Source: an uncultured Planctomycetota bacterium (GTDB lineage Bacteria > Planctomycetota > Phycisphaerae > Tepidisphaerales > Tepidisphaeraceae). Taken from it: a stretch of DNA of 64,000 nt. This document shows, piece after piece, positions 1 to 64,000 of this stretch. The stretch spans positions 896,001 through 960,000 of the forward strand of contig CAWJEN010000006.1 of assembly GCA_963841915.1 (NCBI GenBank), read 5' to 3'. The notes below the pieces were generated by a model, which was not told the origin of the DNA, made no database searches, and saw only the letters and a program-made list of their open reading frames with translations. A program made the position numbers and the translations under genes. Numbering within the stretch: the first letter of the stretch is position 1; each line of letters begins with the position of its first letter.

Positions 1-616
1 GGGCTATGGACGCTCCGCCGGCGTAGGCGGCAAGTCCACCTGTTAAACCGAGCACAAGGACAGTCGTCGCCGCCACAAGCCAGATCGTCAGGCTCGTCGG
101 GGCGATGATGGCCATCAACAACGGCAAAATTGCCCCGCAGGTGAAGGCAGCCCCCGATGCCACCGCCGCTTGGATCGGTCGGGCTGCAAGCTGCTCGCTG
201 ATGCCCAACTCGTCTCGTGCGTGCGCGCCCAGCGCGTCATGGGCCGTCAGCGCGTCGGCTACCTGACGGGCCAGGTCCGCGTCGAGGCCACGGGTCATGT
301 AGATGCTCGCCAGCTCGTCGCGTTCGCCTTGCGGATTCCGCTCAAGTTCACGCTCCTCCATCTTCAGGTCGGCTCTTTCGAGATCGGCCTGCGACTGCAC
401 GGAGACATACTCGCCTGCCGCCATCGAGATCGCGCCTGCGACAAGTGCCGCCGTCCCAGCGATCAGGGTCGCAGAGGGTCCGACATCGCTGGCTGCGACA
501 CCGACGACCACGCTGGCAACGCTGACGATGCCGTCATTGGCTCCGAGCACAGCCGCGCGGAGCCACCCGGTTCTGCCGGTGCGGTGCGACTCTTCGTGAG
601 CGATTGGAAGGGTCAT
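1..616 (-). CDS. VIT1/CCC1 family iron/manganese transporter (3' end outside window)
   Basis: Manual minus-strand translation from ATG at 616: [32 protein letters not shown]...ISMAAGEYVSVQSQADLE, the VIT1/CCC1 signature. Start overlaps the leuB stop (ATGA). Absent from the ORF track because it runs off the window edge. Confidence 0.9.
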   Translation of the reverse strand, partial: MTLPIAHEESHRTGRTGWLRAAVLGANDGIVSVASVVVGVAASDVGPSATLIAGTAALVAGAISMAAGEYVSVQSQADLERADLKMEERELERNPQGERDELASIYMTRGLDADLARQVADALTAHDALGAHARDELGISEQLAARPIQAAVASGAAFTCGAILPLLMAIIAPTSLTIWLVAATTVLVLGLTGGLAAYAGGASIA

Positions 617-1689
617 GACATGGCCTTTACAACGGCATCGCCAATCTGATGCGTCTTGGCATTACCGCCGAGGTCGGCGGTGTAATTGGAAGCGTCACCG
701 AGGATGGAGTGAACAGCCGCTTTGACCCGGTGGGCCGCTTCCGGTTGGCCGCAGTGGTCGAGCATCATTGCCGCCGACAGGATAGCCGCCACGGGGTTCG
801 CCACGCCCTTGCCGGCAATGTCGGGAGCACTGCCGTGAACGGGTTCGAACATGCTGGCCTTGCGACGTTCGGGGTCGAGGTTTCCGCTCGCCGCCACGCC
901 CATACCGCCGCTGATGGCTGCACCGAGGTCGGTGAGGATGTCGCCGAACATGTTCGTCGTCACGATCACGCCGTACTGCTTGGGGTTGGTGACCATGTAC
1001 ATGCAGCAGGCGTCGACGTGCTGGTAGTCGGCTGTGATCTGCGGGTACTCGGCAGCGACCTCGCGATAAGCCCTCGCCCACAGGTCATGAGCAAACCGCA
1101 ACACGTTGGTCTTGGCGACGAGCGTGACCTTGTCTCTGCCAGTCTTGACCGCCGTCTCGAAGGCGTAGCGGATGACACGCTCCACGCCGTGCCGTGTGGT
1201 CACTTCGATCTGGTTGGCGACCTCGTGGGGCGTTCCCTTGTAGAGGAAACCACCCTGGCCGCAGTAGAGCCCTTCGGTGTTTTCGCGGACGACGATGAAG
1301 TCGATCGTCTCTGCCGACTGACCGGCGAGCGGCGTCTTGACGCCCGGCAGCAGTGTCACCGGCCGCAGGTTCACGTACTGGTCGAGCCCGAACCGCATCT
1401 TGAGCAGGATTTCGGTTTCGAGAAGCCCCTGCGGGATCCTGGCCATGCCCGCCGGCTCGACGCCGACGGCTCCGAACAGCACCGCGTCCATCTGCCCGAT
1501 CTCATCGAGGTCGGCATCGCTGAGCGTCTTGCCGGTCTCGAGGTAGTGGGCGGCACCGTGCGGATAGTCGCGTGTCTTGATGGCAAAGCCGAACCGCTCA
1601 GCGGCAGCTTTGATGACTTTCAAGGCTTCTGCGGTGACTTCAGGTCCCACGCCGTCACCGGGCATAATTGCTAGATTCAGCTCGTTCAT
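613..1689 (-). CDS. leuB: 3-isopropylmalate dehydrogenase
   Basis: [28 protein letters not shown] and [15 protein letters not shown] motifs. Confidence 0.9.
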
Positions 1690-1711
1690 GGCAACAACTT
1701 AGTCCGCGTCA

Positions 1712-1856
1712 GAGGATCGCGAAGATGCGAAGGAGCAAAGGGACGCGAAGGCCGAAGTTGCAAAAGGAAAGGAAAGATCACCTTCACCCGATCCGACACT
1801 TCATGCGTCCGCTGCTCCTTCGCGGATCTTCGTCTCTTCGCTGCTTCGCGCTCCTC
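1712..1856. repeat. Imperfect 40-bp inverted repeat built from periodic (GC)GAAG units
   Basis: Arms 1712-1751 and 1817-1856 match 30/40 in reverse complement. The right arm lies inside the miaA 3' end. Confidence 0.7.
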
Positions 1857-2748
1857 CGGACCAGGCGCTCGTCACTTGCTCCACATTGGCCTCCAGCTCC
1901 GCCTCGCCCGGCAGCCAGGTGGTCCGCTCGAAACGGCGGAACCAGCTCATCTGTCTCTTGGCGAGCTGGCGGGTCTTGATCTTGATCTGCTCGGTCGCGT
2001 CAGTGATCTTCATGCGGCCGCGGACGACCTGCGTCAGAAACCGGTAGCCGGCGGCGTCTCGGGCGGTCGGTGACAGCTCGCCGTGACGCTCCAGCAACGC
2101 TTGCACCTCGTCGAGCCAACCGGCCTCCATCATGAGTTTGGTCCGCGCGTTGATCCGTCGATTCAGCGTGGGCCGATCCCACGCCAGGCCGAAGCGCACA
2201 CTGTCGACGACATCGGGACCTTGTTCCCATTGCTGTTGGTGCTGCGTCAGCGGGACGCCGGTCAGGTGATGGACCTCCAGGGCCCGGATCAGTCGACGCG
2301 TGTCGTTGCGGGCGATTCGCTGAGCCGATTCGGGATCGATCTCGGCCACCCGTCGTCGCAGTTCGTCCTCGGGCACCTCGCGATGTTCCACGCGGAACAT
2401 CTCATCCGCAGGCGGACCGTCGAAAAGCCCGCGGAAGAGCGACTGGTAGTACAGAGGCGTCCCGCCACACGCGATCACAGGTCGCTCGCCGGCGATGACG
2501 TTTTTGGCTTCGCTGAGCCATTGGGCGACGGTGAAGGACTCGGTCGGCTCGACGAGATCCAGCCCTTCGTAGGTCACCTCCGTCCGCTCGGCATGGCTCG
2601 CCTTGGCGGTGCCGATGTCCATGCCGCGGTAGACGGTCATCGAGTCGACGGCCAGCACCACGCCGTCGAGACGCCGGGCGAGCTCGTGTGCTAACGCCGA
2701 CTTCCCCGACGCGGTCGGCCCGAGAATCGCAAGCACACGCGGCGGCAT
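1801..2748 (-). CDS. miaA: tRNA dimethylallyltransferase
   Basis: GPTASGKS P-loop, DSMTVYRGMDIGTAK, GGTPLY, TRQLAKRQMSWFR. Start trimmed to MPPRVLAIL. Confidence 0.95.
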   Translation of the reverse strand: MPPRVLAILGPTASGKSALAHELARRLDGVVLAVDSMTVYRGMDIGTAKASHAERTEVTYEGLDLVEPTESFTVAQWLSEAKNVIAGERPVIACGGTPLYYQSLFRGLFDGPPADEMFRVEHREVPEDELRRRVAEIDPESAQRIARNDTRRLIRALEVHHLTGVPLTQHQQQWEQGPDVVDSVRFGLAWDRPTLNRRINARTKLMMEAGWLDEVQALLERHGELSPTARDAAGYRFLTQVVRGRMKITDATEQIKIKTRQLAKRQMSWFRRFERTTWLPGEAELEANVEQVTSAWSGGARSSEETKIREGAADA

Positions 2749-2880
2749 GCAGGGTTCTATACCGGCCTGCAAGCCGGGTGATCTGAACCCGTGCCACGAC
2801 GCCGGTCTAAGCCCGCGACTGCAATTTTTGTTGCGCGGCGGCGGCCGAATTGGGATCGGGGCGGCGGCAAATGAGCTCAA

Positions 2881-2896
2881 TGTTCCACGTGGAACA
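2881..2896. promoter_or_regulatory. parS: parS centromere site (ParB binding)
   Basis: Perfect 16-bp palindrome TGTTCCACGTGGAACA matching the canonical chromosomal parS consensus. Confidence 0.9.
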
Positions 2897-2954
2897 TCGC
2901 CAACCCTCGCCAGAGGCGCTCAAGACGGTCGGCGGGCTCGGCGAAGGCGCAGAA

Positions 2955-2970
2955 TGTTCCACGTGGAACA
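2955..2970. promoter_or_regulatory. parS: parS centromere site (ParB binding)
   Basis: Perfect palindrome TGTTCCACGTGGAACA. Confidence 0.9.
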
Positions 2971-3120
2971 TTTCGCGATCGAAAAGTGCGTCGGCGGATC
3001 GTCCGCCGTGCGCCGCTTACACGACAAATTTCACAAACGTTTTGCTGGTTTCGACGGCAGTGGGTCGTACAGCTTACGAGGCCGTGCGGTGCTGAAACCG
3101 TTGCGCCGCCGCGGCCGCCT

Positions 3121-4047
3121 TCATGTTGCATCGGCCAGGACGATCCGCGCGTTGCGCTGCCACTGCGGCAGCTTCGTCCGCTTCATCGCGCTGCCACGCA
3201 ACGCCTGGCGATACTGCTCGGGCGACCAGTCGGCCACCGCATTTGCGTCGAGGGTGCCGCTCTGCAGCCCCGGTCGCGGCATCACGTGCTCGTCCGTCGC
3301 AAGCCTCGCCTTGCGGTTCCACGGACACACCTCCTGGCAGATGTCGCACCCGAACAACCACCCGTGCGTCGGCAGCGGAAGCGTGTCGCCGCGGTGCTCG
3401 ATCGTCCAATAGCTGATGCACTTGCGGGCGTCGAGCCGGTAGGGCGTCAGCGCGTCGGTGGGACACGCGTCAAGGCAACGCGTGCACGTTCCGCATCGAT
3501 CAACAGCCGCGGCGTCGGGCGTCAGGTCTGCAGTCGTGAGCACCTCGCCCAGGAGCAGGTAGCTGCCGAGCTTTGTGTCGAGGGCGATGGTGTTCTTGCC
3601 TTGCCAGCCGACGCCTGCCCTGGCGGCCCATTCGCGTTCGAGGACGGGGGCCGTGTCGACGCACACACGTGTCTCGCAGTCCGATTCTTCCCGCAGCCAA
3701 TCGGCCAACGTGTGCAGCCGTCGCTTGATGTGGTCGTGGTAGTCACCGCCCAGCGCGTACCGCGCCACTTTGCCGCGCACGCCCGCCGGCACCGGTTCGA
3801 GCGGCACGTTGTAGCTCAACGCCACCACCACGACGGATCGCGCCCCGGGCAAGTAGTTCTGCACGTCGGCCCGCTCGTCGAACCGATTCTCCAGCCACCG
3901 CATTTCGGCGTGCTGCCCTTCGTCGAGCCACTGCCGCAGAGCCCCGGCCTGCTCCGATGGCTGTGCCGCTGCGACACCGACGGCGTTGAAACCCAGCGCC
4001 CGCGCCCGCTCCTTCGTCGCCTGCGTGAGTCGGAGCTCGGAGATCAT
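3121..4047 (-). CDS. queG: Epoxyqueuosine reductase
   Basis: VARYALGGDYH, DTAPVLEREWA, CGTCTRCLDACPT and GCDICQEVCPWN Fe-S motifs. Confidence 0.95.
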   Translation of the reverse strand: MISELRLTQATKERARALGFNAVGVAAAQPSEQAGALRQWLDEGQHAEMRWLENRFDERADVQNYLPGARSVVVVALSYNVPLEPVPAGVRGKVARYALGGDYHDHIKRRLHTLADWLREESDCETRVCVDTAPVLEREWAARAGVGWQGKNTIALDTKLGSYLLLGEVLTTADLTPDAAAVDRCGTCTRCLDACPTDALTPYRLDARKCISYWTIEHRGDTLPLPTHGWLFGCDICQEVCPWNRKARLATDEHVMPRPGLQSGTLDANAVADWSPEQYRQALRGSAMKRTKLPQWQRNARIVLADAT

Positions 4048-4075
4048 GCCGTCAGACGGTACAGACTTGCTCCAA

Positions 4076-5461
4076 TCAAACCTGATTTTCTGTCCACTTG
4101 CCGCGGTAGAACCGCGAGAACAGCAGCACGCCGCGGACATACAGGTCGATCGCCAGCACACCCCACACCGCCGTCAGCCCGCAATCGAGATACACCACAG
4201 CGACGATGGCCAGCGTCATGCGGATCAGGAACGCACTGCCGAGGTTGCGGACCATCACGGCCGTCGTATCGCCCGCGCCGCGAAGGGCACCGCCGAAAAC
4301 CATCATGGCGGCAAAGCCTAATTGCGACAGGGCGGCAACCCGCAACGCATCACCGGCCGCGGCGGCGACGGCTTCTTCGTTCGTAAACCAGCCGCACAAG
4401 GTCCGCGAGAACATGAAGAACATCAGGCCGCAACCGACCATGAAAACGGCCCCGACGCCAAATGCCAATGTGCCTGCCCGTTTGGCGCGGAGCGGGTTCT
4501 TCATGCCAAGGCTGATGCCGACCATCGTCGCCGCGGCGGTCGAGACGGCAAAGCCGGTCATGTAGCTGAAGGCTTCGACGCGGACCACAATGCCGTGCGC
4601 CGCCGCAGGCACGGTGCCGAGTCTGCCGATGAGCCAGAGGACGACGAAGTTGGCGCCCCAGAAGCTCAAGCCCTCGACGCCGCTGGGGATGCCGATCTTG
4701 AGCAGGCGGCGGATCATCGGAACGTCGGGCCTGAGCCGGTGGGGCAAAAGCCGCAGCTTGCTGGGCCCTTTGCCCCAGAGCAATGCTGCCAGGACGACGA
4801 ACGCGCCGCCGCCGTAGGCGATGGTCGTGCCCCAGGCGATGCCGGTGAAGCCCAGCTGAGGCAGCGGTCCCCAGCCGTAAACGAGGCCGAACGACAGCAG
4901 GACGTTCGTCACGTCGATGACGATCATCGCCAGCATGGGCGTGATCGTGTCACCCGCCCCGCGCAGGCAGGCGTTGCCGATGAAGGTGAAGACGGCCAGC
5001 GGCACACCGATGCCGACAATGCGGGTGAACTGCGTGATGTACGCCTGCGCCTGCGGGTCTTCGAGTCCGAACCAACCACCGGCCGGGCCGGCGAGGGTGA
5101 GCAGCAGCGTGCCAAGCACCACACCCACCGCCGCGGCAAGCAGGAACGATTGACCGACCGCCGCCCGGGCCGTCGAACGGTCGCGGGCGCCGTACGCACG
5201 GCTGATGACAGCCGTCGAGCCCGTGCCGATCGAGCCGGTCATCAGGCCCAGGAACCAGAGCACGTAAGCCGTCGCACCGACGGCGGCACCGGCGGCATTG
5301 TCGAGCTGGTTGGCCAAGTACGTGTCGGTGAGGCCGACGAAGATGTGCAGGAAGTTCTCGGCCGCAATCGGCAGGCCGAGTATGAACAGCCGCTTGAGCA
5401 GGTATGGGTAGCTGCTGTCGTTGGAGACCTGCACCGCGGGTTGAACATCGGCCCGCAGCAT
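4076..5461 (-). CDS. MATE family efflux transporter
   Basis: About 12 hydrophobic segments with duplicated LRGAGDT motifs. Confidence 0.9.
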   Translation of the reverse strand: MLRADVQPAVQVSNDSSYPYLLKRLFILGLPIAAENFLHIFVGLTDTYLANQLDNAAGAAVGATAYVLWFLGLMTGSIGTGSTAVISRAYGARDRSTARAAVGQSFLLAAAVGVVLGTLLLTLAGPAGGWFGLEDPQAQAYITQFTRIVGIGVPLAVFTFIGNACLRGAGDTITPMLAMIVIDVTNVLLSFGLVYGWGPLPQLGFTGIAWGTTIAYGGGAFVVLAALLWGKGPSKLRLLPHRLRPDVPMIRRLLKIGIPSGVEGLSFWGANFVVLWLIGRLGTVPAAAHGIVVRVEAFSYMTGFAVSTAAATMVGISLGMKNPLRAKRAGTLAFGVGAVFMVGCGLMFFMFSRTLCGWFTNEEAVAAAAGDALRVAALSQLGFAAMMVFGGALRGAGDTTAVMVRNLGSAFLIRMTLAIVAVVYLDCGLTAVWGVLAIDLYVRGVLLFSRFYRGKWTENQV

Positions 5462-5530
5462 CGAGGCCCAGCGTAGCGCTCCTGCGACCGGTCATTGTGC
5501 CTACCCGCCACAGGCGGTAGCGTCAGGCCC

Positions 5531-6478
5531 ATGATCGTTTGTCTCGGCACGTCACCCACGTTTCAACGCACAATGGTGTTCGGCACGATTACGGCTGACG
5601 ACGTCAACCGCTCGGACCAGTGTCACGACTTTGCCAGCGGAAAGGCGACCAACGCAGCTCGTGTGCTTCACTCGCTGGGTCGGCCGGCGACGCTTGTCAC
5701 CGTTGCCGGTGGTGATCGAGGGCCATTGTTCCTGGCCGACCTAAATCGCGCGGGCATCGCGGTGCGGGCGGTGCAGGTGACGACACCGACGCGGCTGTGC
5801 GTGACCGTGATTGATCAGGGACGACGGCATTCGACGGAGCTGGTCGAGGAGCCACGCCCGCTCGATGCCGACGTCGCCGACGCACTCGCCGCCGAGCTGG
5901 AAGCGGCTCTTCAAGGAGCCAGGATGCTGGTGTTGTCGGGTAAATTGGCTCCGGGCCTCCCGGACAACTTTCTGGCCCGCGCGGTGCAGGCGGCCAACGA
6001 GCGTGGCGTGCGGTCGGTGCTCGACACGAGGAAAGAGCCGCTGCACGAAGCACTCGAAGCCAGGCCGTTCATCGTCAAGCCCAACCGAAGTGAGCTGGCC
6101 GAAACGGTCGGCCGCAGCGTCGACTCTCGATCGGCCATGCACGATGCGATGGCGATGCTGGTTGATCGCGGCGCGCAACACGTTGTCTGCACCCGCGGCA
6201 GAGACGGCTCGAGCCTGTGCGGGCGCGACGAGGCCGGTGACATCCGCTTCTGGAACGTGTCGACGCCGTCAGTGGAGTCGGTGAGCCCGATCGGGTGCGG
6301 CGACGCCTTTGCGGCCGGGCTTGCCGCTGGACTTCGTGATGGTGCGAGCGTGGTCGAGGCTTGCCGCTTCGCCTCGGCGTGCGGAGCCGCAAATGCCCTG
6401 ACGCCGCACGCCGGACACCTGGACGCCCCGACGGCTCAGGCACTGCTTGAGCAGGTGAAGGTGCGTCAAATCGATTGA
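5531..6478 (+). CDS. PfkB/1-phosphofructokinase-family carbohydrate kinase
   Basis: ASGKATNAARVL, IVKPNRSEL, SPIGCGDAFAAG. Confidence 0.9.
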   Translation: MIVCLGTSPTFQRTMVFGTITADDVNRSDQCHDFASGKATNAARVLHSLGRPATLVTVAGGDRGPLFLADLNRAGIAVRAVQVTTPTRLCVTVIDQGRRHSTELVEEPRPLDADVADALAAELEAALQGARMLVLSGKLAPGLPDNFLARAVQAANERGVRSVLDTRKEPLHEALEARPFIVKPNRSELAETVGRSVDSRSAMHDAMAMLVDRGAQHVVCTRGRDGSSLCGRDEAGDIRFWNVSTPSVESVSPIGCGDAFAAGLAAGLRDGASVVEACRFASACGAANALTPHAGHLDAPTAQALLEQVKVRQID

Positions 6479-6585
6479 AGCCACAAGAAGCTTTGCCTCG
6501 TCAACGCGTGCGATGGCTGGCGTAACGTGACGTCCCGTGGCAGCCGATGCTCGGGAAAGGGATCGCCTGTTCGACCTGAATCCGC

Positions 6586-7203
6586 ATGGCACGCCGTCTG
6601 TTTCGCAAGCTCATGCCGCAGGAACGCTTTGTCAGCGGCAATCCGGTGCTGCGCTTCTTCGGCAAGACGATTCTGAACAAGCGGCTGTGGCACCTCAACC
6701 GCCACAGCGCAGCCGTGGGTGCGGCGAGCGGCGTCTTCTGGGCGTGGATCTGCCTGCCCGTGCAAACCCTCGGTGCCGTGACGACCGCGTGGATCGGTCG
6801 GGGCAACGTGCCGCTGTCGATGGCGTTCACGTGGGTGAGCAACCCGCTCACGTGGCTGCCTTGTTTCTGGCTTGCGTACAAGGTCGGGCTGCCGTTCACG
6901 CCCGCCGAAGAAATTGACATTAAGGCCCTCATCCGCCCGCTCATGGACGGCGAGTGGTCGACGGCCGGTCGGCTGTTCCTGCACGACTTGCCGCAGCTTT
7001 ACCCGATGTACATCGGCGGGACGATCCTGGGCCTCATGACCGGCGGGCTGACCTACGCGGTCGTGAGCCTGATGTGGCGGTGGCACGTCGGTCGCCGCTG
7101 GCGAAAACGGCACAGCCTGTTCGTCAGCGACAAGCCACGGCCTCTATCACGCGGCATCGCCGCCTTGTCGAGGCTGCGCCACCTCAAGCGACCGGCCACC
7201 TGA
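6586..7203 (+). CDS. DUF2062-like membrane protein
   Basis: LWHLNRHSAAVG...TWVSNPLT pattern typical of DUF2062. Confidence 0.75.
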   Translation: MARRLFRKLMPQERFVSGNPVLRFFGKTILNKRLWHLNRHSAAVGAASGVFWAWICLPVQTLGAVTTAWIGRGNVPLSMAFTWVSNPLTWLPCFWLAYKVGLPFTPAEEIDIKALIRPLMDGEWSTAGRLFLHDLPQLYPMYIGGTILGLMTGGLTYAVVSLMWRWHVGRRWRKRHSLFVSDKPRPLSRGIAALSRLRHLKRPAT

Positions 7204-8004
7204 TCAAGCGGCAACGAATCGCGTCTCCAGCGTGCCGATGCCGTTGACGGATGCCCTCGTGACGTCGCCGTCCTTCAGGAACACGGGCGGCATTCGGGCG
7301 GCACCGACGCCGGCCGGGGTGCCTGTCAGAATCACGCTGCCGGCTCGGACCGTCATCGTCTGGCTCAGCGACGACACGATCGTCGGCACGTCGAAGATGA
7401 GCTCACTCGTGCTCGACGCCTGCATGGTCTGGCCGTTGAGTGTCAGCGAGATCGGCAGGTCGCTGACGTCGTCGAGCTCGTCAGCCGTCACGATGGCCGG
7501 GCCGAGCGGGCAGAAGCCGTCGAAGCTCTTGCCACGTGAGAACTGGCCACCGTTGAGACGCTTGTCTTTCTGCCAGTCGCGGGCCGACACGTCGTTGGCG
7601 ATCGTGTAGCCGAAGACGTACTGCATCGCATGACCGACGCTGACGTTTTTCACGTCGCGCCCGATGACGATGACCAGCTCGGCCTCGTAGTCGACCTGCC
7701 CGCTGTTGCCCGGCAACACGACCGCGTCCTTGGGATGACCCAGACTGTTGGAGCTCTTGATGAAGAGCATCGGGTTGTCAGGCGTTGTCGAGTTCGTCTC
7801 GGCTGCGTGGTCGCGATAGTTCAGGCCGATGCAGAGGATGTCCGTCGGCATGATCGGCGCCAGCAGCACGTCGGTTGAAGGCTTGGCGACGCGCGTGCCG
7901 GTCGGCTTTGGATCGAGCGACGTGCCGTCGCAGAGCTCGACGTCCTCGTCATGCTCGATGGCAAGAACGGGGTGGCCGTCGTGGAGGAAGCGGAGGATGC
8001 GCAT
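7204..8004 (-). CDS. Fumarylacetoacetate hydrolase family protein
   Basis: CIGLNYRDHA, VDYEAELV, GYTIANDVSARDWQ, ILTGTPAGVG. Confidence 0.92.
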   Translation of the reverse strand: MRILRFLHDGHPVLAIEHDEDVELCDGTSLDPKPTGTRVAKPSTDVLLAPIMPTDILCIGLNYRDHAAETNSTTPDNPMLFIKSSNSLGHPKDAVVLPGNSGQVDYEAELVIVIGRDVKNVSVGHAMQYVFGYTIANDVSARDWQKDKRLNGGQFSRGKSFDGFCPLGPAIVTADELDDVSDLPISLTLNGQTMQASSTSELIFDVPTIVSSLSQTMTVRAGSVILTGTPAGVGAARMPPVFLKDGDVTRASVNGIGTLETRFVAA

Positions 8005-8036
8005 GCACCTTCTTAGCGTCGCACCAGCAGGTTCGC

Positions 8037-8849
8037 CTACTCGGCCGTCGGCGGCAGGACTTGCGTCGCGCCTTCGGGCTTGTCAAACGACGCCTCGTCT
8101 GCATCGACGAAGCGGAGGTTTGTCAGCACGACCTCGCCGTAGAGGTCAGGGTTGATTCCGTCCTGCTCGTTCCAGAGGTGGAAGGTCCAGTCGGTGCTGA
8201 CGATGACGCCGGTCTTATGGCCGTCGGCGTCGGGCACGTCGATGAAGTTGCTGTAGACGATGGCGTGCGGGTCGGCTTCGGCCTCTTCGACCGTCTTGCC
8301 GTAGGTGACGGTGTAAGCCGCGGCGGCGAGCTGGTTGTTGGTGTTGATGTAGAGCTTGTACCAGTCATCGGGCGAATCCCCGACGCCGCTGTCGAACGTC
8401 AGCTTGCCGCGTCGCATCAATGGCCCGTCGGCGTCGACGTCGAGTTTGGCATCATCCATTAACTCGATACGCGTGCCGCCGTCGTCGAGCTTGAACGGCA
8501 TCATCGCGAAGTAGGGCCACGTGATGAGATGAAACCGCGACCGGGCCAGAGCATCTTCGTCCGTCACCCAAGCCGTCGAGCCGTCGAAGACAGCGACGGT
8601 GCCGTCAACCGTTTCCAGCCGCACCATGCCGACATTGGGCGTCCACCAGAACTTCGCCTCGTCCAGGACCGTGTTACCGCGGAACGTGACGGTGACGTCG
8701 GCATACAGCACCGAATCGGCCGGTATGGCAGCCTTGCCGTGAGCCGCGGCCACATCAGCCGGCAAATCGAGCGACTCGGCGTGCGCCGTAGCGGCCCAGG
8801 CTGCCATGCCATAGGCGATGAAGGCCACGACCGGTGACGAGAAATTCAT
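8037..8849 (-). CDS. Exported hypothetical protein (DUF6503-like)
   Basis: Signal-peptide-like N-terminus. YFAMMPFKL and GVGDSPDDWY motifs recall DUF6503 proteins (from memory, not searched). Confidence 0.6.
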   Translation of the reverse strand: MNFSSPVVAFIAYGMAAWAATAHAESLDLPADVAAAHGKAAIPADSVLYADVTVTFRGNTVLDEAKFWWTPNVGMVRLETVDGTVAVFDGSTAWVTDEDALARSRFHLITWPYFAMMPFKLDDGGTRIELMDDAKLDVDADGPLMRRGKLTFDSGVGDSPDDWYKLYINTNNQLAAAAYTVTYGKTVEEAEADPHAIVYSNFIDVPDADGHKTGVIVSTDWTFHLWNEQDGINPDLYGEVVLTNLRFVDADEASFDKPEGATQVLPPTAE

Positions 8850-8874
8850 GCCACGATCGTAACGCGTTCGACGT

Positions 8875-10344
8875 CTAGCGACGCGACTTCTTCTTGTTGC
8901 GGTCCTTTTTGGCCATGCGGGTCGAGCCTTTGGTCTTGAGCCCGCCACCGGCCTGGGCCATGCCACCGATGCCGCCACCCATGAGGCCGCCGACCATGCT
9001 CCGCATGCGGCCGATCCCGCCGCCGCTCATGGTTTTCGTCAGGCCACGCATCGCCTCGAACTGCTTGAGAAACTGGTTCACGTCGGCCGGTTGTGAGCCC
9101 GAACCGCCTGCCACGCGACGCCGACGGCCGTGCTCGATGATCGCCGGCTTTCTTCGCTCGGCAGGCGTCATCGAGTCGTACATCGCCCGCATGCGGCCCA
9201 TCATGCCTTCCATTTCCGGCCCGGCCATGCTGCTGGCCTTGGCCAGATCACCCATGCCCGGGATCATGCCCATGACCTTGCTCATGCTGCCGAGCTTGCG
9301 GATCTGACCCATTTGGCTCATGAAGTCATCGAGCGTCAGCTCGCCCTTCATCATTTTGTCTTGCTGCCTTTGAAGCTCTTCTTCGTCGAGCTTGTCCTTC
9401 ACCTGCTCGACGAGGCCCATCAGGTCGCCCGCTCCGAGGATGCGTTGGGCCGTGCCTTCGGGGCGGAACTCCTCGAGGCCGTCGAGCTTTTCGCCCGTGC
9501 CGAGGAATTTGACCGGCTTGCCGGTGACATACTTGGCGCTGAGCAACGAGCCGCCGCGGGTGTCGGAGTCGAACTTGGTAAGGATCAAACCGTCGAGCTC
9601 GAGACGTTCATTGAAAGACTTGGCCGTCGCGACCGCGTCCTGGCCGGTCATCGAGTCCAGGACGAGGAAGATCTGGTGCGCCCCGACGGCCTTGTTCACG
9701 TCGGCCAACTCGCTCATGAGCTCATCGTCAATGCTCAGGCGACCGGCCGTGTCGAGGATCAGGATGTCCTTGTTCTGTGCCTTGGCCTCCCTGACCGCCG
9801 CCTTGGCGACGCTGACGGCAGCGCCCTTGCTCACCTTGCCGTGCTCGGCGGCCTTGCTCTTGTCGGCGTACACCGGTACGCCCGCCTGCTCACCGATGAC
9901 GATGAGCTGCTCGATAGCGGCAGGGCGTTGCAAGTCGACCGCTGCGAGCATCGGGTTGTGCCCGCGGCGCGACAGGTACCGCGCCAGCTTGCCGCTCGTC
10001 GTCGTCTTACCGCTGCCCTGCAGACCGGCCATCATGATGATCGTCGGACCGGGCGTGACCGTGTAAATCTTCGCATCCACCGGCCCCAGCAAGCTGACCA
10101 GCTCGTCGTACACGATCTTGACCATCAGGTCGGCCGGCTTTAGCGACGCCGTCACTTCGGCACCAATCGCCTTGTCCGTCACATTCTTCATGAACTCGCG
10201 GACGACCTCCTGATTCACGTCGGCCTCGAGCAAAGCCGTCCGCACCTCGCGCATCGCGTCGCGGACATTCTCCTCGCTGATCTGGCCACGACCTGAGAGG
10301 TGGCGGAGGGCACCTTGAAACTTTTCTGTCAGTCCTTCAAGCAT
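8875..10344 (-). CDS. ffh: Signal recognition particle protein
   Basis: ALLEADV, GLQGSGKTTT, DTAGRL, TKFDSDTRGG and a Met-rich M domain. Confidence 0.97.
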   Translation of the reverse strand: MLEGLTEKFQGALRHLSGRGQISEENVRDAMREVRTALLEADVNQEVVREFMKNVTDKAIGAEVTASLKPADLMVKIVYDELVSLLGPVDAKIYTVTPGPTIIMMAGLQGSGKTTTSGKLARYLSRRGHNPMLAAVDLQRPAAIEQLIVIGEQAGVPVYADKSKAAEHGKVSKGAAVSVAKAAVREAKAQNKDILILDTAGRLSIDDELMSELADVNKAVGAHQIFLVLDSMTGQDAVATAKSFNERLELDGLILTKFDSDTRGGSLLSAKYVTGKPVKFLGTGEKLDGLEEFRPEGTAQRILGAGDLMGLVEQVKDKLDEEELQRQQDKMMKGELTLDDFMSQMGQIRKLGSMSKVMGMIPGMGDLAKASSMAGPEMEGMMGRMRAMYDSMTPAERRKPAIIEHGRRRRVAGGSGSQPADVNQFLKQFEAMRGLTKTMSGGGIGRMRSMVGGLMGGGIGGMAQAGGGLKTKGSTRMAKKDRNKKKSRR

Positions 10345-10520
10345 CGGAGACCACTCTATGGAAGGCCCCGCGGTTTCGTCCCCTCTGCCACGCAGACGGC
10401 ACGGATTGCCCAGAGTCACAACTGGTAAATCTGCTTGATTCTGCGCCCGATGCGCTGCATCATTGCGGTGTCCTGCGGGAACCGTGCGGACACATCAATC
10501 GGAGACTCTACCCAGAGATT

Positions 10521-11177
10521 ATGCACCCTCTTAAGACCCTCGCCGCAGCCGGCTTTGTCGCTGCCGCAACGACCTCTGCCAACGCTGCCCTTCAGATCGA
10601 TGTCACCGGCATCGACTTCACCTACGACGGCAGCACCATCAGCGACGAGGGCGGCGCAGGTCTGACCGGTGGGCTTGACCTGCTCGACAGCGTCGACTTC
10701 TACCAGGATGGCGTCCTCCTCGGCTCGCTGGACGCGGCTGACAACGCGGCCATCGATGTCAATGTCTTCGGCGTGAGCAACATTCCCGTCGGTGGCGGTG
10801 TGGTCTCTCAGGTCGGAGCGCCAAACATCGGCTTCGACCTGTTCATCAACGAAGGTCTCGGCGGTAACCTGTTCCTCGACGTCTCAGGCTTCCAGGTCTT
10901 CTACTCCGGCAACGAGATTGGCATCACCGGCGTCACCGGTACCGCCGCGATCTTCTCCGACTTCAACCTGCCGTTCGGCGTCGACTTTGACGACGACGAG
11001 CCGGTCAGCATCACGTTCTCGGGTCTGATCGACTCGCTCACGGACGACGGCACGTTCGTCACCGGCTTCACCGCCGATGGCACCGCCTCCATCCGCGGCA
11101 CGGCCGTCCCCGAGCCGACCAGCCTCGCCGCCCTCGGCCTCGTCGGCATGACCATGCTGCGTCGCCGCAGCCGCTGA
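10521..11177 (+). CDS. PEP-CTERM surface protein
   Basis: Signal peptide and C-terminal VPEPTSLAALGLVGMTMLRRRSR. Confidence 0.92.
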   Translation: MHPLKTLAAAGFVAAATTSANAALQIDVTGIDFTYDGSTISDEGGAGLTGGLDLLDSVDFYQDGVLLGSLDAADNAAIDVNVFGVSNIPVGGGVVSQVGAPNIGFDLFINEGLGGNLFLDVSGFQVFYSGNEIGITGVTGTAAIFSDFNLPFGVDFDDDEPVSITFSGLIDSLTDDGTFVTGFTADGTASIRGTAVPEPTSLAALGLVGMTMLRRRSR

Positions 11178-11197
11178 GTGAGCCGTATACCTCATTG

Positions 11198-11229
11198 AAG
11201 CCGCCCCCGGACTTCGGGGGCGGCTTTTT
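11198..11229 (+). terminator. Intrinsic terminator
   Basis: AAGCCGCCCCCG...CGGGGGCGGCTT stem followed by a T run. Confidence 0.8.
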
Positions 11230-11273
11230 CTGTTCACCGTCGGGCGATTCAACCCAAGCTCGTATAGCAGTTT

Positions 11274-11361
11274 GTACTCCCGAGCGAAGCGCAGCGGAGT
11301 CGACGGACCTCGCCGCGTCGACGCATCAGGGACAATGCACCACGGCTTCGCCCGGGATGAC
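11274..11361. repeat. REP-like palindromic element
   Basis: Ends GTACTCCCGAGCGAAGC and GCTTCGCCCGGGATGAC are inverted repeats (14/17), between convergent genes. Confidence 0.55.
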
Positions 11362-11394
11362 GGAGATGCACAGGTCTGCAGGCAGCCAATTGCT

Positions 11395-12801
11395 CTAGAT
11401 GCCGTCGAACCCGCCGGCGAGGTTGCGGAACGTCGTTGTCTTGTTGTCGAACGTCAGCTTCACCGTGCCCGTCGGGCCGTTCCGCTGCTTGGCGATGATA
11501 ATCTCTGCCTCATTCGTCGGGACGAAATCGGGATCGGTCTGGCGGTAATAGTCCTCGCGGTGCAGAAGCAGCACCACGTCAGCATCCTGCTCGATGCTGC
11601 CGGACTCACGCAGATCGCTCATCCGCGGCTTGTGGCCCTCGCGGCCTTCGCTTTGGCGGTTGAGCTGGCTGAGGCAGATGACCGGAATGTTGAGCTCGCG
11701 GGCAATGCCCTTGATGCCGCGGCTGATTTCGGTGATCTGCTGCTGGCGTGATTCGACGCCGCTCGTGCCTTCCATGAGCTGCATGTAGTCGATCATGATC
11801 ATCTTCACACCACGCTGCAGTGCCAGGCGGCGAGCCTTGGCCCGCAGGTCCATGATCGTCAGACCCGGCGTGTCGTCGACCCAGATCGGGAACTTGCTCA
11901 GCTCGGCCACCATCAGTGCCAGCCGCTGATACTCTTCCGCCCGCAGCGTGCCCTTACGCACCCGCTGCGCGTCAATCGACGCGCGGCTGCACATCAGCCG
12001 CTGGGCGAGCTGCTGCTTGCTCATTTCGAGGCTGAAGACGCCGACCGGCTGCTTCTTGGAGGCGATGGCCTCGACGATGTTCATCGCGATGGCCGTCTTA
12101 CCCATGGACGGCCGTGCGGCGACGATGACCATCTCGCCATCCTGCAGGCCGTGGAGCATGTCGTCGAGGTCAACGAAGTCAGTCATCAGACCCGCCCGGG
12201 CCTTGTCCTCGATCATCTCGTACACGCTCTCGGCGATCTCTCCGATGCCGGCGACCTCGCCGCTGACCTTCTGCTGCTGCAGATCGAACACCCGCTTCTC
12301 GGCCCGGTCCATCACCTGCTCGACCGACTCGTGCGGGCTGTAGGCGTCCTGGAGCGTCTTGTTGCTCGCGTCGATGAGCTTGCGCAGCATCGACTTTTCG
12401 CGAACGACGGCCGCGTAGTGCAGGCAATGGGCGGCCGACGGGACGCTGCCGAGGATCTCGGCGATATACGTCGTGCCACCGACCTCTTCGAGCAATTGCC
12501 GACGGGCCAAATCCTCCCGTAGCAAGACGGCATCGACGGGCTTGTTGTCCTGCCAGAGCTTGACGAGCGACTCGAAGATGATCTGGTGGTCGGCCAGGTA
12601 GAAGGCGTCGCGATCGACCTTCTGCACAACCTCGCCGATTGCGTCGCGATCGAGCGTCATACTCGCCAGCAGACACATTTCCGACTCGATGGAGTGGGGC
12701 GGCAGCTTGTTGGCGATGAGCTCGCCGACGCTGTCGCCAAAGGCGGTGCCGTTGGCGCGGCTGGAGGTGTCGGAGTCTGCGAAGCGGCGGGGCGTAGCCA
12801 T
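11395..12801 (-). CDS. dnaB: Replicative DNA helicase
   Basis: PPHSIESE, AARPSMGKT, IDYMQLM, SQLNR, DLRESGSIEQDAD, KQRNGPTG. No intein insertion. Confidence 0.97.
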   Translation of the reverse strand: MATPRRFADSDTSSRANGTAFGDSVGELIANKLPPHSIESEMCLLASMTLDRDAIGEVVQKVDRDAFYLADHQIIFESLVKLWQDNKPVDAVLLREDLARRQLLEEVGGTTYIAEILGSVPSAAHCLHYAAVVREKSMLRKLIDASNKTLQDAYSPHESVEQVMDRAEKRVFDLQQQKVSGEVAGIGEIAESVYEMIEDKARAGLMTDFVDLDDMLHGLQDGEMVIVAARPSMGKTAIAMNIVEAIASKKQPVGVFSLEMSKQQLAQRLMCSRASIDAQRVRKGTLRAEEYQRLALMVAELSKFPIWVDDTPGLTIMDLRAKARRLALQRGVKMIMIDYMQLMEGTSGVESRQQQITEISRGIKGIARELNIPVICLSQLNRQSEGREGHKPRMSDLRESGSIEQDADVVLLLHREDYYRQTDPDFVPTNEAEIIIAKQRNGPTGTVKLTFDNKTTTFRNLAGGFDGI

Positions 12802-12978
12802 GTGCGTCTGTGATCGGTCAATCGCGGCGGGTCCGTCCTGCGGAAAACGAACATTACCCGAACCGGCGAAACATTGGCAAGAAGCCGACCGGGCGGCCAA
12901 AGGGTACCTGCCAACGAGACGACCCCGCGGCAAAAACCGCGGGGTCGACAGGTTGTTCAGGTTACCGAAGAGCGACCG

Positions 12979-13758
12979 CTACTTGCGACGCCGCAGGGCC
13001 AGCAGGCCGAGCATCGCCGAGCCACCGAGCGTGGCGACGGGCTCGGGGACGACGGTCACAAAGGTGCTGAAGTCTGTCAGGGTGACGTTGGACAATCCCG
13101 GGTTGCCGCCGCTGAAGCTCGCACCGATGAACTCGTTCGAGCGGAAGAAACCGTCGGCGTCGAAGGGGTTGCCGTAGGTGGCAAAGAAGTCGAAGCTGTC
13201 ACCGGCAGCGAGTCCAAGCTGCCCGAGCGTGATCTCGAATTCACGATCCTTCCCCATAACCATCTGGTTAGCACTCGTGACGAACACAGGGCCACCAGCC
13301 GTCAGTTGATACAGGCCAGCAAAACCAGACTCCATCGAAATGGCGTAATCAGCCAGGAAGCCGCTGGCGAACGTGATCTGCGACCCGCGGTCGGGACTTA
13401 CCGCTTGCTCAGATTGAGTTCCAAAACTCGAGCCGTCGTCCGCCGTAGAAGCGAAGCCGCCGGCGATCGAGTCGATGTAGATGACTGCCGTGTCGCTGCC
13501 ACCACCAAAGGTGCCGGGGCCGACCTGAAGGCCGAAGTTAAGATCGCCGGTCACGCTCGAATCGATGTTCAGTCGAGCACCATCGCCAATGACATCGCCG
13601 AAGCCACCATTGATGCCATCGACACCGCCGACGTACTCGCCGCTGTTGATGGTGCCGTCGTTCGTAGCCGACGTGGCGGTCGTGTCAACGACAGTCGCGG
13701 CATAGGACGACGCAGTGAGCGAAACGGCCGCGGCTGCGGCAAGAACTGCATACTTCAT
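12979..13758 (-). CDS. PEP-CTERM surface protein
   Basis: Signal peptide MKYAVLAAAAAV and C-terminal VPEPVATLGGSAMLGLLALRRRK. Confidence 0.9.
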   Translation of the reverse strand: MKYAVLAAAAAVSLTASSYAATVVDTTATSATNDGTINSGEYVGGVDGINGGFGDVIGDGARLNIDSSVTGDLNFGLQVGPGTFGGGSDTAVIYIDSIAGGFASTADDGSSFGTQSEQAVSPDRGSQITFASGFLADYAISMESGFAGLYQLTAGGPVFVTSANQMVMGKDREFEITLGQLGLAAGDSFDFFATYGNPFDADGFFRSNEFIGASFSGGNPGLSNVTLTDFSTFVTVVPEPVATLGGSAMLGLLALRRRK

Positions 13759-13819
13759 CTTGTCTCCTCTGAGTTTACCGCCAGACCGCAACCACTGCGG
13801 CCACGACGGGCATCAGAGA

Positions 13820-13847
13820 AGGTTAACCGTTTTACGCCGCCTGTCAA
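13820..13847 (-). promoter_or_regulatory. Putative sigma70 promoter TTGACA-N16-TAACCT
   Basis: Perfect -35 hexamer and a TAnnnT -10 hexamer upstream of the PEP-CTERM gene. Confidence 0.6.
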
Positions 13848-13917
13848 GTAGGCAGGTGCAGCAAAAACTTCGACCGGCACAGCCGCTGCCTTGGCGTACG
13901 CATCGGCGGCCGACAAC

Positions 13918-13951
13918 AAAAAGCACCCCACGACAGCGTCGCGGGGTGCTT
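13918..13951 (-). terminator. Intrinsic terminator after rplI
   Basis: AAGCACCCC...GGGGTGCTT stem with an A run on + (T tail on -). Confidence 0.75.
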
Positions 13952-13974
13952 CCAGTATTTTGGAATTGCTGACG

Positions 13975-14610
13975 CTACTTCGAAGCCTTCTCGCTCTCGA
14001 AGTCGTTCAGCGCCGCCTCACGGGCGGCCGCCTCCTGGGCGGCTTGGGCTTCGTCACGCTCGCGTTGCTCGATCTCGAACTCCTCGATGGCGTCGCGGGA
14101 CTCTTCATCAGGCTTGACCACAACCGCGATCTCGCGGATGAGGTCGTCGGCGAAGCGGACATCTGCCTCGAATCGGCCGACCGAGTCGATCTTGCCGTGC
14201 AGGTTGATCTCGTCAGCCGTGATGACCGCGTGTTCGTGCTCGGCCAGGCCGGCCTCGCCGAGGGCGTGGGCGATGTCGCTGGCACCGACGCTGCCGTACA
14301 GGCCGCCACGCTCGTTAGCTCGGCGGACCAGCATGACATCATGCCCTTCGAGCTTGGCCAGTAGGGCTTCCTGCTGCGAGCGTCGCTCAGCCTCGAACTT
14401 CTCGTAGTCCTTCCGCTTGCTCTCAATCCGCTCGAGGTTCTTAGGCGTCGGCGTCATGGCCAGGCCACGCGGGACGAGGTAGTTGCGGGCGTAACCGGGT
14501 GCAACCTTGACAACATCACCGACCTTGCCGAGGTGGCGGATCGTCTCGTTGAGGAGCAGCTTGACGTCGCGATCTGCGACCTTCTTTTTCTTGCGGGAGA
14601 GGCGTGACAT
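13975..14610 (-). CDS. rplI: 50S ribosomal protein L9
   Basis: LGKVGDVVKVAPGYARNYLVPRGLA, GGLYGSV. Confidence 0.97.
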   Translation of the reverse strand: MSRLSRKKKKVADRDVKLLLNETIRHLGKVGDVVKVAPGYARNYLVPRGLAMTPTPKNLERIESKRKDYEKFEAERRSQQEALLAKLEGHDVMLVRRANERGGLYGSVGASDIAHALGEAGLAEHEHAVITADEINLHGKIDSVGRFEADVRFADDLIREIAVVVKPDEESRDAIEEFEIEQRERDEAQAAQEAAAREAALNDFESEKASK

Positions 14611-14745
14611 GAATGGATCGGGGTCAGGAGCAGGGGAAAAGGCTCGTGTCCTGGCGGTCGGGATGCCAGTTAGGCCGGGGAAGGAAGATACGAGTACCGA
14701 GAGATGGGGGACGGGAAGTCAGATTCTGCCCTCGTTACTCGTGAC

Positions 14746-15285
14746 TCAAAATGGAATGTCGTCGTCGCCGAACTGTTCCTGATCGTCAAACGGCTCGGCG
14801 GCGGGTTGTTTGTCGGGTTGGCGACTGGACGGGGCTGAACGCCTGGATCCGCCGCCACCGCGTGGGGCATCGTCATACTCGTCGCCGCCACCACTACGGC
14901 TGCTGCCGCGGGAGTAGCTGCCGCCACCACCACCATCACCACCCGCGTCGTCGCGGCCACCGATGAATTGGAAGTTGTCGACGACGACGCTGAGCTTGCT
15001 CCGCTTACCGCCGCCGTTGCGGTCGTCCCAGGAGTCGAACTTGAGTCGGCCTTCGATGAAGATCGGCTTACCCTTGGTGCAGTACTGGTTGATGACCTCG
15101 CCCGTGCGGCCGAATGCGGTGCAGTCGACGAAGAGCACTTCTTCGCGATCTTCGCCGCCTTGCGTGCGGAACTTGCGGTTGCTGGCGATGCCGAACTCAC
15201 AGACGGCAGTCTGGCTCGGCAGATACTTCATCTGCGGGTCACGCGTCAGGTTGCCCATCAGCAGCACTTTGTTGAAGCTGGCCAT
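14746..15285 (-). CDS. ssb: Single-stranded DNA-binding protein
   Basis: FNKVLLMGNLTRDP and C-terminal DDDIPF. Confidence 0.98.
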   Translation of the reverse strand: MASFNKVLLMGNLTRDPQMKYLPSQTAVCEFGIASNRKFRTQGGEDREEVLFVDCTAFGRTGEVINQYCTKGKPIFIEGRLKFDSWDDRNGGGKRSKLSVVVDNFQFIGGRDDAGGDGGGGGSYSRGSSRSGGGDEYDDAPRGGGGSRRSAPSSRQPDKQPAAEPFDDQEQFGDDDIPF

Positions 15286-15374
15286 AGCGGTGAGGGTAAG
15301 GGAAAATCAGCGGGCGTGCGGTCGTACCGCCTCCGATAGCCGAGCCACTGAAACGGCTCGCCCGTCCGCGTCAA

Positions 15375-15833
15375 CTACTCGCTGTCGCTTTCGTCGCCGC
15401 CCTCGTCGTCAGAGTCGCTGTAGGCCTCGGCCTCTTCGGCTCGCTCGGCAGCGGGACGGCGGGGGCCGTCGTCGTCACGGCTCTTGCGGGGCGCCGGCTT
15501 CTGCGGCTGCATCGCTTCGACTTCGGCGGCCGACAGGTGCGAGGCGTCGGTGATGAGGCACCGCAGGATGTCGTCGGTGATGTTCACCTCGCGGTTGATC
15601 GCCTCGATGGCGGGCGGCGGGGCGTGGAAGAACGTCGAAATGTAAACGCCGCGGGTCTGCTTCTTGACCTCGTAGGCGAGCTTGCGGTCGTCCCACTTCC
15701 TGAGCACATCGGCCGTGCCGCCGTGCTTTTCGATGAGGGTGCGCACCGACGACATGGTGTCGTCCAGATTCGCGCTGGCACTGGAGCCGAAGAGGAAGAG
15801 ACCTTCGTAAGCGCGGGATTCGTCAGCAGACAT
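15375..15833 (-). CDS. rpsF: 30S ribosomal protein S6
   Basis: RAYEGLFL, WDDRKLAYEVKK, acidic tail, position upstream of ssb. Confidence 0.93.
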   Translation of the reverse strand: MSADESRAYEGLFLFGSSASANLDDTMSSVRTLIEKHGGTADVLRKWDDRKLAYEVKKQTRGVYISTFFHAPPPAIEAINREVNITDDILRCLITDASHLSAAEVEAMQPQKPAPRKSRDDDGPRRPAAERAEEAEAYSDSDDEGGDESDSE

Positions 15834-15938
15834 GATGAGGCGTTGGGTGAGGGAGGCTTCGCGGAAGCGACGTTCGTTGTCGCTGCCGACGCCACGCGTC
15901 GGCGAAGTCGGGCGGGCACTGTAGGCCCGAGGAACGAG

Positions 15939-16535
15939 CTACGCGTTGAACTCGTTCATGGCCTTTGTCAGGCCGTCCTGCACCCACGCAAGGCAGCAGG
16001 CGGCGGCTTTGGGCAGGGAGGCATCGATGTCGCCTCGCTGCTCGGGCGTGAACTGGCCGAGCACCCAATCCTTGCCGGCGACGGGGCCGGGAGGCGGATC
16101 GATGCCGACGCGGAGGCGAGCGTAGGTCTTGGAGCCCAGGGCTCTGGCGACATCTTTGAGGCCGTTGTGCCCGCCGTCGCTCCCGTCGCCGCGGAGACGG
16201 AGCTTGCCCGCCGGCAAGGCCAGCTCGTCGACGACGACCAGCACCTTCTCGGGTGGCACCTTGTAGAAGCCCACCGCTTGCTTCAGGCTCCTGCCGCTGA
16301 GGTTCATGAATGTGATCGGCTTGACCAGCAACAGCTTTTCAGTGCTGCCGTTTGGCAGGTCGGCTACGCCCTCGAACGTCATCGCCTCGAACCGCGTGCG
16401 GCTGAGGCGGTTGAAGTCACCGACCGGAGCCCAGCCTACTCGCTCGGCCAGTGCGTCGAGCACCTCCCACCCGACGTTGTGCCGGGTACCTTCGTACTCG
16501 CGTCCGGGATTGCCGAGGCCGAGGATGAGGTGCAT
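15939..16535 (-). CDS. pth: Peptidyl-tRNA hydrolase
   Basis: LGLGNPGREYEGTRHNVG, KPITFMNLSG, GGHNGLK. Confidence 0.97.
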   Translation of the reverse strand: MHLILGLGNPGREYEGTRHNVGWEVLDALAERVGWAPVGDFNRLSRTRFEAMTFEGVADLPNGSTEKLLLVKPITFMNLSGRSLKQAVGFYKVPPEKVLVVVDELALPAGKLRLRGDGSDGGHNGLKDVARALGSKTYARLRVGIDPPPGPVAGKDWVLGQFTPEQRGDIDASLPKAAACCLAWVQDGLTKAMNEFNA

Positions 16536-16630
16536 GACTGAATAGAGGTGAGTGAAAATGAAAGAGGAACGAGATCGGAGTGCAGGATGTTGCACTCGTT
16601 CCTCGTTCCTCACAGCTTCGACCAGGTTGC

Positions 16631-17314
16631 TCAGGCGTTGGGGCTTTGGGCCGTGTCACCTTCACCGGCGGCGTCGGCGGAGGCCTTGTCGCCGATGATT
16701 TCGGGCTCGTCACCGCTGAGCACGGGAGCACCAGTCTCAGGCGTCTCCTCATCCTTGTCGGGACGCGGGGCGGCCACCATGGCGACGGTGAAATCGCCCT
16801 CCATCGGAGGCAGCCTGACGCCGTCGGGCAGCTTGATGTCCCCGATGTGCAGCGAGTCACCGATCTCCAGGCCACTGATGTCGGCCGTAATCTCGTCGGG
16901 CAGTGCGCTGACCTTGCAGACGATCTCGAGCGTGTCGCGCATCTGCGTGAGGATGCCGCCCTCGATGGCTCCCTTGGCCTCGCCGATGAGCTTCAGTGCG
17001 ACCTCGCTGGTGATCTCTTCGTTCATGTCGACGCGGAAGAGGTCGACGTGAAGGATCTCGATGCCGAGGTGGTCGTACTGGACGTCCTTGACGAGGACCT
17101 GCTGCGTCTTGCCCTCGAGCTTGAGGTCGAGCACGTGGCCGCCCTTGCTGAAGGCTTCGAGGGTTTGCTTCGTGGGCAGGGTCAGGCTTTGTACCTCTTC
17201 GCCGTGGCCGTACAGCACGGCCGGAAGGTGGCCTTCCTTACGCATGCGGCGGCTGTTGCGGGTGCCAAGCTTCTCGCGAAGTTCAGCGTTCAATTCGATC
17301 TGGGTGTGGCTCAT
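16631..17314 (-). CDS. rplY: 50S ribosomal protein L25/general stress protein Ctc
   Basis: SRRMRKEGHLPAVLYG, VKDVQYD, LEIGDSLHIGDI. Confidence 0.95.
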   Translation of the reverse strand: MSHTQIELNAELREKLGTRNSRRMRKEGHLPAVLYGHGEEVQSLTLPTKQTLEAFSKGGHVLDLKLEGKTQQVLVKDVQYDHLGIEILHVDLFRVDMNEEITSEVALKLIGEAKGAIEGGILTQMRDTLEIVCKVSALPDEITADISGLEIGDSLHIGDIKLPDGVRLPPMEGDFTVAMVAAPRPDKDEETPETGAPVLSGDEPEIIGDKASADAAGEGDTAQSPNA

Positions 17315-17346
17315 CTGCGTGTCTCTCTAACGGAGGGTCAATGGGT

Positions 17347-18369
17347 TCAACGGTTGCGGTCGCTGCCTTGGAACAAGGCGCTGACGCTGCGGTTTTGGTG
17401 GATACGACGGATCGCCTCGCCCAGGAGCGGCGCGACGCTGAGCGTCGTGAGTCGATCGCGGATCGGGTCGAGGCGGCTGCCTTGTGGAATCGTGTCGCTG
17501 ACGGCAATTTGCGTGAAGTCGCACTCGGACAGTCGCTGGACTGCAGGTCCGGCAAAGACGCCGTGGGTAGCGGCCATGTAGACATCGCCTGCGCCATTCC
17601 GGCGAAGGATGTCGATCGCGCTGGCAACCGTGCCGGCCGTCGAAATCATGTCGTCGACCATCACGACAGTTTTGTCGCGAACGTCACCGATGATGTGGAC
17701 GGCTTCTGCCTCTTCGCCGCTGTGGCGACGCTTGTCGATGATGCTGAGCTTCGCCCCGTTCTGGTCGGCGTACATCTGCGTCCGCTTGACGTTGCCGACG
17801 TCGGGACTGACAAAGACCCATCCGGCGTCGTCCTTCATGCCGAGGCTGTCGAACCAGCCACTGAAGACCGGCCCAGCCGTCAGGTGGTCGACAGGAATAT
17901 CGAAAAAGCCCTGCACCTGGGCCGCATGCAGGTCGACGCTGACGACGCGGTCGCAGCCTGCCCGCTCGATAAGATTGGCGACCAGCTTGGCCGTGATCGG
18001 CACGCGGCCCTCGTCCTTGCGGTCTTGACGGGCGTAGCCGAAGTACGGAATGACGGCCGTCACGCGGCCGGCGCTGGCCCGCTTGAGCGTGTCGATCCAG
18101 ATGAACAGCTCCATGAGGTGTTCATTAGCCGGGTTGCAGGTCGGCTGGACAATGAAGCAGTCCTTGCCGCGAACGTCATCATCGATCTTGACGATCATCT
18201 CGCCGTCGGGGAACTTCGGAACGATCGCCCGGCCCATCTCGACATTGAGATACTGCGCGATGCTCCGGGCAAGCTTCGGGTTGGCAGTCCCGGCAAAGAG
18301 CTTGAGCTGTTCGGGCGGCTCGAGATTGGGCGAGAAATTAGAGGCGGAGGCACCCGTCGAAACGCTCAT
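17347..18369 (-). CDS. prs: Ribose-phosphate pyrophosphokinase
   Basis: FPDGE, PYFGYARQDRK, DLHAAQVQGFF, VDDMISTAGT. Confidence 0.97.
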   Translation of the reverse strand: MSVSTGASASNFSPNLEPPEQLKLFAGTANPKLARSIAQYLNVEMGRAIVPKFPDGEMIVKIDDDVRGKDCFIVQPTCNPANEHLMELFIWIDTLKRASAGRVTAVIPYFGYARQDRKDEGRVPITAKLVANLIERAGCDRVVSVDLHAAQVQGFFDIPVDHLTAGPVFSGWFDSLGMKDDAGWVFVSPDVGNVKRTQMYADQNGAKLSIIDKRRHSGEEAEAVHIIGDVRDKTVVMVDDMISTAGTVASAIDILRRNGAGDVYMAATHGVFAGPAVQRLSECDFTQIAVSDTIPQGSRLDPIRDRLTTLSVAPLLGEAIRRIHQNRSVSALFQGSDRNR

Positions 18370-19349
18370 GACAAGGTCCCTTCCAGCGGCTGAAGCGATT
18401 GACGAGCATTACCGGCAACGATGTCGCCGTCGGGAACAATGCCGTTACGGACAACGGTGGCAAACGGGCCGATTGTGCAACTATGACCGATTCGCGAGCC
18501 GCGACCGACGTGACTGAACGGCAGGATCTGCGAGTCGCGACCGACGACGACGCCGTGCTCGATCCAAGTGGTTCGCGGGTCGACGATACCGACGCCCTCT
18601 GCCATGACAGCCGCCTGGATCCGCTCCTGCATGACCCGGCCGGCCTCTGCGAGCTGATGACGATCGTTGGGCGCGACGATGTCGCCCGCCCCGACGCAGG
18701 GCACTGCCTGTACGAGCCCACCCGCCTCACGGGCGAGGTGGAAGATGTCGGTGAAGTAGTACTCGCCCTTGGCGTTGTCGTTCGAAAGCTTGCCGAGCGC
18801 GTCCTTCATGGCCGCCACGTTGCCGCAGGTGACGCTGGGGAAGACTTCGCGAATCTGCCGCTGCTCGGGCGTGGCGTCGAGTTCTTCGACGATGTGGGAG
18901 AAGCCGCCATCGCCGTCGCGGACGACGCGGCCATATCCGAACGGGTTTGGCAGCTTTGCAGTCGCAAGCGACAGCGCCGCGTCATGCTGCCTGTGTTGCT
19001 GGAGCAGCTCAATCAGCGACGCCCCTCGGATCAGCGGCAAGTCACCGGCGAGCACGATGACGTCGCCTTCGTCGGGCAGCTCGTCCGTTGTCACCTGGAC
19101 CGCGTGTCCGGTGCCAAGTTGCTCTTTTTGCTCGACGAAAACGATCCGCTCGTCACCTCTGAAGGCGTCGATGACCTGTTCTTTGCCATGACCGACGACG
19201 ACGACCACGCGATCGGCCCCGGCATCGAAGGCGGCGTCGAGCAGGTAGCCGAGCATCGGTCGGCCGCACACCTCGTGCAGCGGCTTCGGCAACGCCGATT
19301 TCATCCGCGTGCTTTTACCCGCGGCGAGAATGACGGCTGACGTGGGCAA
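18366..19349 (-). CDS. glmU: GlmU-like N-acetylglucosamine-1-phosphate uridyltransferase, short form
   Basis: VILAAGKSTRMKS, EQLGTGHAV, GYGRVVR, NAKGEYYFTD. Only a few hexapeptide turns at the C-terminus. Probable TTG start. Confidence 0.8.
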   Translation of the reverse strand: MPTSAVILAAGKSTRMKSALPKPLHEVCGRPMLGYLLDAAFDAGADRVVVVVGHGKEQVIDAFRGDERIVFVEQKEQLGTGHAVQVTTDELPDEGDVIVLAGDLPLIRGASLIELLQQHRQHDAALSLATAKLPNPFGYGRVVRDGDGGFSHIVEELDATPEQRQIREVFPSVTCGNVAAMKDALGKLSNDNAKGEYYFTDIFHLAREAGGLVQAVPCVGAGDIVAPNDRHQLAEAGRVMQERIQAAVMAEGVGIVDPRTTWIEHGVVVGRDSQILPFSHVGRGSRIGHSCTIGPFATVVRNGIVPDGDIVAGNARQSLQPLEGTLS

Positions 19350-19455
19350 GGCAGAAGTGCTGAATAAAGAAATGCTGAGTGATGAATGCCGAAGGAAAGC
19401 CGTGCCGTCTCTGGCATTCATCGCTCATCATTCTCTCGCTCACCAATTCTGGCGA

Positions 19456-19526
19456 TTACCCCGCAGGGATTCGAACCCCAACTAGCTGTACCAAAAACAG
19501 CTGTGCTACCGTTACACCACGGGGTA
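19456..19526 (-). tRNA. tRNA-Gln(TTG)
   Basis: Minus strand TACCCCG/CGGGGTA acceptor stem, GCTGT-TTTTGGT-ACAGC anticodon arm, GGTTCGAATCC T arm. CCA not encoded. Confidence 0.95.
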
Positions 19527-19742
19527 GTGGCTGGTTGTCGCAGACATGTGCCGAGCGGCGAGAGGCGACGCACGACGGCGACGCGGGTGATGAGACCGTC
19601 CCGTCTACCCACTTGCCTCGGCAAGCCTCTCGACGGCGGACGCCAGTTTAGCCCGCTTCGTCGTCCGATCAAGAACGTTGTCACGACGTCAAGAAGCCCC
19701 CGAGCCTAATGACCGTCAGCACCGCCCGTCTACGGTGCGGCT

Positions 19743-20801
19743 GTGAAGATCGTCTTCCTGGGCCTCTCGATCACGTCCTCCTGGGGCAATGGCCACGCGA
19801 CGACGTTTCGTGGCCTGGTTCGGGAGCTTTGCGAACGTGGGCACGATGTGACGTTCCTGGAGCGTGACAAGCCGTGGTATGCCGACAACCGCGACCTGCC
19901 AAAGCCGCCGTTCGGAACGACGATGCTGTACGACTCGCTGGATGAACTGACGGACCACGCGACGTTGGTTCGTGACGCCGACGCGGTGATTGTCGGCAGC
20001 TACGTGCCGGAGGGTGTCGCCGTCGCCACCTGGGCGTTTGCGACGGCGAGCGGGCCGGTCTGCTTTTACGACATCGACACGCCGGTCACGCTCGCCAAGC
20101 TGCGGCGGGGCGACTTTGAGTACCTTGACCCGAAGCATATTCCGCGGTTCGACGCCTATTTCAGCTTCACAGGCGGGCCGACGCTGGATGTGCTGGAGCA
20201 AGAGTTCGGCAGCCCGAAGGCCCTGCCGTTGTTCTGCAACGTCGATCGCCTGGCGTACCACCCGCAGGACACGTCGGTGAAGTACGACCTGTCGTACCTG
20301 GGCACGTACAGCGACGACCGTCAGCCGACGCTGGAGCGGTCGCTGATCGAGCCGGCACGGGCGTGGAGCAACGGACGATTCTGCGTCGCCGGGCCGCTCT
20401 ACCCAGAGTCGATGCAATGGCCGGATAACGTGGAGCGGGTGAATCACCTGCCACCGAGCGAGCATCGGGCGTTTTACAATGCCAGTCGGTGGACGCTGAA
20501 TGTGACGCGGCAGGACATGATCGCCGCCGGCTGGTCACCGAGCGTGCGGCTCTTCGAGGCAGCCGCGTGCGGCACGCCGGTCGTCAGCGACCGGTGGGAC
20601 GGCCTGTGTGACTTCTTTGAGATCGGCAGCGAGATCCGGGTAGCAGACACAGCCGACGAGGCGTTGTCGATCATCCGCGACACGCCTTGTGACGAAGCAA
20701 AAGCGATCGGCGAGGCCGCCCGGGCGAAGGTGTTGTCGCACCACACCGCTGCCAAGCGGGCGGAGGAGCTCGAGCGCTATCTGCTGGACCTTCGTTCTTG
20801 A
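19743..20801 (+). CDS. CgeB-like glycosyltransferase (GT-B)
   Basis: GLSITSSWGNGHATTFRGL, YDIDTPVT, SPSVRLFEAAACG. Confidence 0.85.
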   Translation: MKIVFLGLSITSSWGNGHATTFRGLVRELCERGHDVTFLERDKPWYADNRDLPKPPFGTTMLYDSLDELTDHATLVRDADAVIVGSYVPEGVAVATWAFATASGPVCFYDIDTPVTLAKLRRGDFEYLDPKHIPRFDAYFSFTGGPTLDVLEQEFGSPKALPLFCNVDRLAYHPQDTSVKYDLSYLGTYSDDRQPTLERSLIEPARAWSNGRFCVAGPLYPESMQWPDNVERVNHLPPSEHRAFYNASRWTLNVTRQDMIAAGWSPSVRLFEAAACGTPVVSDRWDGLCDFFEIGSEIRVADTADEALSIIRDTPCDEAKAIGEAARAKVLSHHTAAKRAEELERYLLDLRS

Positions 20802-20955
20802 GGAAGCCCCCGAGCCGTGAACCACTTGTCTGCTACGCGTGAAGCGTCGGGAAATCCGCCGCCGGTTGACCGGCGGCAACTTTGCCTTCTAATGATGCGC
20901 ACCACCGCACCGCGTCCAACCAACGCGTCAGCAGCCAACGACTCACCCACGACAC

Positions 20956-23121
<2,166 letters not shown>

Positions 23122-23146
23122 ATCTTCCCACCGTAAGGGTTAAATT

Positions 23147-23181
23147 AAACGAGCCGGGAGCGTCAGGCTCCCGGCTCGTTT
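23147..23181. terminator. Intrinsic terminator after glnA (possibly bidirectional)
   Basis: AAACGAGCCGGGAGC / GCTCCCGGCTCGTTT 15-bp stem. Confidence 0.8.
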
Positions 23182-23296
23182 GTGCAGCGGACATCAGCCG
23201 CAGCGACAGGTGGACGATCCCCTGATCGTGTTAATCTGGGGAAGCTGCATTGACTGTTCGTGGACGTGTCGTAGACTCCTTGTAATCTCTCCCCTC

Positions 23297-23334
23297 GCCC
23301 CGAGGCTCACCTTTCTGGTGGCCTCGGGGCTTTT
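23297..23334 (+). terminator. Second plus-strand terminator-like hairpin
   Basis: GCCCCGAGGC / GCCTCGGGGC stem followed by TTTT. Confidence 0.65.
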
Positions 23335-23343
23335 CGTTGGAGT

Positions 23344-25425
23344 TCAGGCACCTCGCGGTGTCGGCGGCTGGCGGACGCCCTGCGACGGCATGATGCGGCG
23401 GATCGCCGGGGGCACGAAGCCGTCGACCCAAAGCACCGCCACCGTGTCGTCGCCGAACGCAACGCAAAGCCGACCGGCCGGGTCCATCCAAGCCAACCTT
23501 GCCGGACGGGGCGGCAACAGTTCATCAAAATTCGTCGCCGATCCGTCCGCGTTGAACCGCGTCAGACGCCCCGGCCGATCGAGCACAAACACGCGGCCTT
23601 GGTCATCGGGCACCAGCCACACGTCCTGCGACCCCGAGCGACCCTCCAGCGGCACCCGCATCTCGCCGATCACAAGGTCGCTGCCGTCGACGCGGGCAAT
23701 GCGTCCGTCTGACAAGACTGTAGAGCCCGGCACCTCGGCCCTGTTGGCGATGGCCGCTTCGTCGTCGAGGGTCTCCCACGCCTCACCGGCGAGACGCCAG
23801 ACGCCACCGAGCCGCATCGCCGGATAGCCGTCAGGCCCGCGACCGGCCGTGCCCGGCACGCCCAGCGGTCCGGCCGGGCCGGTGCTGATGACCCAGATGT
23901 CAGGCTCGGCATTGGCTCGCGGCAGGCGCGGGTCGACGAGCAGCGATTGGCCGTCCCTTGTGAACAGCCACCGTCCGCGGTTGTCACGACCGATGATCGC
24001 GTCGATCTCGCCCGCGTCCTTTGACAACAGCGGCTGAAAGTGGTTCACGCCCCACAGACTCGGCGGCAGATCGTCCTGCAGGCTCACGAAGTCGCCTCCG
24101 AAAGACAGTAACTTGCCACCCGACTCGGCCTCGATACGGAGGCGATCAGGCAGCAGACCGATGCGTTGGCCAGGCTGAATGACGACGTAGCCGGGCTTTT
24201 TAACGACACCCACGCCCGCGACTTCCTGCACCTCAACGCCTTCGACGAATCTCAAGATCACGCCGCCGTTCTCGAGTCGCGAGGCAACTTCTACCGGACC
24301 GGGCATGGTGTACATGCCGCCGAGCGTCGGCTCGTCGAGCGTGCCGCCGATGAGGCGGTCGATTTCGCGACCGGCGAGACGCTTGACAGTTGGCCTAAGT
24401 ACTTCGAGCACCGGCACCGCCGACGGTCCCATCGCCTCGAGCTGTGCCGAGGCGGCGAGCCGGCGGGTGTTGTCCATCTGCGACAACTCCTCGACCAGCC
24501 GCTCGATCGCCTCGCGGTCTGCCGGCTTCGTCGCCAGTTGGAGCAGCGTCAGCGTCGCATCGGCCTCGATCTGCAACACTGAGCCGTCGCCATACGGCAC
24601 AAAGTGGACGGCGTCGGACGACCAGCCGTCCGCTTCTGCGAGTGGCTGCCACGCCGACCCGTCGAAGTAGGCGACGGCCGCGCCTGTCCGCCATGCCAGC
24701 ACACCGTCCGCCGCCGGGAGCAATTGCGTCTGACCGGTGTCGTCTGCCGACCAGTTCATAACGATGACGCGGCCGTCGGCGTCGGGACGTTGGCTGCTCG
24801 CTTCCTGCCCGAATCGGCGGCGATACTGCTTGACGTCCTCGGGCTCGTCGACCAGCTCGATCACCGTCGCTCCGGCATCTGTCGGCACGACGACCGAGTC
24901 TCCCGACGGCACCGCCCGGGAGAAGTCGGGCTCAACACCAATGGCAAACGCGGCTGACCCTGTCGCGTGGTGCCACCGGTAGCCGTTGCTGTCGGTCGTG
25001 ATGGCCTCGACGAACCGCTCGTCGCCCCGGCGGACGTTGCGGGTGTAGAGGACCTGGGCGTCGACGACGAACTCGGTCGCGATCCACGCGTCGGCATCTG
25101 TGGCGATGTCCGATAACGAACGGCCGTCGGGGTGCGTGACCCACAGGCAGCCGACGGCGTCGATGAGGACCGGGCGATGCAAGGTCGCCACAGCCGCGTT
25201 GGCCAGCGGGAGCGGCTCATCCAGCAAAGCCTCCGTCGGCAGCTCAGGCAACACCTCGCGGACGGCGTCCATGTACGTCGCTGGCCCGGCCGGTTGCGTC
25301 GCCGGGACGGTGGTCGGCTGTGTCGCCGGCGGAGTCGGTGGCGGTTCTGGTAGCACCGGCGGCTCGGGTTCCTCGCAGCCGACGAGGACGATCAAGAGGA
25401 CACACAGGAGATTCCGCACCATCAC
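23344..25425 (-). CDS. Hypothetical lipoprotein
   Basis: Lipobox LVGC and Pro/Thr-rich linker (PATQP) in a long ORF. Exact start uncertain. Confidence 0.75.
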   Translation of the reverse strand: MMVRNLLCVLLIVLVGCEEPEPPVLPEPPPTPPATQPTTVPATQPAGPATYMDAVREVLPELPTEALLDEPLPLANAAVATLHRPVLIDAVGCLWVTHPDGRSLSDIATDADAWIATEFVVDAQVLYTRNVRRGDERFVEAITTDSNGYRWHHATGSAAFAIGVEPDFSRAVPSGDSVVVPTDAGATVIELVDEPEDVKQYRRRFGQEASSQRPDADGRVIVMNWSADDTGQTQLLPAADGVLAWRTGAAVAYFDGSAWQPLAEADGWSSDAVHFVPYGDGSVLQIEADATLTLLQLATKPADREAIERLVEELSQMDNTRRLAASAQLEAMGPSAVPVLEVLRPTVKRLAGREIDRLIGGTLDEPTLGGMYTMPGPVEVASRLENGGVILRFVEGVEVQEVAGVGVVKKPGYVVIQPGQRIGLLPDRLRIEAESGGKLLSFGGDFVSLQDDLPPSLWGVNHFQPLLSKDAGEIDAIIGRDNRGRWLFTRDGQSLLVDPRLPRANAEPDIWVISTGPAGPLGVPGTAGRGPDGYPAMRLGGVWRLAGEAWETLDDEAAIANRAEVPGSTVLSDGRIARVDGSDLVIGEMRVPLEGRSGSQDVWLVPDDQGRVFVLDRPGRLTRFNADGSATNFDELLPPRPARLAWMDPAGRLCVAFGDDTVAVLWVDGFVPPAIRRIMPSQGVRQPPTPRGA

Positions 25426-25534
25426 ACCTTACCGCAAACGGCGGTGTAGATGCGACAGGCACAAGCAACGCAACGACACCGGCCCGGCAACAAAGTTGCC
25501 GGGCCGTCGCGGGTGGGGGGTCTGTATGTATTGC

Positions 25535-26239
25535 TTACTTCCTGTCGCCACCACCACCGCCGCGGCCGCCGCGACCGGGACGCATGGCGTCGATGTCGAT
25601 GCCGCGCTCCTTGGCCCGCTTCATGAGTGCGGCCATGAACTCGACGCGTTGGGCTTGGTTGGCACTGTTGCCACCGTCGCGACCGCCGGGGCCTCCACGG
25701 CCGCCACGCTCACCGCCGCCTTCGCGACCTTCGCGGTCCGGGCGACCTTCGCCACCTTCACCGCCGCGACGGCCTTGGCCGCCTTCACGATCACCGCGTT
25801 CGCGACCTTCGCCATTGGCTTCACGCTCGGCCCGACGCTTCTCCATCTCCTTCATCATTTTCTGCATCTCGTCGATCGTCTCGTCGAGGTACTTGTCACG
25901 CTCTTCGATGGGCGTCTTGAAGTAGTTGTCGACCCGCTCCTGGGCCTTTTGCCGGAACTCGGCCCGGCGGGCGATGCGTTGTGCCTCGGGCTCGAGGGCG
26001 GCCTTCTCCTCTTCGGTGAGCGAGGCCATCCGCTCCATCGCCTGTCGACGCTGGTCTTCGGTCATCGACTCGCGGTTTTCCCGCATGTCCTTGGCGAGCT
26101 GGTTCGGCTCGGCCTGGCTCAGGTCGGCCTCGGTGTCCCACAGCGCCCACGCGGCACCGCCGGCGGCGAGGAGAGCGACAAGGCCCAGCAGCGCGGTACG
26201 GCGGCGGGCGGGAGACTCGGTGGTGGTGGTGTGGGTCAT
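25535..26239 (-). CDS. Hypothetical membrane-anchored protein with G/R/E-rich low-complexity tail
   Basis: N-terminal TM segment, helical charged core, GGEGGEGRPDREG-type repeats. Confidence 0.75.
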   Translation of the reverse strand: MTHTTTTESPARRRTALLGLVALLAAGGAAWALWDTEADLSQAEPNQLAKDMRENRESMTEDQRRQAMERMASLTEEEKAALEPEAQRIARRAEFRQKAQERVDNYFKTPIEERDKYLDETIDEMQKMMKEMEKRRAEREANGEGRERGDREGGQGRRGGEGGEGRPDREGREGGGERGGRGGPGGRDGGNSANQAQRVEFMAALMKRAKERGIDIDAMRPGRGGRGGGGGDRK

Positions 26240-26289
26240 GGTGGTTCTCCGACAGGTCAAAAGTTCAGGGGAAAGGCGGGCGAAGCGGC

Positions 26290-26991
26290 TTACTTCTCGT
26301 CGCGACGCAGTTGGCTTGCAATGTCTTCACGAGGTCCGGCCGACCAGTCGGAAAAGAGGTACTGGCGGCCGTCTTCGCTCCCGCGGGTGTGGAAAGCGGC
26401 GTGGTCACGGAAGAGCCACAGCTGGCGTCCACGAGCTCGGCCGTCGTCGCCGCGAGCTTCTTCGCGTTGTTTGTGATCCGCCAAGACGTCGAGAAACTTG
26501 TCGCCCTCGCGGAATGCGTTCACGAACGGGTTGTAGTCGTAGCTCGTCCCGTACGCGTCGCCGTAGCGCGTGATGCCGTTGTTGTTGACGTAATCGACGA
26601 CGGCAGCGTCTCGGGTGTCTTCAGCACTGATGTCCAGCAGCGTGTCGCTGGGGCATTGCCACGCACCGCTGTCCTGGTCGATCTGCTTCTCGAAGGTCTC
26701 CAGGAGCGACGGGAACTCGTTGTAAGGCGGGTTGGCGTAGGCGATCGGCTGTGTGTTGTAGAGCGGGTTGCTGAAGGGCAGCGGATTGACCCGCGGCACC
26801 CGGCCACCACTTTGCTCGAGGTACAGGTTGAAGCTGTTGCCAAGCTCCCGCAGGTTGCTCAGGCAGACCGTCGCCTGGGCCGAGGCCCGGGCCCGACTCA
26901 GCGTCGGAATCAGGATGCCGACGAGCAGGGCGATGATGCCGATGACGACGAGGAGCTCGACGAGGGTAAAGGCTTTCGGCCGCGGGTGCAT
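26290..26991 (-). CDS. Prepilin-type N-terminal cleavage/methylation domain protein
   Basis: KAFTLVELLVVIGIIALLVGILIPTLSRAR...CLSNLREL, WQCPSD, C-terminal H-x9-F-x-D-like motif. Confidence 0.9.
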   Translation of the reverse strand: MHPRPKAFTLVELLVVIGIIALLVGILIPTLSRARASAQATVCLSNLRELGNSFNLYLEQSGGRVPRVNPLPFSNPLYNTQPIAYANPPYNEFPSLLETFEKQIDQDSGAWQCPSDTLLDISAEDTRDAAVVDYVNNNGITRYGDAYGTSYDYNPFVNAFREGDKFLDVLADHKQREEARGDDGRARGRQLWLFRDHAAFHTRGSEDGRQYLFSDWSAGPREDIASQLRRDEK

Positions 26992-27019
26992 GACAACTAC
27001 AACGTTGCCATCGCCGGGG

Positions 27020-28000
27020 TTATTCCGCCGCGTCGTCCAAAAAATCTACGCGGTGCAGGTCGATGAGGCCGATTCCCAAACCCAGCAGGTACTGGTCGTC
27101 GTGAATTGAGACGTCGTCCAGCACCTCAGCGACCTTCACGGCACTGACGCTGTCGGCGTAGCCGACGTAGTAGGCGAAGCTGTCGGCGTCATCCTCGAGC
27201 AGACCGGCCGCCTCGTTGACAAGGTCAAGGTACGTCGCCTCTTCGTCCGCCAGCAGGTGCAGTCGGCTGCGGTGCAGCAGCAGGATCGCCGTCGACGGGT
27301 CAGGCATCTGGCGGGCCACGTCGATGACCTGGTCCAGCAACTTGGTCTCACCGGCAAGGGTGTAGTACCAGGCGACCTGCTCGAAGTCGTAGTTGTTGTT
27401 GGCGTTGACGATCGCGTTGGCCAAGGCCTTACCTGCCTCGGCCTCGGCCGCTTCCGGGTCGCCGCGGAGCAGCAGCAACTGGGCGGCAAACCCGTACTCG
27501 AAAGCTGCCTCGTCACTGCCGGGCGCCTGCGTCGGCAGGTCCAGGAGCGTGCGGTAGACGTAAGTGGCGATGTAGCCGTCTTCGTCTAGCAGCGCCTCCG
27601 GGTGGTCGAGCAAGGTCTTTGCGAGGTCGTCGTCCTTCCGCGAGGCGATGGTGATGAGGGCCGTGTCGATCAGGTAGGGCTTGGTGACGAAGCTGTCGTC
27701 GTCGGCCTGCGACGCATCGAACGCCTCCATGGCAGCATCGATGTCGCCGACTTCGGCAAGGGCGACGGCCCGATCGACATTGTCGGCCGCCATCGCGTCA
27801 GCCACCCGGCGGCCCGAGTCGAGGTCGCCCAGGTTGGCGTAGATCGAGGCGGCGACCGAGCGGAAGGCGTCGGGATCGTCGGCCGTTGGCGCGGCGGCTT
27901 CGATGTCCTTCGCCAGCGACTCGGCCGCCTGCCACGCATCGGACGACGCGGCAACCGGAAACACAGCGAGCAAGACGAAGGCAAACAGGCACCTGAACAT
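27020..28000 (-). CDS. Exported hypothetical protein, acidic and helical
   Basis: Signal-peptide-like start MFRCLFAFVLLAV in an intact ORF. Confidence 0.65.
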   Translation of the reverse strand: MFRCLFAFVLLAVFPVAASSDAWQAAESLAKDIEAAAPTADDPDAFRSVAASIYANLGDLDSGRRVADAMAADNVDRAVALAEVGDIDAAMEAFDASQADDDSFVTKPYLIDTALITIASRKDDDLAKTLLDHPEALLDEDGYIATYVYRTLLDLPTQAPGSDEAAFEYGFAAQLLLLRGDPEAAEAEAGKALANAIVNANNNYDFEQVAWYYTLAGETKLLDQVIDVARQMPDPSTAILLLHRSRLHLLADEEATYLDLVNEAAGLLEDDADSFAYYVGYADSVSAVKVAEVLDDVSIHDDQYLLGLGIGLIDLHRVDFLDDAAE

Positions 28001-28074
28001 GGCCGCAACAGCATCTGCGCAAGCGGCCCCGGCGTCAATCCATCTGAAACGACCCGGCATGATATAGTGACGGC

Positions 28075-29364
28075 ATGACGCTTGTTGACTCTGTCGAAGA
28101 CACCGCCGAAGTCGATCCCGGCCTTGATGTTCTATACGACGCCGACCCCGACATCGCCCGCCTCATCGAGCGGGAAGGCGATCGTCAGGCCTCGACGCTG
28201 GAGATGATTGCCAGCGAGAATCACGTCTCGGCAGCGGTCCGGGCGGCGCAGGGCAGTGTGCTGACAAACAAGTACGCCGAGGGCTATCCCGCCGCCCGGT
28301 ACTACAACGGCTGCGGAATCTACGACGAGGTCGAGCAGCTCGCCATCGACCGCGCCTGCCGCCTGTTCAACTGCGAACACGCCAACGTGCAGCCGCACAG
28401 TGGTGCCAACGCCAACCTCGGCGTCATGCTCGGCCTTTTCAAGCCCGGCGACACGTTCCTGAGCATCAACCTCGCCAGCGGCGGGCACCTGTCGCACGGC
28501 ATGAAGCTCAACGTCTCGGCCAAGATGTTCAATCCCGTCCACTACGAGCTCGACGACAACGAACGCATCGACTTCGACGACGTGCTGGCTAAGGCCAAGG
28601 AACACAAGCCGGCGTTCATCATGTGCGGCTACTCGGCGTACGCGCGGACGATCGACTTTGCCAAGTTCCGCGACATTGCTGACGAGGTCGGGGCCGTTCT
28701 GTGGGCGGATGTGGCGCACATTGCGGGCCTCATTGCTGGTGGCGTGCACCCGTCGCCGTTCCCGCACTGTGACGTCGTGACCACGACCACGCACAAGACG
28801 CTTCGCGGCCCCCGCGGCGGCCTGATCCTGTGCAACGACGACGAGGTGCTCAAGAAGGTCAACCGCGGCATCTTCCCTGGCAGTCAAGGTGGGCCGCTCA
28901 TGCACGTCGTCGCCGCCAAGGCCGTCGCGTTCGGCGAGGCGTTGCAGCCGTCGTTCAAGGACTACGCGGCTCAGGTCGTCAAGAACGCCCAGGCGCTGGC
29001 CGAGGCGATGCAAGCCAAGGGCTACCGCCTCGTCGGCGGTGGCACGGACACGCACCTCATTCTCGTCGACCTGCGTGACCGCGACGCGGAGCTCACCGGC
29101 CGCGACGCCGCAGACGCGCTCGAGGCGGCGGGCATCATTTCGAACATGAACGGCGTCCCCAACGACCCGCGCCCGCCTCGCCTGACCAGCGGCATTCGAC
29201 TCGGTACTGCAGCTTTGACGACGCGTGGCCTGAAGGAAGACGATTTGAGAACGGTCGTCGACTTCATTGATGACGCCATGTCGAAGCGCGCCGACCCGGC
29301 AGCGCTTGCGAGCATCAAAGAAGATGTGGCAGAGTTTGCCAGCCGCTTCCCGATGCCGCACTGA
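28075..29364 (+). CDS. glyA: Serine hydroxymethyltransferase
   Basis: MIASEN, NKYAEGYP, GGHLSHG, TTTTHKTLRGPRGG. Confidence 0.98.
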   Translation: MTLVDSVEDTAEVDPGLDVLYDADPDIARLIEREGDRQASTLEMIASENHVSAAVRAAQGSVLTNKYAEGYPAARYYNGCGIYDEVEQLAIDRACRLFNCEHANVQPHSGANANLGVMLGLFKPGDTFLSINLASGGHLSHGMKLNVSAKMFNPVHYELDDNERIDFDDVLAKAKEHKPAFIMCGYSAYARTIDFAKFRDIADEVGAVLWADVAHIAGLIAGGVHPSPFPHCDVVTTTTHKTLRGPRGGLILCNDDEVLKKVNRGIFPGSQGGPLMHVVAAKAVAFGEALQPSFKDYAAQVVKNAQALAEAMQAKGYRLVGGGTDTHLILVDLRDRDAELTGRDAADALEAAGIISNMNGVPNDPRPPRLTSGIRLGTAALTTRGLKEDDLRTVVDFIDDAMSKRADPAALASIKEDVAEFASRFPMPH

Positions 29365-29379
29365 GACGGCTGGTAGCGA

Positions 29380-30105
29380 CTACCGATCCGGCAACGTCTT
29401 CTCAATGACGCGGCTAATCACGTCGTAATCGAAGCCACGCCTCTGCAGAAACCCGCTGAGCCGCCTTACCGCGGCAGGGTGGTCGAGGCGTTGAAGGCTG
29501 ACCTGCTTCTTTGCAGCCAAGGCCATCGCAGCCTCCAGCGGGTCGATGTCGGCGTACGCCTCCTCGGCGGCGGATTCGGCAGTCGACCGGTCGACGCCTT
29601 TGGCGACCAGTTCCTGCACCGCACGGCGTTTGCCGTGGCCCTTCAGCTTGGCAGCGTCCGACGCTTTGCCGGCGGCGAACTTTTCGTCGTCGACGTACCC
29701 GAGACGGCGGCACTCGGCCACGACCGCATCAATGACCTTGGGCCCGTACTCCTTACGGCCGAGCTTGATCCGCAACTCCCGCTCGCCCTGCATCCGCTGG
29801 CCCAGCAGCCGAAGCGCGTGGTCAAATGCCTCTTGCTTCACCTCACCGGCCTCGATCTCACTGCGCAGCTTGTCGTCGATGACCATGCCTTGGCGGAGGC
29901 GGAAGCGAGCGACGACATTCGTGTTCACGCCGAACGCGAACTCGCCGTCGATGTAGACGCTTCGCCGATTCTCGCGGCGTCGCTGGGGCTTGATGTCGGT
30001 GACGGTGGCGATGACGGCAGGATACCGGGTTTGCTGTGGCGGTTCATCACGCAGATCCCGTAATCGGGGCCGCAGTGTCGGATCGACAAGTGCATGACGG
30101 AGCAC
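29380..30105 (-). CDS. recX: Regulatory protein RecX (long form)
   Basis: RSVYIDGEFAF, GYVDDEKFA, QELVAKGV, FLQRRGFDYD. Start uncertain. Confidence 0.85.
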   Translation of the reverse strand: MLRHALVDPTLRPRLRDLRDEPPQQTRYPAVIATVTDIKPQRRRENRRSVYIDGEFAFGVNTNVVARFRLRQGMVIDDKLRSEIEAGEVKQEAFDHALRLLGQRMQGERELRIKLGRKEYGPKVIDAVVAECRRLGYVDDEKFAAGKASDAAKLKGHGKRRAVQELVAKGVDRSTAESAAEEAYADIDPLEAAMALAAKKQVSLQRLDHPAAVRRLSGFLQRRGFDYDVISRVIEKTLPDR

Positions 30106-30130
30106 TTCGAGTGTTGCTTATGCGTCGGCA

Positions 30131-30994
30131 GTGCGTGCTACAACGTGGTGTGGCCGACGTTGTAGAACTCCCTCTGCGAACATGTCCGATCTGCTGCGAC
30201 AACGGGAACTACAGGCCGCATCGCTTTCGACCGGTCCTTGGCTGCTAGGGACGTGTTCGACGTGCGGCATGATGTTTTTGCTGAACCCGCCGACGGATGA
30301 CGCGCTGGCGTCGGAGCTGGTATGGGAGAAGTCGATCGGCCACGAACGCGTCCGTCGCCGGAACGGCCGGCCGGTTAGGTACGCGATCAGCGACGCCAGC
30401 AAGTCATTTAAAAGGAGCATCCGGGGCAAAGGCACACGCCTGAAAGAGCGACGCCTCATCCATGCCTTTGTCGCACCTGGGCCGATCCTCGATTTGGGGT
30501 GCGGTGACGGCCGCACGGTGGTGGACCTGGGCGACTCGTTCGTGCCGTTCGGCGTCGAGATCAGCGAAGGACTCGCGGCCGAGGCACAGGCGGCGTTCGG
30601 GCGGCGTGGCGGACGGGTCGAGCGGTCACCCGCCTTTGAAGGACTGGCCACATTTGATGACAACATGTTCACCGGCGCCATCCTGCGGGCTTATCTGGAA
30701 CACGAGACCCGGCCGCTTCCGGTGCTGGAGCGGCTAATGACCAAGGTCCGCGTGGGCGGGCGCGTCATCATCAAGGTGCCCAACTTCGCGAGCTGGAATC
30801 GAGTTGCCTTTGGTCATCGCTGGTGCGGCATGCGGTTCCCCGACCACGTCAACTACTTCACACCCGCTACGTTTCGCCAGCTCGTCGAGAAGGCAGGCTT
30901 CGAGGTCGTTGCATTCGGCCTCCGGATGCGGCAACCGACCAGCGACAACATGTGGCTTGTCGCAGCACGACCTGTCGCTGCGCCCGTTCACTAA
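30131..30994 (+). CDS. Class I SAM-dependent methyltransferase
   Basis: ILDLGCGDG, GVEIS, YLEH, IIKVPN, HVNYFT, with an N-terminal CxxC. Confidence 0.8.
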   Translation: MRATTWCGRRCRTPSANMSDLLRQRELQAASLSTGPWLLGTCSTCGMMFLLNPPTDDALASELVWEKSIGHERVRRRNGRPVRYAISDASKSFKRSIRGKGTRLKERRLIHAFVAPGPILDLGCGDGRTVVDLGDSFVPFGVEISEGLAAEAQAAFGRRGGRVERSPAFEGLATFDDNMFTGAILRAYLEHETRPLPVLERLMTKVRVGGRVIIKVPNFASWNRVAFGHRWCGMRFPDHVNYFTPATFRQLVEKAGFEVVAFGLRMRQPTSDNMWLVAARPVAAPVH

Positions 30995-31157
30995 GGCTTC
31001 GGCAGACAGTCGGCAGTGCCGCCACGAAGGGCATCACGCTCGGCGAGCTGGGCGATGCGGACCGTTCGCTCGACACGCGGTCGACGACGGGTCTGGATCG
31101 CTACTACCACTTCGCCGGCCCCGCGGGTTTGCGTTAGGCGGTCTACGCTCAGGCCAC

Positions 31158-32573
31158 ATGCCAGACAGCGAATCGTCGTTCGACCTCATCGTCATCGGTG
31201 CCGGCCCAGGCGGGTACGTCGCAGCCATTAAGGCGGCACAACTCGGGCTCAAGGTCGCCTGCGTCGAGGCCCAATACCTCGGCGGCACGTGCCTCAACGT
31301 CGGCTGCATCCCGTCGAAAGCCTTGCTCGATTCCAGCGAGCGGTACGCGAACATGACCGAACTTGCCAACCGCGGGATTAGCGTCGAGGGCGTCAAGCTC
31401 GACCTGTCGAAGATGATGGGGTTCAAAGACTCGGTTGTGAAGAAGATGACCGGCGGCATCGGCATGCTGTTCCGAAAGAACAAGATCACTCACCTCCAAG
31501 GCCACGGCAAGCTCGTCAAGGCCGATGCCGGACACGCCGTCGACGTCGCAGGCAAGACCTACACGGCCACGAACGTCATCATCGCCACAGGCTCAACGCC
31601 TGTGCAGATTCCTGGACTCGAATATGACGGCCAGCACATCCTCTCCAGTACCGAGGCCCTCGAGTTGGAGAAGGTCCCGGAGAAACTGCTCATCGTCGGT
31701 GGCGGGTACATCGGCGTCGAGATCGGAAGCGTCTGGTCGCGTCTCGGCAGCGAAGTCACCGTGGTCGAGTTTGCCGACCGCATCCTGCCCGTCAGCGACA
31801 AGGAGATGGCCAACGGCCTGCTCAAGAGCCTCAAGAAGTCAGGGCTGACGTTCCACTTCGAACACGTCGCTAAAAAGGCAGAGGTCAAGAACGGCAAGGT
31901 CGAGGTCACTGTCGAACCCAAGACAGGCGGCGAGGCCAAAGTCTTTATCGTCGATAAGGTCATGGTCGCCGTCGGCCGAAAGCCCAACACGGACAATCTC
32001 GGCCTGGCCGACCTCGGCATCGCGACCGACAAGCGTGGCTTCATCGAAGTCGGTGACGACTTTGCCGTCAAGGGGCAGTCGAACCTCTACGCGATCGGCG
32101 ACGTCATCGGCCGGATCATGCTTGCCCACAATGCCGAGCAGGAAGGCAAAGCCGTCGCCGAGATGCTCGCCAAGGGCGGCTCGCCGCACGTCAATTACCC
32201 CGCTTGCCCGGCAGTGGTCTACACGCACCCGGAGCTGGCCAGCGTCGGGCTGACCCAGGAAGAGGCGACCGAGAAGTTCGGCAAGGACGGCATCAAGATC
32301 GGCAAGTTCCCGCTGCTGGCCAACGGCAGGGCGGTCGGCATGGGCGATTACGAGGGCAGCGTCAAGGTCATCGGCGACGCCAAGACCGACCGGCTGCTGG
32401 GCGTTCACATTCTGGCCCCGCACGCCAGCGACATGATCGGCGAATGCGTGGTCGCCGTCGAATTCGCCAGCAGTGTCGAAGATTTGGCCCGTTGCTTCCA
32501 CGCCCACCCGACGCTCCCGGAGGCCATCAAGGAAGCGGCCATGGCGGCGGACGGTCACGCCATTCATATTTGA
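31158..32573 (+). CDS. lpdA: Dihydrolipoamide dehydrogenase
   Basis: IGAGPGGYVAAIKAAQLG, GGTCLNVGCIPSK, HAHPTLPE. Confidence 0.96.
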   Translation: MPDSESSFDLIVIGAGPGGYVAAIKAAQLGLKVACVEAQYLGGTCLNVGCIPSKALLDSSERYANMTELANRGISVEGVKLDLSKMMGFKDSVVKKMTGGIGMLFRKNKITHLQGHGKLVKADAGHAVDVAGKTYTATNVIIATGSTPVQIPGLEYDGQHILSSTEALELEKVPEKLLIVGGGYIGVEIGSVWSRLGSEVTVVEFADRILPVSDKEMANGLLKSLKKSGLTFHFEHVAKKAEVKNGKVEVTVEPKTGGEAKVFIVDKVMVAVGRKPNTDNLGLADLGIATDKRGFIEVGDDFAVKGQSNLYAIGDVIGRIMLAHNAEQEGKAVAEMLAKGGSPHVNYPACPAVVYTHPELASVGLTQEEATEKFGKDGIKIGKFPLLANGRAVGMGDYEGSVKVIGDAKTDRLLGVHILAPHASDMIGECVVAVEFASSVEDLARCFHAHPTLPEAIKEAAMAADGHAIHI

Positions 32574-32588
32574 AGCACTGAATCTCTC

Positions 32589-32616
32589 TTGCACGGCAAG
32601 GCACGTTTGATAACCT
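32589..32616 (+). promoter_or_regulatory. Putative promoter TTGCAC-N16-TAACCT
   Basis: Same -10 hexamer and spacing as the promoter at 13820-13847. Confidence 0.5.
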
Positions 32617-32671
32617 GCCGACTCCACCGCGCGTACCGCCTGACCAGCGGCACCCACGACTCTGGAGAGAT

Positions 32672-33286
32672 ATGAACCTCAAACTTGCTTCCGCGAGCCT
32701 TCTGCTCGCTGCCATGCCTGCGCTCGGCCAGTTCACGCAATTCGCAGACGAACTCGCCTTCCTTGCCAACGCAGGCGTGGTGACGGTCGAAGACTTTGAC
32801 AGCTTCACGCCCGGTGCCGGTGTGGACAACATCAGCTTCTTCGACTTCGGTGCCTTCACCGCGACGGCCACCAACGGCGCTGAATTCTTGGTCTCCAACA
32901 GTTCGTTCGGAAACGTCAACGGCACGAATTTCATCGACGGCTTCGTCGCCTCGTCGCCTCAATTCCGCGACGTCACCCTCACCTTTGACAGCCCGATCAC
33001 TGCGTTCGGGGCCGACTTCCTCGACCCCGGCAGTGGTGCGGGCCTCGCCTTCGAGGTCGGTGGGGTGACCGCCCTCGACGTCACGCCCCTTGGCACAGGC
33101 AGCGGGTTCGCCGGCTTCACCAGCGACACGCCGTTCACGAGTGTCACGCTTGTCCCCGGCACCGGCACGTCGCCCGGTGAGGTCTTCAGCCTCGACAACC
33201 TGACGGTCGGCGTCGTGCCCGAGCCGACGAGCGTCGCGCTGCTCGGGTTGGCCAGCCTGGCCGGTCTGCGTCGCCGCCGCAACTGA
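32672..33286 (+). CDS. PEP-CTERM surface protein
   Basis: Signal peptide and VPEPTSVALLGLASLAGLRRRRN. Confidence 0.92.
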   Translation: MNLKLASASLLLAAMPALGQFTQFADELAFLANAGVVTVEDFDSFTPGAGVDNISFFDFGAFTATATNGAEFLVSNSSFGNVNGTNFIDGFVASSPQFRDVTLTFDSPITAFGADFLDPGSGAGLAFEVGGVTALDVTPLGTGSGFAGFTSDTPFTSVTLVPGTGTSPGEVFSLDNLTVGVVPEPTSVALLGLASLAGLRRRRN

Positions 33287-33303
33287 ATCAAAGCAACCGT
33301 TTT

Positions 33304-33343
33304 GCGACCCGCAACACAACCGTGTTGCGGGTCGCTTCATTTT
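33304..33343 (+). terminator. Intrinsic terminator
   Basis: GCGACCCGCAACAC / GTGTTGCGGGTCGC 14-bp stem followed by TTCATTTT. Confidence 0.75.
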
Positions 33344-33383
33344 CGGCATGACACATCGCCCGGCGCGTCGATAATCTCTTTAC

Positions 33384-34109
33384 ATGAGCGAGAACGGACA
33401 CAACCAGCCCGAGGGCAACGAGCAAGATCAGGCCACGCAGGACGCCGACACGAAGCCGACGCCCAAAGCCGAGGTGCATCGCAAGGCGTCTGACGAGTCT
33501 TACTCGATGTTCGGCGGTCTGGCGACCGCGCTGCCGTTGCTGCTGAGCATCGGCGGGGCGCTCGTTGCCAGCGCCGCCACGGTGGATCACAACAAGCTCG
33601 ACCGTGACGGTCACGACGACAGCGGCGAAGAGGACGACGACGGTTGGTTCTCGAGCCTGACCGACGTCGGCGGGTCGCTGATCAGCAACGGGGCCAAAGC
33701 TGCGGGTATCGCCGGCGTGCTGCGGGCGATCGGCAGCGGGAACGTGACCGGCGCTGCCGCCTTGGCCGCCAAGGCCATCGCCGCCAAGAAGCTGGCCGAA
33801 TACACCGCTGCAGCAGGCAGCAAATCGGCTCGAGCCGCCGCCCGCCACCCGATCGCCACGCTCGGCAGCACCGCGGCTGCTTATAAAGCCCGCGGCTACG
33901 CACGAACCGGGTACGGCCGCACCCGCGACGCCGCCCGCGTCCTCCGCCACGGCCGCGGATCTGTCGCTCCCCAAAGCAGTGCCGTCGGTGCCGCCTTCAT
34001 GGGCCTGGCATTGCTGAGCGTCGGTGCCGGGTTCGCTTACCTGTTCGACAAACAGCACGGCGAAGACCGCCGCCGCGGCCTCCGGGAATCCGTCGGCCTC
34101 GGCAAGTAG
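33384..34109 (+). CDS. Hypothetical Ala-rich membrane protein
   Basis: Intact ORF. C-terminal GAGFAYLFDKQHGEDRRRGLRE resembles YtxH-like motifs. Confidence 0.6.
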   Translation: MSENGHNQPEGNEQDQATQDADTKPTPKAEVHRKASDESYSMFGGLATALPLLLSIGGALVASAATVDHNKLDRDGHDDSGEEDDDGWFSSLTDVGGSLISNGAKAAGIAGVLRAIGSGNVTGAAALAAKAIAAKKLAEYTAAAGSKSARAAARHPIATLGSTAAAYKARGYARTGYGRTRDAARVLRHGRGSVAPQSSAVGAAFMGLALLSVGAGFAYLFDKQHGEDRRRGLRESVGLGK

Positions 34110-34164
34110 CGTCGCGCCCGACCGATGCTCGAAGCGTCGAATTTCCGTCCACAAGATCACCCCA

Positions 34165-34192
34165 GAGCCGCGGTCCCACGGGACCGCGGCTC
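34165..34192. repeat. 13-bp perfect inverted repeat between convergent genes
   Basis: GAGCCGCGGTCCC-AC-GGGACCGCGGCTC with no clear T tail. Confidence 0.6.
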
Positions 34193-34258
34193 GGGGTCGC
34201 TTCGACGTCAAAAGACCACCGCCTTCACCAAGACCGTAATACGACACCGCAGCCCACT

Positions 34259-35224
34259 TCAACCCGCCTTCGCCCGCTCGGGCGGCTGTGTCTTCCATCG
34301 GCGGTGCAGCCATAGATACTGCCCCGGCTCGCCGCGAACGTTGTTCTCGATCGCCTTCGTGTACCGCTGCGTGATGTAACGAAGCGGATCGTCCGCCGAC
34401 TTCCAGTCGGCGGGGTAAATGACGTCCTGGCAGTCGATGTGGAAGCGGAAGTCGTACCCGAGCCGCCTGCCGAAGCCGACGATGACCGGCACGTCGTAAC
34501 GCATGGCCAGCAGCCCGATCGACTTGTACGTAGAGGCCGGGCGACCGAAGTAGTCGACGAACATGCCCTTCTTACCCGCGTCCTGGTCGGCGGTGAATCC
34601 GACCGCCCCTTTGGCCTCTAGCACCTCGGGCAGCTGGGCCATCGCGCCGATCTTGTCGACGATCTTGTGCCCCTTTTCCTCGCGGACGCCCAGGACATAA
34701 TCGTAGAGATACGGGTTGTTCAGCGGCCGGGCGACGGTGGTCGTGCCGAAGCCCATCGTGGCGAGCATGTAGCCGACGACTTCCCAGTTGCCGTAGTGAC
34801 CGGCAACGAGAATGGCACCTCTGTCCTGTTCGATGAGGTGCCTGAGGGCCTCACCGAGTTTGTCGCCGAGCACGAAGTGCCTGGCGAGCCGATTGAGCTT
34901 GACGTACCGCGGCGTCAGCATGAACTCCACCGCAATGAACGGGAGCAGCCGAAAGCTGTCGCGTGTGACGCGCTTGTAGACCTTCTCCGGCTGGCCGGGG
35001 AAGCTGGCCCGCAGGTTCTCCATCGAGCGGACGCGGTGCCGCTTGTCGACGAGGTAGAGCAAGTCGCCCATGCCTGCGGCCAACGACATGCACGCTTCGA
35101 GCGGGATGCAGTGGAGCAAGGTCGCAAACGCTCGGACGCCGAGATAGACGGCATACTGGGTGGCCTTGCTTTGCGGCTTCTTCTTTCGCTTGCGGCGTTT
35201 TTTTTCGCGAACGGTCTCTGCCAC
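34259..35224 (-). CDS. LpxL/HtrB-family lipid A or lysophospholipid acyltransferase
   Basis: GHYGNWE, ARPLNNP, ADQDAG, VDYFGRPA, PGQYLWLHRRWK. Confidence 0.9.
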   Translation of the reverse strand: MAETVREKKRRKRKKKPQSKATQYAVYLGVRAFATLLHCIPLEACMSLAAGMGDLLYLVDKRHRVRSMENLRASFPGQPEKVYKRVTRDSFRLLPFIAVEFMLTPRYVKLNRLARHFVLGDKLGEALRHLIEQDRGAILVAGHYGNWEVVGYMLATMGFGTTTVARPLNNPYLYDYVLGVREEKGHKIVDKIGAMAQLPEVLEAKGAVGFTADQDAGKKGMFVDYFGRPASTYKSIGLLAMRYDVPVIVGFGRRLGYDFRFHIDCQDVIYPADWKSADDPLRYITQRYTKAIENNVRGEPGQYLWLHRRWKTQPPERAKAG

Positions 35225-35275
35225 GCACGCAGCGTAGCGAGGTGAAGCAACGCGACAGCAATAGGCTCAGCCACC

Positions 35276-35695
35276 GTGGAAGCCGCTCCGGACAACGCAC
35301 GCTTGTCGGCCTTATCGCCGCTGGCCTGGTTGATGACGAGCCGAGGGTTCGCCGGGACCATCGTGGTGACGGTCACTCTTCTGGTTGCCGGGACTCTTCT
35401 GGACCTGCCTTTGTGGCAATGTCCCTTTGCCGCGTTGGGCGGTTCGTGCCCCGGTTGTGGCCTGACGCGGTCGGCGGCACAGTTGGTGCGTGGCGAGGTG
35501 GATGTGTGGAACGTGCATCACGTCACGGTGCTGCTCCTGGTCATGCCGCTTCTGTGCCTGCTCGCCGCCGCGACGATGCCGAGACGTTGGGTGACGACGC
35601 TTACCAGGGGTGTGGCGGCGGTGGAGCGAATGCTCCTTCTCTGGCCAGTGTTGTTTCTATGGCTGACGCTTTACTGGTTGCTAAGCGGCTGGTAG
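35276..35695 (+). CDS. DUF2752-like membrane protein
   Basis: CPFAALGGSCPGCGLTRS motif. Confidence 0.75.
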   Translation: MEAAPDNARLSALSPLAWLMTSRGFAGTIVVTVTLLVAGTLLDLPLWQCPFAALGGSCPGCGLTRSAAQLVRGEVDVWNVHHVTVLLLVMPLLCLLAAATMPRRWVTTLTRGVAAVERMLLLWPVLFLWLTLYWLLSGW

Positions 35696-35707
35696 AACCT
35701 GGGAACT

Positions 35708-35971
35708 ATGGAAACCTTGGGACTCATTCTCTCTGTTGCGGCATTCATTACGTCGCTCGTCTGTTTCATCATTATGGTGATTGAACTATTTAAGGAACAG
35801 GGCATCTTGTTGGGTGTCCTCGGCATCTTGTGTGTGTTGTTCACCTTCATCTGGGGCTGGATCAAGGTGGGCGAGCACGGCAAGAGCACCGTCATGATCG
35901 TGTGGAGCATCGCGATCGGCGTCGGCATGTTGGCGAACGTGTTTGTCGGCGCAGGTGCTTCTGCAGGCTAA
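35708..35971 (+). CDS. Small hypothetical membrane protein
   Basis: 87 aa with three hydrophobic segments. Confidence 0.7.
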   Translation: METLGLILSVAAFITSLVCFIIMVIELFKEQGILLGVLGILCVLFTFIWGWIKVGEHGKSTVMIVWSIAIGVGMLANVFVGAGASAG

Positions 35972-36135
35972 CGACCAATGATGGCCGCAAAGGCGGCCGC
36001 GGCGGCGCAGGTCGTATTCTGCACAAGTTGACTGCAGGGCGGACGCGGAATGACGCCGGAACATCGTAATCGACGGCGGTACCGCCTCGTGTGGCGCACG
36101 ACCCGCCGACGCAGCGGCAACCGTCGGCGGGACGA

Positions 36136-36151
36136 TGTTCCACGTGGAACA
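36136..36151. promoter_or_regulatory. parS: parS centromere site
   Basis: TGTTCCACGTGGAACA. Confidence 0.9.
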
Positions 36152-36203
36152 GACCGGGGCGGCGCGACGAACGTACGTGGCCGCTCGTGGCGAGGGTTTG
36201 CAA

Positions 36204-36219
36204 TGTTCCACGTGGAACA
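36204..36219. promoter_or_regulatory. parS: parS centromere site
   Basis: TGTTCCACGTGGAACA. Confidence 0.9.
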
Positions 36220-36397
36220 TTCGCCGAGTCGCCGACCCCGATGGCCGCCGCGGCGCAGCGCCTGGCGTCGTTTTTGCAACTTTGTCGGCCTCGCAAGGTG
36301 TCTGGCATGTCTGCAACGGTTTCTAACGTTGTCGGACCCGCGCCCCGGCCCGTACCGTGGCCCCGGCTGGTGGCGTAAGTCACCTGCCCTTACACAC

Positions 36398-38248
36398 ATG
36401 ACACGCAGCATCCCCTCGATGAACACACTCCTTAATTCTCGCATGACCGGTACCCGACGCATCGCCACCGCCGCTTCAGCCGCGGTCGCAGTCGTCTTCG
36501 GCGCGCTCGCCACCAACGCCAACGCCGACGTCGCCGAGGCCATCCCGAGCGACGCGCTCTTCGCCATCAAGATCAACGACATCCAGTCCGTCTCAGACGA
36601 CTGGGGCGCGTTGGCCAAGGAGTGGGGCCTTGACCAGATGGAGCCGGGCATGGCCGATCCCATCGCGGCGATAAAGGGAGAAACTGGCATGGGCGAGGGC
36701 ATCGATTTCGACGGCGAAATGGGCATCTACGCACCGGCCGGCGCTGATTTCGACGGCGACGAGCCGCCACTCGTCGTGCTCGTGCCCGTCAGCGACTACG
36801 ACGCGTTCCTCGACAGCTTCGAAGACCGTCGTAAGGAAGGCGATTACGACCTCGTCACCAGCCCCGAAGGTGAAGACGTCTACGCCAAGAAGGTCGGCGA
36901 CTACGCCGCCATGACCCCGATGATGGACCTGCTCGGCATGGGCGGAGAACTCGGCCTGAAGATGGACGGCCCCAGCGGCGACCAGTTTGATGAGCAGGAC
37001 ATCACCCTTTACGCCAACTTCGTCAGCCTTGCTCCGATCCTGAACAAGGCGATCGAAGAGAACGGCGGCAAGGAGAAGATGATCGAGGAGCTCGAAAAGG
37101 CGTTCGAGAGCGGTGACGTTCCCGAGGGCTTCAAGCAGTACCAGCCCGTCGCCAAGGCCGCCGCCGGTCAGGCGTACATGGTGCTCGAGAGCTTCCTGCG
37201 TGACGCCAAAGCCGCCACGGTCAGCGTCGACTTCAACCCTGAGGCCGGCATCGCCGGCAGCGTTGTCGCTCACTTCAACGAGGGCAGCTACCTCGGCGAC
37301 GTCATGGGCAACCTCAAGACCAGCGATGGCTCGCTCCTGAGCGGCCTGCCCGAGGGCAACTACCTGTTCTTCGGCGGCAGCGCTGCCGATCCTGAGCAGT
37401 CGACGAAGCTGTTCACCGACCTCGCCGGCCCCGTCCTCGAAGAGCTGCAGGGCCTCGACGGCGAGGTTTCAGAGCTCGTCGGCGAGCTGGTCTCGTCGGT
37501 CGAGAAGGCCCTTGGTGCTACCGAGAGTGCCCGCTTCGGCCTGTTCGCACCTGACGTCAGTCGCATTGGTCAGGCCCCGCTGCTCCAGCAGGTCCAGATC
37601 ACCAGCGGCGACCCGGAACTGCTGATGGACGTCGCCCGCAAGGGTGCCGAGATCAGCCCGAAGCTCATGCAAGCCATTGCCGCCCAGGCTGGTGAGGCAG
37701 ACGCCCCTGACGTCGGCGTGAAATTCGAAGAGAACGCCAAGGAAGTCGCCGGTGTCACGTTCACCAAGTCGACCACCGAGCTTCCGCAGAACGACGCGAC
37801 GCAGGCCCTCATCACGAACCTGTTCTTCGGCCCCGAAGGTCAGACCGCTTACCTCGGCACCGTCGAGGACAGCTTCCTGTCGGTCAGCGGCCTGAGCGAT
37901 GACCAGATCGCCAGCGTTGTCGAAGCCATCAAGGCCGACGCGTCACCGCTGACGGAGAAGAACGGCATGGAACTGATGGCAGACAACCTGCCCGAGGATC
38001 GGTCGATGGTTGTCTTCTGGGACGTCGGCGAGACGGCCCGTGCCGGCCTCGGCGCGCTGCAGGCGTTCGGCCAAGCTCCGCCGATCCAGATCCCGCAGAA
38101 CCTGCCCCCGATCGGCATCGCCGCCGGTCCGGCTGAGGACTCGCTCATGATCGGCGTTCTGGTTCCCAAGGACCTCGTCAGCGCCGCCATCGTGACCACC
38201 ATGCAGCTCCAGGGCGGCATGGGTGGCCCGCCGAACCAAGGCCTCTAA
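36398..38248 (+). CDS. Exported hypothetical protein (~616 aa, acidic)
   Basis: Signal peptide ending ANA-DV, followed by IPSDALF. Strongly biased codon usage. The ORF-track 5' extension runs through the parS cassette and was trimmed. Confidence 0.8.
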   Translation: MTRSIPSMNTLLNSRMTGTRRIATAASAAVAVVFGALATNANADVAEAIPSDALFAIKINDIQSVSDDWGALAKEWGLDQMEPGMADPIAAIKGETGMGEGIDFDGEMGIYAPAGADFDGDEPPLVVLVPVSDYDAFLDSFEDRRKEGDYDLVTSPEGEDVYAKKVGDYAAMTPMMDLLGMGGELGLKMDGPSGDQFDEQDITLYANFVSLAPILNKAIEENGGKEKMIEELEKAFESGDVPEGFKQYQPVAKAAAGQAYMVLESFLRDAKAATVSVDFNPEAGIAGSVVAHFNEGSYLGDVMGNLKTSDGSLLSGLPEGNYLFFGGSAADPEQSTKLFTDLAGPVLEELQGLDGEVSELVGELVSSVEKALGATESARFGLFAPDVSRIGQAPLLQQVQITSGDPELLMDVARKGAEISPKLMQAIAAQAGEADAPDVGVKFEENAKEVAGVTFTKSTTELPQNDATQALITNLFFGPEGQTAYLGTVEDSFLSVSGLSDDQIASVVEAIKADASPLTEKNGMELMADNLPEDRSMVVFWDVGETARAGLGALQAFGQAPPIQIPQNLPPIGIAAGPAEDSLMIGVLVPKDLVSAAIVTTMQLQGGMGGPPNQGL

Positions 38249-38275
38249 GGCTTTAGACGGTTCTTCCGCGAACAC

Positions 38276-38309
38276 AAAAAGCCCCGCCACAGTTGTGGCG
38301 GGGCTTCTT
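38276..38309. terminator. Bidirectional terminator
   Basis: AAAAAGCCCCGCCAC-AGTT-GTGGCGGGGCTTCTT between convergent genes. Confidence 0.8.
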
Positions 38310-38336
38310 CATGCGCTCAAAATCGATGGAGACGTC

Positions 38337-38843
38337 CTATTCAAGTACCCAGTAGTACCGCTTGTCTGCGATGCGGCGGAAGTTGCCGAGCGTCAGATCG
38401 CCATCGTCCAAGGCAGCGTCGATCTTGGTCATGTACGCGTCGTCACGGGTCGGTCCTGTCCCGTCAAAGTGGACGCCGACAGCCAGGCCGACCCCCGAGT
38501 CGTCGGACTCGATGTCCCAGCTTCCACCGACCGGCGTTGGCCTCTCGAACGCTGCACAATCGATCATGCCGTGCATCGAGACGGGACATGTGCCGGTCGA
38601 TGAGTCCTCTGGATTGCCTGCGAACTGAGCCGCGTAGAGCGACAAACCCTGCTGAAAATGCTCAAGATTCGCCTGGAACACGGTTCGGCGGGCGTCGTCA
38701 TCGTGGTCGGCGACCTTCGGAATGATGATGGCCGCGAGAATGCCGAGGATAACGACCACGACGAGGATCTCGATGAGCGTAAAGCCCCGGCATGAGGCCT
38801 GCGGTCGGACGATGCAACGGGTATGTGCGGTAGCGTGGTTCAT
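38337..38843 (-). CDS. Type II secretion GspG-like / type IV pilin-like protein
   Basis: RGFTLIEILVVVVILGILAAIIIP prepilin leader. Confidence 0.85.
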   Translation of the reverse strand: MNHATAHTRCIVRPQASCRGFTLIEILVVVVILGILAAIIIPKVADHDDDARRTVFQANLEHFQQGLSLYAAQFAGNPEDSSTGTCPVSMHGMIDCAAFERPTPVGGSWDIESDDSGVGLAVGVHFDGTGPTRDDAYMTKIDAALDDGDLTLGNFRRIADKRYYWVLE

Positions 38844-38916
38844 GCGGCTCCTCGGTGCGGGTAAACGTTCGGCAAGATGTGATCTACGATCTATCGCCTT
38901 GGTGGACCACCCGCAC

Positions 38917-39435
38917 ATGACGCGTCACTCCGGTGGCTGGTTTGTCGCCTCGACCGCCCACGTCAGCGGCGACGTGCGGATCGGCCGCGACGTCAGCCTC
39001 TGGTTTGGTGTGAGCATTCGTGGTGATGTGGCAGCCGTCACGATCGGCGTAGGCACCAATGTTCAGGACAATGCTGTCATTCATTGCGATGCAGGCGTGG
39101 CTAACGACATCGGCACCGGCGTCACCATCGGCCACGCTGCCATCGTGCACGGCAGGCGTGTCGGCGACGGGTCGCTGATCGGCATGGGTGCGACGCTGCT
39201 GGGCGGCAGTGAGATCGGACGCGAATGCCTTGTCGCCGCCGGTGCCGTCGTGCCGCCGAACATGATCGTGCCCGAACGCACGCTCGTGGCAGGTGTGCCC
39301 GCCAAGGTCGTCCGCGAGGTGACAGCGCGTGACTTGGCCTATCTGCAGAAACTCCCGCCGCACTACGAGCGACTTGCAGCTGAGCATGTCGAAGGCAAAC
39401 ATTGTGCGGGCGGACGACCTTTAGAAGACGCATGA
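38917..39435 (+). CDS. Gamma carbonic anhydrase family protein
   Basis: IRGDV, TNVQDNAVIH, TIGHAAIVHG hexapeptide repeats. Start may be a few codons upstream. Confidence 0.9.
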   Translation: MTRHSGGWFVASTAHVSGDVRIGRDVSLWFGVSIRGDVAAVTIGVGTNVQDNAVIHCDAGVANDIGTGVTIGHAAIVHGRRVGDGSLIGMGATLLGGSEIGRECLVAAGAVVPPNMIVPERTLVAGVPAKVVREVTARDLAYLQKLPPHYERLAAEHVEGKHCAGGRPLEDA

Positions 39436-39914
39436 CCGCTTTCCGCATCGGCCACGGCCACGACATCCACCGCGTCCAGGCCGGTGGCTTCATGAAGCTG
39501 TGCGGCGTCACCGTCGCCCGAGACCGCTCCTTCATCGCTCACAGCGATGGCGATGTCGCTCTCCACGCCATCGTCGACGCGATGCTGGGCGCGCTCGGCC
39601 AAGGCGACATCGGTCGCATCTTTGACAACACTGACGAGCGGTGGAAGGACGCAGACAGCAACTTCTTCCTGCAGGAGGCGGCTAATCGAGCTGAAGCTGC
39701 AGGGCTCTGCTGCATCAACCTCGACGTCACGATCCTCGCCGAAGCACCGAAGCTGGCAGGGCACATTGAGGCGATGCAGACGTCCCTTGCCAAAGTCCTG
39801 CGCGGGCAGATCAACATCAAAGCAGGCACCAACGAGGGCTGCGACGCAGTCGGCCGGGGCGAGGCCATCGTGGCGACAGCCGTCATCCTGCTCGGCCCGA
39901 TCAAGTCGTCGTAG
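39432..39914 (+). CDS. ispF: 2-C-methyl-D-erythritol 2,4-cyclodiphosphate synthase
   Basis: RIGHGHDIH, HSDGDVALHAIVDAMLGALGQGDIG, NIKAGTNE. Confidence 0.95.
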   Translation: MTAFRIGHGHDIHRVQAGGFMKLCGVTVARDRSFIAHSDGDVALHAIVDAMLGALGQGDIGRIFDNTDERWKDADSNFFLQEAANRAEAAGLCCINLDVTILAEAPKLAGHIEAMQTSLAKVLRGQINIKAGTNEGCDAVGRGEAIVATAVILLGPIKSS

Positions 39915-41034
39915 CCGCGTCTGCAGGTTCCTTCGATTCACCTGGGAACAGCAGAGAAAGCCCGATCCCGACGCTGACGGCCAGGGTGATGACACCCAGC
40001 GTGATCCAAGGCAACGCAGCCGCAAGGGCCGGTGCTGCGTCGTGGAGTGAGTGCCCGACGAGCATCTTGACGCCGATGTAGCCGAGCACGAAGGCCAAGG
40101 CTGGCTGCAGGAATCGAAATTCTCGAATGACGCCGGCCAGGGCGAAGTAGAGCGCCCGCAGGCCGAGAATCGCGAAGATGTTGCTCGTAAAGACAAGGAA
40201 CGTGTCCGCCGTGATGCCGAAGATCGCTGGTATGGAATCAACGGCAAAGATGAGATCCGTAAACTCGACCACGATGAGCGTCAACCCCAGTGGCGTGAGG
40301 ACCCAGCCGGCGGTCTTTGCAGCTGATGTCGTCGAAGGCTTAGGTGCTCCGAGATCGACCGGCTTCGGCGGATCGGCCTCGGGATCCTCGTGAAGCGACT
40401 CACCGGCTGCCAACTCCTCGCGGCGTATGACGAACCGCTGCCCGTGCAGCGTGTCGGTAACCGGCAAGAAGCGGTAGCTGAGCCGGACGATCATCGACTT
40501 GTTCGGATCGTGCTCGCTCCCCGCAAACAGCAGGCGGATCGCAGTGAAAATCAGAAAGATGCCAAAGACGTAGATGATCCACACGAATCGCTCGATCAGC
40601 TCCGCGCCGATGAGGATGAACACGCCTCGCAGGACGACCGCTCCGAGAATGCCCCAGAACAGCACGCGGTGCTGATATTGATCGGGAATCCGGAACGTCG
40701 AGAAGACAAGCGCGATGACGAAGACGTTGTCGATGCTGAGCGACTTCTCGGTGAGGTAGCCGCTGATATAGCTGACGACCGCCTCCCAGCCTGTATCGGG
40801 GTACAGGTAGTCCGGGCCCGGCTTGCCATCAGGGTACAGGCCGACGCCGTCCCAATGGCTGTTGTAGACGAAGTAGACCACGCCTGAAAACGCCAATGAC
40901 AACCCGACCCAGATCGCCGACCAGATCAGCGCCTCTTTCACGCTGACCACGTGGGCCTTGCGGTGAAAGACACCGAGATCCAGGGCGAGCATTGCGACGA
41001 CGAACAGCAGGAACCCTGCCCAGAGCCAAACCAT
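39901..41034 (-). CDS. TerC/Alx family membrane protein
   Basis: LALDLG, EKSLSIDNVFV, YQHRVLFWGILGA, DLIFAVDSIPAI, SNIFAILGLRALYF. Confidence 0.93.
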   Translation of the reverse strand: MVWLWAGFLLFVVAMLALDLGVFHRKAHVVSVKEALIWSAIWVGLSLAFSGVVYFVYNSHWDGVGLYPDGKPGPDYLYPDTGWEAVVSYISGYLTEKSLSIDNVFVIALVFSTFRIPDQYQHRVLFWGILGAVVLRGVFILIGAELIERFVWIIYVFGIFLIFTAIRLLFAGSEHDPNKSMIVRLSYRFLPVTDTLHGQRFVIRREELAAGESLHEDPEADPPKPVDLGAPKPSTTSAAKTAGWVLTPLGLTLIVVEFTDLIFAVDSIPAIFGITADTFLVFTSNIFAILGLRALYFALAGVIREFRFLQPALAFVLGYIGVKMLVGHSLHDAAPALAAALPWITLGVITLAVSVGIGLSLLFPGESKEPADAATTT

Positions 41035-41176
41035 CCCAGAACATAGCGCCCGCTGCGGCTGAACAATTTTGCACTTGATCCGTTAGGGCGTTGTGCGCAT
41101 ACTACCCGAACAACGTCCGTCCGAACCATTACCGCACATCGCGGACTTATCGGCCGACGGCAGCGGGCAAAGGATT

Positions 41177-41785
41177 ATGCTCACCACCCTCAAGATTCGT
41201 CGACTCTGGCAGCTAGGCCGGTACCGCGCGCTCATCCGTGAATTGACTGCAGGCCGGCCGGAGGGGCGGTTGGGCCTTGACGAGACGGTGGGCGGGCCAG
41301 TCGTCGCCGCAGCCGTCGGCCTCGTCCGGCTCCGGGAGTTGAATCAGACTGGCGGCGTGGCTGAGGAGATGCGACAGCGGCTGCTCTGGACGCAAACACG
41401 CGACGGTTCCTGGGGCGAGGCAGGTGACACCGACGACAACTGGTTCATCAAGACTGCACTTGCGGTGCGCGCGCTGCACGGGCTCGACGCTGCGGCAGCG
41501 GGTGGCTTGGCGTTCTTGAGAAGGCGGCAAGGCCGCGCCGGCTGGGGCAGTGCGTCGGCCACAACAGCCGTGGTGCTCCTGGAGGCCGGTCGACTTCCTG
41601 ACGCCGAGTTCCGCTTGGCAGACGCGATGCTGGAGGAGCCGACGACCGGTGTTAGCGAACCTGACGCGGTGACACGATGGGCCTGGAAGCACGCGAAGCT
41701 GCGTTGTGGTCGTCTGGTCAAGGCCCAAAGACCGCAGCGTCTTGCGGTCATAGCAGACGAGCCGACTCTCGCCTTCGCAGCGTGA
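41177..41785 (+). CDS. Hypothetical protein with prenyltransferase/squalene-cyclase-like QxxxGxW repeats
   Basis: LLWTQTRDGSWG and LAFLRRRQGRAGWG segments with TALAVRAL between them. Confidence 0.55.
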   Translation: MLTTLKIRRLWQLGRYRALIRELTAGRPEGRLGLDETVGGPVVAAAVGLVRLRELNQTGGVAEEMRQRLLWTQTRDGSWGEAGDTDDNWFIKTALAVRALHGLDAAAAGGLAFLRRRQGRAGWGSASATTAVVLLEAGRLPDAEFRLADAMLEEPTTGVSEPDAVTRWAWKHAKLRCGRLVKAQRPQRLAVIADEPTLAFAA

Positions 41786-42170
41786 GCTTCAGGATCATCG
41801 AAGGACGCCTAAGCAGCGGCTTTGCGAGCCACAGGCTTCAGACGTCAAAACAGCAGATGGTCCTGGACGCCTTCGCGCCGGCGACTCCGTACTAGAGCTA
41901 GCTCTTTCTATCGCTCGGCCGTCATTCTTAGCGAGCACAGCAATTTGAAGGTCCTTGCACGTGCTATGGATGCCAAGCGGGGGGGGTTCAAGTACAAGCC
42001 GCGCCTAGCAGAGGGCCGTACCGGCTGCTGTGACGTCTGGTAAAACAGTAGCCGGTCGGCTAAGCCGACCGGCTGGTCTAAATCTGATCGTTCTGGGCTC
42101 AACTCGCTCCAGAATTTTGCCGATACACCGTCAGAATCTGAATCGTACTTCTTGTGCAGGGCATTCGCAC

Positions 42171-42404
42171 TCAGCAGAACGTCTCGACCGCCAAGGGGTA
42201 GGGAATCAGATCGGGGCGAACGAGGTGGAGCTTGCGGAGGCGTACCTCTGCAGACTCAGTCGCCTCAACCTCCTCGGGTGCCTCAGCCGCCTCTACTGCG
42301 GGATTGACCAATACGGGCATTGCGGGCTGCGGAGCCTTCGAGCCAGAGAGCGTCAGAGCCGCGGTTGCGGTGAGTAGAGCAAGAAGGGTCGGGTAACGGC
42401 TCAT
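42171..42404 (-). CDS. Small secreted protein (77 aa) ending RKLHLVRPDLIPYPLAVETFC
   Basis: Signal-like N-terminus MSRYPTLLALLTATAAL, acidic linker, C-terminal Cys. Confidence 0.65.
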   Translation of the reverse strand: MSRYPTLLALLTATAALTLSGSKAPQPAMPVLVNPAVEAAEAPEEVEATESAEVRLRKLHLVRPDLIPYPLAVETFC

Positions 42405-42555
42405 CAAAGTCTCCGATAAAATCGGGTCGGTGGTCCAACCACCTGCGGGATGGCGTGTCAACGCGTGTCACACGACCTTCGTATAGATAATCCAATTCGG
42501 TCTCAAGGGCAAGTCACGACCCGCTACACGCCGACTTGTCGGAGCGGCTGTAGAG

Positions 42556-43092
42556 CTACGTCGTCTCGTCGTAAACGCCGTCGCCAGCCGGTGGCGGGGC
42601 AACGGCGTCGGCCGCGGGCTCTGCGTCGGCGATGTTATCGGACGCTGCCTCGGCAGCTTTGGCACCCGTCGCTCCGCCAAGCGACGAGATGACGAATCGA
42701 ATCAGCATCGGCTTGCCGAACTTGAAGCCCAGCCGAACCAGCCGAGTCAGCAGGCTCGGCTTCTTCTTGGCCATTGGCGGCCGCATGCCTTGTGCAGCCT
42801 GTGCCTTCAGCGTCCGCTCCAGCCGTTCGATCCGCTCGTCGACCGGCTTCTGCTTCGACGGTACAAACGCGACGGCAGCAATCAAACCGGCCCCGGCGGC
42901 AACGCCCAAGCCGGCCAGCGGGTACTTGCGGACAATCACCCGCGGGTCGGCGACGGCCTTGAGGTGCAGCTTCAGATCGCTCGCCGCTGCTGCCATAGCA
43001 AGCTTGGCGTCATCAGCCTGCAGGCGATAAACCGCCCGCTCGCCGCCTTTGATTTGCAGTTCAGGGTCCGGCACGGGGTCGACGTCGCTCAT
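42556..43092 (-). CDS. Hypothetical membrane protein (YqjK/DUF3618-like position)
   Basis: VRKYPLAGLGVAAGAG. Overlaps the upstream gene stop. Confidence 0.65.
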   Translation of the reverse strand: MSDVDPVPDPELQIKGGERAVYRLQADDAKLAMAAAASDLKLHLKAVADPRVIVRKYPLAGLGVAAGAGLIAAVAFVPSKQKPVDERIERLERTLKAQAAQGMRPPMAKKKPSLLTRLVRLGFKFGKPMLIRFVISSLGGATGAKAAEAASDNIADAEPAADAVAPPPAGDGVYDETT

Positions 43093-43565
43093 GGTTGCTC
43101 CTCTCGCCGATGTCGCTCAGCCTCGGCACGGTCGGCGGCATCGACGGCAAACGACTCCCGCTGACGACGCAAACGCTCACCGTACGCATGCCTCGCGGTG
43201 TGCTTACCGGCCGAGCTGATCGAGCGGATGACGAACCACACGATCAGCGGCACGCCGAGTGCACCAATCAAACCAATCGCAAGCGGGCCAACCCACGCGA
43301 ACCCGCTCGGCATGAGGGCACTGATGGCACCGGCCAGGCCGATGACAAGCATGACGCACATCGTTATGAGCACCGTCAAGCCGATGAGAGCAAGCACGAC
43401 CAGCAGCACGGCCAGCAGCGCAAGCCGCTTGAGCGTCAGCGTCGTGCTGCCGACCTTGGCAGACACATACTGGCCCAGGTAGGCCAGAAGCTCTCGCGCG
43501 TGCGTCGCTGCGGCGGCAAGGTGCTGCTTGAGGTCCGGAGGTTCGGGCGGGCGGGCGTCGCTCAT
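43089..43565 (-). CDS. Two-TM YqjE/phage-holin-family-like protein
   Basis: Two long hydrophobic segments, downstream of an ElaB-like gene. Confidence 0.6.
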   Translation of the reverse strand: MSDARPPEPPDLKQHLAAAATHARELLAYLGQYVSAKVGSTTLTLKRLALLAVLLVVLALIGLTVLITMCVMLVIGLAGAISALMPSGFAWVGPLAIGLIGALGVPLIVWFVIRSISSAGKHTARHAYGERLRRQRESFAVDAADRAEAERHRREEQP

Positions 43566-43603
43566 AGTGGCCGCAGGTTCACAGGGTAAGACTGTCGGCA
43601 ATC

Positions 43604-43822
43604 TCATCGCTTGATGAGCCAACCCGCAACGACTCCGACGGCACACCCAGCAACTAGTGCGACTGCCGGCTTCTGGCGGATGACATTGCGAGCCTGACGC
43701 AGGCCCGCATGGGCCGCGTCGGCCGCATTGCCACCGGCGGACGGCTCGGCAGGCTCACCCACTGGTGGGACATGTGCCGATGCTGAAGCGGGTGGAACAG
43801 AAGCAGTGGGCGGACGCATCAC
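43604..43822 (-). CDS. ElaB/YqjD (DUF883)-like tail-anchored protein
   Basis: C-terminal IRQKPAVALVAGCAVGVVAGWLIKR. Confidence 0.65.
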   Translation of the reverse strand: MMRPPTASVPPASASAHVPPVGEPAEPSAGGNAADAAHAGLRQARNVIRQKPAVALVAGCAVGVVAGWLIKR

Positions 43823-43900
43823 ATAAGCCTACCCGCCCCGATTCTTCTCGACACTCAGCCACGCTGCGGCTACGTTGCTCTCCGTCCTACCGCGCCTTCC

Positions 43901-44335
43901 ATGGGCATTCGCGAGCAGATCAACGAGAAGCCCGCAATTGTTACCGCCGCTACGGCGGGGATCTTGTTTTTGGCTCTCCTGTGGATGTCGTTTCAATTGG
44001 GCTTCTTCGGGAAACCGTCGGCGCCGGCAAGTGCCTACTTCTGGCTCGGCGACAACCGCTTTGTCATCGGCGACATGCGAAGCTACTACGAGAGTGACCC
44101 GCTCGATCCCAGCCGCCCGGTGATCGCCTACCGCGTGAAACCGAGCGGCGGCGGGGAGTTGGTGCTTTGGTACCTCCAGCGCTTGACGACGGAGCAGGGC
44201 AATGGAGTCGCGGCCGAAATTCGTACGCCGACGATGTCTCGATGGGTGTCGATAAACTCGCCCGAAGCTGCCGAGATTAGGCGAAACGTGCCCCTCGACG
44301 GCGACGGACAGGTGATGGTTCCGCATCAGCCCTGA
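43901..44335 (+). CDS. Hypothetical protein with N-terminal TM anchor
   Basis: MGIREQINEKP followed by a hydrophobic segment. Confidence 0.65.
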   Translation: MGIREQINEKPAIVTAATAGILFLALLWMSFQLGFFGKPSAPASAYFWLGDNRFVIGDMRSYYESDPLDPSRPVIAYRVKPSGGGELVLWYLQRLTTEQGNGVAAEIRTPTMSRWVSINSPEAAEIRRNVPLDGDGQVMVPHQP

Positions 44336-44340
44336 AATTC

Positions 44341-45327
44341 TTAAGGTTTACGTCCTTCAAGCAGCGCAGTCGCACGCTCCACCGCCACCGGCAGCGCGTC
44401 GGCTACCTCAAGGTAATCAACCTGCATCGCGCGGATGTCGTCGGCGGCGGTGTCCCGCACCGAGCCGATGGTAAAGCCACTGTCGAGCAGCATCTGTTCG
44501 GTTTTTGCACGAATAAGAAAATCAATGAGCGACTTCGCAGAAGCCTGGTCGGAACCCGTGTTGCGGACAAGGGCCACGGTCGTCGGCAAGGTCAGCGTGC
44601 CGATGCCGTCGGCAGCCTGATCGAGGAGCACCATCTGCACGTCGCTGCCGAGATTCCTTTGAGCGGCGGCGACGTCGTCGTTGTCGGTCAGGCCCGCATC
44701 GGCCGAACCCGTCGCCACCGCCTCGGCGGCGTAGCTGTTACCGGCGACGAGCGCCACGTCGTTCGCACGCATGCGACGGAACAGGTCATCAAACGCCGTC
44801 TCGCCCAGCGTGACATACAAAGCGGCGACGTGGCTGCCCGTCGTCCCGGCGGTCGGCCGCGCAATGACAGCTCGGCCACGTAAGGCATCCTGCGTCAGGT
44901 CGTCCAGCGTCGCCACGTGACCAGCGTCGGCTGAGACGGCAAGCACGCGGGCGCGAATGCCGGTGCCGTGCCAACGCGCGTCGGCATCTCGGTACAACGG
45001 CGCGACGCCGTCGGCCGTCGCTGGCACATACCGCTCGAAGAGATCTTCATCGGCAAGCCGGATCGTCCGGAACGGCTCGTTGCCCCACCAGACGTCAGCC
45101 ACCGGCCGGTCCTTCTCCGCACGCAACCGCTCGGCAAGGCCGACGCTTTTGGTCGCCTCCGTATCCGTTACGACACGCACCGCCACGCCTGACTCTGCCT
45201 CGAAAGCATCAATGATCGGCTGCGCGTAGGCGACGTCAACACTCGTGTAGAGCGTGACCGACGGACGTTCGTCGTTTCCGCAGCCGAGCAGACACAGTGC
45301 AAGCACGAACATCGGGACGCCACGCAT
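44341..45327 (-). CDS. ABC transporter substrate-binding lipoprotein (Fe3+/AfuA-like)
   Basis: Lipobox LLGC, VTLYTSVD, DTEATKSVGLAERL, ADVWW. Confidence 0.85.
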   Translation of the reverse strand: MRGVPMFVLALCLLGCGNDERPSVTLYTSVDVAYAQPIIDAFEAESGVAVRVVTDTEATKSVGLAERLRAEKDRPVADVWWGNEPFRTIRLADEDLFERYVPATADGVAPLYRDADARWHGTGIRARVLAVSADAGHVATLDDLTQDALRGRAVIARPTAGTTGSHVAALYVTLGETAFDDLFRRMRANDVALVAGNSYAAEAVATGSADAGLTDNDDVAAAQRNLGSDVQMVLLDQAADGIGTLTLPTTVALVRNTGSDQASAKSLIDFLIRAKTEQMLLDSGFTIGSVRDTAADDIRAMQVDYLEVADALPVAVERATALLEGRKP

Positions 45328-45343
45328 GCCGAACCGTATCCGC

Positions 45344-46654
45344 TTACAGAGGCATGCCGAAGTTCGGCAGCTCGCCGCCCCGAATAATAGCGTCATAGAT
45401 CTGCCGCGTCTGCTTTGCTTTGGCCGGCCAGGTGAAAAGCGATCGCACCCGCTCCGCCGACCGCCTTCCCTTAATTTCGATCGACGATGGGTCGTCGGCC
45501 AGCTTGTTGAGCAGCTTTGCGAAGCCATCGACGATCGTCTTCCGATCGCCCAGCGGCACGAGCCAGCCGACATCATCGGTGACGAGTTCGGGAGGTCCCG
45601 CGTAGTCGACACATGCAACCGGCAGTCCGACGGCCATCGCTTCGAGCGCGACGCCACCACCAAATTCGCGGATGCTGGGGAAGACCATCAGGTCGGCCTC
45701 GGCTAACACGCCCGGCACCTCTTCGTGCTTGACCCAGCCGGGAAAGCTCACGCCCTCGACGCCTGCCGTCTGCTGTTGGAGCTCCTCGAGCATCGGCCCT
45801 TGCCCGTAAATCGTTAGCGTCGCGCGGCCTTCTTTAAGCAACGGCATCGCCGCCTCAATCGCCATGTCGAAGCCTTTATAAGCGACCAGCCGGCCGATGC
45901 TGACAAGTCGCAACGGCCCGTCACCTGCAGTTCGGGTCCGCTCGGCGACGAAGCGGGCAGGGTCGATGCCGTTTTCCGGCAAGTAGATCGTGCGGCCGTT
46001 GACGCTGTCCGGCATCTGCCTGAGCGTCTCGCGGCTGCCGCAGACGATGGCCGAGGCGTTCTTGCGGGCAGAGCTGTAGCCCGGCAGCAGCTTGTACGCC
46101 GACCGAATGCTGGCGAGCCATTCGCGCTCCTTCCGCTGAGCTGACTTAAAGGCCTTGGGCCAAGGGGCTCCGCCGTTGAGGGGGCCCCAGACGAAGGGCA
46201 CCCCTAATTTCGCACATCGCCGCGCTGTCTTCGGACCAATCGTTGGTGACAGCGGCGTCACCTGATGTACTACCTCAAAGCGACCTGCGGCAAAATCTTT
46301 GCCAAAGTGCTGCCACAGCAACCGCTCGAAGTAGGCGTAAGTGAACGCAGACGCCGCCTGCAGGATCGTCCAGCCCTTGCCCTCACCTGCGATCTTGACG
46401 GCCAGCTTGTATGCCGGGCCGACGAGCTTTTCGCTGTCGATCGCGGTAAAATCATCGCCCTCGACGAGTCCAGCGCGAAGCAAAGCCTCGCGGTTGCGGA
46501 CCTGCGTCGCCAGGTGTACGTCGGCAACCTCGCGAAGGGCGTTGTAGTGCGACCAGCCGACGAGTGGCACACTAACCCACTCCGGGTTGCAGGCCTCTGC
46601 GATAACGAGAACCTTGGGCTTGTTTCGATCCTTCACATTGGTGATCATCGGCAT
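45344..46654 (-). CDS. Glycosyltransferase family 4
   Basis: AEACNPEWVSVPLVGW, IGRLVAYKG, PSIREFGGGVALEAMAVG. Confidence 0.9.
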   Translation of the reverse strand: MPMITNVKDRNKPKVLVIAEACNPEWVSVPLVGWSHYNALREVADVHLATQVRNREALLRAGLVEGDDFTAIDSEKLVGPAYKLAVKIAGEGKGWTILQAASAFTYAYFERLLWQHFGKDFAAGRFEVVHQVTPLSPTIGPKTARRCAKLGVPFVWGPLNGGAPWPKAFKSAQRKEREWLASIRSAYKLLPGYSSARKNASAIVCGSRETLRQMPDSVNGRTIYLPENGIDPARFVAERTRTAGDGPLRLVSIGRLVAYKGFDMAIEAAMPLLKEGRATLTIYGQGPMLEELQQQTAGVEGVSFPGWVKHEEVPGVLAEADLMVFPSIREFGGGVALEAMAVGLPVACVDYAGPPELVTDDVGWLVPLGDRKTIVDGFAKLLNKLADDPSSIEIKGRRSAERVRSLFTWPAKAKQTRQIYDAIIRGGELPNFGMPL

Positions 46655-46747
46655 GACAGCGCGCAAAAACAACGGGAGCCGAGGAACGTCCTCGACTCCC
46701 GCCGCACGCCAGTGTGTTGTGAGCTGCAGACACCTGCCCGCGGCAGA

Positions 46748-49527
46748 TCAGGCACCGAGGCGGCTGAGGCCCAGGTTGTCGAGCATGATCGTGTAGACCG
46801 CGTCGGCGTTGGCGTCGTAGAAGTCGTCGTCACCGACGCCGTAGGTGTTGTCCCACTCGCTCTCGTCCATGAAGTTTGAGCGGGAGTCGCCCGTGCCGAT
46901 CCAGTTGACGCCGCCCTCGGCCCAGCCACCGGGCGTTGCCGCCGGCCAGACGTTGCCGTTGATCGCCTCGTACTCGCTGAGGTCGTTGTCTTGGTGGCTG
47001 AAGGCGGCGGCCCCGTAGGCACCGACCTCGAGGTTCGGAGCGACGTAGACGTTGTCTGTCAGTCGCAGCCCCTCGCTGCCGCCCCACGACTTGATCATGC
47101 CGCCGCGGGTGCCGGTGTTGGTGATGAGGTTGCCGTGCACCGTCAGGTCGACCACGGTACGGCCGTAGGCGGAGTCGAAGCCTTCGACGGTGATGGCGTG
47201 GTAGTTCTCGACATTGATGCGGTTGAAGCGGACGTCGACGTGCTCGGCACCGTGCTCGACGATGAAGCCGGCGTCGTCGCGATGGTCGTTGTACTCGAAG
47301 ACGGCGTACTCCCAGCGGTCCTGCTTGTGGCTCAGACCGTCGGCGTCACCGAGCGGCCCGACACCGCTGACGCCGCGGAGCGTGTTGTTGGCGACGTAGG
47401 CGTAGCTGCCGTGCTGCACGACGAGTGTGCCCTTGGCCGTGTCCCACTGGTCGCTCTGCGAACCTTTGTTGCGGCGGTCGATGTTGTCGAAGTCGTTGCC
47501 GCTGATCGTGACGCCTTCGATGCCACGGGCGAGCCGGATGATGTGTTCTCGGGTCGAGTTGACGGCCGTGTTGCCCAAGACGGTCATGCGGTCGCCCTGA
47601 CCCCAGATGAAGTAGGCACGAACGCCGGTCTCGCTCGGGGCATCATTGCCTTGGACCAGCATGCCGCTCGGGTTGGACGAGCCGAGGATCGCGGAGCTGA
47701 CATCAAGGAACGTGTTGTCCTGAATCGTGATGTTCGTGCCGGCCGGCACGATGCCGTTGGCGATCATCTTGCCCGTGTGCTGGACGCCGCGATTGGTCAG
47801 GGTCAGGCCACGGACGACGGTGCCGTCTGCACTGCCGTGCATGAAGACCATCGACTTGGTCCAGGTGTGCTCGCCTCGCCATTCGACCTTCGGCTTCGAT
47901 CCACTGCCGTAGGCGGTGATGGTGATGTCGTCGTTGCGGATGTGGATCTCTTCGTGCAAAGCGTGGGTCTGGCCGCGACGGAAGCGGATCTCGACGTGAT
48001 CGCCCTCGGCCTCCATCAGATCCAGTGCGCGGGCGGCAGAGCGGACGGCAGACGATGGCGGTCGAGCCGTCGTTGTTGTCGTTGCCGGAGTTGGCGTCGA
48101 CGTGGATCAGGCGACGCTGCGATGCTGCCACGGTGACGGTCGTCTGTGACTCGCCGATACGGCCGTTCTCGTCAGCGACGCGGAGCGTGATCGTGTACGT
48201 GCCGGGCTCGTCATACACGTGTGAGCCGACGAAGCCACGGATGCGATTGAAGTCAGAGCCGTTGTCGCCGAAGTCCCACTCGAAGGTGGCATCGTTGAAG
48301 TCACCTGCGTTGAAGCTCGTCTGCAGACCATCGACGTGGACGCTCTGACCGGCGATGATTGTGCGATCCTGGACCGACAGGCGAACCGTCGGAGCATCGG
48401 CGTCGCCGCTCGACGGTGGCAAAGGATCGCTCGTCGGCGGTTGAGGTGTCGCGGGAGGCGTGACCGGCGCGTTCGGCTGGCTGATGGCCTGGGCGACCTC
48501 GAAGTTGTACGTGACGGGCTTGCCGATGTCGCCGCTGGCACCCTTGTCGACGAATGTCTCGATGGTGAGCGAGTAGCTACCGGGCTTGGCCGACCAGGCA
48601 TTGAGCACGCCGTTGCTGTCGCCGTGAACGGCAAAGGGTGCATAATTCTCGGTGTGCGTCCAGGTGCCGTCGGGACCTTGGAGAGTGAAGCGGACTGATC
48701 CCTTAAACTCGAAGCCGGCTGAATCGATCGACGTCGACCACGATGCCGCCGTTGTTGATGGCATCGACGTCGAGCGTTCCGCCGTTGGCGACGCTGATCG
48801 ACTGACCATCGGCCAACACGGTCACGCTCTGGACGCGAAGATCTGCAAAGCCACTCTTGACGTCAACCTTGCTGATACGACCGGCGGAGGTTTCGACCTT
48901 CACGCCGACGTGGTTCTGTCCGATCTGACGGGCCAGGCGAAAGGCGTCGAACCGGCCGCGACGGCCGCTGAAGCCTTCGGTCTCGTGGAAGACCTGCACC
49001 CGCTCAACGTCACTCGTCACGTTCACTTCCGGCCGCGTCTTAGTCAGTCGACTGTCGAGGCGGACATTGTCCACGCCCTCCGTGCCGCTGACGGTGATGC
49101 GACGAACCCGCTCGACGTTGACCCAGTCGCCCTCAGTCCGCTCGCCGTTTGGACCGACCATGACACCACGAAGGTGAGAGCCGTCAAGGTCGAGCTCGAC
49201 GGCCATACCGGCGGCGGAGATCTGATTCGGGTCAAGCGACAGCGTGTCACCTGCGAACTCGACCGAGCCGGCACTGACACTCATGAGGCGTCGCGCTTCG
49301 AGCGGCGACAAGTTGTTGTCGGCGGCCGGTGCCTGATCACCCTTTCGACGGTTCGGCACGTAACGACGGAACTCACGTTGCTCCTGCACATTGAAGAAAC
49401 GGCCGGCGTTCCGCTTGCCACCGATGGTCGCGGCCGCGGCGGCGGCGACGACATCGAGCGGGCTTTCGTAGTCGGAGGTGTCCCCGATCGCTTCGTTGGG
49501 CTGGCGTGACATGGTCATAACTTCCAA
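46748..49527 (-). CDS. Large extracellular protein with LEPR-xLL-like motif, PKD domain and right-handed beta-helix (two apparent frameshifts)
   Basis: Three overlapping ORFs (48703-49527, 47703-48809, 46748-48016) join into ~925 aa after removing net +1 shifts near 48725 and 48060. PKD motif FEWDFGD...HVYDEPGTYTITLRV. Confidence 0.75.
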
Positions 49528-49702
49528 TACATCGGCTGCCTATGCCTACCAAACCTCCTAAATTAGCAGCGGACCCGATAAGATCGGGCCCGCTGCGTCT
49601 CAAAGCATTCGCTTCGACGTTTGTAGATTTACCGGGCCAAGATCGGCCGGTTCAGGTCGCAATTGCGACGCCTGTCGGCCGTCGCTGCGCCACTCTTGGC
49701 AC

Positions 49703-50077
49703 CTACTTGGCCGGTAGCACCGCGTCCTTCGCCGGCTTGGCGATGCGGAACTTGAGCGCCTTGCTGGCGGGCTTCTTCACCGGCTCACCCGTCTGCGGGT
49801 TGCGGAATGTGCGCGGGCCACGCTTGACGATGATGAGCTTACCGATTCCGGGGACCGTGAAGCCCTTTTCGTTCTTCTTCGCCTGGAGGTAGGCCAGGTC
49901 GGCCTGCTCTTCGAAGAAGGAGCGGGCCTGCTGCTTGCTAATGCCGACCTTGTCGGCCATGTAAGCGTAAATCTCGTTCTTGGTCATCGGCTTGTTCGGA
50001 CTTGGTGCCTTGGCCGGAGCGGCCTTCTTGACGACCTTCTTGACCGCCTTGGTGACCTTCTTGACTACTTTTGCCAT
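49703..50077 (-). CDS. HU family DNA-binding protein with Lys-rich N-terminal extension
   Basis: MTKNEIY, PGIGKL, RNPQTGE, KFRIAKPAKD. Confidence 0.9.
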   Translation of the reverse strand: MAKVVKKVTKAVKKVVKKAAPAKAPSPNKPMTKNEIYAYMADKVGISKQQARSFFEEQADLAYLQAKKNEKGFTVPGIGKLIIVKRGPRTFRNPQTGEPVKKPASKALKFRIAKPAKDAVLPAK

Positions 50078-50230
50078 GGTGGCTTCCTTGAAAAAGGTGG
50101 ATGTGCTGTTTCCACCCGCCGCACTCGACGGGTTAGATATTGAAAGTATCGGGAAAATCCGCCCGTTCAATGCAATCTGCGCCCCCGCGACAGAAATAAA
50201 TCGCTCGCATTCCCCAAATCAAGAGCCGAA

Positions 50231-51440
<1,210 letters not shown>

Positions 51441-51448
51441 GCCAGACT

Positions 51449-53339
51449 CTACCGCCGACGCCGCAAAAGCAGTCCGCCGAGCGACACGACGGCCAGTGAC
51501 GCCGGTTCAGGCACCGTCGCGGCCCAAGCGTCCATCGCCGCCAACTCTTGCAGGCTGCCGCCGAAGTTAGCTCGCAGGACTGCAAAATCGAGAATCGAGA
51601 CGGTGCCGTCGAGGTTGAAGTCCGACGCCGCTCGGCCGCTTGTGCCGAATTCGCTGCGAAGCACGGCAAAGTCGAGAATGCTGACGGTGCCGTCGAAGTT
51701 GGCGTCTCCGTTCAGGAGCCGAAGAGGCTTGAGAATCGCGGCATCTGCCGTGTAGGTGATGTCAAAGGCAAGGCCCGTCAGTCCGAGCGTGTCGATGATC
51801 CCGTCGAACGTGCCGAGCAGATTGTCAGCGTCAATGATGGTGAACGCATCACCCGGCAGCGGCTGGAAGCCGTCGATTGCAGTGACGACCAGGTCGCCGT
51901 CAACGTTTACCGCGCCGTCGATTTGCAGCGAATCAAAGCTGCCGTTCAGAAGGCCTCCGAGCTCGATATTGAGCGTGCTGTTTGTGCCGAGCGTGACGTC
52001 GCCGCCGAAGTTGACGGCAGCGGGGGAATTTCCGGGCTGGAAGTTGCCGAGGAAGACGACGTCGCCGCTGCCGGTGTAATTGCCGTCGCCGCTGGCGTTG
52101 TCGAACAGCGTGACGCTGCTTCCCGCAGCAACTTGCACCTCACCGAGATTGATGAAATTGCCTCGTACGGCCAAGTCTGCGTCGCCGCTGACGCCGACGG
52201 TGCCGTTGTTGGTGAAGAAGGCGTTGTTCTGGGTCAACACCTCGCTGTTGCCCCCGACGAATCCGATCGTGCCGCCGTTGAAGAGGAAGTCGGCGCGAAT
52301 GGTCGCGTCGCGGGCGAGGATGGACGCACTGCTGTCCACCAGCTCGATGCCACCCTGATCGAGAACGAGCGACCCGCCGTTGATGCTGGTTTGGCCGTTG
52401 AACGTGCTGGTCTGCTGATCGCTGTTGATGCGAAGCGTTTGGCCGTTGTTGATGTCGATGGTCGACCCGAAGTTCGACAGTATGGTGCCGTTGACAATGC
52501 CCCCGCCTGTAAACGAGCCTCCATCGATGATCTCAATGGCACGCCCGGAGCCAAACGGTGGTGGCGAGATGCTTCCGCCGTCGAGGCTGAAACGGCCGCC
52601 GATGGCGACGCTGCCGAGGAGGCGGGCACCGTCAGCAAAGCTCGCTGACGAGCCTTGAAACACGCGCAGCTCTCCAAACGACGCGCCACCCAGGTCTAAG
52701 ACATCGATCGTGGTGCCCACACCCGTAGCCGACAGTTCGATCTGACCGGTCGGGCCATTGTCGAACTGGTTGCCGAGCGTCAAGTCGCGGAACCGGCCCG
52801 TAGCACCGTCGGCAAAGGATAGATTGACGCAGCGCCGTCGGCGGTACGACCAGCTGGGTCTGCGCCATCTGCAGGAGCGAACCTGCACCGTCGACACGCA
52901 CGATCGCGGTGCTGTTGAAGGACGGCACCAAGAACTGAACATTGTTAAGCACCCGCAGCTCTCCGCCGTTGGTGATGTTGACGAACCCGCTGTTGCCGCC
53001 ATTGTCGAAGGGTTCCGATCCGAGGAGCAGGCTGTTCGCGACGACGCTGCTGCCAAAGCCGTCGATATCGAGCACGCCCGGGGCGGCAAAGGTGCCGACC
53101 TGCACCGTCTCTACACGTGCGGTCGCACCGTCGAGCACCTCTAGCCGGCCCGAGGGGCCGGTGCCGATGACAAAGTCACTAGAAAGGTCGTTGATCACTC
53201 CGCCGAGCGAGCCGTTGACAGACGATCCGCCGAAGTCGACACCGCCTGAGGCGACGATGTCAGGAGCAGCTTGGACGGACACGACAGCCGGCAGAAGCAC
53301 GGCCGCGGCTGCGAGGGCAACGGGGTGACGCATTCTCAT
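51449..53339 (-). CDS. PEP-CTERM protein with beta-strand passenger-like repeats and dockerin-like duplicated repeat (apparent frameshift near 52840)
   Basis: Signal peptide ORF 52632-53339 continues in ORF 51449-53089. PGNSP motif, GDANFDGTVSILDF / SDFNLDGTVSILDF, VPEPASLAVVSLGGLLLRRRR. Confidence 0.8.
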
Positions 53340-53400
53340 AGCGACGCGAATCTACCACAGATGCGAGGCTTCTGCACGCGTTAGCGCTATCTTCATCGGC

Positions 53401-54084
53401 ATGACCGACGGCTTTTTGGTCCTCGACAAGCCCGCCGGCCTCTCGTCCGCCAAGGCGCTTAACAACGTCAAACGTCGCTTCGGCAAGGGCGTCAAGGTCG
53501 GACACGCCGGGACGCTTGATCCTTTTGCCACCGGTTGCCTGGTCGTGCTTGTCGGCCGCGGTACCAAGGCCAGCGATCGCGTCATGACGCTGTCCAAGGG
53601 CTACATCGCTGACGTTAAAGTTGGCGTCACGACGGCCACCTTCGACACCGAAACCGAAGAAACAGAAGGGCCGGCCATCGCTGAGCCGTCGCGGGCGAAG
53701 CTGGACGCGCTTTGCGACGCGGCCGTCGGTGAGGTGATGCAGCGACCGCCTGCGTTCAGCGCGATCAAAGTCGGCGGAAGGCGGGCCTACGACCTCGCAC
53801 GCGACGGGGCAGCCGTCGAGCTGCCGCCGCGTGCGGTGCAGGTCTACGCGATGAAGGTGCTCGACGTGGCGTGGCCGAAGGTTCGCGTCGAAATGCTCGT
53901 CGGCAAGGGCTTTTACGTCCGCAGCTTCGCCCGTGACTTCGCAGAACTGCTCGGAACCGTCGGCTACCTGACCAGCCTCCGCCGCACGCACGTCGGCCCG
54001 TTTCAAGCAGACAACGCGTCCGGCGTCGATGGTGACTTGCTGCCGCTGTCGACGTTGGATGATTGGAAGCAGCAGGCCCCCTGA
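53401..54084 (+). CDS. truB: tRNA pseudouridine(55) synthase
   Basis: LDKPAG, KVGHAGTLDPFATG, QRPPAFSAIKVGG, KGFYVRS, LRRT. Confidence 0.95.
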   Translation: MTDGFLVLDKPAGLSSAKALNNVKRRFGKGVKVGHAGTLDPFATGCLVVLVGRGTKASDRVMTLSKGYIADVKVGVTTATFDTETEETEGPAIAEPSRAKLDALCDAAVGEVMQRPPAFSAIKVGGRRAYDLARDGAAVELPPRAVQVYAMKVLDVAWPKVRVEMLVGKGFYVRSFARDFAELLGTVGYLTSLRRTHVGPFQADNASGVDGDLLPLSTLDDWKQQAP

Positions 54085-54163
54085 GCCGCGGTTTCACGGA
54101 CCACGGTTCAGGGCCGCTATAAGTTCGACGCAGGATGATCCTGTCTGACTTCGACAGATGTCA

Positions 54164-55210
54164 CTACAGCTTCGCCCGCTGCTCTTTCACCGCATCAATG
54201 AGGGCTTTCTGCGGCTTGGCGAACTTGGAGATGCCTTCTTCCATGAGAAAGTCCTCCATCGCCTGCAGATCGACCTCGTCGTCCAGCTCGGCCAGCACCT
54301 CATCGCTCGGCAGCTGATCGACCGTCTTTGCGTACGTCCCGGACCCGTCGGCGATCGCATCATTCGTCTCCGGCGGGTTCGTCTGGATGCCGCCGCCTGC
54401 CACATGCTTCGGGTAGTAGTCGTCATCCTGCCAATCGAGCTTCTTGCCCGTCGAGGCGAAGATGATCTCCTGCTCAAGCGGAAGGTTCTTGTCCTTCCAG
54501 AAGCTCTCGTTGTCCGCCCATAACCGCTTGGCATTGACGAGGCCCATCATGCCTTGGGCGTCGTCACTCAGGCCCGGCACCTTCTTCTCCGTATAAACGT
54601 CGACTCGGCTGATGAAGATGGAGTAGACGCTCTTGAACCGGTCGAGCCCGTTCTTTCGCTTCTGAGCCCCGCGCCAGACGGCATCGCGGGCTGCCTGGTA
54701 CTGCCGCTCGGTGAAGATCAGCGTCACATTCAGCGTCAATCCGTCGGCGGCGAGCGTTTCCAACGCCTCGAGCCCGGCAGGCGTGGCGGGCACCTTGATC
54801 ATGCGGTTCGTGTACCCGCTGCCCCAGTATCGGCCGAGGCTGATGTAACGGCTGACCCGCTCGTCGTGCGGCATGTCCGCTTCGGGGTCCTCGATCAGCG
54901 GGTCCAGCTCGAAGCTGACCCAACCGTCATTGCATTTGGTCCGCTCCCAGACGGGTTGGAACTGCTCTTGAGCCTTAGAAACGAGGTAGTCGCACATCAT
55001 CCACGCTGCCGACGTGTCGGTGGCGTTCTCGAGCATCGACTTCATGGTGTCGTCGAAGCGGCCACTCTTGATGAGGGCCGAGATGATAGCGGGATTGCTG
55101 GTGGCCCCGGTGATGCCGCGCTTGATGTTGGCCGTGACCTCGTCGGGATCGACGCTGTCGAGCCAGAGTTTGGTGCCGGTGTCGACGAGGCTTTGGAGTG
55201 CGTTGCTCAT
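54164..55210 (-). CDS. tal: Transaldolase family protein
   Basis: [47 protein letters not shown]. Confidence 0.9.
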
Positions 55211-55312
55211 GGGCGGCAGCGTACTGCAAGGCCCGCAATCCCGCCGCCCTTGGAACTGCGACACGTGTCGGTTGCCGACTCGTACACCGGCGCTATAGTC
55301 GCCGCCCCAAAC

Positions 55313-55394
55313 GGGAGTGTACCGAAGTGGACAAACGGGTCTGACTGTAAATCAGATGGCTACGCCTTCGGGGGTTCGAATCCCTCCGCTCCCA
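55313..55394 (+). tRNA. tRNA-Tyr(GTA)
   Basis: GGGAGTG/CGCTCCC acceptor stem, TCTGA-CTGTAAA-TCAGA anticodon arm, long variable arm, GGTTCGAATCC. Upstream TTGCCG-N16-TATAGT promoter. Confidence 0.96.
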
Positions 55395-55403
55395 TAGACG
55401 CAC

Positions 55404-55429
55404 AAAGCCCCGCACTTTGCGGGGCTTTT
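55404..55429. terminator. Bidirectional terminator
   Basis: AAAGCCCCGCA-CTT-TGCGGGGCTTTT. Confidence 0.85.
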
Positions 55430-55436
55430 GCTTGGG

Positions 55437-56162
55437 CTACCGGAAAAGCGGACGGACCAGCAAAGCTACGCCAAAGACCGGGGCCGCAAATGCCGCGGCG
55501 GCGGTGCCTCCGACGATGAGTGCCGCGTCACCGACAACCGCAACCGGCAGGCCGACGGTGCCGACGACGGCCCGGTACGTCTTGTCGCCGCCGGTGGTCT
55601 CAAAGCTCGACGGAATGATCATCGCGTAAGCAAAGGCCGGCACTGCCGGCTGGCTCGTCGCGTCGCTGGTTGGCACACGGTAAAGGACGACCGACGCATT
55701 GTCCGTCAGAGGCAGCACTGTGCCGTCGGGGCGCGTGTACGGCTCGATGACGATGCCCGCATCCGTCACGGCCCGAGCCGTCTGCCTCAGCTTTGTCGCG
55801 GCGGCGTCGAGGCGCTGCACCTCGTCTGCACCCAGATCACGAATGGCCTGACGAATGTCCTTGCGGCCGTCGAGGACCGCCTGTGCGTCGAGCTCGGCCG
55901 GTGGGGCAAAATCGTTTCCTAGTGGCAAGACGACCCATCGCCGAGCGTCGAAGAGGAAGTCGAAGTTGCCAAGCCGCGGGCGTAGGACAAGCACCGGCCC
56001 CGTCTCGGCCTCAACAACATACGCAGGAGCCGTCGGCCGCGTGCCCAGGACGTCTGCGTCGCCGTAAGCATAACTGGCCGTCTGTCCGGTGAAACAGCCG
56101 GTTGTCACCAGTGTCAGCGGGATCAGGCACAGGCATAGAAGGCGCGTCGGCAGGCGTGGCAT
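55437..56162 (-). CDS. Hypothetical lipoprotein
   Basis: Lipobox-like TTGC and hydrophobic C-terminus. Confidence 0.65.
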   Translation of the reverse strand: MPRLPTRLLCLCLIPLTLVTTGCFTGQTASYAYGDADVLGTRPTAPAYVVEAETGPVLVLRPRLGNFDFLFDARRWVVLPLGNDFAPPAELDAQAVLDGRKDIRQAIRDLGADEVQRLDAAATKLRQTARAVTDAGIVIEPYTRPDGTVLPLTDNASVVLYRVPTSDATSQPAVPAFAYAMIIPSSFETTGGDKTYRAVVGTVGLPVAVVGDAALIVGGTAAAAFAAPVFGVALLVRPLFR

Positions 56163-56186
56163 GGCCGGCACTGTACTGCGGTTGAC

Positions 56187-56888
56187 TCAGGAGGCGATGT
56201 ACTGCTCGTGGTGCGAGAGGTCGCCGCGGGCACGCGCCTCGAGCTGACGCATCCGGTCGTCCACCCGACGGGCGACTTCGAGTTGACGGTCCAGCGTCGT
56301 CGATAGCTCACCGAGCGAGCGGCTGCGGTCCACCGACTTGGCCATGGCGGCGGCGGTCAGCACACGATCGACGCCTGCCTCCAGTGCGTCTGCCGCCGGT
56401 CCGGCATCGAGCACGAGCGTGTCCCGCTCCTGATAAATCGTCTCGCGGGCCGAGTCGGTCGCAAGCTCCCGGGCGGCCAGCGTCAGGTCGAACGCGTCCT
56501 GCAGCGACGAGGCAGTCGTGTCGAAGAGCTCGCGAAGCTTGTGCCCCAGCTCCTGCGGATCATCAATGGGCACCCGATCGAGCTTCGGCCGCAGCTTACC
56601 GAGTCGGTCGACAAGGCTCGCAATGACGAACGCCCCTTTGACCTTGGCCCGCATCTCCAGATCGTCGAGGTCGCGCTGCCGAAACCGAGTCGCCGGACCT
56701 GCCGCGGGTGCTGCCGTTGCCTGCTGCCGGACGCTCATGCCGAAGAGCGTGCCCACACCCGCACCAATCGCAAGGCAACCGGCCGCCACGGGTATCAGCC
56801 AAGAGAACGCCAAGCCTCCGACCGCGACGGCAACGCCACCCACCACCAGAAAGCCACTGGCTATGCGCGTGCTGGTTGAGGTCGGCAT
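56187..56888 (-). CDS. Hypothetical membrane-anchored coiled-coil protein
   Basis: Two N-terminal TM segments followed by a helical region. The ORF-track 5' extension through the parS cassette was trimmed. Confidence 0.7.
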   Translation of the reverse strand: MPTSTSTRIASGFLVVGGVAVAVGGLAFSWLIPVAAGCLAIGAGVGTLFGMSVRQQATAAPAAGPATRFRQRDLDDLEMRAKVKGAFVIASLVDRLGKLRPKLDRVPIDDPQELGHKLRELFDTTASSLQDAFDLTLAARELATDSARETIYQERDTLVLDAGPAADALEAGVDRVLTAAAMAKSVDRSRSLGELSTTLDRQLEVARRVDDRMRQLEARARGDLSHHEQYIAS

Positions 56889-56939
56889 GACCGACTTTAG
56901 CGCTGCGCCGCGGCGGCCACGCGGGTCGGCGAATGCGAA

Positions 56940-56955
56940 TGTTCCACGTGGAACA
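56940..56955. promoter_or_regulatory. parS: parS centromere site
   Basis: TGTTCCACGTGGAACA. The palindrome extends to 26 bp (56935-56960). Confidence 0.9.
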
Positions 56956-57015
56956 TTCGCCGCGAGGGCAAATCGTCGATGGGCGGTCGTGGCGAGGGTG
57001 CGAGAACCTTCAGAC

Positions 57016-57031
57016 TGTTCCACGTGGAACA
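57016..57031. promoter_or_regulatory. parS: parS centromere site
   Basis: TGTTCCACGTGGAACA. Confidence 0.9.
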
Positions 57032-57186
57032 ATTTCGCGTCTTCGACTGCGTCGGCGGGTCGTCGGCCGTCCGTGATGGTGTGGTAGCTGGTGCGCACAG
57101 GATTACGAAGAAAGGGCGCGGCGGGTCGTCGCTACTGCGGGTCTTTGCTGCACGAAACCACCTGCGCCGCCGCGGCCGCCGCGGCG

Positions 57187-57850
57187 CTACGTCGCCCGGC
57201 CGGCAAGATCGACGATCTGGTCGATCACTTCGTCCTGCGTCAGGCTCGTCGTGTCGACCGCCGTCGCACCCGTCGCTTGGATGAGCGGGGCGATCTTGCG
57301 GTTGGCGTCGCGGCCGTCCCGTTCGATCATCTCGCGCAGGATCTCGCGCTCGTCGACGATCTCGCCACGGTCGCGAAGCTGCGTGCGCACGCCGCCTGGC
57401 CCGTTCGGCCGGGTCGGCGGTGAGAAACACCTTCACAGCCGCGTCAGGAAAAACGACGCTGCCCTGATCGCGACCTTCGGTGACCAAACCTGCCCTGCGG
57501 AAGTTGTGGCCGATCTCCCGCTGCTGTTCGACGAGCCGCTGGCGGATCTCGGGAACCGTCGCGACGTAGCTGGCGGCCCGCGTTGCGTCGCCGCCACGGA
57601 GCAGGTGACCGACCGGCTCGCCGTTGAGCAACACGCCCGGCGGGTCCTTGTCCCACACGAACTCGATACGGCAGTGCTGCGCGACGAAGGCCAACTCGCG
57701 TGGATCGTCAAGGTCAGCCTCCCGGCGGATGGCCTCGAGTCCGATCGCCCGGTACATGGCCCCCGTGTCGAGGAAGTCGAAGCCGAGCCGAGCGGCCACC
57801 GCTCGCGCGACGGAGCTTTTGCCCGTGCCTGCCGGGCCGTCGATCGTCAC
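57187..57850 (-). CDS. cmk: Cytidylate kinase, apparent frameshift near 57385
   Basis: VTIDGPAGTGKS, LDTGAMYR, EGRDQGSVVFP, ERARRR, then shifted frame QLRDRGE...IERDGRDANRKIAPL. Start may lie ~30 nt further upstream. Confidence 0.92.
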
Positions 57851-58031
57851 GATGATGCCGCCGCTCGGGTGCTGCCACGATCGCAGTATGGCGGGGCAGG
57901 TGCGCCGGTTCCACCTTTGGCGACTTTCCGGCATGAAGTGTCGCTGTGCGGTGACGAAGAAATAGAACGACCTCGTCCAAGGGACGAGGTCGCTTGTTTT
58001 CATCAGCCTCGAGCGAGGCGAAGCGTCAGCC

Positions 58032-59459
<1,428 letters not shown>

Positions 59460-59772
59460 AGCAGTCTGGGGGTCGATGTGTCGGTTCGCACGCCACCGTC
59501 CGGCCCGGTGCGGGTCGGATCAACGGCAGGTCGTGCGTGACGACTGGCCTCATCGGTAGCGATCGAGGGCCCCTCGCAGAAAGCGAAGACATCGACGGTG
59601 CGGGAAGACAGTCCGGATGCAGGCAATGCCTGTGTCCGCCGCATGCTACGCACGCCAAGCCGGCAGAGTTCAGGAGCGGGTGAAAGTTCCGGCCGGGCGG
59701 CAAGCGTATCGGCGATCTGGTGCCACGCCTTCTCCCGAAGACGAAGGTGTGTCGATGGGCGTCGGCGAGCAC

Positions 59773-59802
59773 AAAAAAGCCGCGACCGATTGGCCGCGGC
59801 TT
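59773..59802 (-). terminator. Intrinsic terminator
   Basis: AAAAAAGCCGCG...CGCGGCTT downstream of the metalloprotease gene. Confidence 0.75.
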
Positions 59803-59822
59803 CTAAGGGTAAGCACAAACGT

Positions 59823-61358
59823 TCAGCTGCGACGACGACGCAGCATAGCCAATCCGCCGAGGCCCAGCAGTGCAAGCGACGTCGGCTCCGGCACGTTGGC
59901 GGCGTAGAAGGCGTCGAGGGCGGCAAGGCCATTCTGCGTCGCACCGAAGTTGGCCCGCAGGATGGCAAAGTCGAGGATGCTGACCGTGCCGTCACCATTG
60001 AAGTCGCCCAGGGCGAATGTGGCATTCTCGGCCAAACCGAAGTTGGCCCGCAGGATGGCAAAGTCGAGGATCGAAACGGTGCCGTCGCCGTTGGCGTCGC
60101 CGGGCAAGACCGGGTCGGCCACGCTCACGCCGCTGATGTTGAGCGAGTAGAGCTGCAACCGGTCTTGCGAACCGGTGACGCGGGCGAAGTAGGTGCCGAC
60201 GGTGTCGAGCAGGATGTCGTCGATGACTTCACCGAGGCCGTTACCGTTGAGGTCGAAGCTGGCCAGCAGCGTGCTGCCGTCGATGTCGAAGAGCTCGAGG
60301 GCCAGGTCGTTGTCGTCGCTGGTGTCAAACGACGACTGGCTGCCGGAGTTTTGCGCACCTTGGCGGTAGGTCGGTCCCAGCGGCTCGAGGACGAGGTCGA
60401 CGAGCGACGAGTTCGTGATGTCGAAGGCGAAGACGTCGCTGTCGGTGATGCCGTCGATGCTGACGAAGTCGACTTCGTTGGCTTCGATGCGGGTGCCGGT
60501 GTTGCCGTCAAGACCGACGGCAACCTGGCTGTCGGTGGCGACGCCGAGGGATGTCGCGGTGGCGAAGGTGTCGTTACCGCCGTTCTTTTCGAGGCGGTCG
60601 CCGTAGCCGCGGTGCAGGGCGCGCAGGTCGTCCATCTGCGGGCCGTCGAAGTTGAGGTTGATGAACGGCTCCATCAGGAACGACGCGTTGTCGCTTTCTA
60701 CGTGGCTCATACCCAGGCCGTGACCGTGCTCGTGCATGAGGACGTTGCGCAGGGCCAGCGAGTTGCCCGCGGTGGACGAGTAGAAGTTGACGTCGCCTGT
60801 GTCGAGCGTCATGTCGCCACCCGACGTGGCAAAGAAGTTGCTGGCCAGGACGCCGCTGTTGCCGTCGCGGAAGCTGCCACCGATGCGGACGTCTGCGCGG
60901 ACGCCGAGCTGCCCGTTGAAGACAGAGTTGGAGAGACCCGAGCCGTCGTCGTTGGCCTCGTAGACGTAACTGACGCCGCCGAGCTGGCTCCAACGGTCGA
61001 AGGCCTGCTCAAAGGGGGCGAACCACGGGCGCTGGGTCAGGTCGCTGCCACCGGGGCCGCTGCCTCGGATGCCGTCGAGGAAGCTGATGAGGTCGTTTGT
61101 GCCGTCGATCCACGGGGTGCCTTGATCGACAAAGCCCCACGTGAGGGTGATGCCGTCACCGCGTTGGATGCCGTTGCCGTCGGTGGCGGTGCGGTTCCAC
61201 GTGTCGTTGAGAAAGTAGCCGTTTGGTGTCGACGAGCTGACGTGCCCGCAGAAGCCGTCGTGGGCGTGGCCGATGGTCGTATCGCCAGCATTTATGGCAA
61301 AGGCGGCGGGCGTCGCGAGCAGGACGGCGGCAATGGCGGGAGACAGCTTGGCGATCAT
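59823..61358 (-). CDS. Matrixin/M10-type zinc metalloprotease with dockerin-like repeat and PEP-CTERM
   Basis: HEHGHGLGMSH (HExxHxxGxxH), LMEP Met-turn, PPC-like domain, GDANGDGTVSILDF / GDFNGDGTVSILDF, VPEPTSLALLGLGGLAMLRRRRS. Confidence 0.9.
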   Translation of the reverse strand: MIAKLSPAIAAVLLATPAAFAINAGDTTIGHAHDGFCGHVSSSTPNGYFLNDTWNRTATDGNGIQRGDGITLTWGFVDQGTPWIDGTNDLISFLDGIRGSGPGGSDLTQRPWFAPFEQAFDRWSQLGGVSYVYEANDDGSGLSNSVFNGQLGVRADVRIGGSFRDGNSGVLASNFFATSGGDMTLDTGDVNFYSSTAGNSLALRNVLMHEHGHGLGMSHVESDNASFLMEPFINLNFDGPQMDDLRALHRGYGDRLEKNGGNDTFATATSLGVATDSQVAVGLDGNTGTRIEANEVDFVSIDGITDSDVFAFDITNSSLVDLVLEPLGPTYRQGAQNSGSQSSFDTSDDNDLALELFDIDGSTLLASFDLNGNGLGEVIDDILLDTVGTYFARVTGSQDRLQLYSLNISGVSVADPVLPGDANGDGTVSILDFAILRANFGLAENATFALGDFNGDGTVSILDFAILRANFGATQNGLAALDAFYAANVPEPTSLALLGLGGLAMLRRRRS

Positions 61359-61470
61359 GAGAAAGTCGTTCTGGTGCGGAAGGAGGGTCGCAGCTTCAAC
61401 GGCTGAGGCACGGCCGAGCCCTCAGGGTGAAACATGTTCGAACAGTCTCGCCCGCGGGTTCGGTCACTGT

Positions 61471-62046
61471 CTAAGAACCAGGAACTTTTGCCGCATCAGG
61501 CCTGGGTGGTAACGGTTGTGCCGGCAAAGGCGCGATACTACCAGCAAGACGAAGTTCGCCGCGGTACAGATTCGGTCGAGGTTCGGGCGGATCGATCCAC
61601 GCCACCAGCTCATCAAGCCACAGTGCTGCCCGCACCTTGTCCGCCACCTGGGGCCGATGGAACGGGCTCATCGCGTAGCAACCGGCCGCCAGCACGCCGG
61701 CGGCGAGTGCGAGTGTCATGGCGGTCAGCTTCCTGCCGCTCCACAAGAGCAGACGGCCGGCCTGGCGGAGCGTCGTGCAGTCGCCGGTGACGACGGTGCC
61801 GTCGGCCCGCTTCGTCAGTCGCACGCACAATCGCTCACCTGCCGCCTCGTGTCGGGCGACGAGTGACTCCGCCTCTGCCCGCGGCATGTGGCGCAGGTCG
61901 TAGACGTTGAACGAGCACAGTTCGCAGTGCCTGACCGCCGAGTGGCGCTCGCCTGCCACGCGTTTCATTGTGCCCCAATCGACGGTGCACGGCTCTGGAA
62001 TCTCCAGAACCTCAAGGCGGATACTCGGCCTGGTGGCGACGGTCAT
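61471..62046 (-). CDS. Hypothetical protein with Cys-rich N-terminal motif and TM segment
   Basis: IPEPCTVDWGTM...RHCELCSFNVYDL...LCVRL...DGTVVTGDC. Confidence 0.75.
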   Translation of the reverse strand: MTVATRPSIRLEVLEIPEPCTVDWGTMKRVAGERHSAVRHCELCSFNVYDLRHMPRAEAESLVARHEAAGERLCVRLTKRADGTVVTGDCTTLRQAGRLLLWSGRKLTAMTLALAAGVLAAGCYAMSPFHRPQVADKVRAALWLDELVAWIDPPEPRPNLYRGELRLAGSIAPLPAQPLPPRPDAAKVPGS

Positions 62047-62159
62047 GCAAGTGTGACGGGGCAGGCGGCCGCATCTTAACAAAGTCGCAGCTGATCCGCA
62101 GGCTTTGTGTGATGCATGTAAGCGATGACGTCGGGCGGCATTGCGCGAATCGACATGCT

Positions 62160-63458
62160 TTAGTCACGGCCCAGCAGCGCCCGCTGCAGGTTCTTCATGC
62201 TCTGACGTAGCCGTTGCTCGTTCTCGACGAGGGCAATTCGCACCCATTGCCGCCCTTGCTCCCCGAAGCCGCTGCCGGGGGCTAAGGCGACTTCGGCCTC
62301 GTCGAGCATCCGAATGCTGAAGTCGATGTCGTCTTCACCCGGCTTCAGGTGCTCGTCGGCGATTTTGGCCCAGACGAACATGCTCGCCCGTGGCTTGTCG
62401 TACTGCCAGCCGAGTTTGTCGAGGCCGCGGCAGACTTCGTCACGTCTGGCTTCGTACTTCAACGCCTGATCACGCGGCGTGTCTGCACACTCGCGCATCG
62501 CGATGACGCCGGCAATTTGGATCGGGTTGAAGCTGCCGTAGTCGTAGTAGCCCTTGATGGTCTTGAGGGCGGCGATCATTTCGGCATTGCCGCAGCAGAA
62601 ACCGACACGCCAGCCGGCCATGTTGTACCCCTTGCTCATCGTCGTGAACTCCACGCCGACCCGCTTGGCCCCCGTTGCCGCCAGGAAGCTCGGCGGCCTG
62701 TAGCCGTCGAAGCCGATGTCGCCGTAGGCAAAGTCGCTCATGCAGATGACGCCGTACCGGTTGCACAGATCCGCCGCCGCCTGCATGAAGTCGGCATCCA
62801 CCGTCGCAGCCGTCGGATTGTGCGGGTAGTTGAGGATGAGCAGCTTGGGCCGCGGGAACACGTCGCGGATGGAGTGCTCGACGCGATCCAGAAACGCCTG
62901 ATCGGTGCCGAGCGGGATGCGGATGACGTTCGCCCCCGCCATAGCCGGGCCGTAGAGGTGAATCGGGAACGCCGGGTCGGGCACGACGGCCGTATCACCG
63001 GGTCCCAGCAGGGCCAGGCAAAGGTGACTGATGCCTTCCTTGGAGCCGATGGTGACGATGACCTCGGTCTCAGGGTCGAGCGTGACGCCGTGCTCCTTCT
63101 GGTACTTCTTGGCCACCTCCCGCTTCAGACCGGCGATGCCGCTGGCGGCCATCTGGTAGCGGTGATTGCCCTTGTCCTGCGCCGCTTCGGTGAGCTTGTC
63201 GATCACCGGTTGCGGCGTCGGGTCGGTCGGGTTGCCCATGCCCAAATCGATGACGTCGCGGCCTTCCTGCCGCATCCGCAGCTTGGCGGCGTTGATGCGA
63301 CCAAAGAGGTAGGGCGGCAACCGCTTGAGCCGCGGCGCGACGTCAAAACTCATCGGCAGCTCGGCCACCGCTGGCCCGTCCCGCTCGGCCACGTCGCCCT
63401 CCTCGATCGGCAGCACTTCGGGGGTTTGAGCGGCTTCGTCAAGGGTGGCTGTGGACAC
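62160..63458 (-). CDS. PLP-dependent aminotransferase class I/II (AlaC / LL-DAP aminotransferase-like)
   Basis: LPPYLF, IDLGMGNP, IGSKEG, NYPHNPT, DFAY, TMSKGYNMAGWRVG. Confidence 0.92.
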   Translation of the reverse strand: MSTATLDEAAQTPEVLPIEEGDVAERDGPAVAELPMSFDVAPRLKRLPPYLFGRINAAKLRMRQEGRDVIDLGMGNPTDPTPQPVIDKLTEAAQDKGNHRYQMAASGIAGLKREVAKKYQKEHGVTLDPETEVIVTIGSKEGISHLCLALLGPGDTAVVPDPAFPIHLYGPAMAGANVIRIPLGTDQAFLDRVEHSIRDVFPRPKLLILNYPHNPTAATVDADFMQAAADLCNRYGVICMSDFAYGDIGFDGYRPPSFLAATGAKRVGVEFTTMSKGYNMAGWRVGFCCGNAEMIAALKTIKGYYDYGSFNPIQIAGVIAMRECADTPRDQALKYEARRDEVCRGLDKLGWQYDKPRASMFVWAKIADEHLKPGEDDIDFSIRMLDEAEVALAPGSGFGEQGRQWVRIALVENEQRLRQSMKNLQRALLGRD

Positions 63459-63469
63459 GTCGCCTCATG

Positions 63470-64000
63470 CTACGGCAGGGTCGGTTGCGTCGCCGGTGCC
63501 GTCGTGGGCATCAACCCCGACCGCGTCGAAGGCGCAGGCTCCGTCGTCGGTCGCTGACGCTCCATTTGGTCTCTCAGCTCGTCCGTCTCCGTCGGTTGCG
63601 GACGGAGCAAGGCCAGCCTGTCGGCGAACTGCCGGGCAAGCACCTCATCCCGCAGATCAAGGACGCCCTCTCGCGAAAGCAGCTGGGCGTACGTCTGCCG
63701 CATCCTGACCATGATCTGGTCGGCCAGCTCGACCGTGATCTGCTCACGCAGTTCGTCCTTCACGTTGTCGTACTCGACGGCCGTCGGTGGCAGGATCTCC
63801 TCGAGCTTCGCCACGACAAAAGCACCTTCTGACTGGACCGCGTCGCTGACGTCGCCCGGCTTCAGGTTGAACATCGCCTGCTTCAACGGCAACGGCACCG
63901 ACGACTCCCGCGTGAACGGCTCGATCTTGCCTGCCTGTGACGACAAAACCGGGTCGCTGTTGAGCTCGCGGGCCAGCGTCTCGAACGCTTCGCCGGCGTC
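63470..64000 (-). CDS. PpiC/SurA-type peptidyl-prolyl isomerase (5' part outside window)
   Basis: GEAFETLARELNSD...AGKI...AMFNLKPGDVSDAVQSEGAFVV parvulin-like pattern. Confidence 0.75.
   Translation of the reverse strand, partial: DAGEAFETLARELNSDPVLSSQAGKIEPFTRESSVPLPLKQAMFNLKPGDVSDAVQSEGAFVVAKLEEILPPTAVEYDNVKDELREQITVELADQIMVRMRQTYAQLLSREGVLDLRDEVLARQFADRLALLRPQPTETDELRDQMERQRPTTEPAPSTRSGLMPTTAPATQPTLP

Follow-up and report, generated by a model that had tools for sequence, protein, structure and literature searches.

Oriented parS cassettes spread evenly over a Planctomycetota genome as candidate sites at which a gene transfer agent starts packaging

In the genome of an uncultured Planctomycetota bacterium (Tepidisphaeraceae), 64 oriented cassettes of ~300 bp, built around paired parS-type palindromes, are distributed across the whole genome in both orientations, and three of them lie in the window, the stretch of 64,000 nucleotides that was analysed. 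At these cassettes, a gene transfer agent (GTA) probably starts directional, headful packaging of DNA, with ParB as a co-factor. The even, chromosome-wide units, a box shared with packaging genes and a 7-kb ripple in base composition that fades with distance make it likely that virus-like particles begin to pack host DNA at these points. Observed are the cassette architecture, the even spacing, the one-sided satellites, the match of parS and parB variants, the packaging-operon box and the one-sided ripple of ~7.2 kb, and from these we infer the rest. The genome under study (G000) is 93.8% complete, G001 to G004 are its congeners, and L side and R side are given relative to cassette orientation.

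Within the window, six perfect TGTTCCACGTGGAACA palindromes occur as three pairs (starts 2881/2955, 36136/36204 and 56940/57016; spacings of 74, 68 and 76 bp), and boxes L, M and R stand at the distances given for them in an earlier note on this DNA, with parS-M gaps of 16, 22 and 16 nt, M-R gaps of 99, 88 and 99 nt, and a box R that is identical at 18/18 positions. Absent from that account were the inversion of cassette 2, which lies on the minus strand, a seventh parS-type site at 2384 within miaA, and box S, a dyad ACCCTCGCCA..TGGCGAGGGT between the paired parS sites. Under a fifth-order Markov model of the genome, the window would be expected to contain 9e-5 copies of the 16-mer, 1.4e-4 of box R, 1e-3 of box M and 3e-3 of box L.

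Cassette 1 comprises box L (2832..2846, plus strand), whose motif is the same as that of box R and of the box ahead of terS, the portal gene and a holin-like operon, followed by parS-1 (2881..2896), a half-site of box S between the parS pair (2903..2912, plus), parS-2 (2955..2970), box M (2987..3002, plus) and box R (3102..3119, plus), the parS sites being given without strand. The seventh site, a satellite parS with one mismatch (2384..2399, no strand), lies 0.5 kb from cassette 1, on its L side. On the minus strand, cassette 2 consists of box R (35992..36009), box M (36098..36113), parS-2 (36136..36151), a box S half-site (36188..36197), parS-1 (36204..36219) and box L as an extended 19-mer (36243..36261). 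Cassette 3 is composed of an extended 19-mer box L (56900..56918, plus), parS-1 (56940..56955), a box S half-site on the minus strand (56990..56999), parS-2 (57016..57031), box M (57048..57063, plus) and box R (57163..57180, plus), the last lying immediately 3' of the stop codon of the cmk C-terminal frame.

Genome-wide, cassette spacing is more regular than in random placement (mean 54 kb; CV 0.52 vs null 0.94 over 59 gaps; 0/5000 random placements as even), and the gaps between facing R ends (mean 76.6 kb, n = 14) are longer than those between facing L ends (42.3 kb, n = 18; p = 0.0012). The idea of an origin-type centromere did not survive this distribution, as the 64 cassettes are evenly spread and the one nearest to the likely origin, at dnaA (C6:371 kb), is 31.6 kb away; parA, parB and dnaA are unlinked. 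A cassette orientation set by the replichore was also rejected, with 20 co-directional and 12 opposite cassettes on C6 and the ripple present in both classes. No FtsZ was found by a signature-motif search of the gene calls of this genome. Outside the parB locus, 44 satellite parS sites lie on the L side vs 0 on the R side, those inside genes fall in all three frames, and perfect parS-type sites number 121 in total.

An L/R weight matrix yields 134 matches within cassettes and 17 elsewhere in the genome, so the boxes are not repeats of a generic GC-rich kind. The M-R distance is 101-103 in 16 cassettes and 110-113 in 37, with 104-109 in 0/53, and the parS1-M distance is 99-102 in 15, 109-111 in 31 and 120 in two, with 130 and 91 also seen; the box spacings shift in 10-bp steps, that is, by whole helical turns. 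The earlier proposal of a higher-order unit with a second factor is borne out to the extent that the cassette is a helically phased multi-box unit that likely binds such a factor, which, judged from sequence, points to a phage-derived packaging regulon. In Rfam, the window contains two tRNAs only and the cassettes match no curated family; a structured noncoding RNA was discarded as a reading on this ground and because helical-turn spacing argues for double-stranded DNA.

The cassettes are intergenic and dispersed in both orientations, box R is semi-palindromic, and the loci mostly differ between congeners, with only 7/27 congener cassette loci having a flanking-gene ortholog ≤1.5 kb from a G000 cassette, all of which would suit a selfish, non-autonomous mobile element of some age (MITE/REPIN-like) with parS as cargo. 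However, young copies are absent (55 aligned copies with a mean pairwise identity of 53% and a maximum of 63%), target-site duplications are not in excess (9 vs 7.7 shuffled), spacers vary by helical turns, satellites occur in genes in three frames, and effects reach 20 kb. The mobile-element reading is disfavoured and is regarded as very improbable.

The palindromes had been taken for ParB-loading sites in the earlier note, and they are likely ParB sites on sequence grounds, because the same variant flanks parB in each species tested, with CGCTCCRCGTGGAGCG in cassettes and around parB in G004, CGCACCRCGTGGTGCG in both places in G003, and one variant common to cassettes and parB flanks in G000. 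The ParB recognition helix differs between G004 and G003, changing along with the site variant; G002 is discordant, with canonical sites at a frameshifted parB, yet one G004-type cassette. In G000, parS-type sites also cluster around the single parB, whose product retains the CTPase motif (GERRLRA, LGRGL), and SMC and ParA are encoded, so that loss of ParA is ruled out. A single ParB_N match was obtained in this 93.8% complete genome, with no separate paralog of the kind that marks Noc/NBS. Of the features of chromosomal ParABS, a cognate parS variant and a ParB CTPase with ParA are present and clustering at the origin is not. An uncalibrated structure prediction for a ParB-TerS complex scored 0.00.

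Evidence connecting the cassettes with packaging is provided by the L/R motif, which across the genus immediately precedes terS-terL, portal-capsid and a holin-like operon. A reversed L box precedes terS in 4/4 congeners having sequence at that point, and in G000 it ends 13 nt ahead of the terS start, where pac-type motifs are placed; reversed L boxes are also found 5' of the portal gene in G001, G003 and G004 (in G000 this copy is degenerate) and 5' of the holin-like operon in G000, G003 and G004. TerL, portal and SU10 capsid are all intact in G000. Relatives of TerL occur in 94/141 family genomes (9 of these weak) and the SU10 capsid in 24/40 family genomes and 4/4 congeners, that of G002 being in two pieces; among complete genomes of the family, G052 and G088 have the head genes and G021 and G053 lack them. 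As in GTAs, the head genes are single-copy, arranged in scattered operons and conserved across the host clade, and, as expected of a non-prophage element, they are flanked by host genes and have one distant TerL relative (30%) in IMG/VR. A neighbourhood search around the head genes revealed no tail, adaptor or stopper genes, and no clear G000 ortholog exists for the genes that follow the capsid in three family clusters. ComEC and MutS are each present in 5/5 genus genomes.

The TerS assignment of the gene at C6:1187181-1187699 is weak (PHROG E 7e-4), and no homolog at E ≤ 1e-3 other than TerS itself was detected among 2236 candidates. Its model has an N-terminal HTH followed by long helices, the top PDB matches being Sf6 TerS, also weak (Foldseek E 0.13), and the predicted HTH shows L, W and F conserved across 6 orthologs. 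The nonspecific packaging of GTAs, by a TerS lacking a DNA-binding domain, is not what is seen here, given the predicted HTH and the motif-bearing, oriented sites.

A damped ripple in G/C skew runs from the cassettes on the R side only, with a fitted period of 7.2-7.5 kb (bootstrap range 7.0-10.1 kb). The codon-corrected fourfold G/C skew goes from -0.19 (0-1 kb) to +0.13 (3-4.5 kb), then to -0.05 (7-8 kb) and back to +0.07 (10.5-11 kb), with z values by zone of -8.7, +8.7, -2.0 and +3.7 in windows picked after viewing the profile. The ripple is seen whichever strand the genes or the cassette lie on, and in either half of the contig; by cassette, peak 1 exceeds trough 0 in 61/63 and peak 2 exceeds trough 2 in 47/61, a third cycle being marginal (z +1.8; 37/59 cassettes). 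The same phase is found in 20 cassettes of the congener G004, and phasing on satellite parS was dismissed since the best shift is 0, so that the cassette sets the phase. Synonymous GC (GC4 residual) is raised by 0.026 at 0-5 kb and returns to ~0 by 20 kb, again on the R side only. A one-directional, fading series of fixed size, as headful packaging from a pac site would leave, is indirectly represented by this ripple. A bump on the L side at -6.5 to -8.5 kb (z +2.6) falls outside this pattern. Anchor-free autocorrelation over 400 kb of G001 and seven G000 segments was too noisy in both.

In the window, cassette 1 agrees with the average ripple (-0.11, +0.13, -0.12 and +0.08 in the first four zones), and its first packaging unit of ~7.2 kb would extend over about 2200..9400 on the plus strand. 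Cassette 3, with a putative first unit at about 56200..63400 (plus), agrees in three zones (-0.14, +0.20, -0.24) and disagrees in the fourth (-0.15), and cassette 2, with a putative first unit at about 29700..36900 (minus), disagrees with the average at +0.22 in the first zone.

About 2 kb on the R side of the cassettes, skew switches from negative to positive with the G/C-only signature that is also found at dnaA. Together with the one-sided GC ramp, this switch is compatible with capsid-less directional chromosome transfer or with local replication or recombination origins (resembling oriT, or the run-off replication of the Bartonella GTA) marked by ParB. An origin, however, yields one switch and not one-sided repeats every ~7 kb; the exact DnaA 9-mer occurs only twice in the genome and never in a cassette, the cassettes are GC-rich, and the box is tied to packaging genes, which makes such origins improbable. 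Because the replication skew of G000 has the same G/C-only signature, the signature of the ripple alone is no pointer to recombination. A C:C vs G:G mismatch-repair bias was likewise set aside as a nondiagnostic cause of the ripple, as replication skew is G/C-only too and twofold sites also shift; evasion of mismatch repair by C-C is reported in the available text of PMC3167615.

Across other genomes, cassette numbers range from 0 to 64 within the genus, and none was found in G001 (80% complete), though its head genes and their boxes are present. Stretches with box L and a parS core number at least 82 in genome contigs and 107 in metagenome contigs; among the matches listed, full cassettes were present in 12/160 examined stretches, all 12 from one Tepidisphaerales genome. 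Other genera have 29-66 dispersed parS without boxes, and in G093 and G066 the dispersed parS clusters lack both boxes and the G000-type skew switch, which indicates that parS dispersal can exist apart from the cassette.

These box-less sites are in line with the main rival reading, a chromosome-wide ParB/SMC lattice, in which one-way loading of ParB and condensin would fold the chromosome into units of ~54 kb that serve nucleoid condensation or segregation. The boxes would then be roadblocks, occupied by a regulator of the host under whose control the phage-derived operons happen to be as well. Even spacing, satellites, co-variation of parS with parB, the retained GERRLRA and LGRGL motifs and the presence of ParA and SMC are all in keeping with it, and roadblocks keep ParB from sliding in one direction according to the available part of PMC7333895. 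Such a lattice leaves unexplained the strand-asymmetric, damped 7-kb ripple and one-sided GC ramp, replicated in two species, as well as the rare non-cassette boxes ahead of terS, portal and the holin-like operon, and the range of 0 to 64 cassettes within a single genus also speaks against it; it is considered unlikely.

Under the preferred reading, packaging starts of a GTA, boxes L and R would be bound by the HTH-bearing small terminase or by a sigma-like HTH protein of the regulon (C6:~1184860-1185348), either of which would also control the packaging operons. Host ParB likely sits at both parS sites as a packaging co-factor and, once loaded at the pair, would be blocked toward R and spread toward L, its domain lengthened by satellites. 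The cut by TerL would fall on the L side of parS-1, at most ~1.5 kb away, and headfuls of ~7.2 kb would be packed rightwards for about three rounds. Recombination of the fragments in recipients would then produce the ripple, through strand-asymmetric ends, and the GC ramp, through GC-biased conversion. Sites launching their own transfer spread with the transferred DNA, which would explain their upkeep, turnover and spacing. The fuller proposition, that the GTA recruited host ParB and that ParB-parS with terminase boxes forms programmable one-way packaging starts, which promote their own transfer, thereby tile the chromosome, and write a head size of ~7.2 kb into base composition, is put forward tentatively, as a possibility somewhat short of an even chance.

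How GTAs choose where packing starts is an open question, the known ones lacking pac motifs and chromosome architecture being merely suspected, as far as the available portions of PMC11841831 and PMC5786225 go. If the packaging reading is true, 64 defined, oriented start sites would be available, with exact predictions for fragment size, left ends, direction and helical phase; ParB would gain a role beyond segregation, horizontal transfer would shape chromosome layout and local base composition, and the recombination map of an uncultured bacterium would be readable from sequence alone. The data also suggest a GTA family across Tepidisphaerales, and skew ripples as a means of detecting the GTAs of uncultured lineages and of estimating their head size. 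This system is unreported in the literature searched, which covered few subscription papers; nor was a chromosome-wide oriented parS lattice found there, so that under the ParB/SMC alternative, too, the arrangement is without precedent in that literature.

Among known systems, nucleoid occlusion by Noc/NBS in Bacillus employs a ParB-family protein on palindromes dispersed over the chromosome, whereas here the one chromosomal ParB would do this and the sites form oriented, composite units. Chromosomal ParABS shares the 16-bp parS-type palindrome, its clustering at a single parB, the intact CTPase motif, and ParA and SMC in the genome. The sites here are evenly spread rather than near the origin, paired in an oriented five-box unit and accompanied by one-sided satellites, with parA, parB and dnaA unlinked, and the 121 perfect sites compare with up to 20-23 in the consulted part of a review (PMC7333895). 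Comparison with RcGTA, DsGTA, CcGTA, BaGTA and the Faecalibacterium GTA, within the available text of PMC11841831, PMC5786225, PMC7947584 and bioRxiv 10.1101/2024.11.15.623857, reveals single-copy terminase, portal and capsid genes over several operons, a small headful (4-9 kb) and ComEC in the host as common features, the headful here being a predicted one; a T=3 GTA head holds ~8.5 kb in these sources. In the same excerpts, known GTAs have no pac motifs, a TerS without a DNA-binding domain, and ParB named only as a possible obstacle, whereas here TerS has a predicted HTH and the sites have strong motifs; the capsid is SU10-type, with no tail found near the head genes. The packaging peaks of DsGTA are regularly spaced but, in those excerpts, motif-less and symmetric, unlike the motif-rich cassettes with their one-sided footprint. 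In the SPP1/SF6 pac region, as described in the available part of PMC4737164, direct-repeat boxes span the terS start and TerS binding also represses its own operon, but this is a single site on a phage genome, without ParB sites. The pac-like host sites of phage P22 in Salmonella and lateral transduction, according to the available part of PMC11260489, likewise are oriented, conserved chromosomal sites with a fading headful series whose period equals one headful; P22 uses nine short sites, an infectious phage and 43-kb heads, whereas 64 composite parS units of ~300 bp are present here, in what would be a host-resident, non-replicating system.

The paired-parS cassette is a real, selected and genus-wide element, organized as an oriented unit of about 300 bp in which box L, a first parS, box S, a second parS, box M and box R follow one another. 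For the three copies described in the window by the earlier note, every coordinate and gap was found correct on re-examination; copy 2 is in minus-strand orientation, the chance expectation in the window is 1e-4 to 3e-3 per motif, and a seventh near-perfect parS occurs at 2384, within miaA. Boxes L and R are one motif, GCG(C/T)TGCGC-N3-GGCGGCC, in direct orientation, and box S is an additional dyad between the paired parS. The distances between boxes vary by whole helical turns: 38-40, 47-49 or 56-58 from box L to the first parS, 99-102, 109-111, 120 or 130 from that parS to M, and 101-103 or 110-113 from M to R (in-between values in 0 of 53), while the parS pairs of the congener G004 are mostly spaced at 64 or 74. 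Such spacing would be required by a protein complex seated on one face of double-stranded DNA. The cassettes have no Rfam match and show no excess of target-site duplications. The window also carries tRNA-Gln (19456-19526, minus strand), tRNA-Tyr (55313-55394, plus strand) and a cmk reduced to a 67-aa C-terminal frame (57187-57390, minus strand); purH and argH seem split in the source genome (contig C5:831-833 kb and 840-841 kb), and these defects are possibly assembly indels.

The source genome (3.63 Mb, 93.8% complete), of which the window represents C6:896001-960000, contains 121 perfect parS 16-mers. A profile built from 55 oriented copies retrieved 61 cassettes at a cut-off of at least 100 bits, and three partial ones (C3:145 kb, C6:60 kb and the parB locus) were added by hand, giving 64, of which 30 are on the plus and 34 on the minus strand and 50 have all five named parts. 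The copies are old and star-like, with a mean identity of 53% and a maximum of 63%. Their gaps (n=59) average 54 kb with a CV of 0.52, whereas intergenic sites placed at random give 0.94; none of 5000 random placements was as even, and one gap below 18 kb was observed against 16.5 expected. Gaps between facing R ends are longer than those between facing L ends (means of 76.6 and 42.3 kb, p=0.0012), so that each cassette takes up a longer stretch towards R. The likely origin is at C6:371 kb, where the skew switches near dnaA, and parB (C5:833 kb), parA (C1:89 kb) and dnaA are mutually unlinked. The earlier note had proposed a higher-order centromere unit; the palindromes are likely ParB sites, and a centromere of the origin type is not supported, with 64 cassettes spread genome-wide and the nearest 31.6 kb from dnaA. 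Replichore skew is weak and irregular at a distance from dnaA; a further dnaA-like gene is present at C6:510 kb, and a gene resembling parA is found 6 kb away from dnaA. In a post hoc comparison, all six cassettes left of dnaA (C6:60-340 kb) are directed away from it, and the right arm shows no orientation bias. L/R or M boxes also stand alone without parS, some of them intergenic (C5:615755, 679575, 133396 and 895358; C4:19910; C5:1030800), as they do in G004 (L035, L032), and may be nascent or decayed cassettes.

Outside the cassettes, 53 parS cores were counted, 46 of them 0.3-3.3 kb away on the L side; without the parB locus, the L side holds 44 and the R side none. Of the 46, 21 lie inside called genes, with all three frames used, and the satellites of G004 are likewise on the L side. 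The parB locus (C5:832770-834360, L001) combines a partial cassette with four R-side parS; 9-12 kb to the R side of this locus, inside the second inferred headful, is the capsid-portal operon.

The R side carries a ripple in G/C skew, measured at 4-fold sites with codon-context correction and averaged over cassettes by distance from the first parS: -0.19 over 0-1 kb, +0.13 over 3-4.5 kb, -0.05 over 7-8 kb, +0.07 over 10.5-11 kb and slightly above zero over 16.5-17.5 kb. The ripple holds for genes on either strand, for cassettes of either orientation and in each half of the data, and in windows picked after the profile had been viewed, z values against random anchors were -8.7, +8.7, -2.0, +3.7, -0.7 and +1.8, with successive contrasts holding in 61/63, 51/63, 47/62, 47/61 and 37/59 cassettes. 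The damped cosine fitted to it has a period of 7.2-7.5 kb (bootstrap 7.0-10.1; 6.5 kb without the first wave) and a decay length near 6 kb. Skew on the L side is flat save for one bump (z +2.6). Synonymous GC is elevated exclusively on the R side, by 0.026 over 0-5 kb, and the rise has faded by 20 kb. The 20 cassettes of G004, with windows fixed beforehand, repeat the same phase (-0.28, +0.13, -0.11, +0.08, then -0.05 to -0.09). Copies 1 and 3 of the window individually match the average ripple, and copy 2 does not. Satellite parS were ruled out as the anchor, the phase tracking the cassette.

Headful packaging is recognizable by a run of equal lengths that begins at an oriented site and fades with distance, and P22 produces such a series from pac-like sites of its host (PMC11260489). 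More likely than not, the cassettes are packaging start sites of a putative gene transfer agent (GTA), for which particles and protein binding at the boxes are predicted. Fragments would run from about -0.7 to +6.5 kb, from +6.5 to +13.5 kb and onward, and the period of about 7 kb fits a T=3 GTA head, that of the Faecalibacterium GTA holding 8.5 kb. The C-poor strand would be the one ending 3' at each fragment end, as expected if recombination exposes resected single-stranded ends; the same G/C signature is that of replication skew in the source genome. ComEC and MutS occur in all five genus genomes. The part of ParB is the least certain of all: a roadblock can stop ParB from sliding in one direction (PMC7333895), and such a block would be consistent with satellites to the L side, the predicted side of the first cut. 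With three headfuls from every cassette, 37% of the genome would be covered, and with five, 56%.

Among relatives, the cassette palindromes appear from sequence to follow ParB, whose recognition helix is not identical among the source genome, G004 and G003. Canonical parS is found at 0-2 sites in the four congeners. G004 carries at least 20 copies of the same cassette with the palindrome CGCTCCRCGTGGAGCG, the variant around its parB, and G003 about seven cassettes of another layout with CGCACCRCGTGGTGCG, the variant at its parB. In this layout (L070-L076, L145), box L is followed by a spacer of about 180 bp and two abutting parS-like palindromes, and the sites show an origin-like skew switch (6 loci, noisy). 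Three more long ORFs of G004 (L056-L058) have weak ParB-HTH matches. G002 is discordant, having a parB with canonical sites yet one G004-type cassette, and no cassettes were detected in G001 (80% complete). Turnover is evident, a flanking-gene ortholog lying within 1.5 kb of a source-genome cassette at 7 of 27 congener loci; two of these are alike in side, strand and distance, and one of the two is the window's copy 1, in front of miaA.

Of the 141 family genomes, only those of the genus show the box lattice (46, 18, 7, 1 and 1 matches in the genus, at most 1 elsewhere). Dispersed parS extends to other genera (66 in G093, 42 in G156, 39 in G096, with the variant TGTGCCACGTGGCACA, and 29 in G066), in small clusters on many contigs, and a TerL match is present in all four. 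The clusters of G093 and G066 lack L, M and R boxes, so that parS dispersal may have a chromosomal role of its own in the family, which keeps alive a chromosome-wide ParB/SMC lattice as a rival, though unlikely, explanation of the cassettes. Taken without regard to orientation, the skew contrast amounts to +0.118 +/- 0.018 in the source genome (54/63 positive), as against -0.044 +/- 0.029 in G093 (6/16) and -0.166 +/- 0.046, of opposite sign, in G066 (1/7), and dispersed parS alone is therefore insufficient for the pattern.

The phage-derived genes of the source genome include terS-terL (C6:1187-1189 kb), intact genes for portal and SU10 capsid (C5:841-845 kb) and, at C5:587-588 kb, an operon for a lipoprotein, a phrog_1128 protein and a protein with weak resemblance to holins; no tail genes were found beside the head genes. 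Outside the cassettes, the L/R weight matrix matches 17 times; two of these matches stand in front of terS and the holin-like operon, and no tie to phage genes was found for the other 15. In the source genome, G001, G003 and G004, the box is found in reverse ahead of terS (the G002 locus is too short to judge), with only scattered 2-mismatch matches at 25 non-genus terS loci. The reversed box also precedes the portal gene in G001, G003 and G004, where the source genome has a degenerate copy, and the holin-like operon in the source genome, G003 and G004. The cassette box thus seems to belong to a phage-derived packaging regulon. Because TerL relatives (94 of 141 family genomes, 9 weak, with the unpublished G006, used for no other result, among these) and the SU10 capsid (24 of 40) are widespread in the family, and IMG/VR holds a single TerL relative at 30%, the distribution is that of a domesticated system. 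The head genes are kept in G001, though cassettes are undetected there, which counts against the GTA reading. Upstream of terS across the family lie genes for a sigma-70 region-4-like HTH, a P-loop ATPase, a zinc ribbon and GNAT (C6:1184.7-1187.7 kb, or L148:4744-7697; L134, L139, L141), among them a candidate for an activator and two genes that may together modify DNA. Pairs of this kind may be linked elsewhere to ParB and terminase; a literature search found no such link.

The predicted TerS structure (mean pLDDT 69) combines an HTH at the N terminus with long helices, and its best PDB matches, sub-significant, are to Sf6 TerS. In SPP1, pac repeats span the start of terS and TerS represses its own operon (PMC4737164). 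The literature searched, mostly open papers, contained no report of the present system. Known GTAs have neither pac motifs nor a TerS DNA-binding domain, and the regular packaging peaks of DsGTA are symmetric and motif-free (PMC11841831, PMC5786225), whereas pac-type motif sites and a predicted TerS HTH, both foreign to known GTAs, are combined here. Canonical parS lies near the origin in up to 20-23 sites (PMC7333895), in contrast to the 121 perfect sites distributed genome-wide. In its inferred working the system resembles a pac-type GTA, yet the pac motifs clash with the definition of a GTA; it employs parS, yet its distribution clashes with origin parS, and it is therefore filed under neither class.
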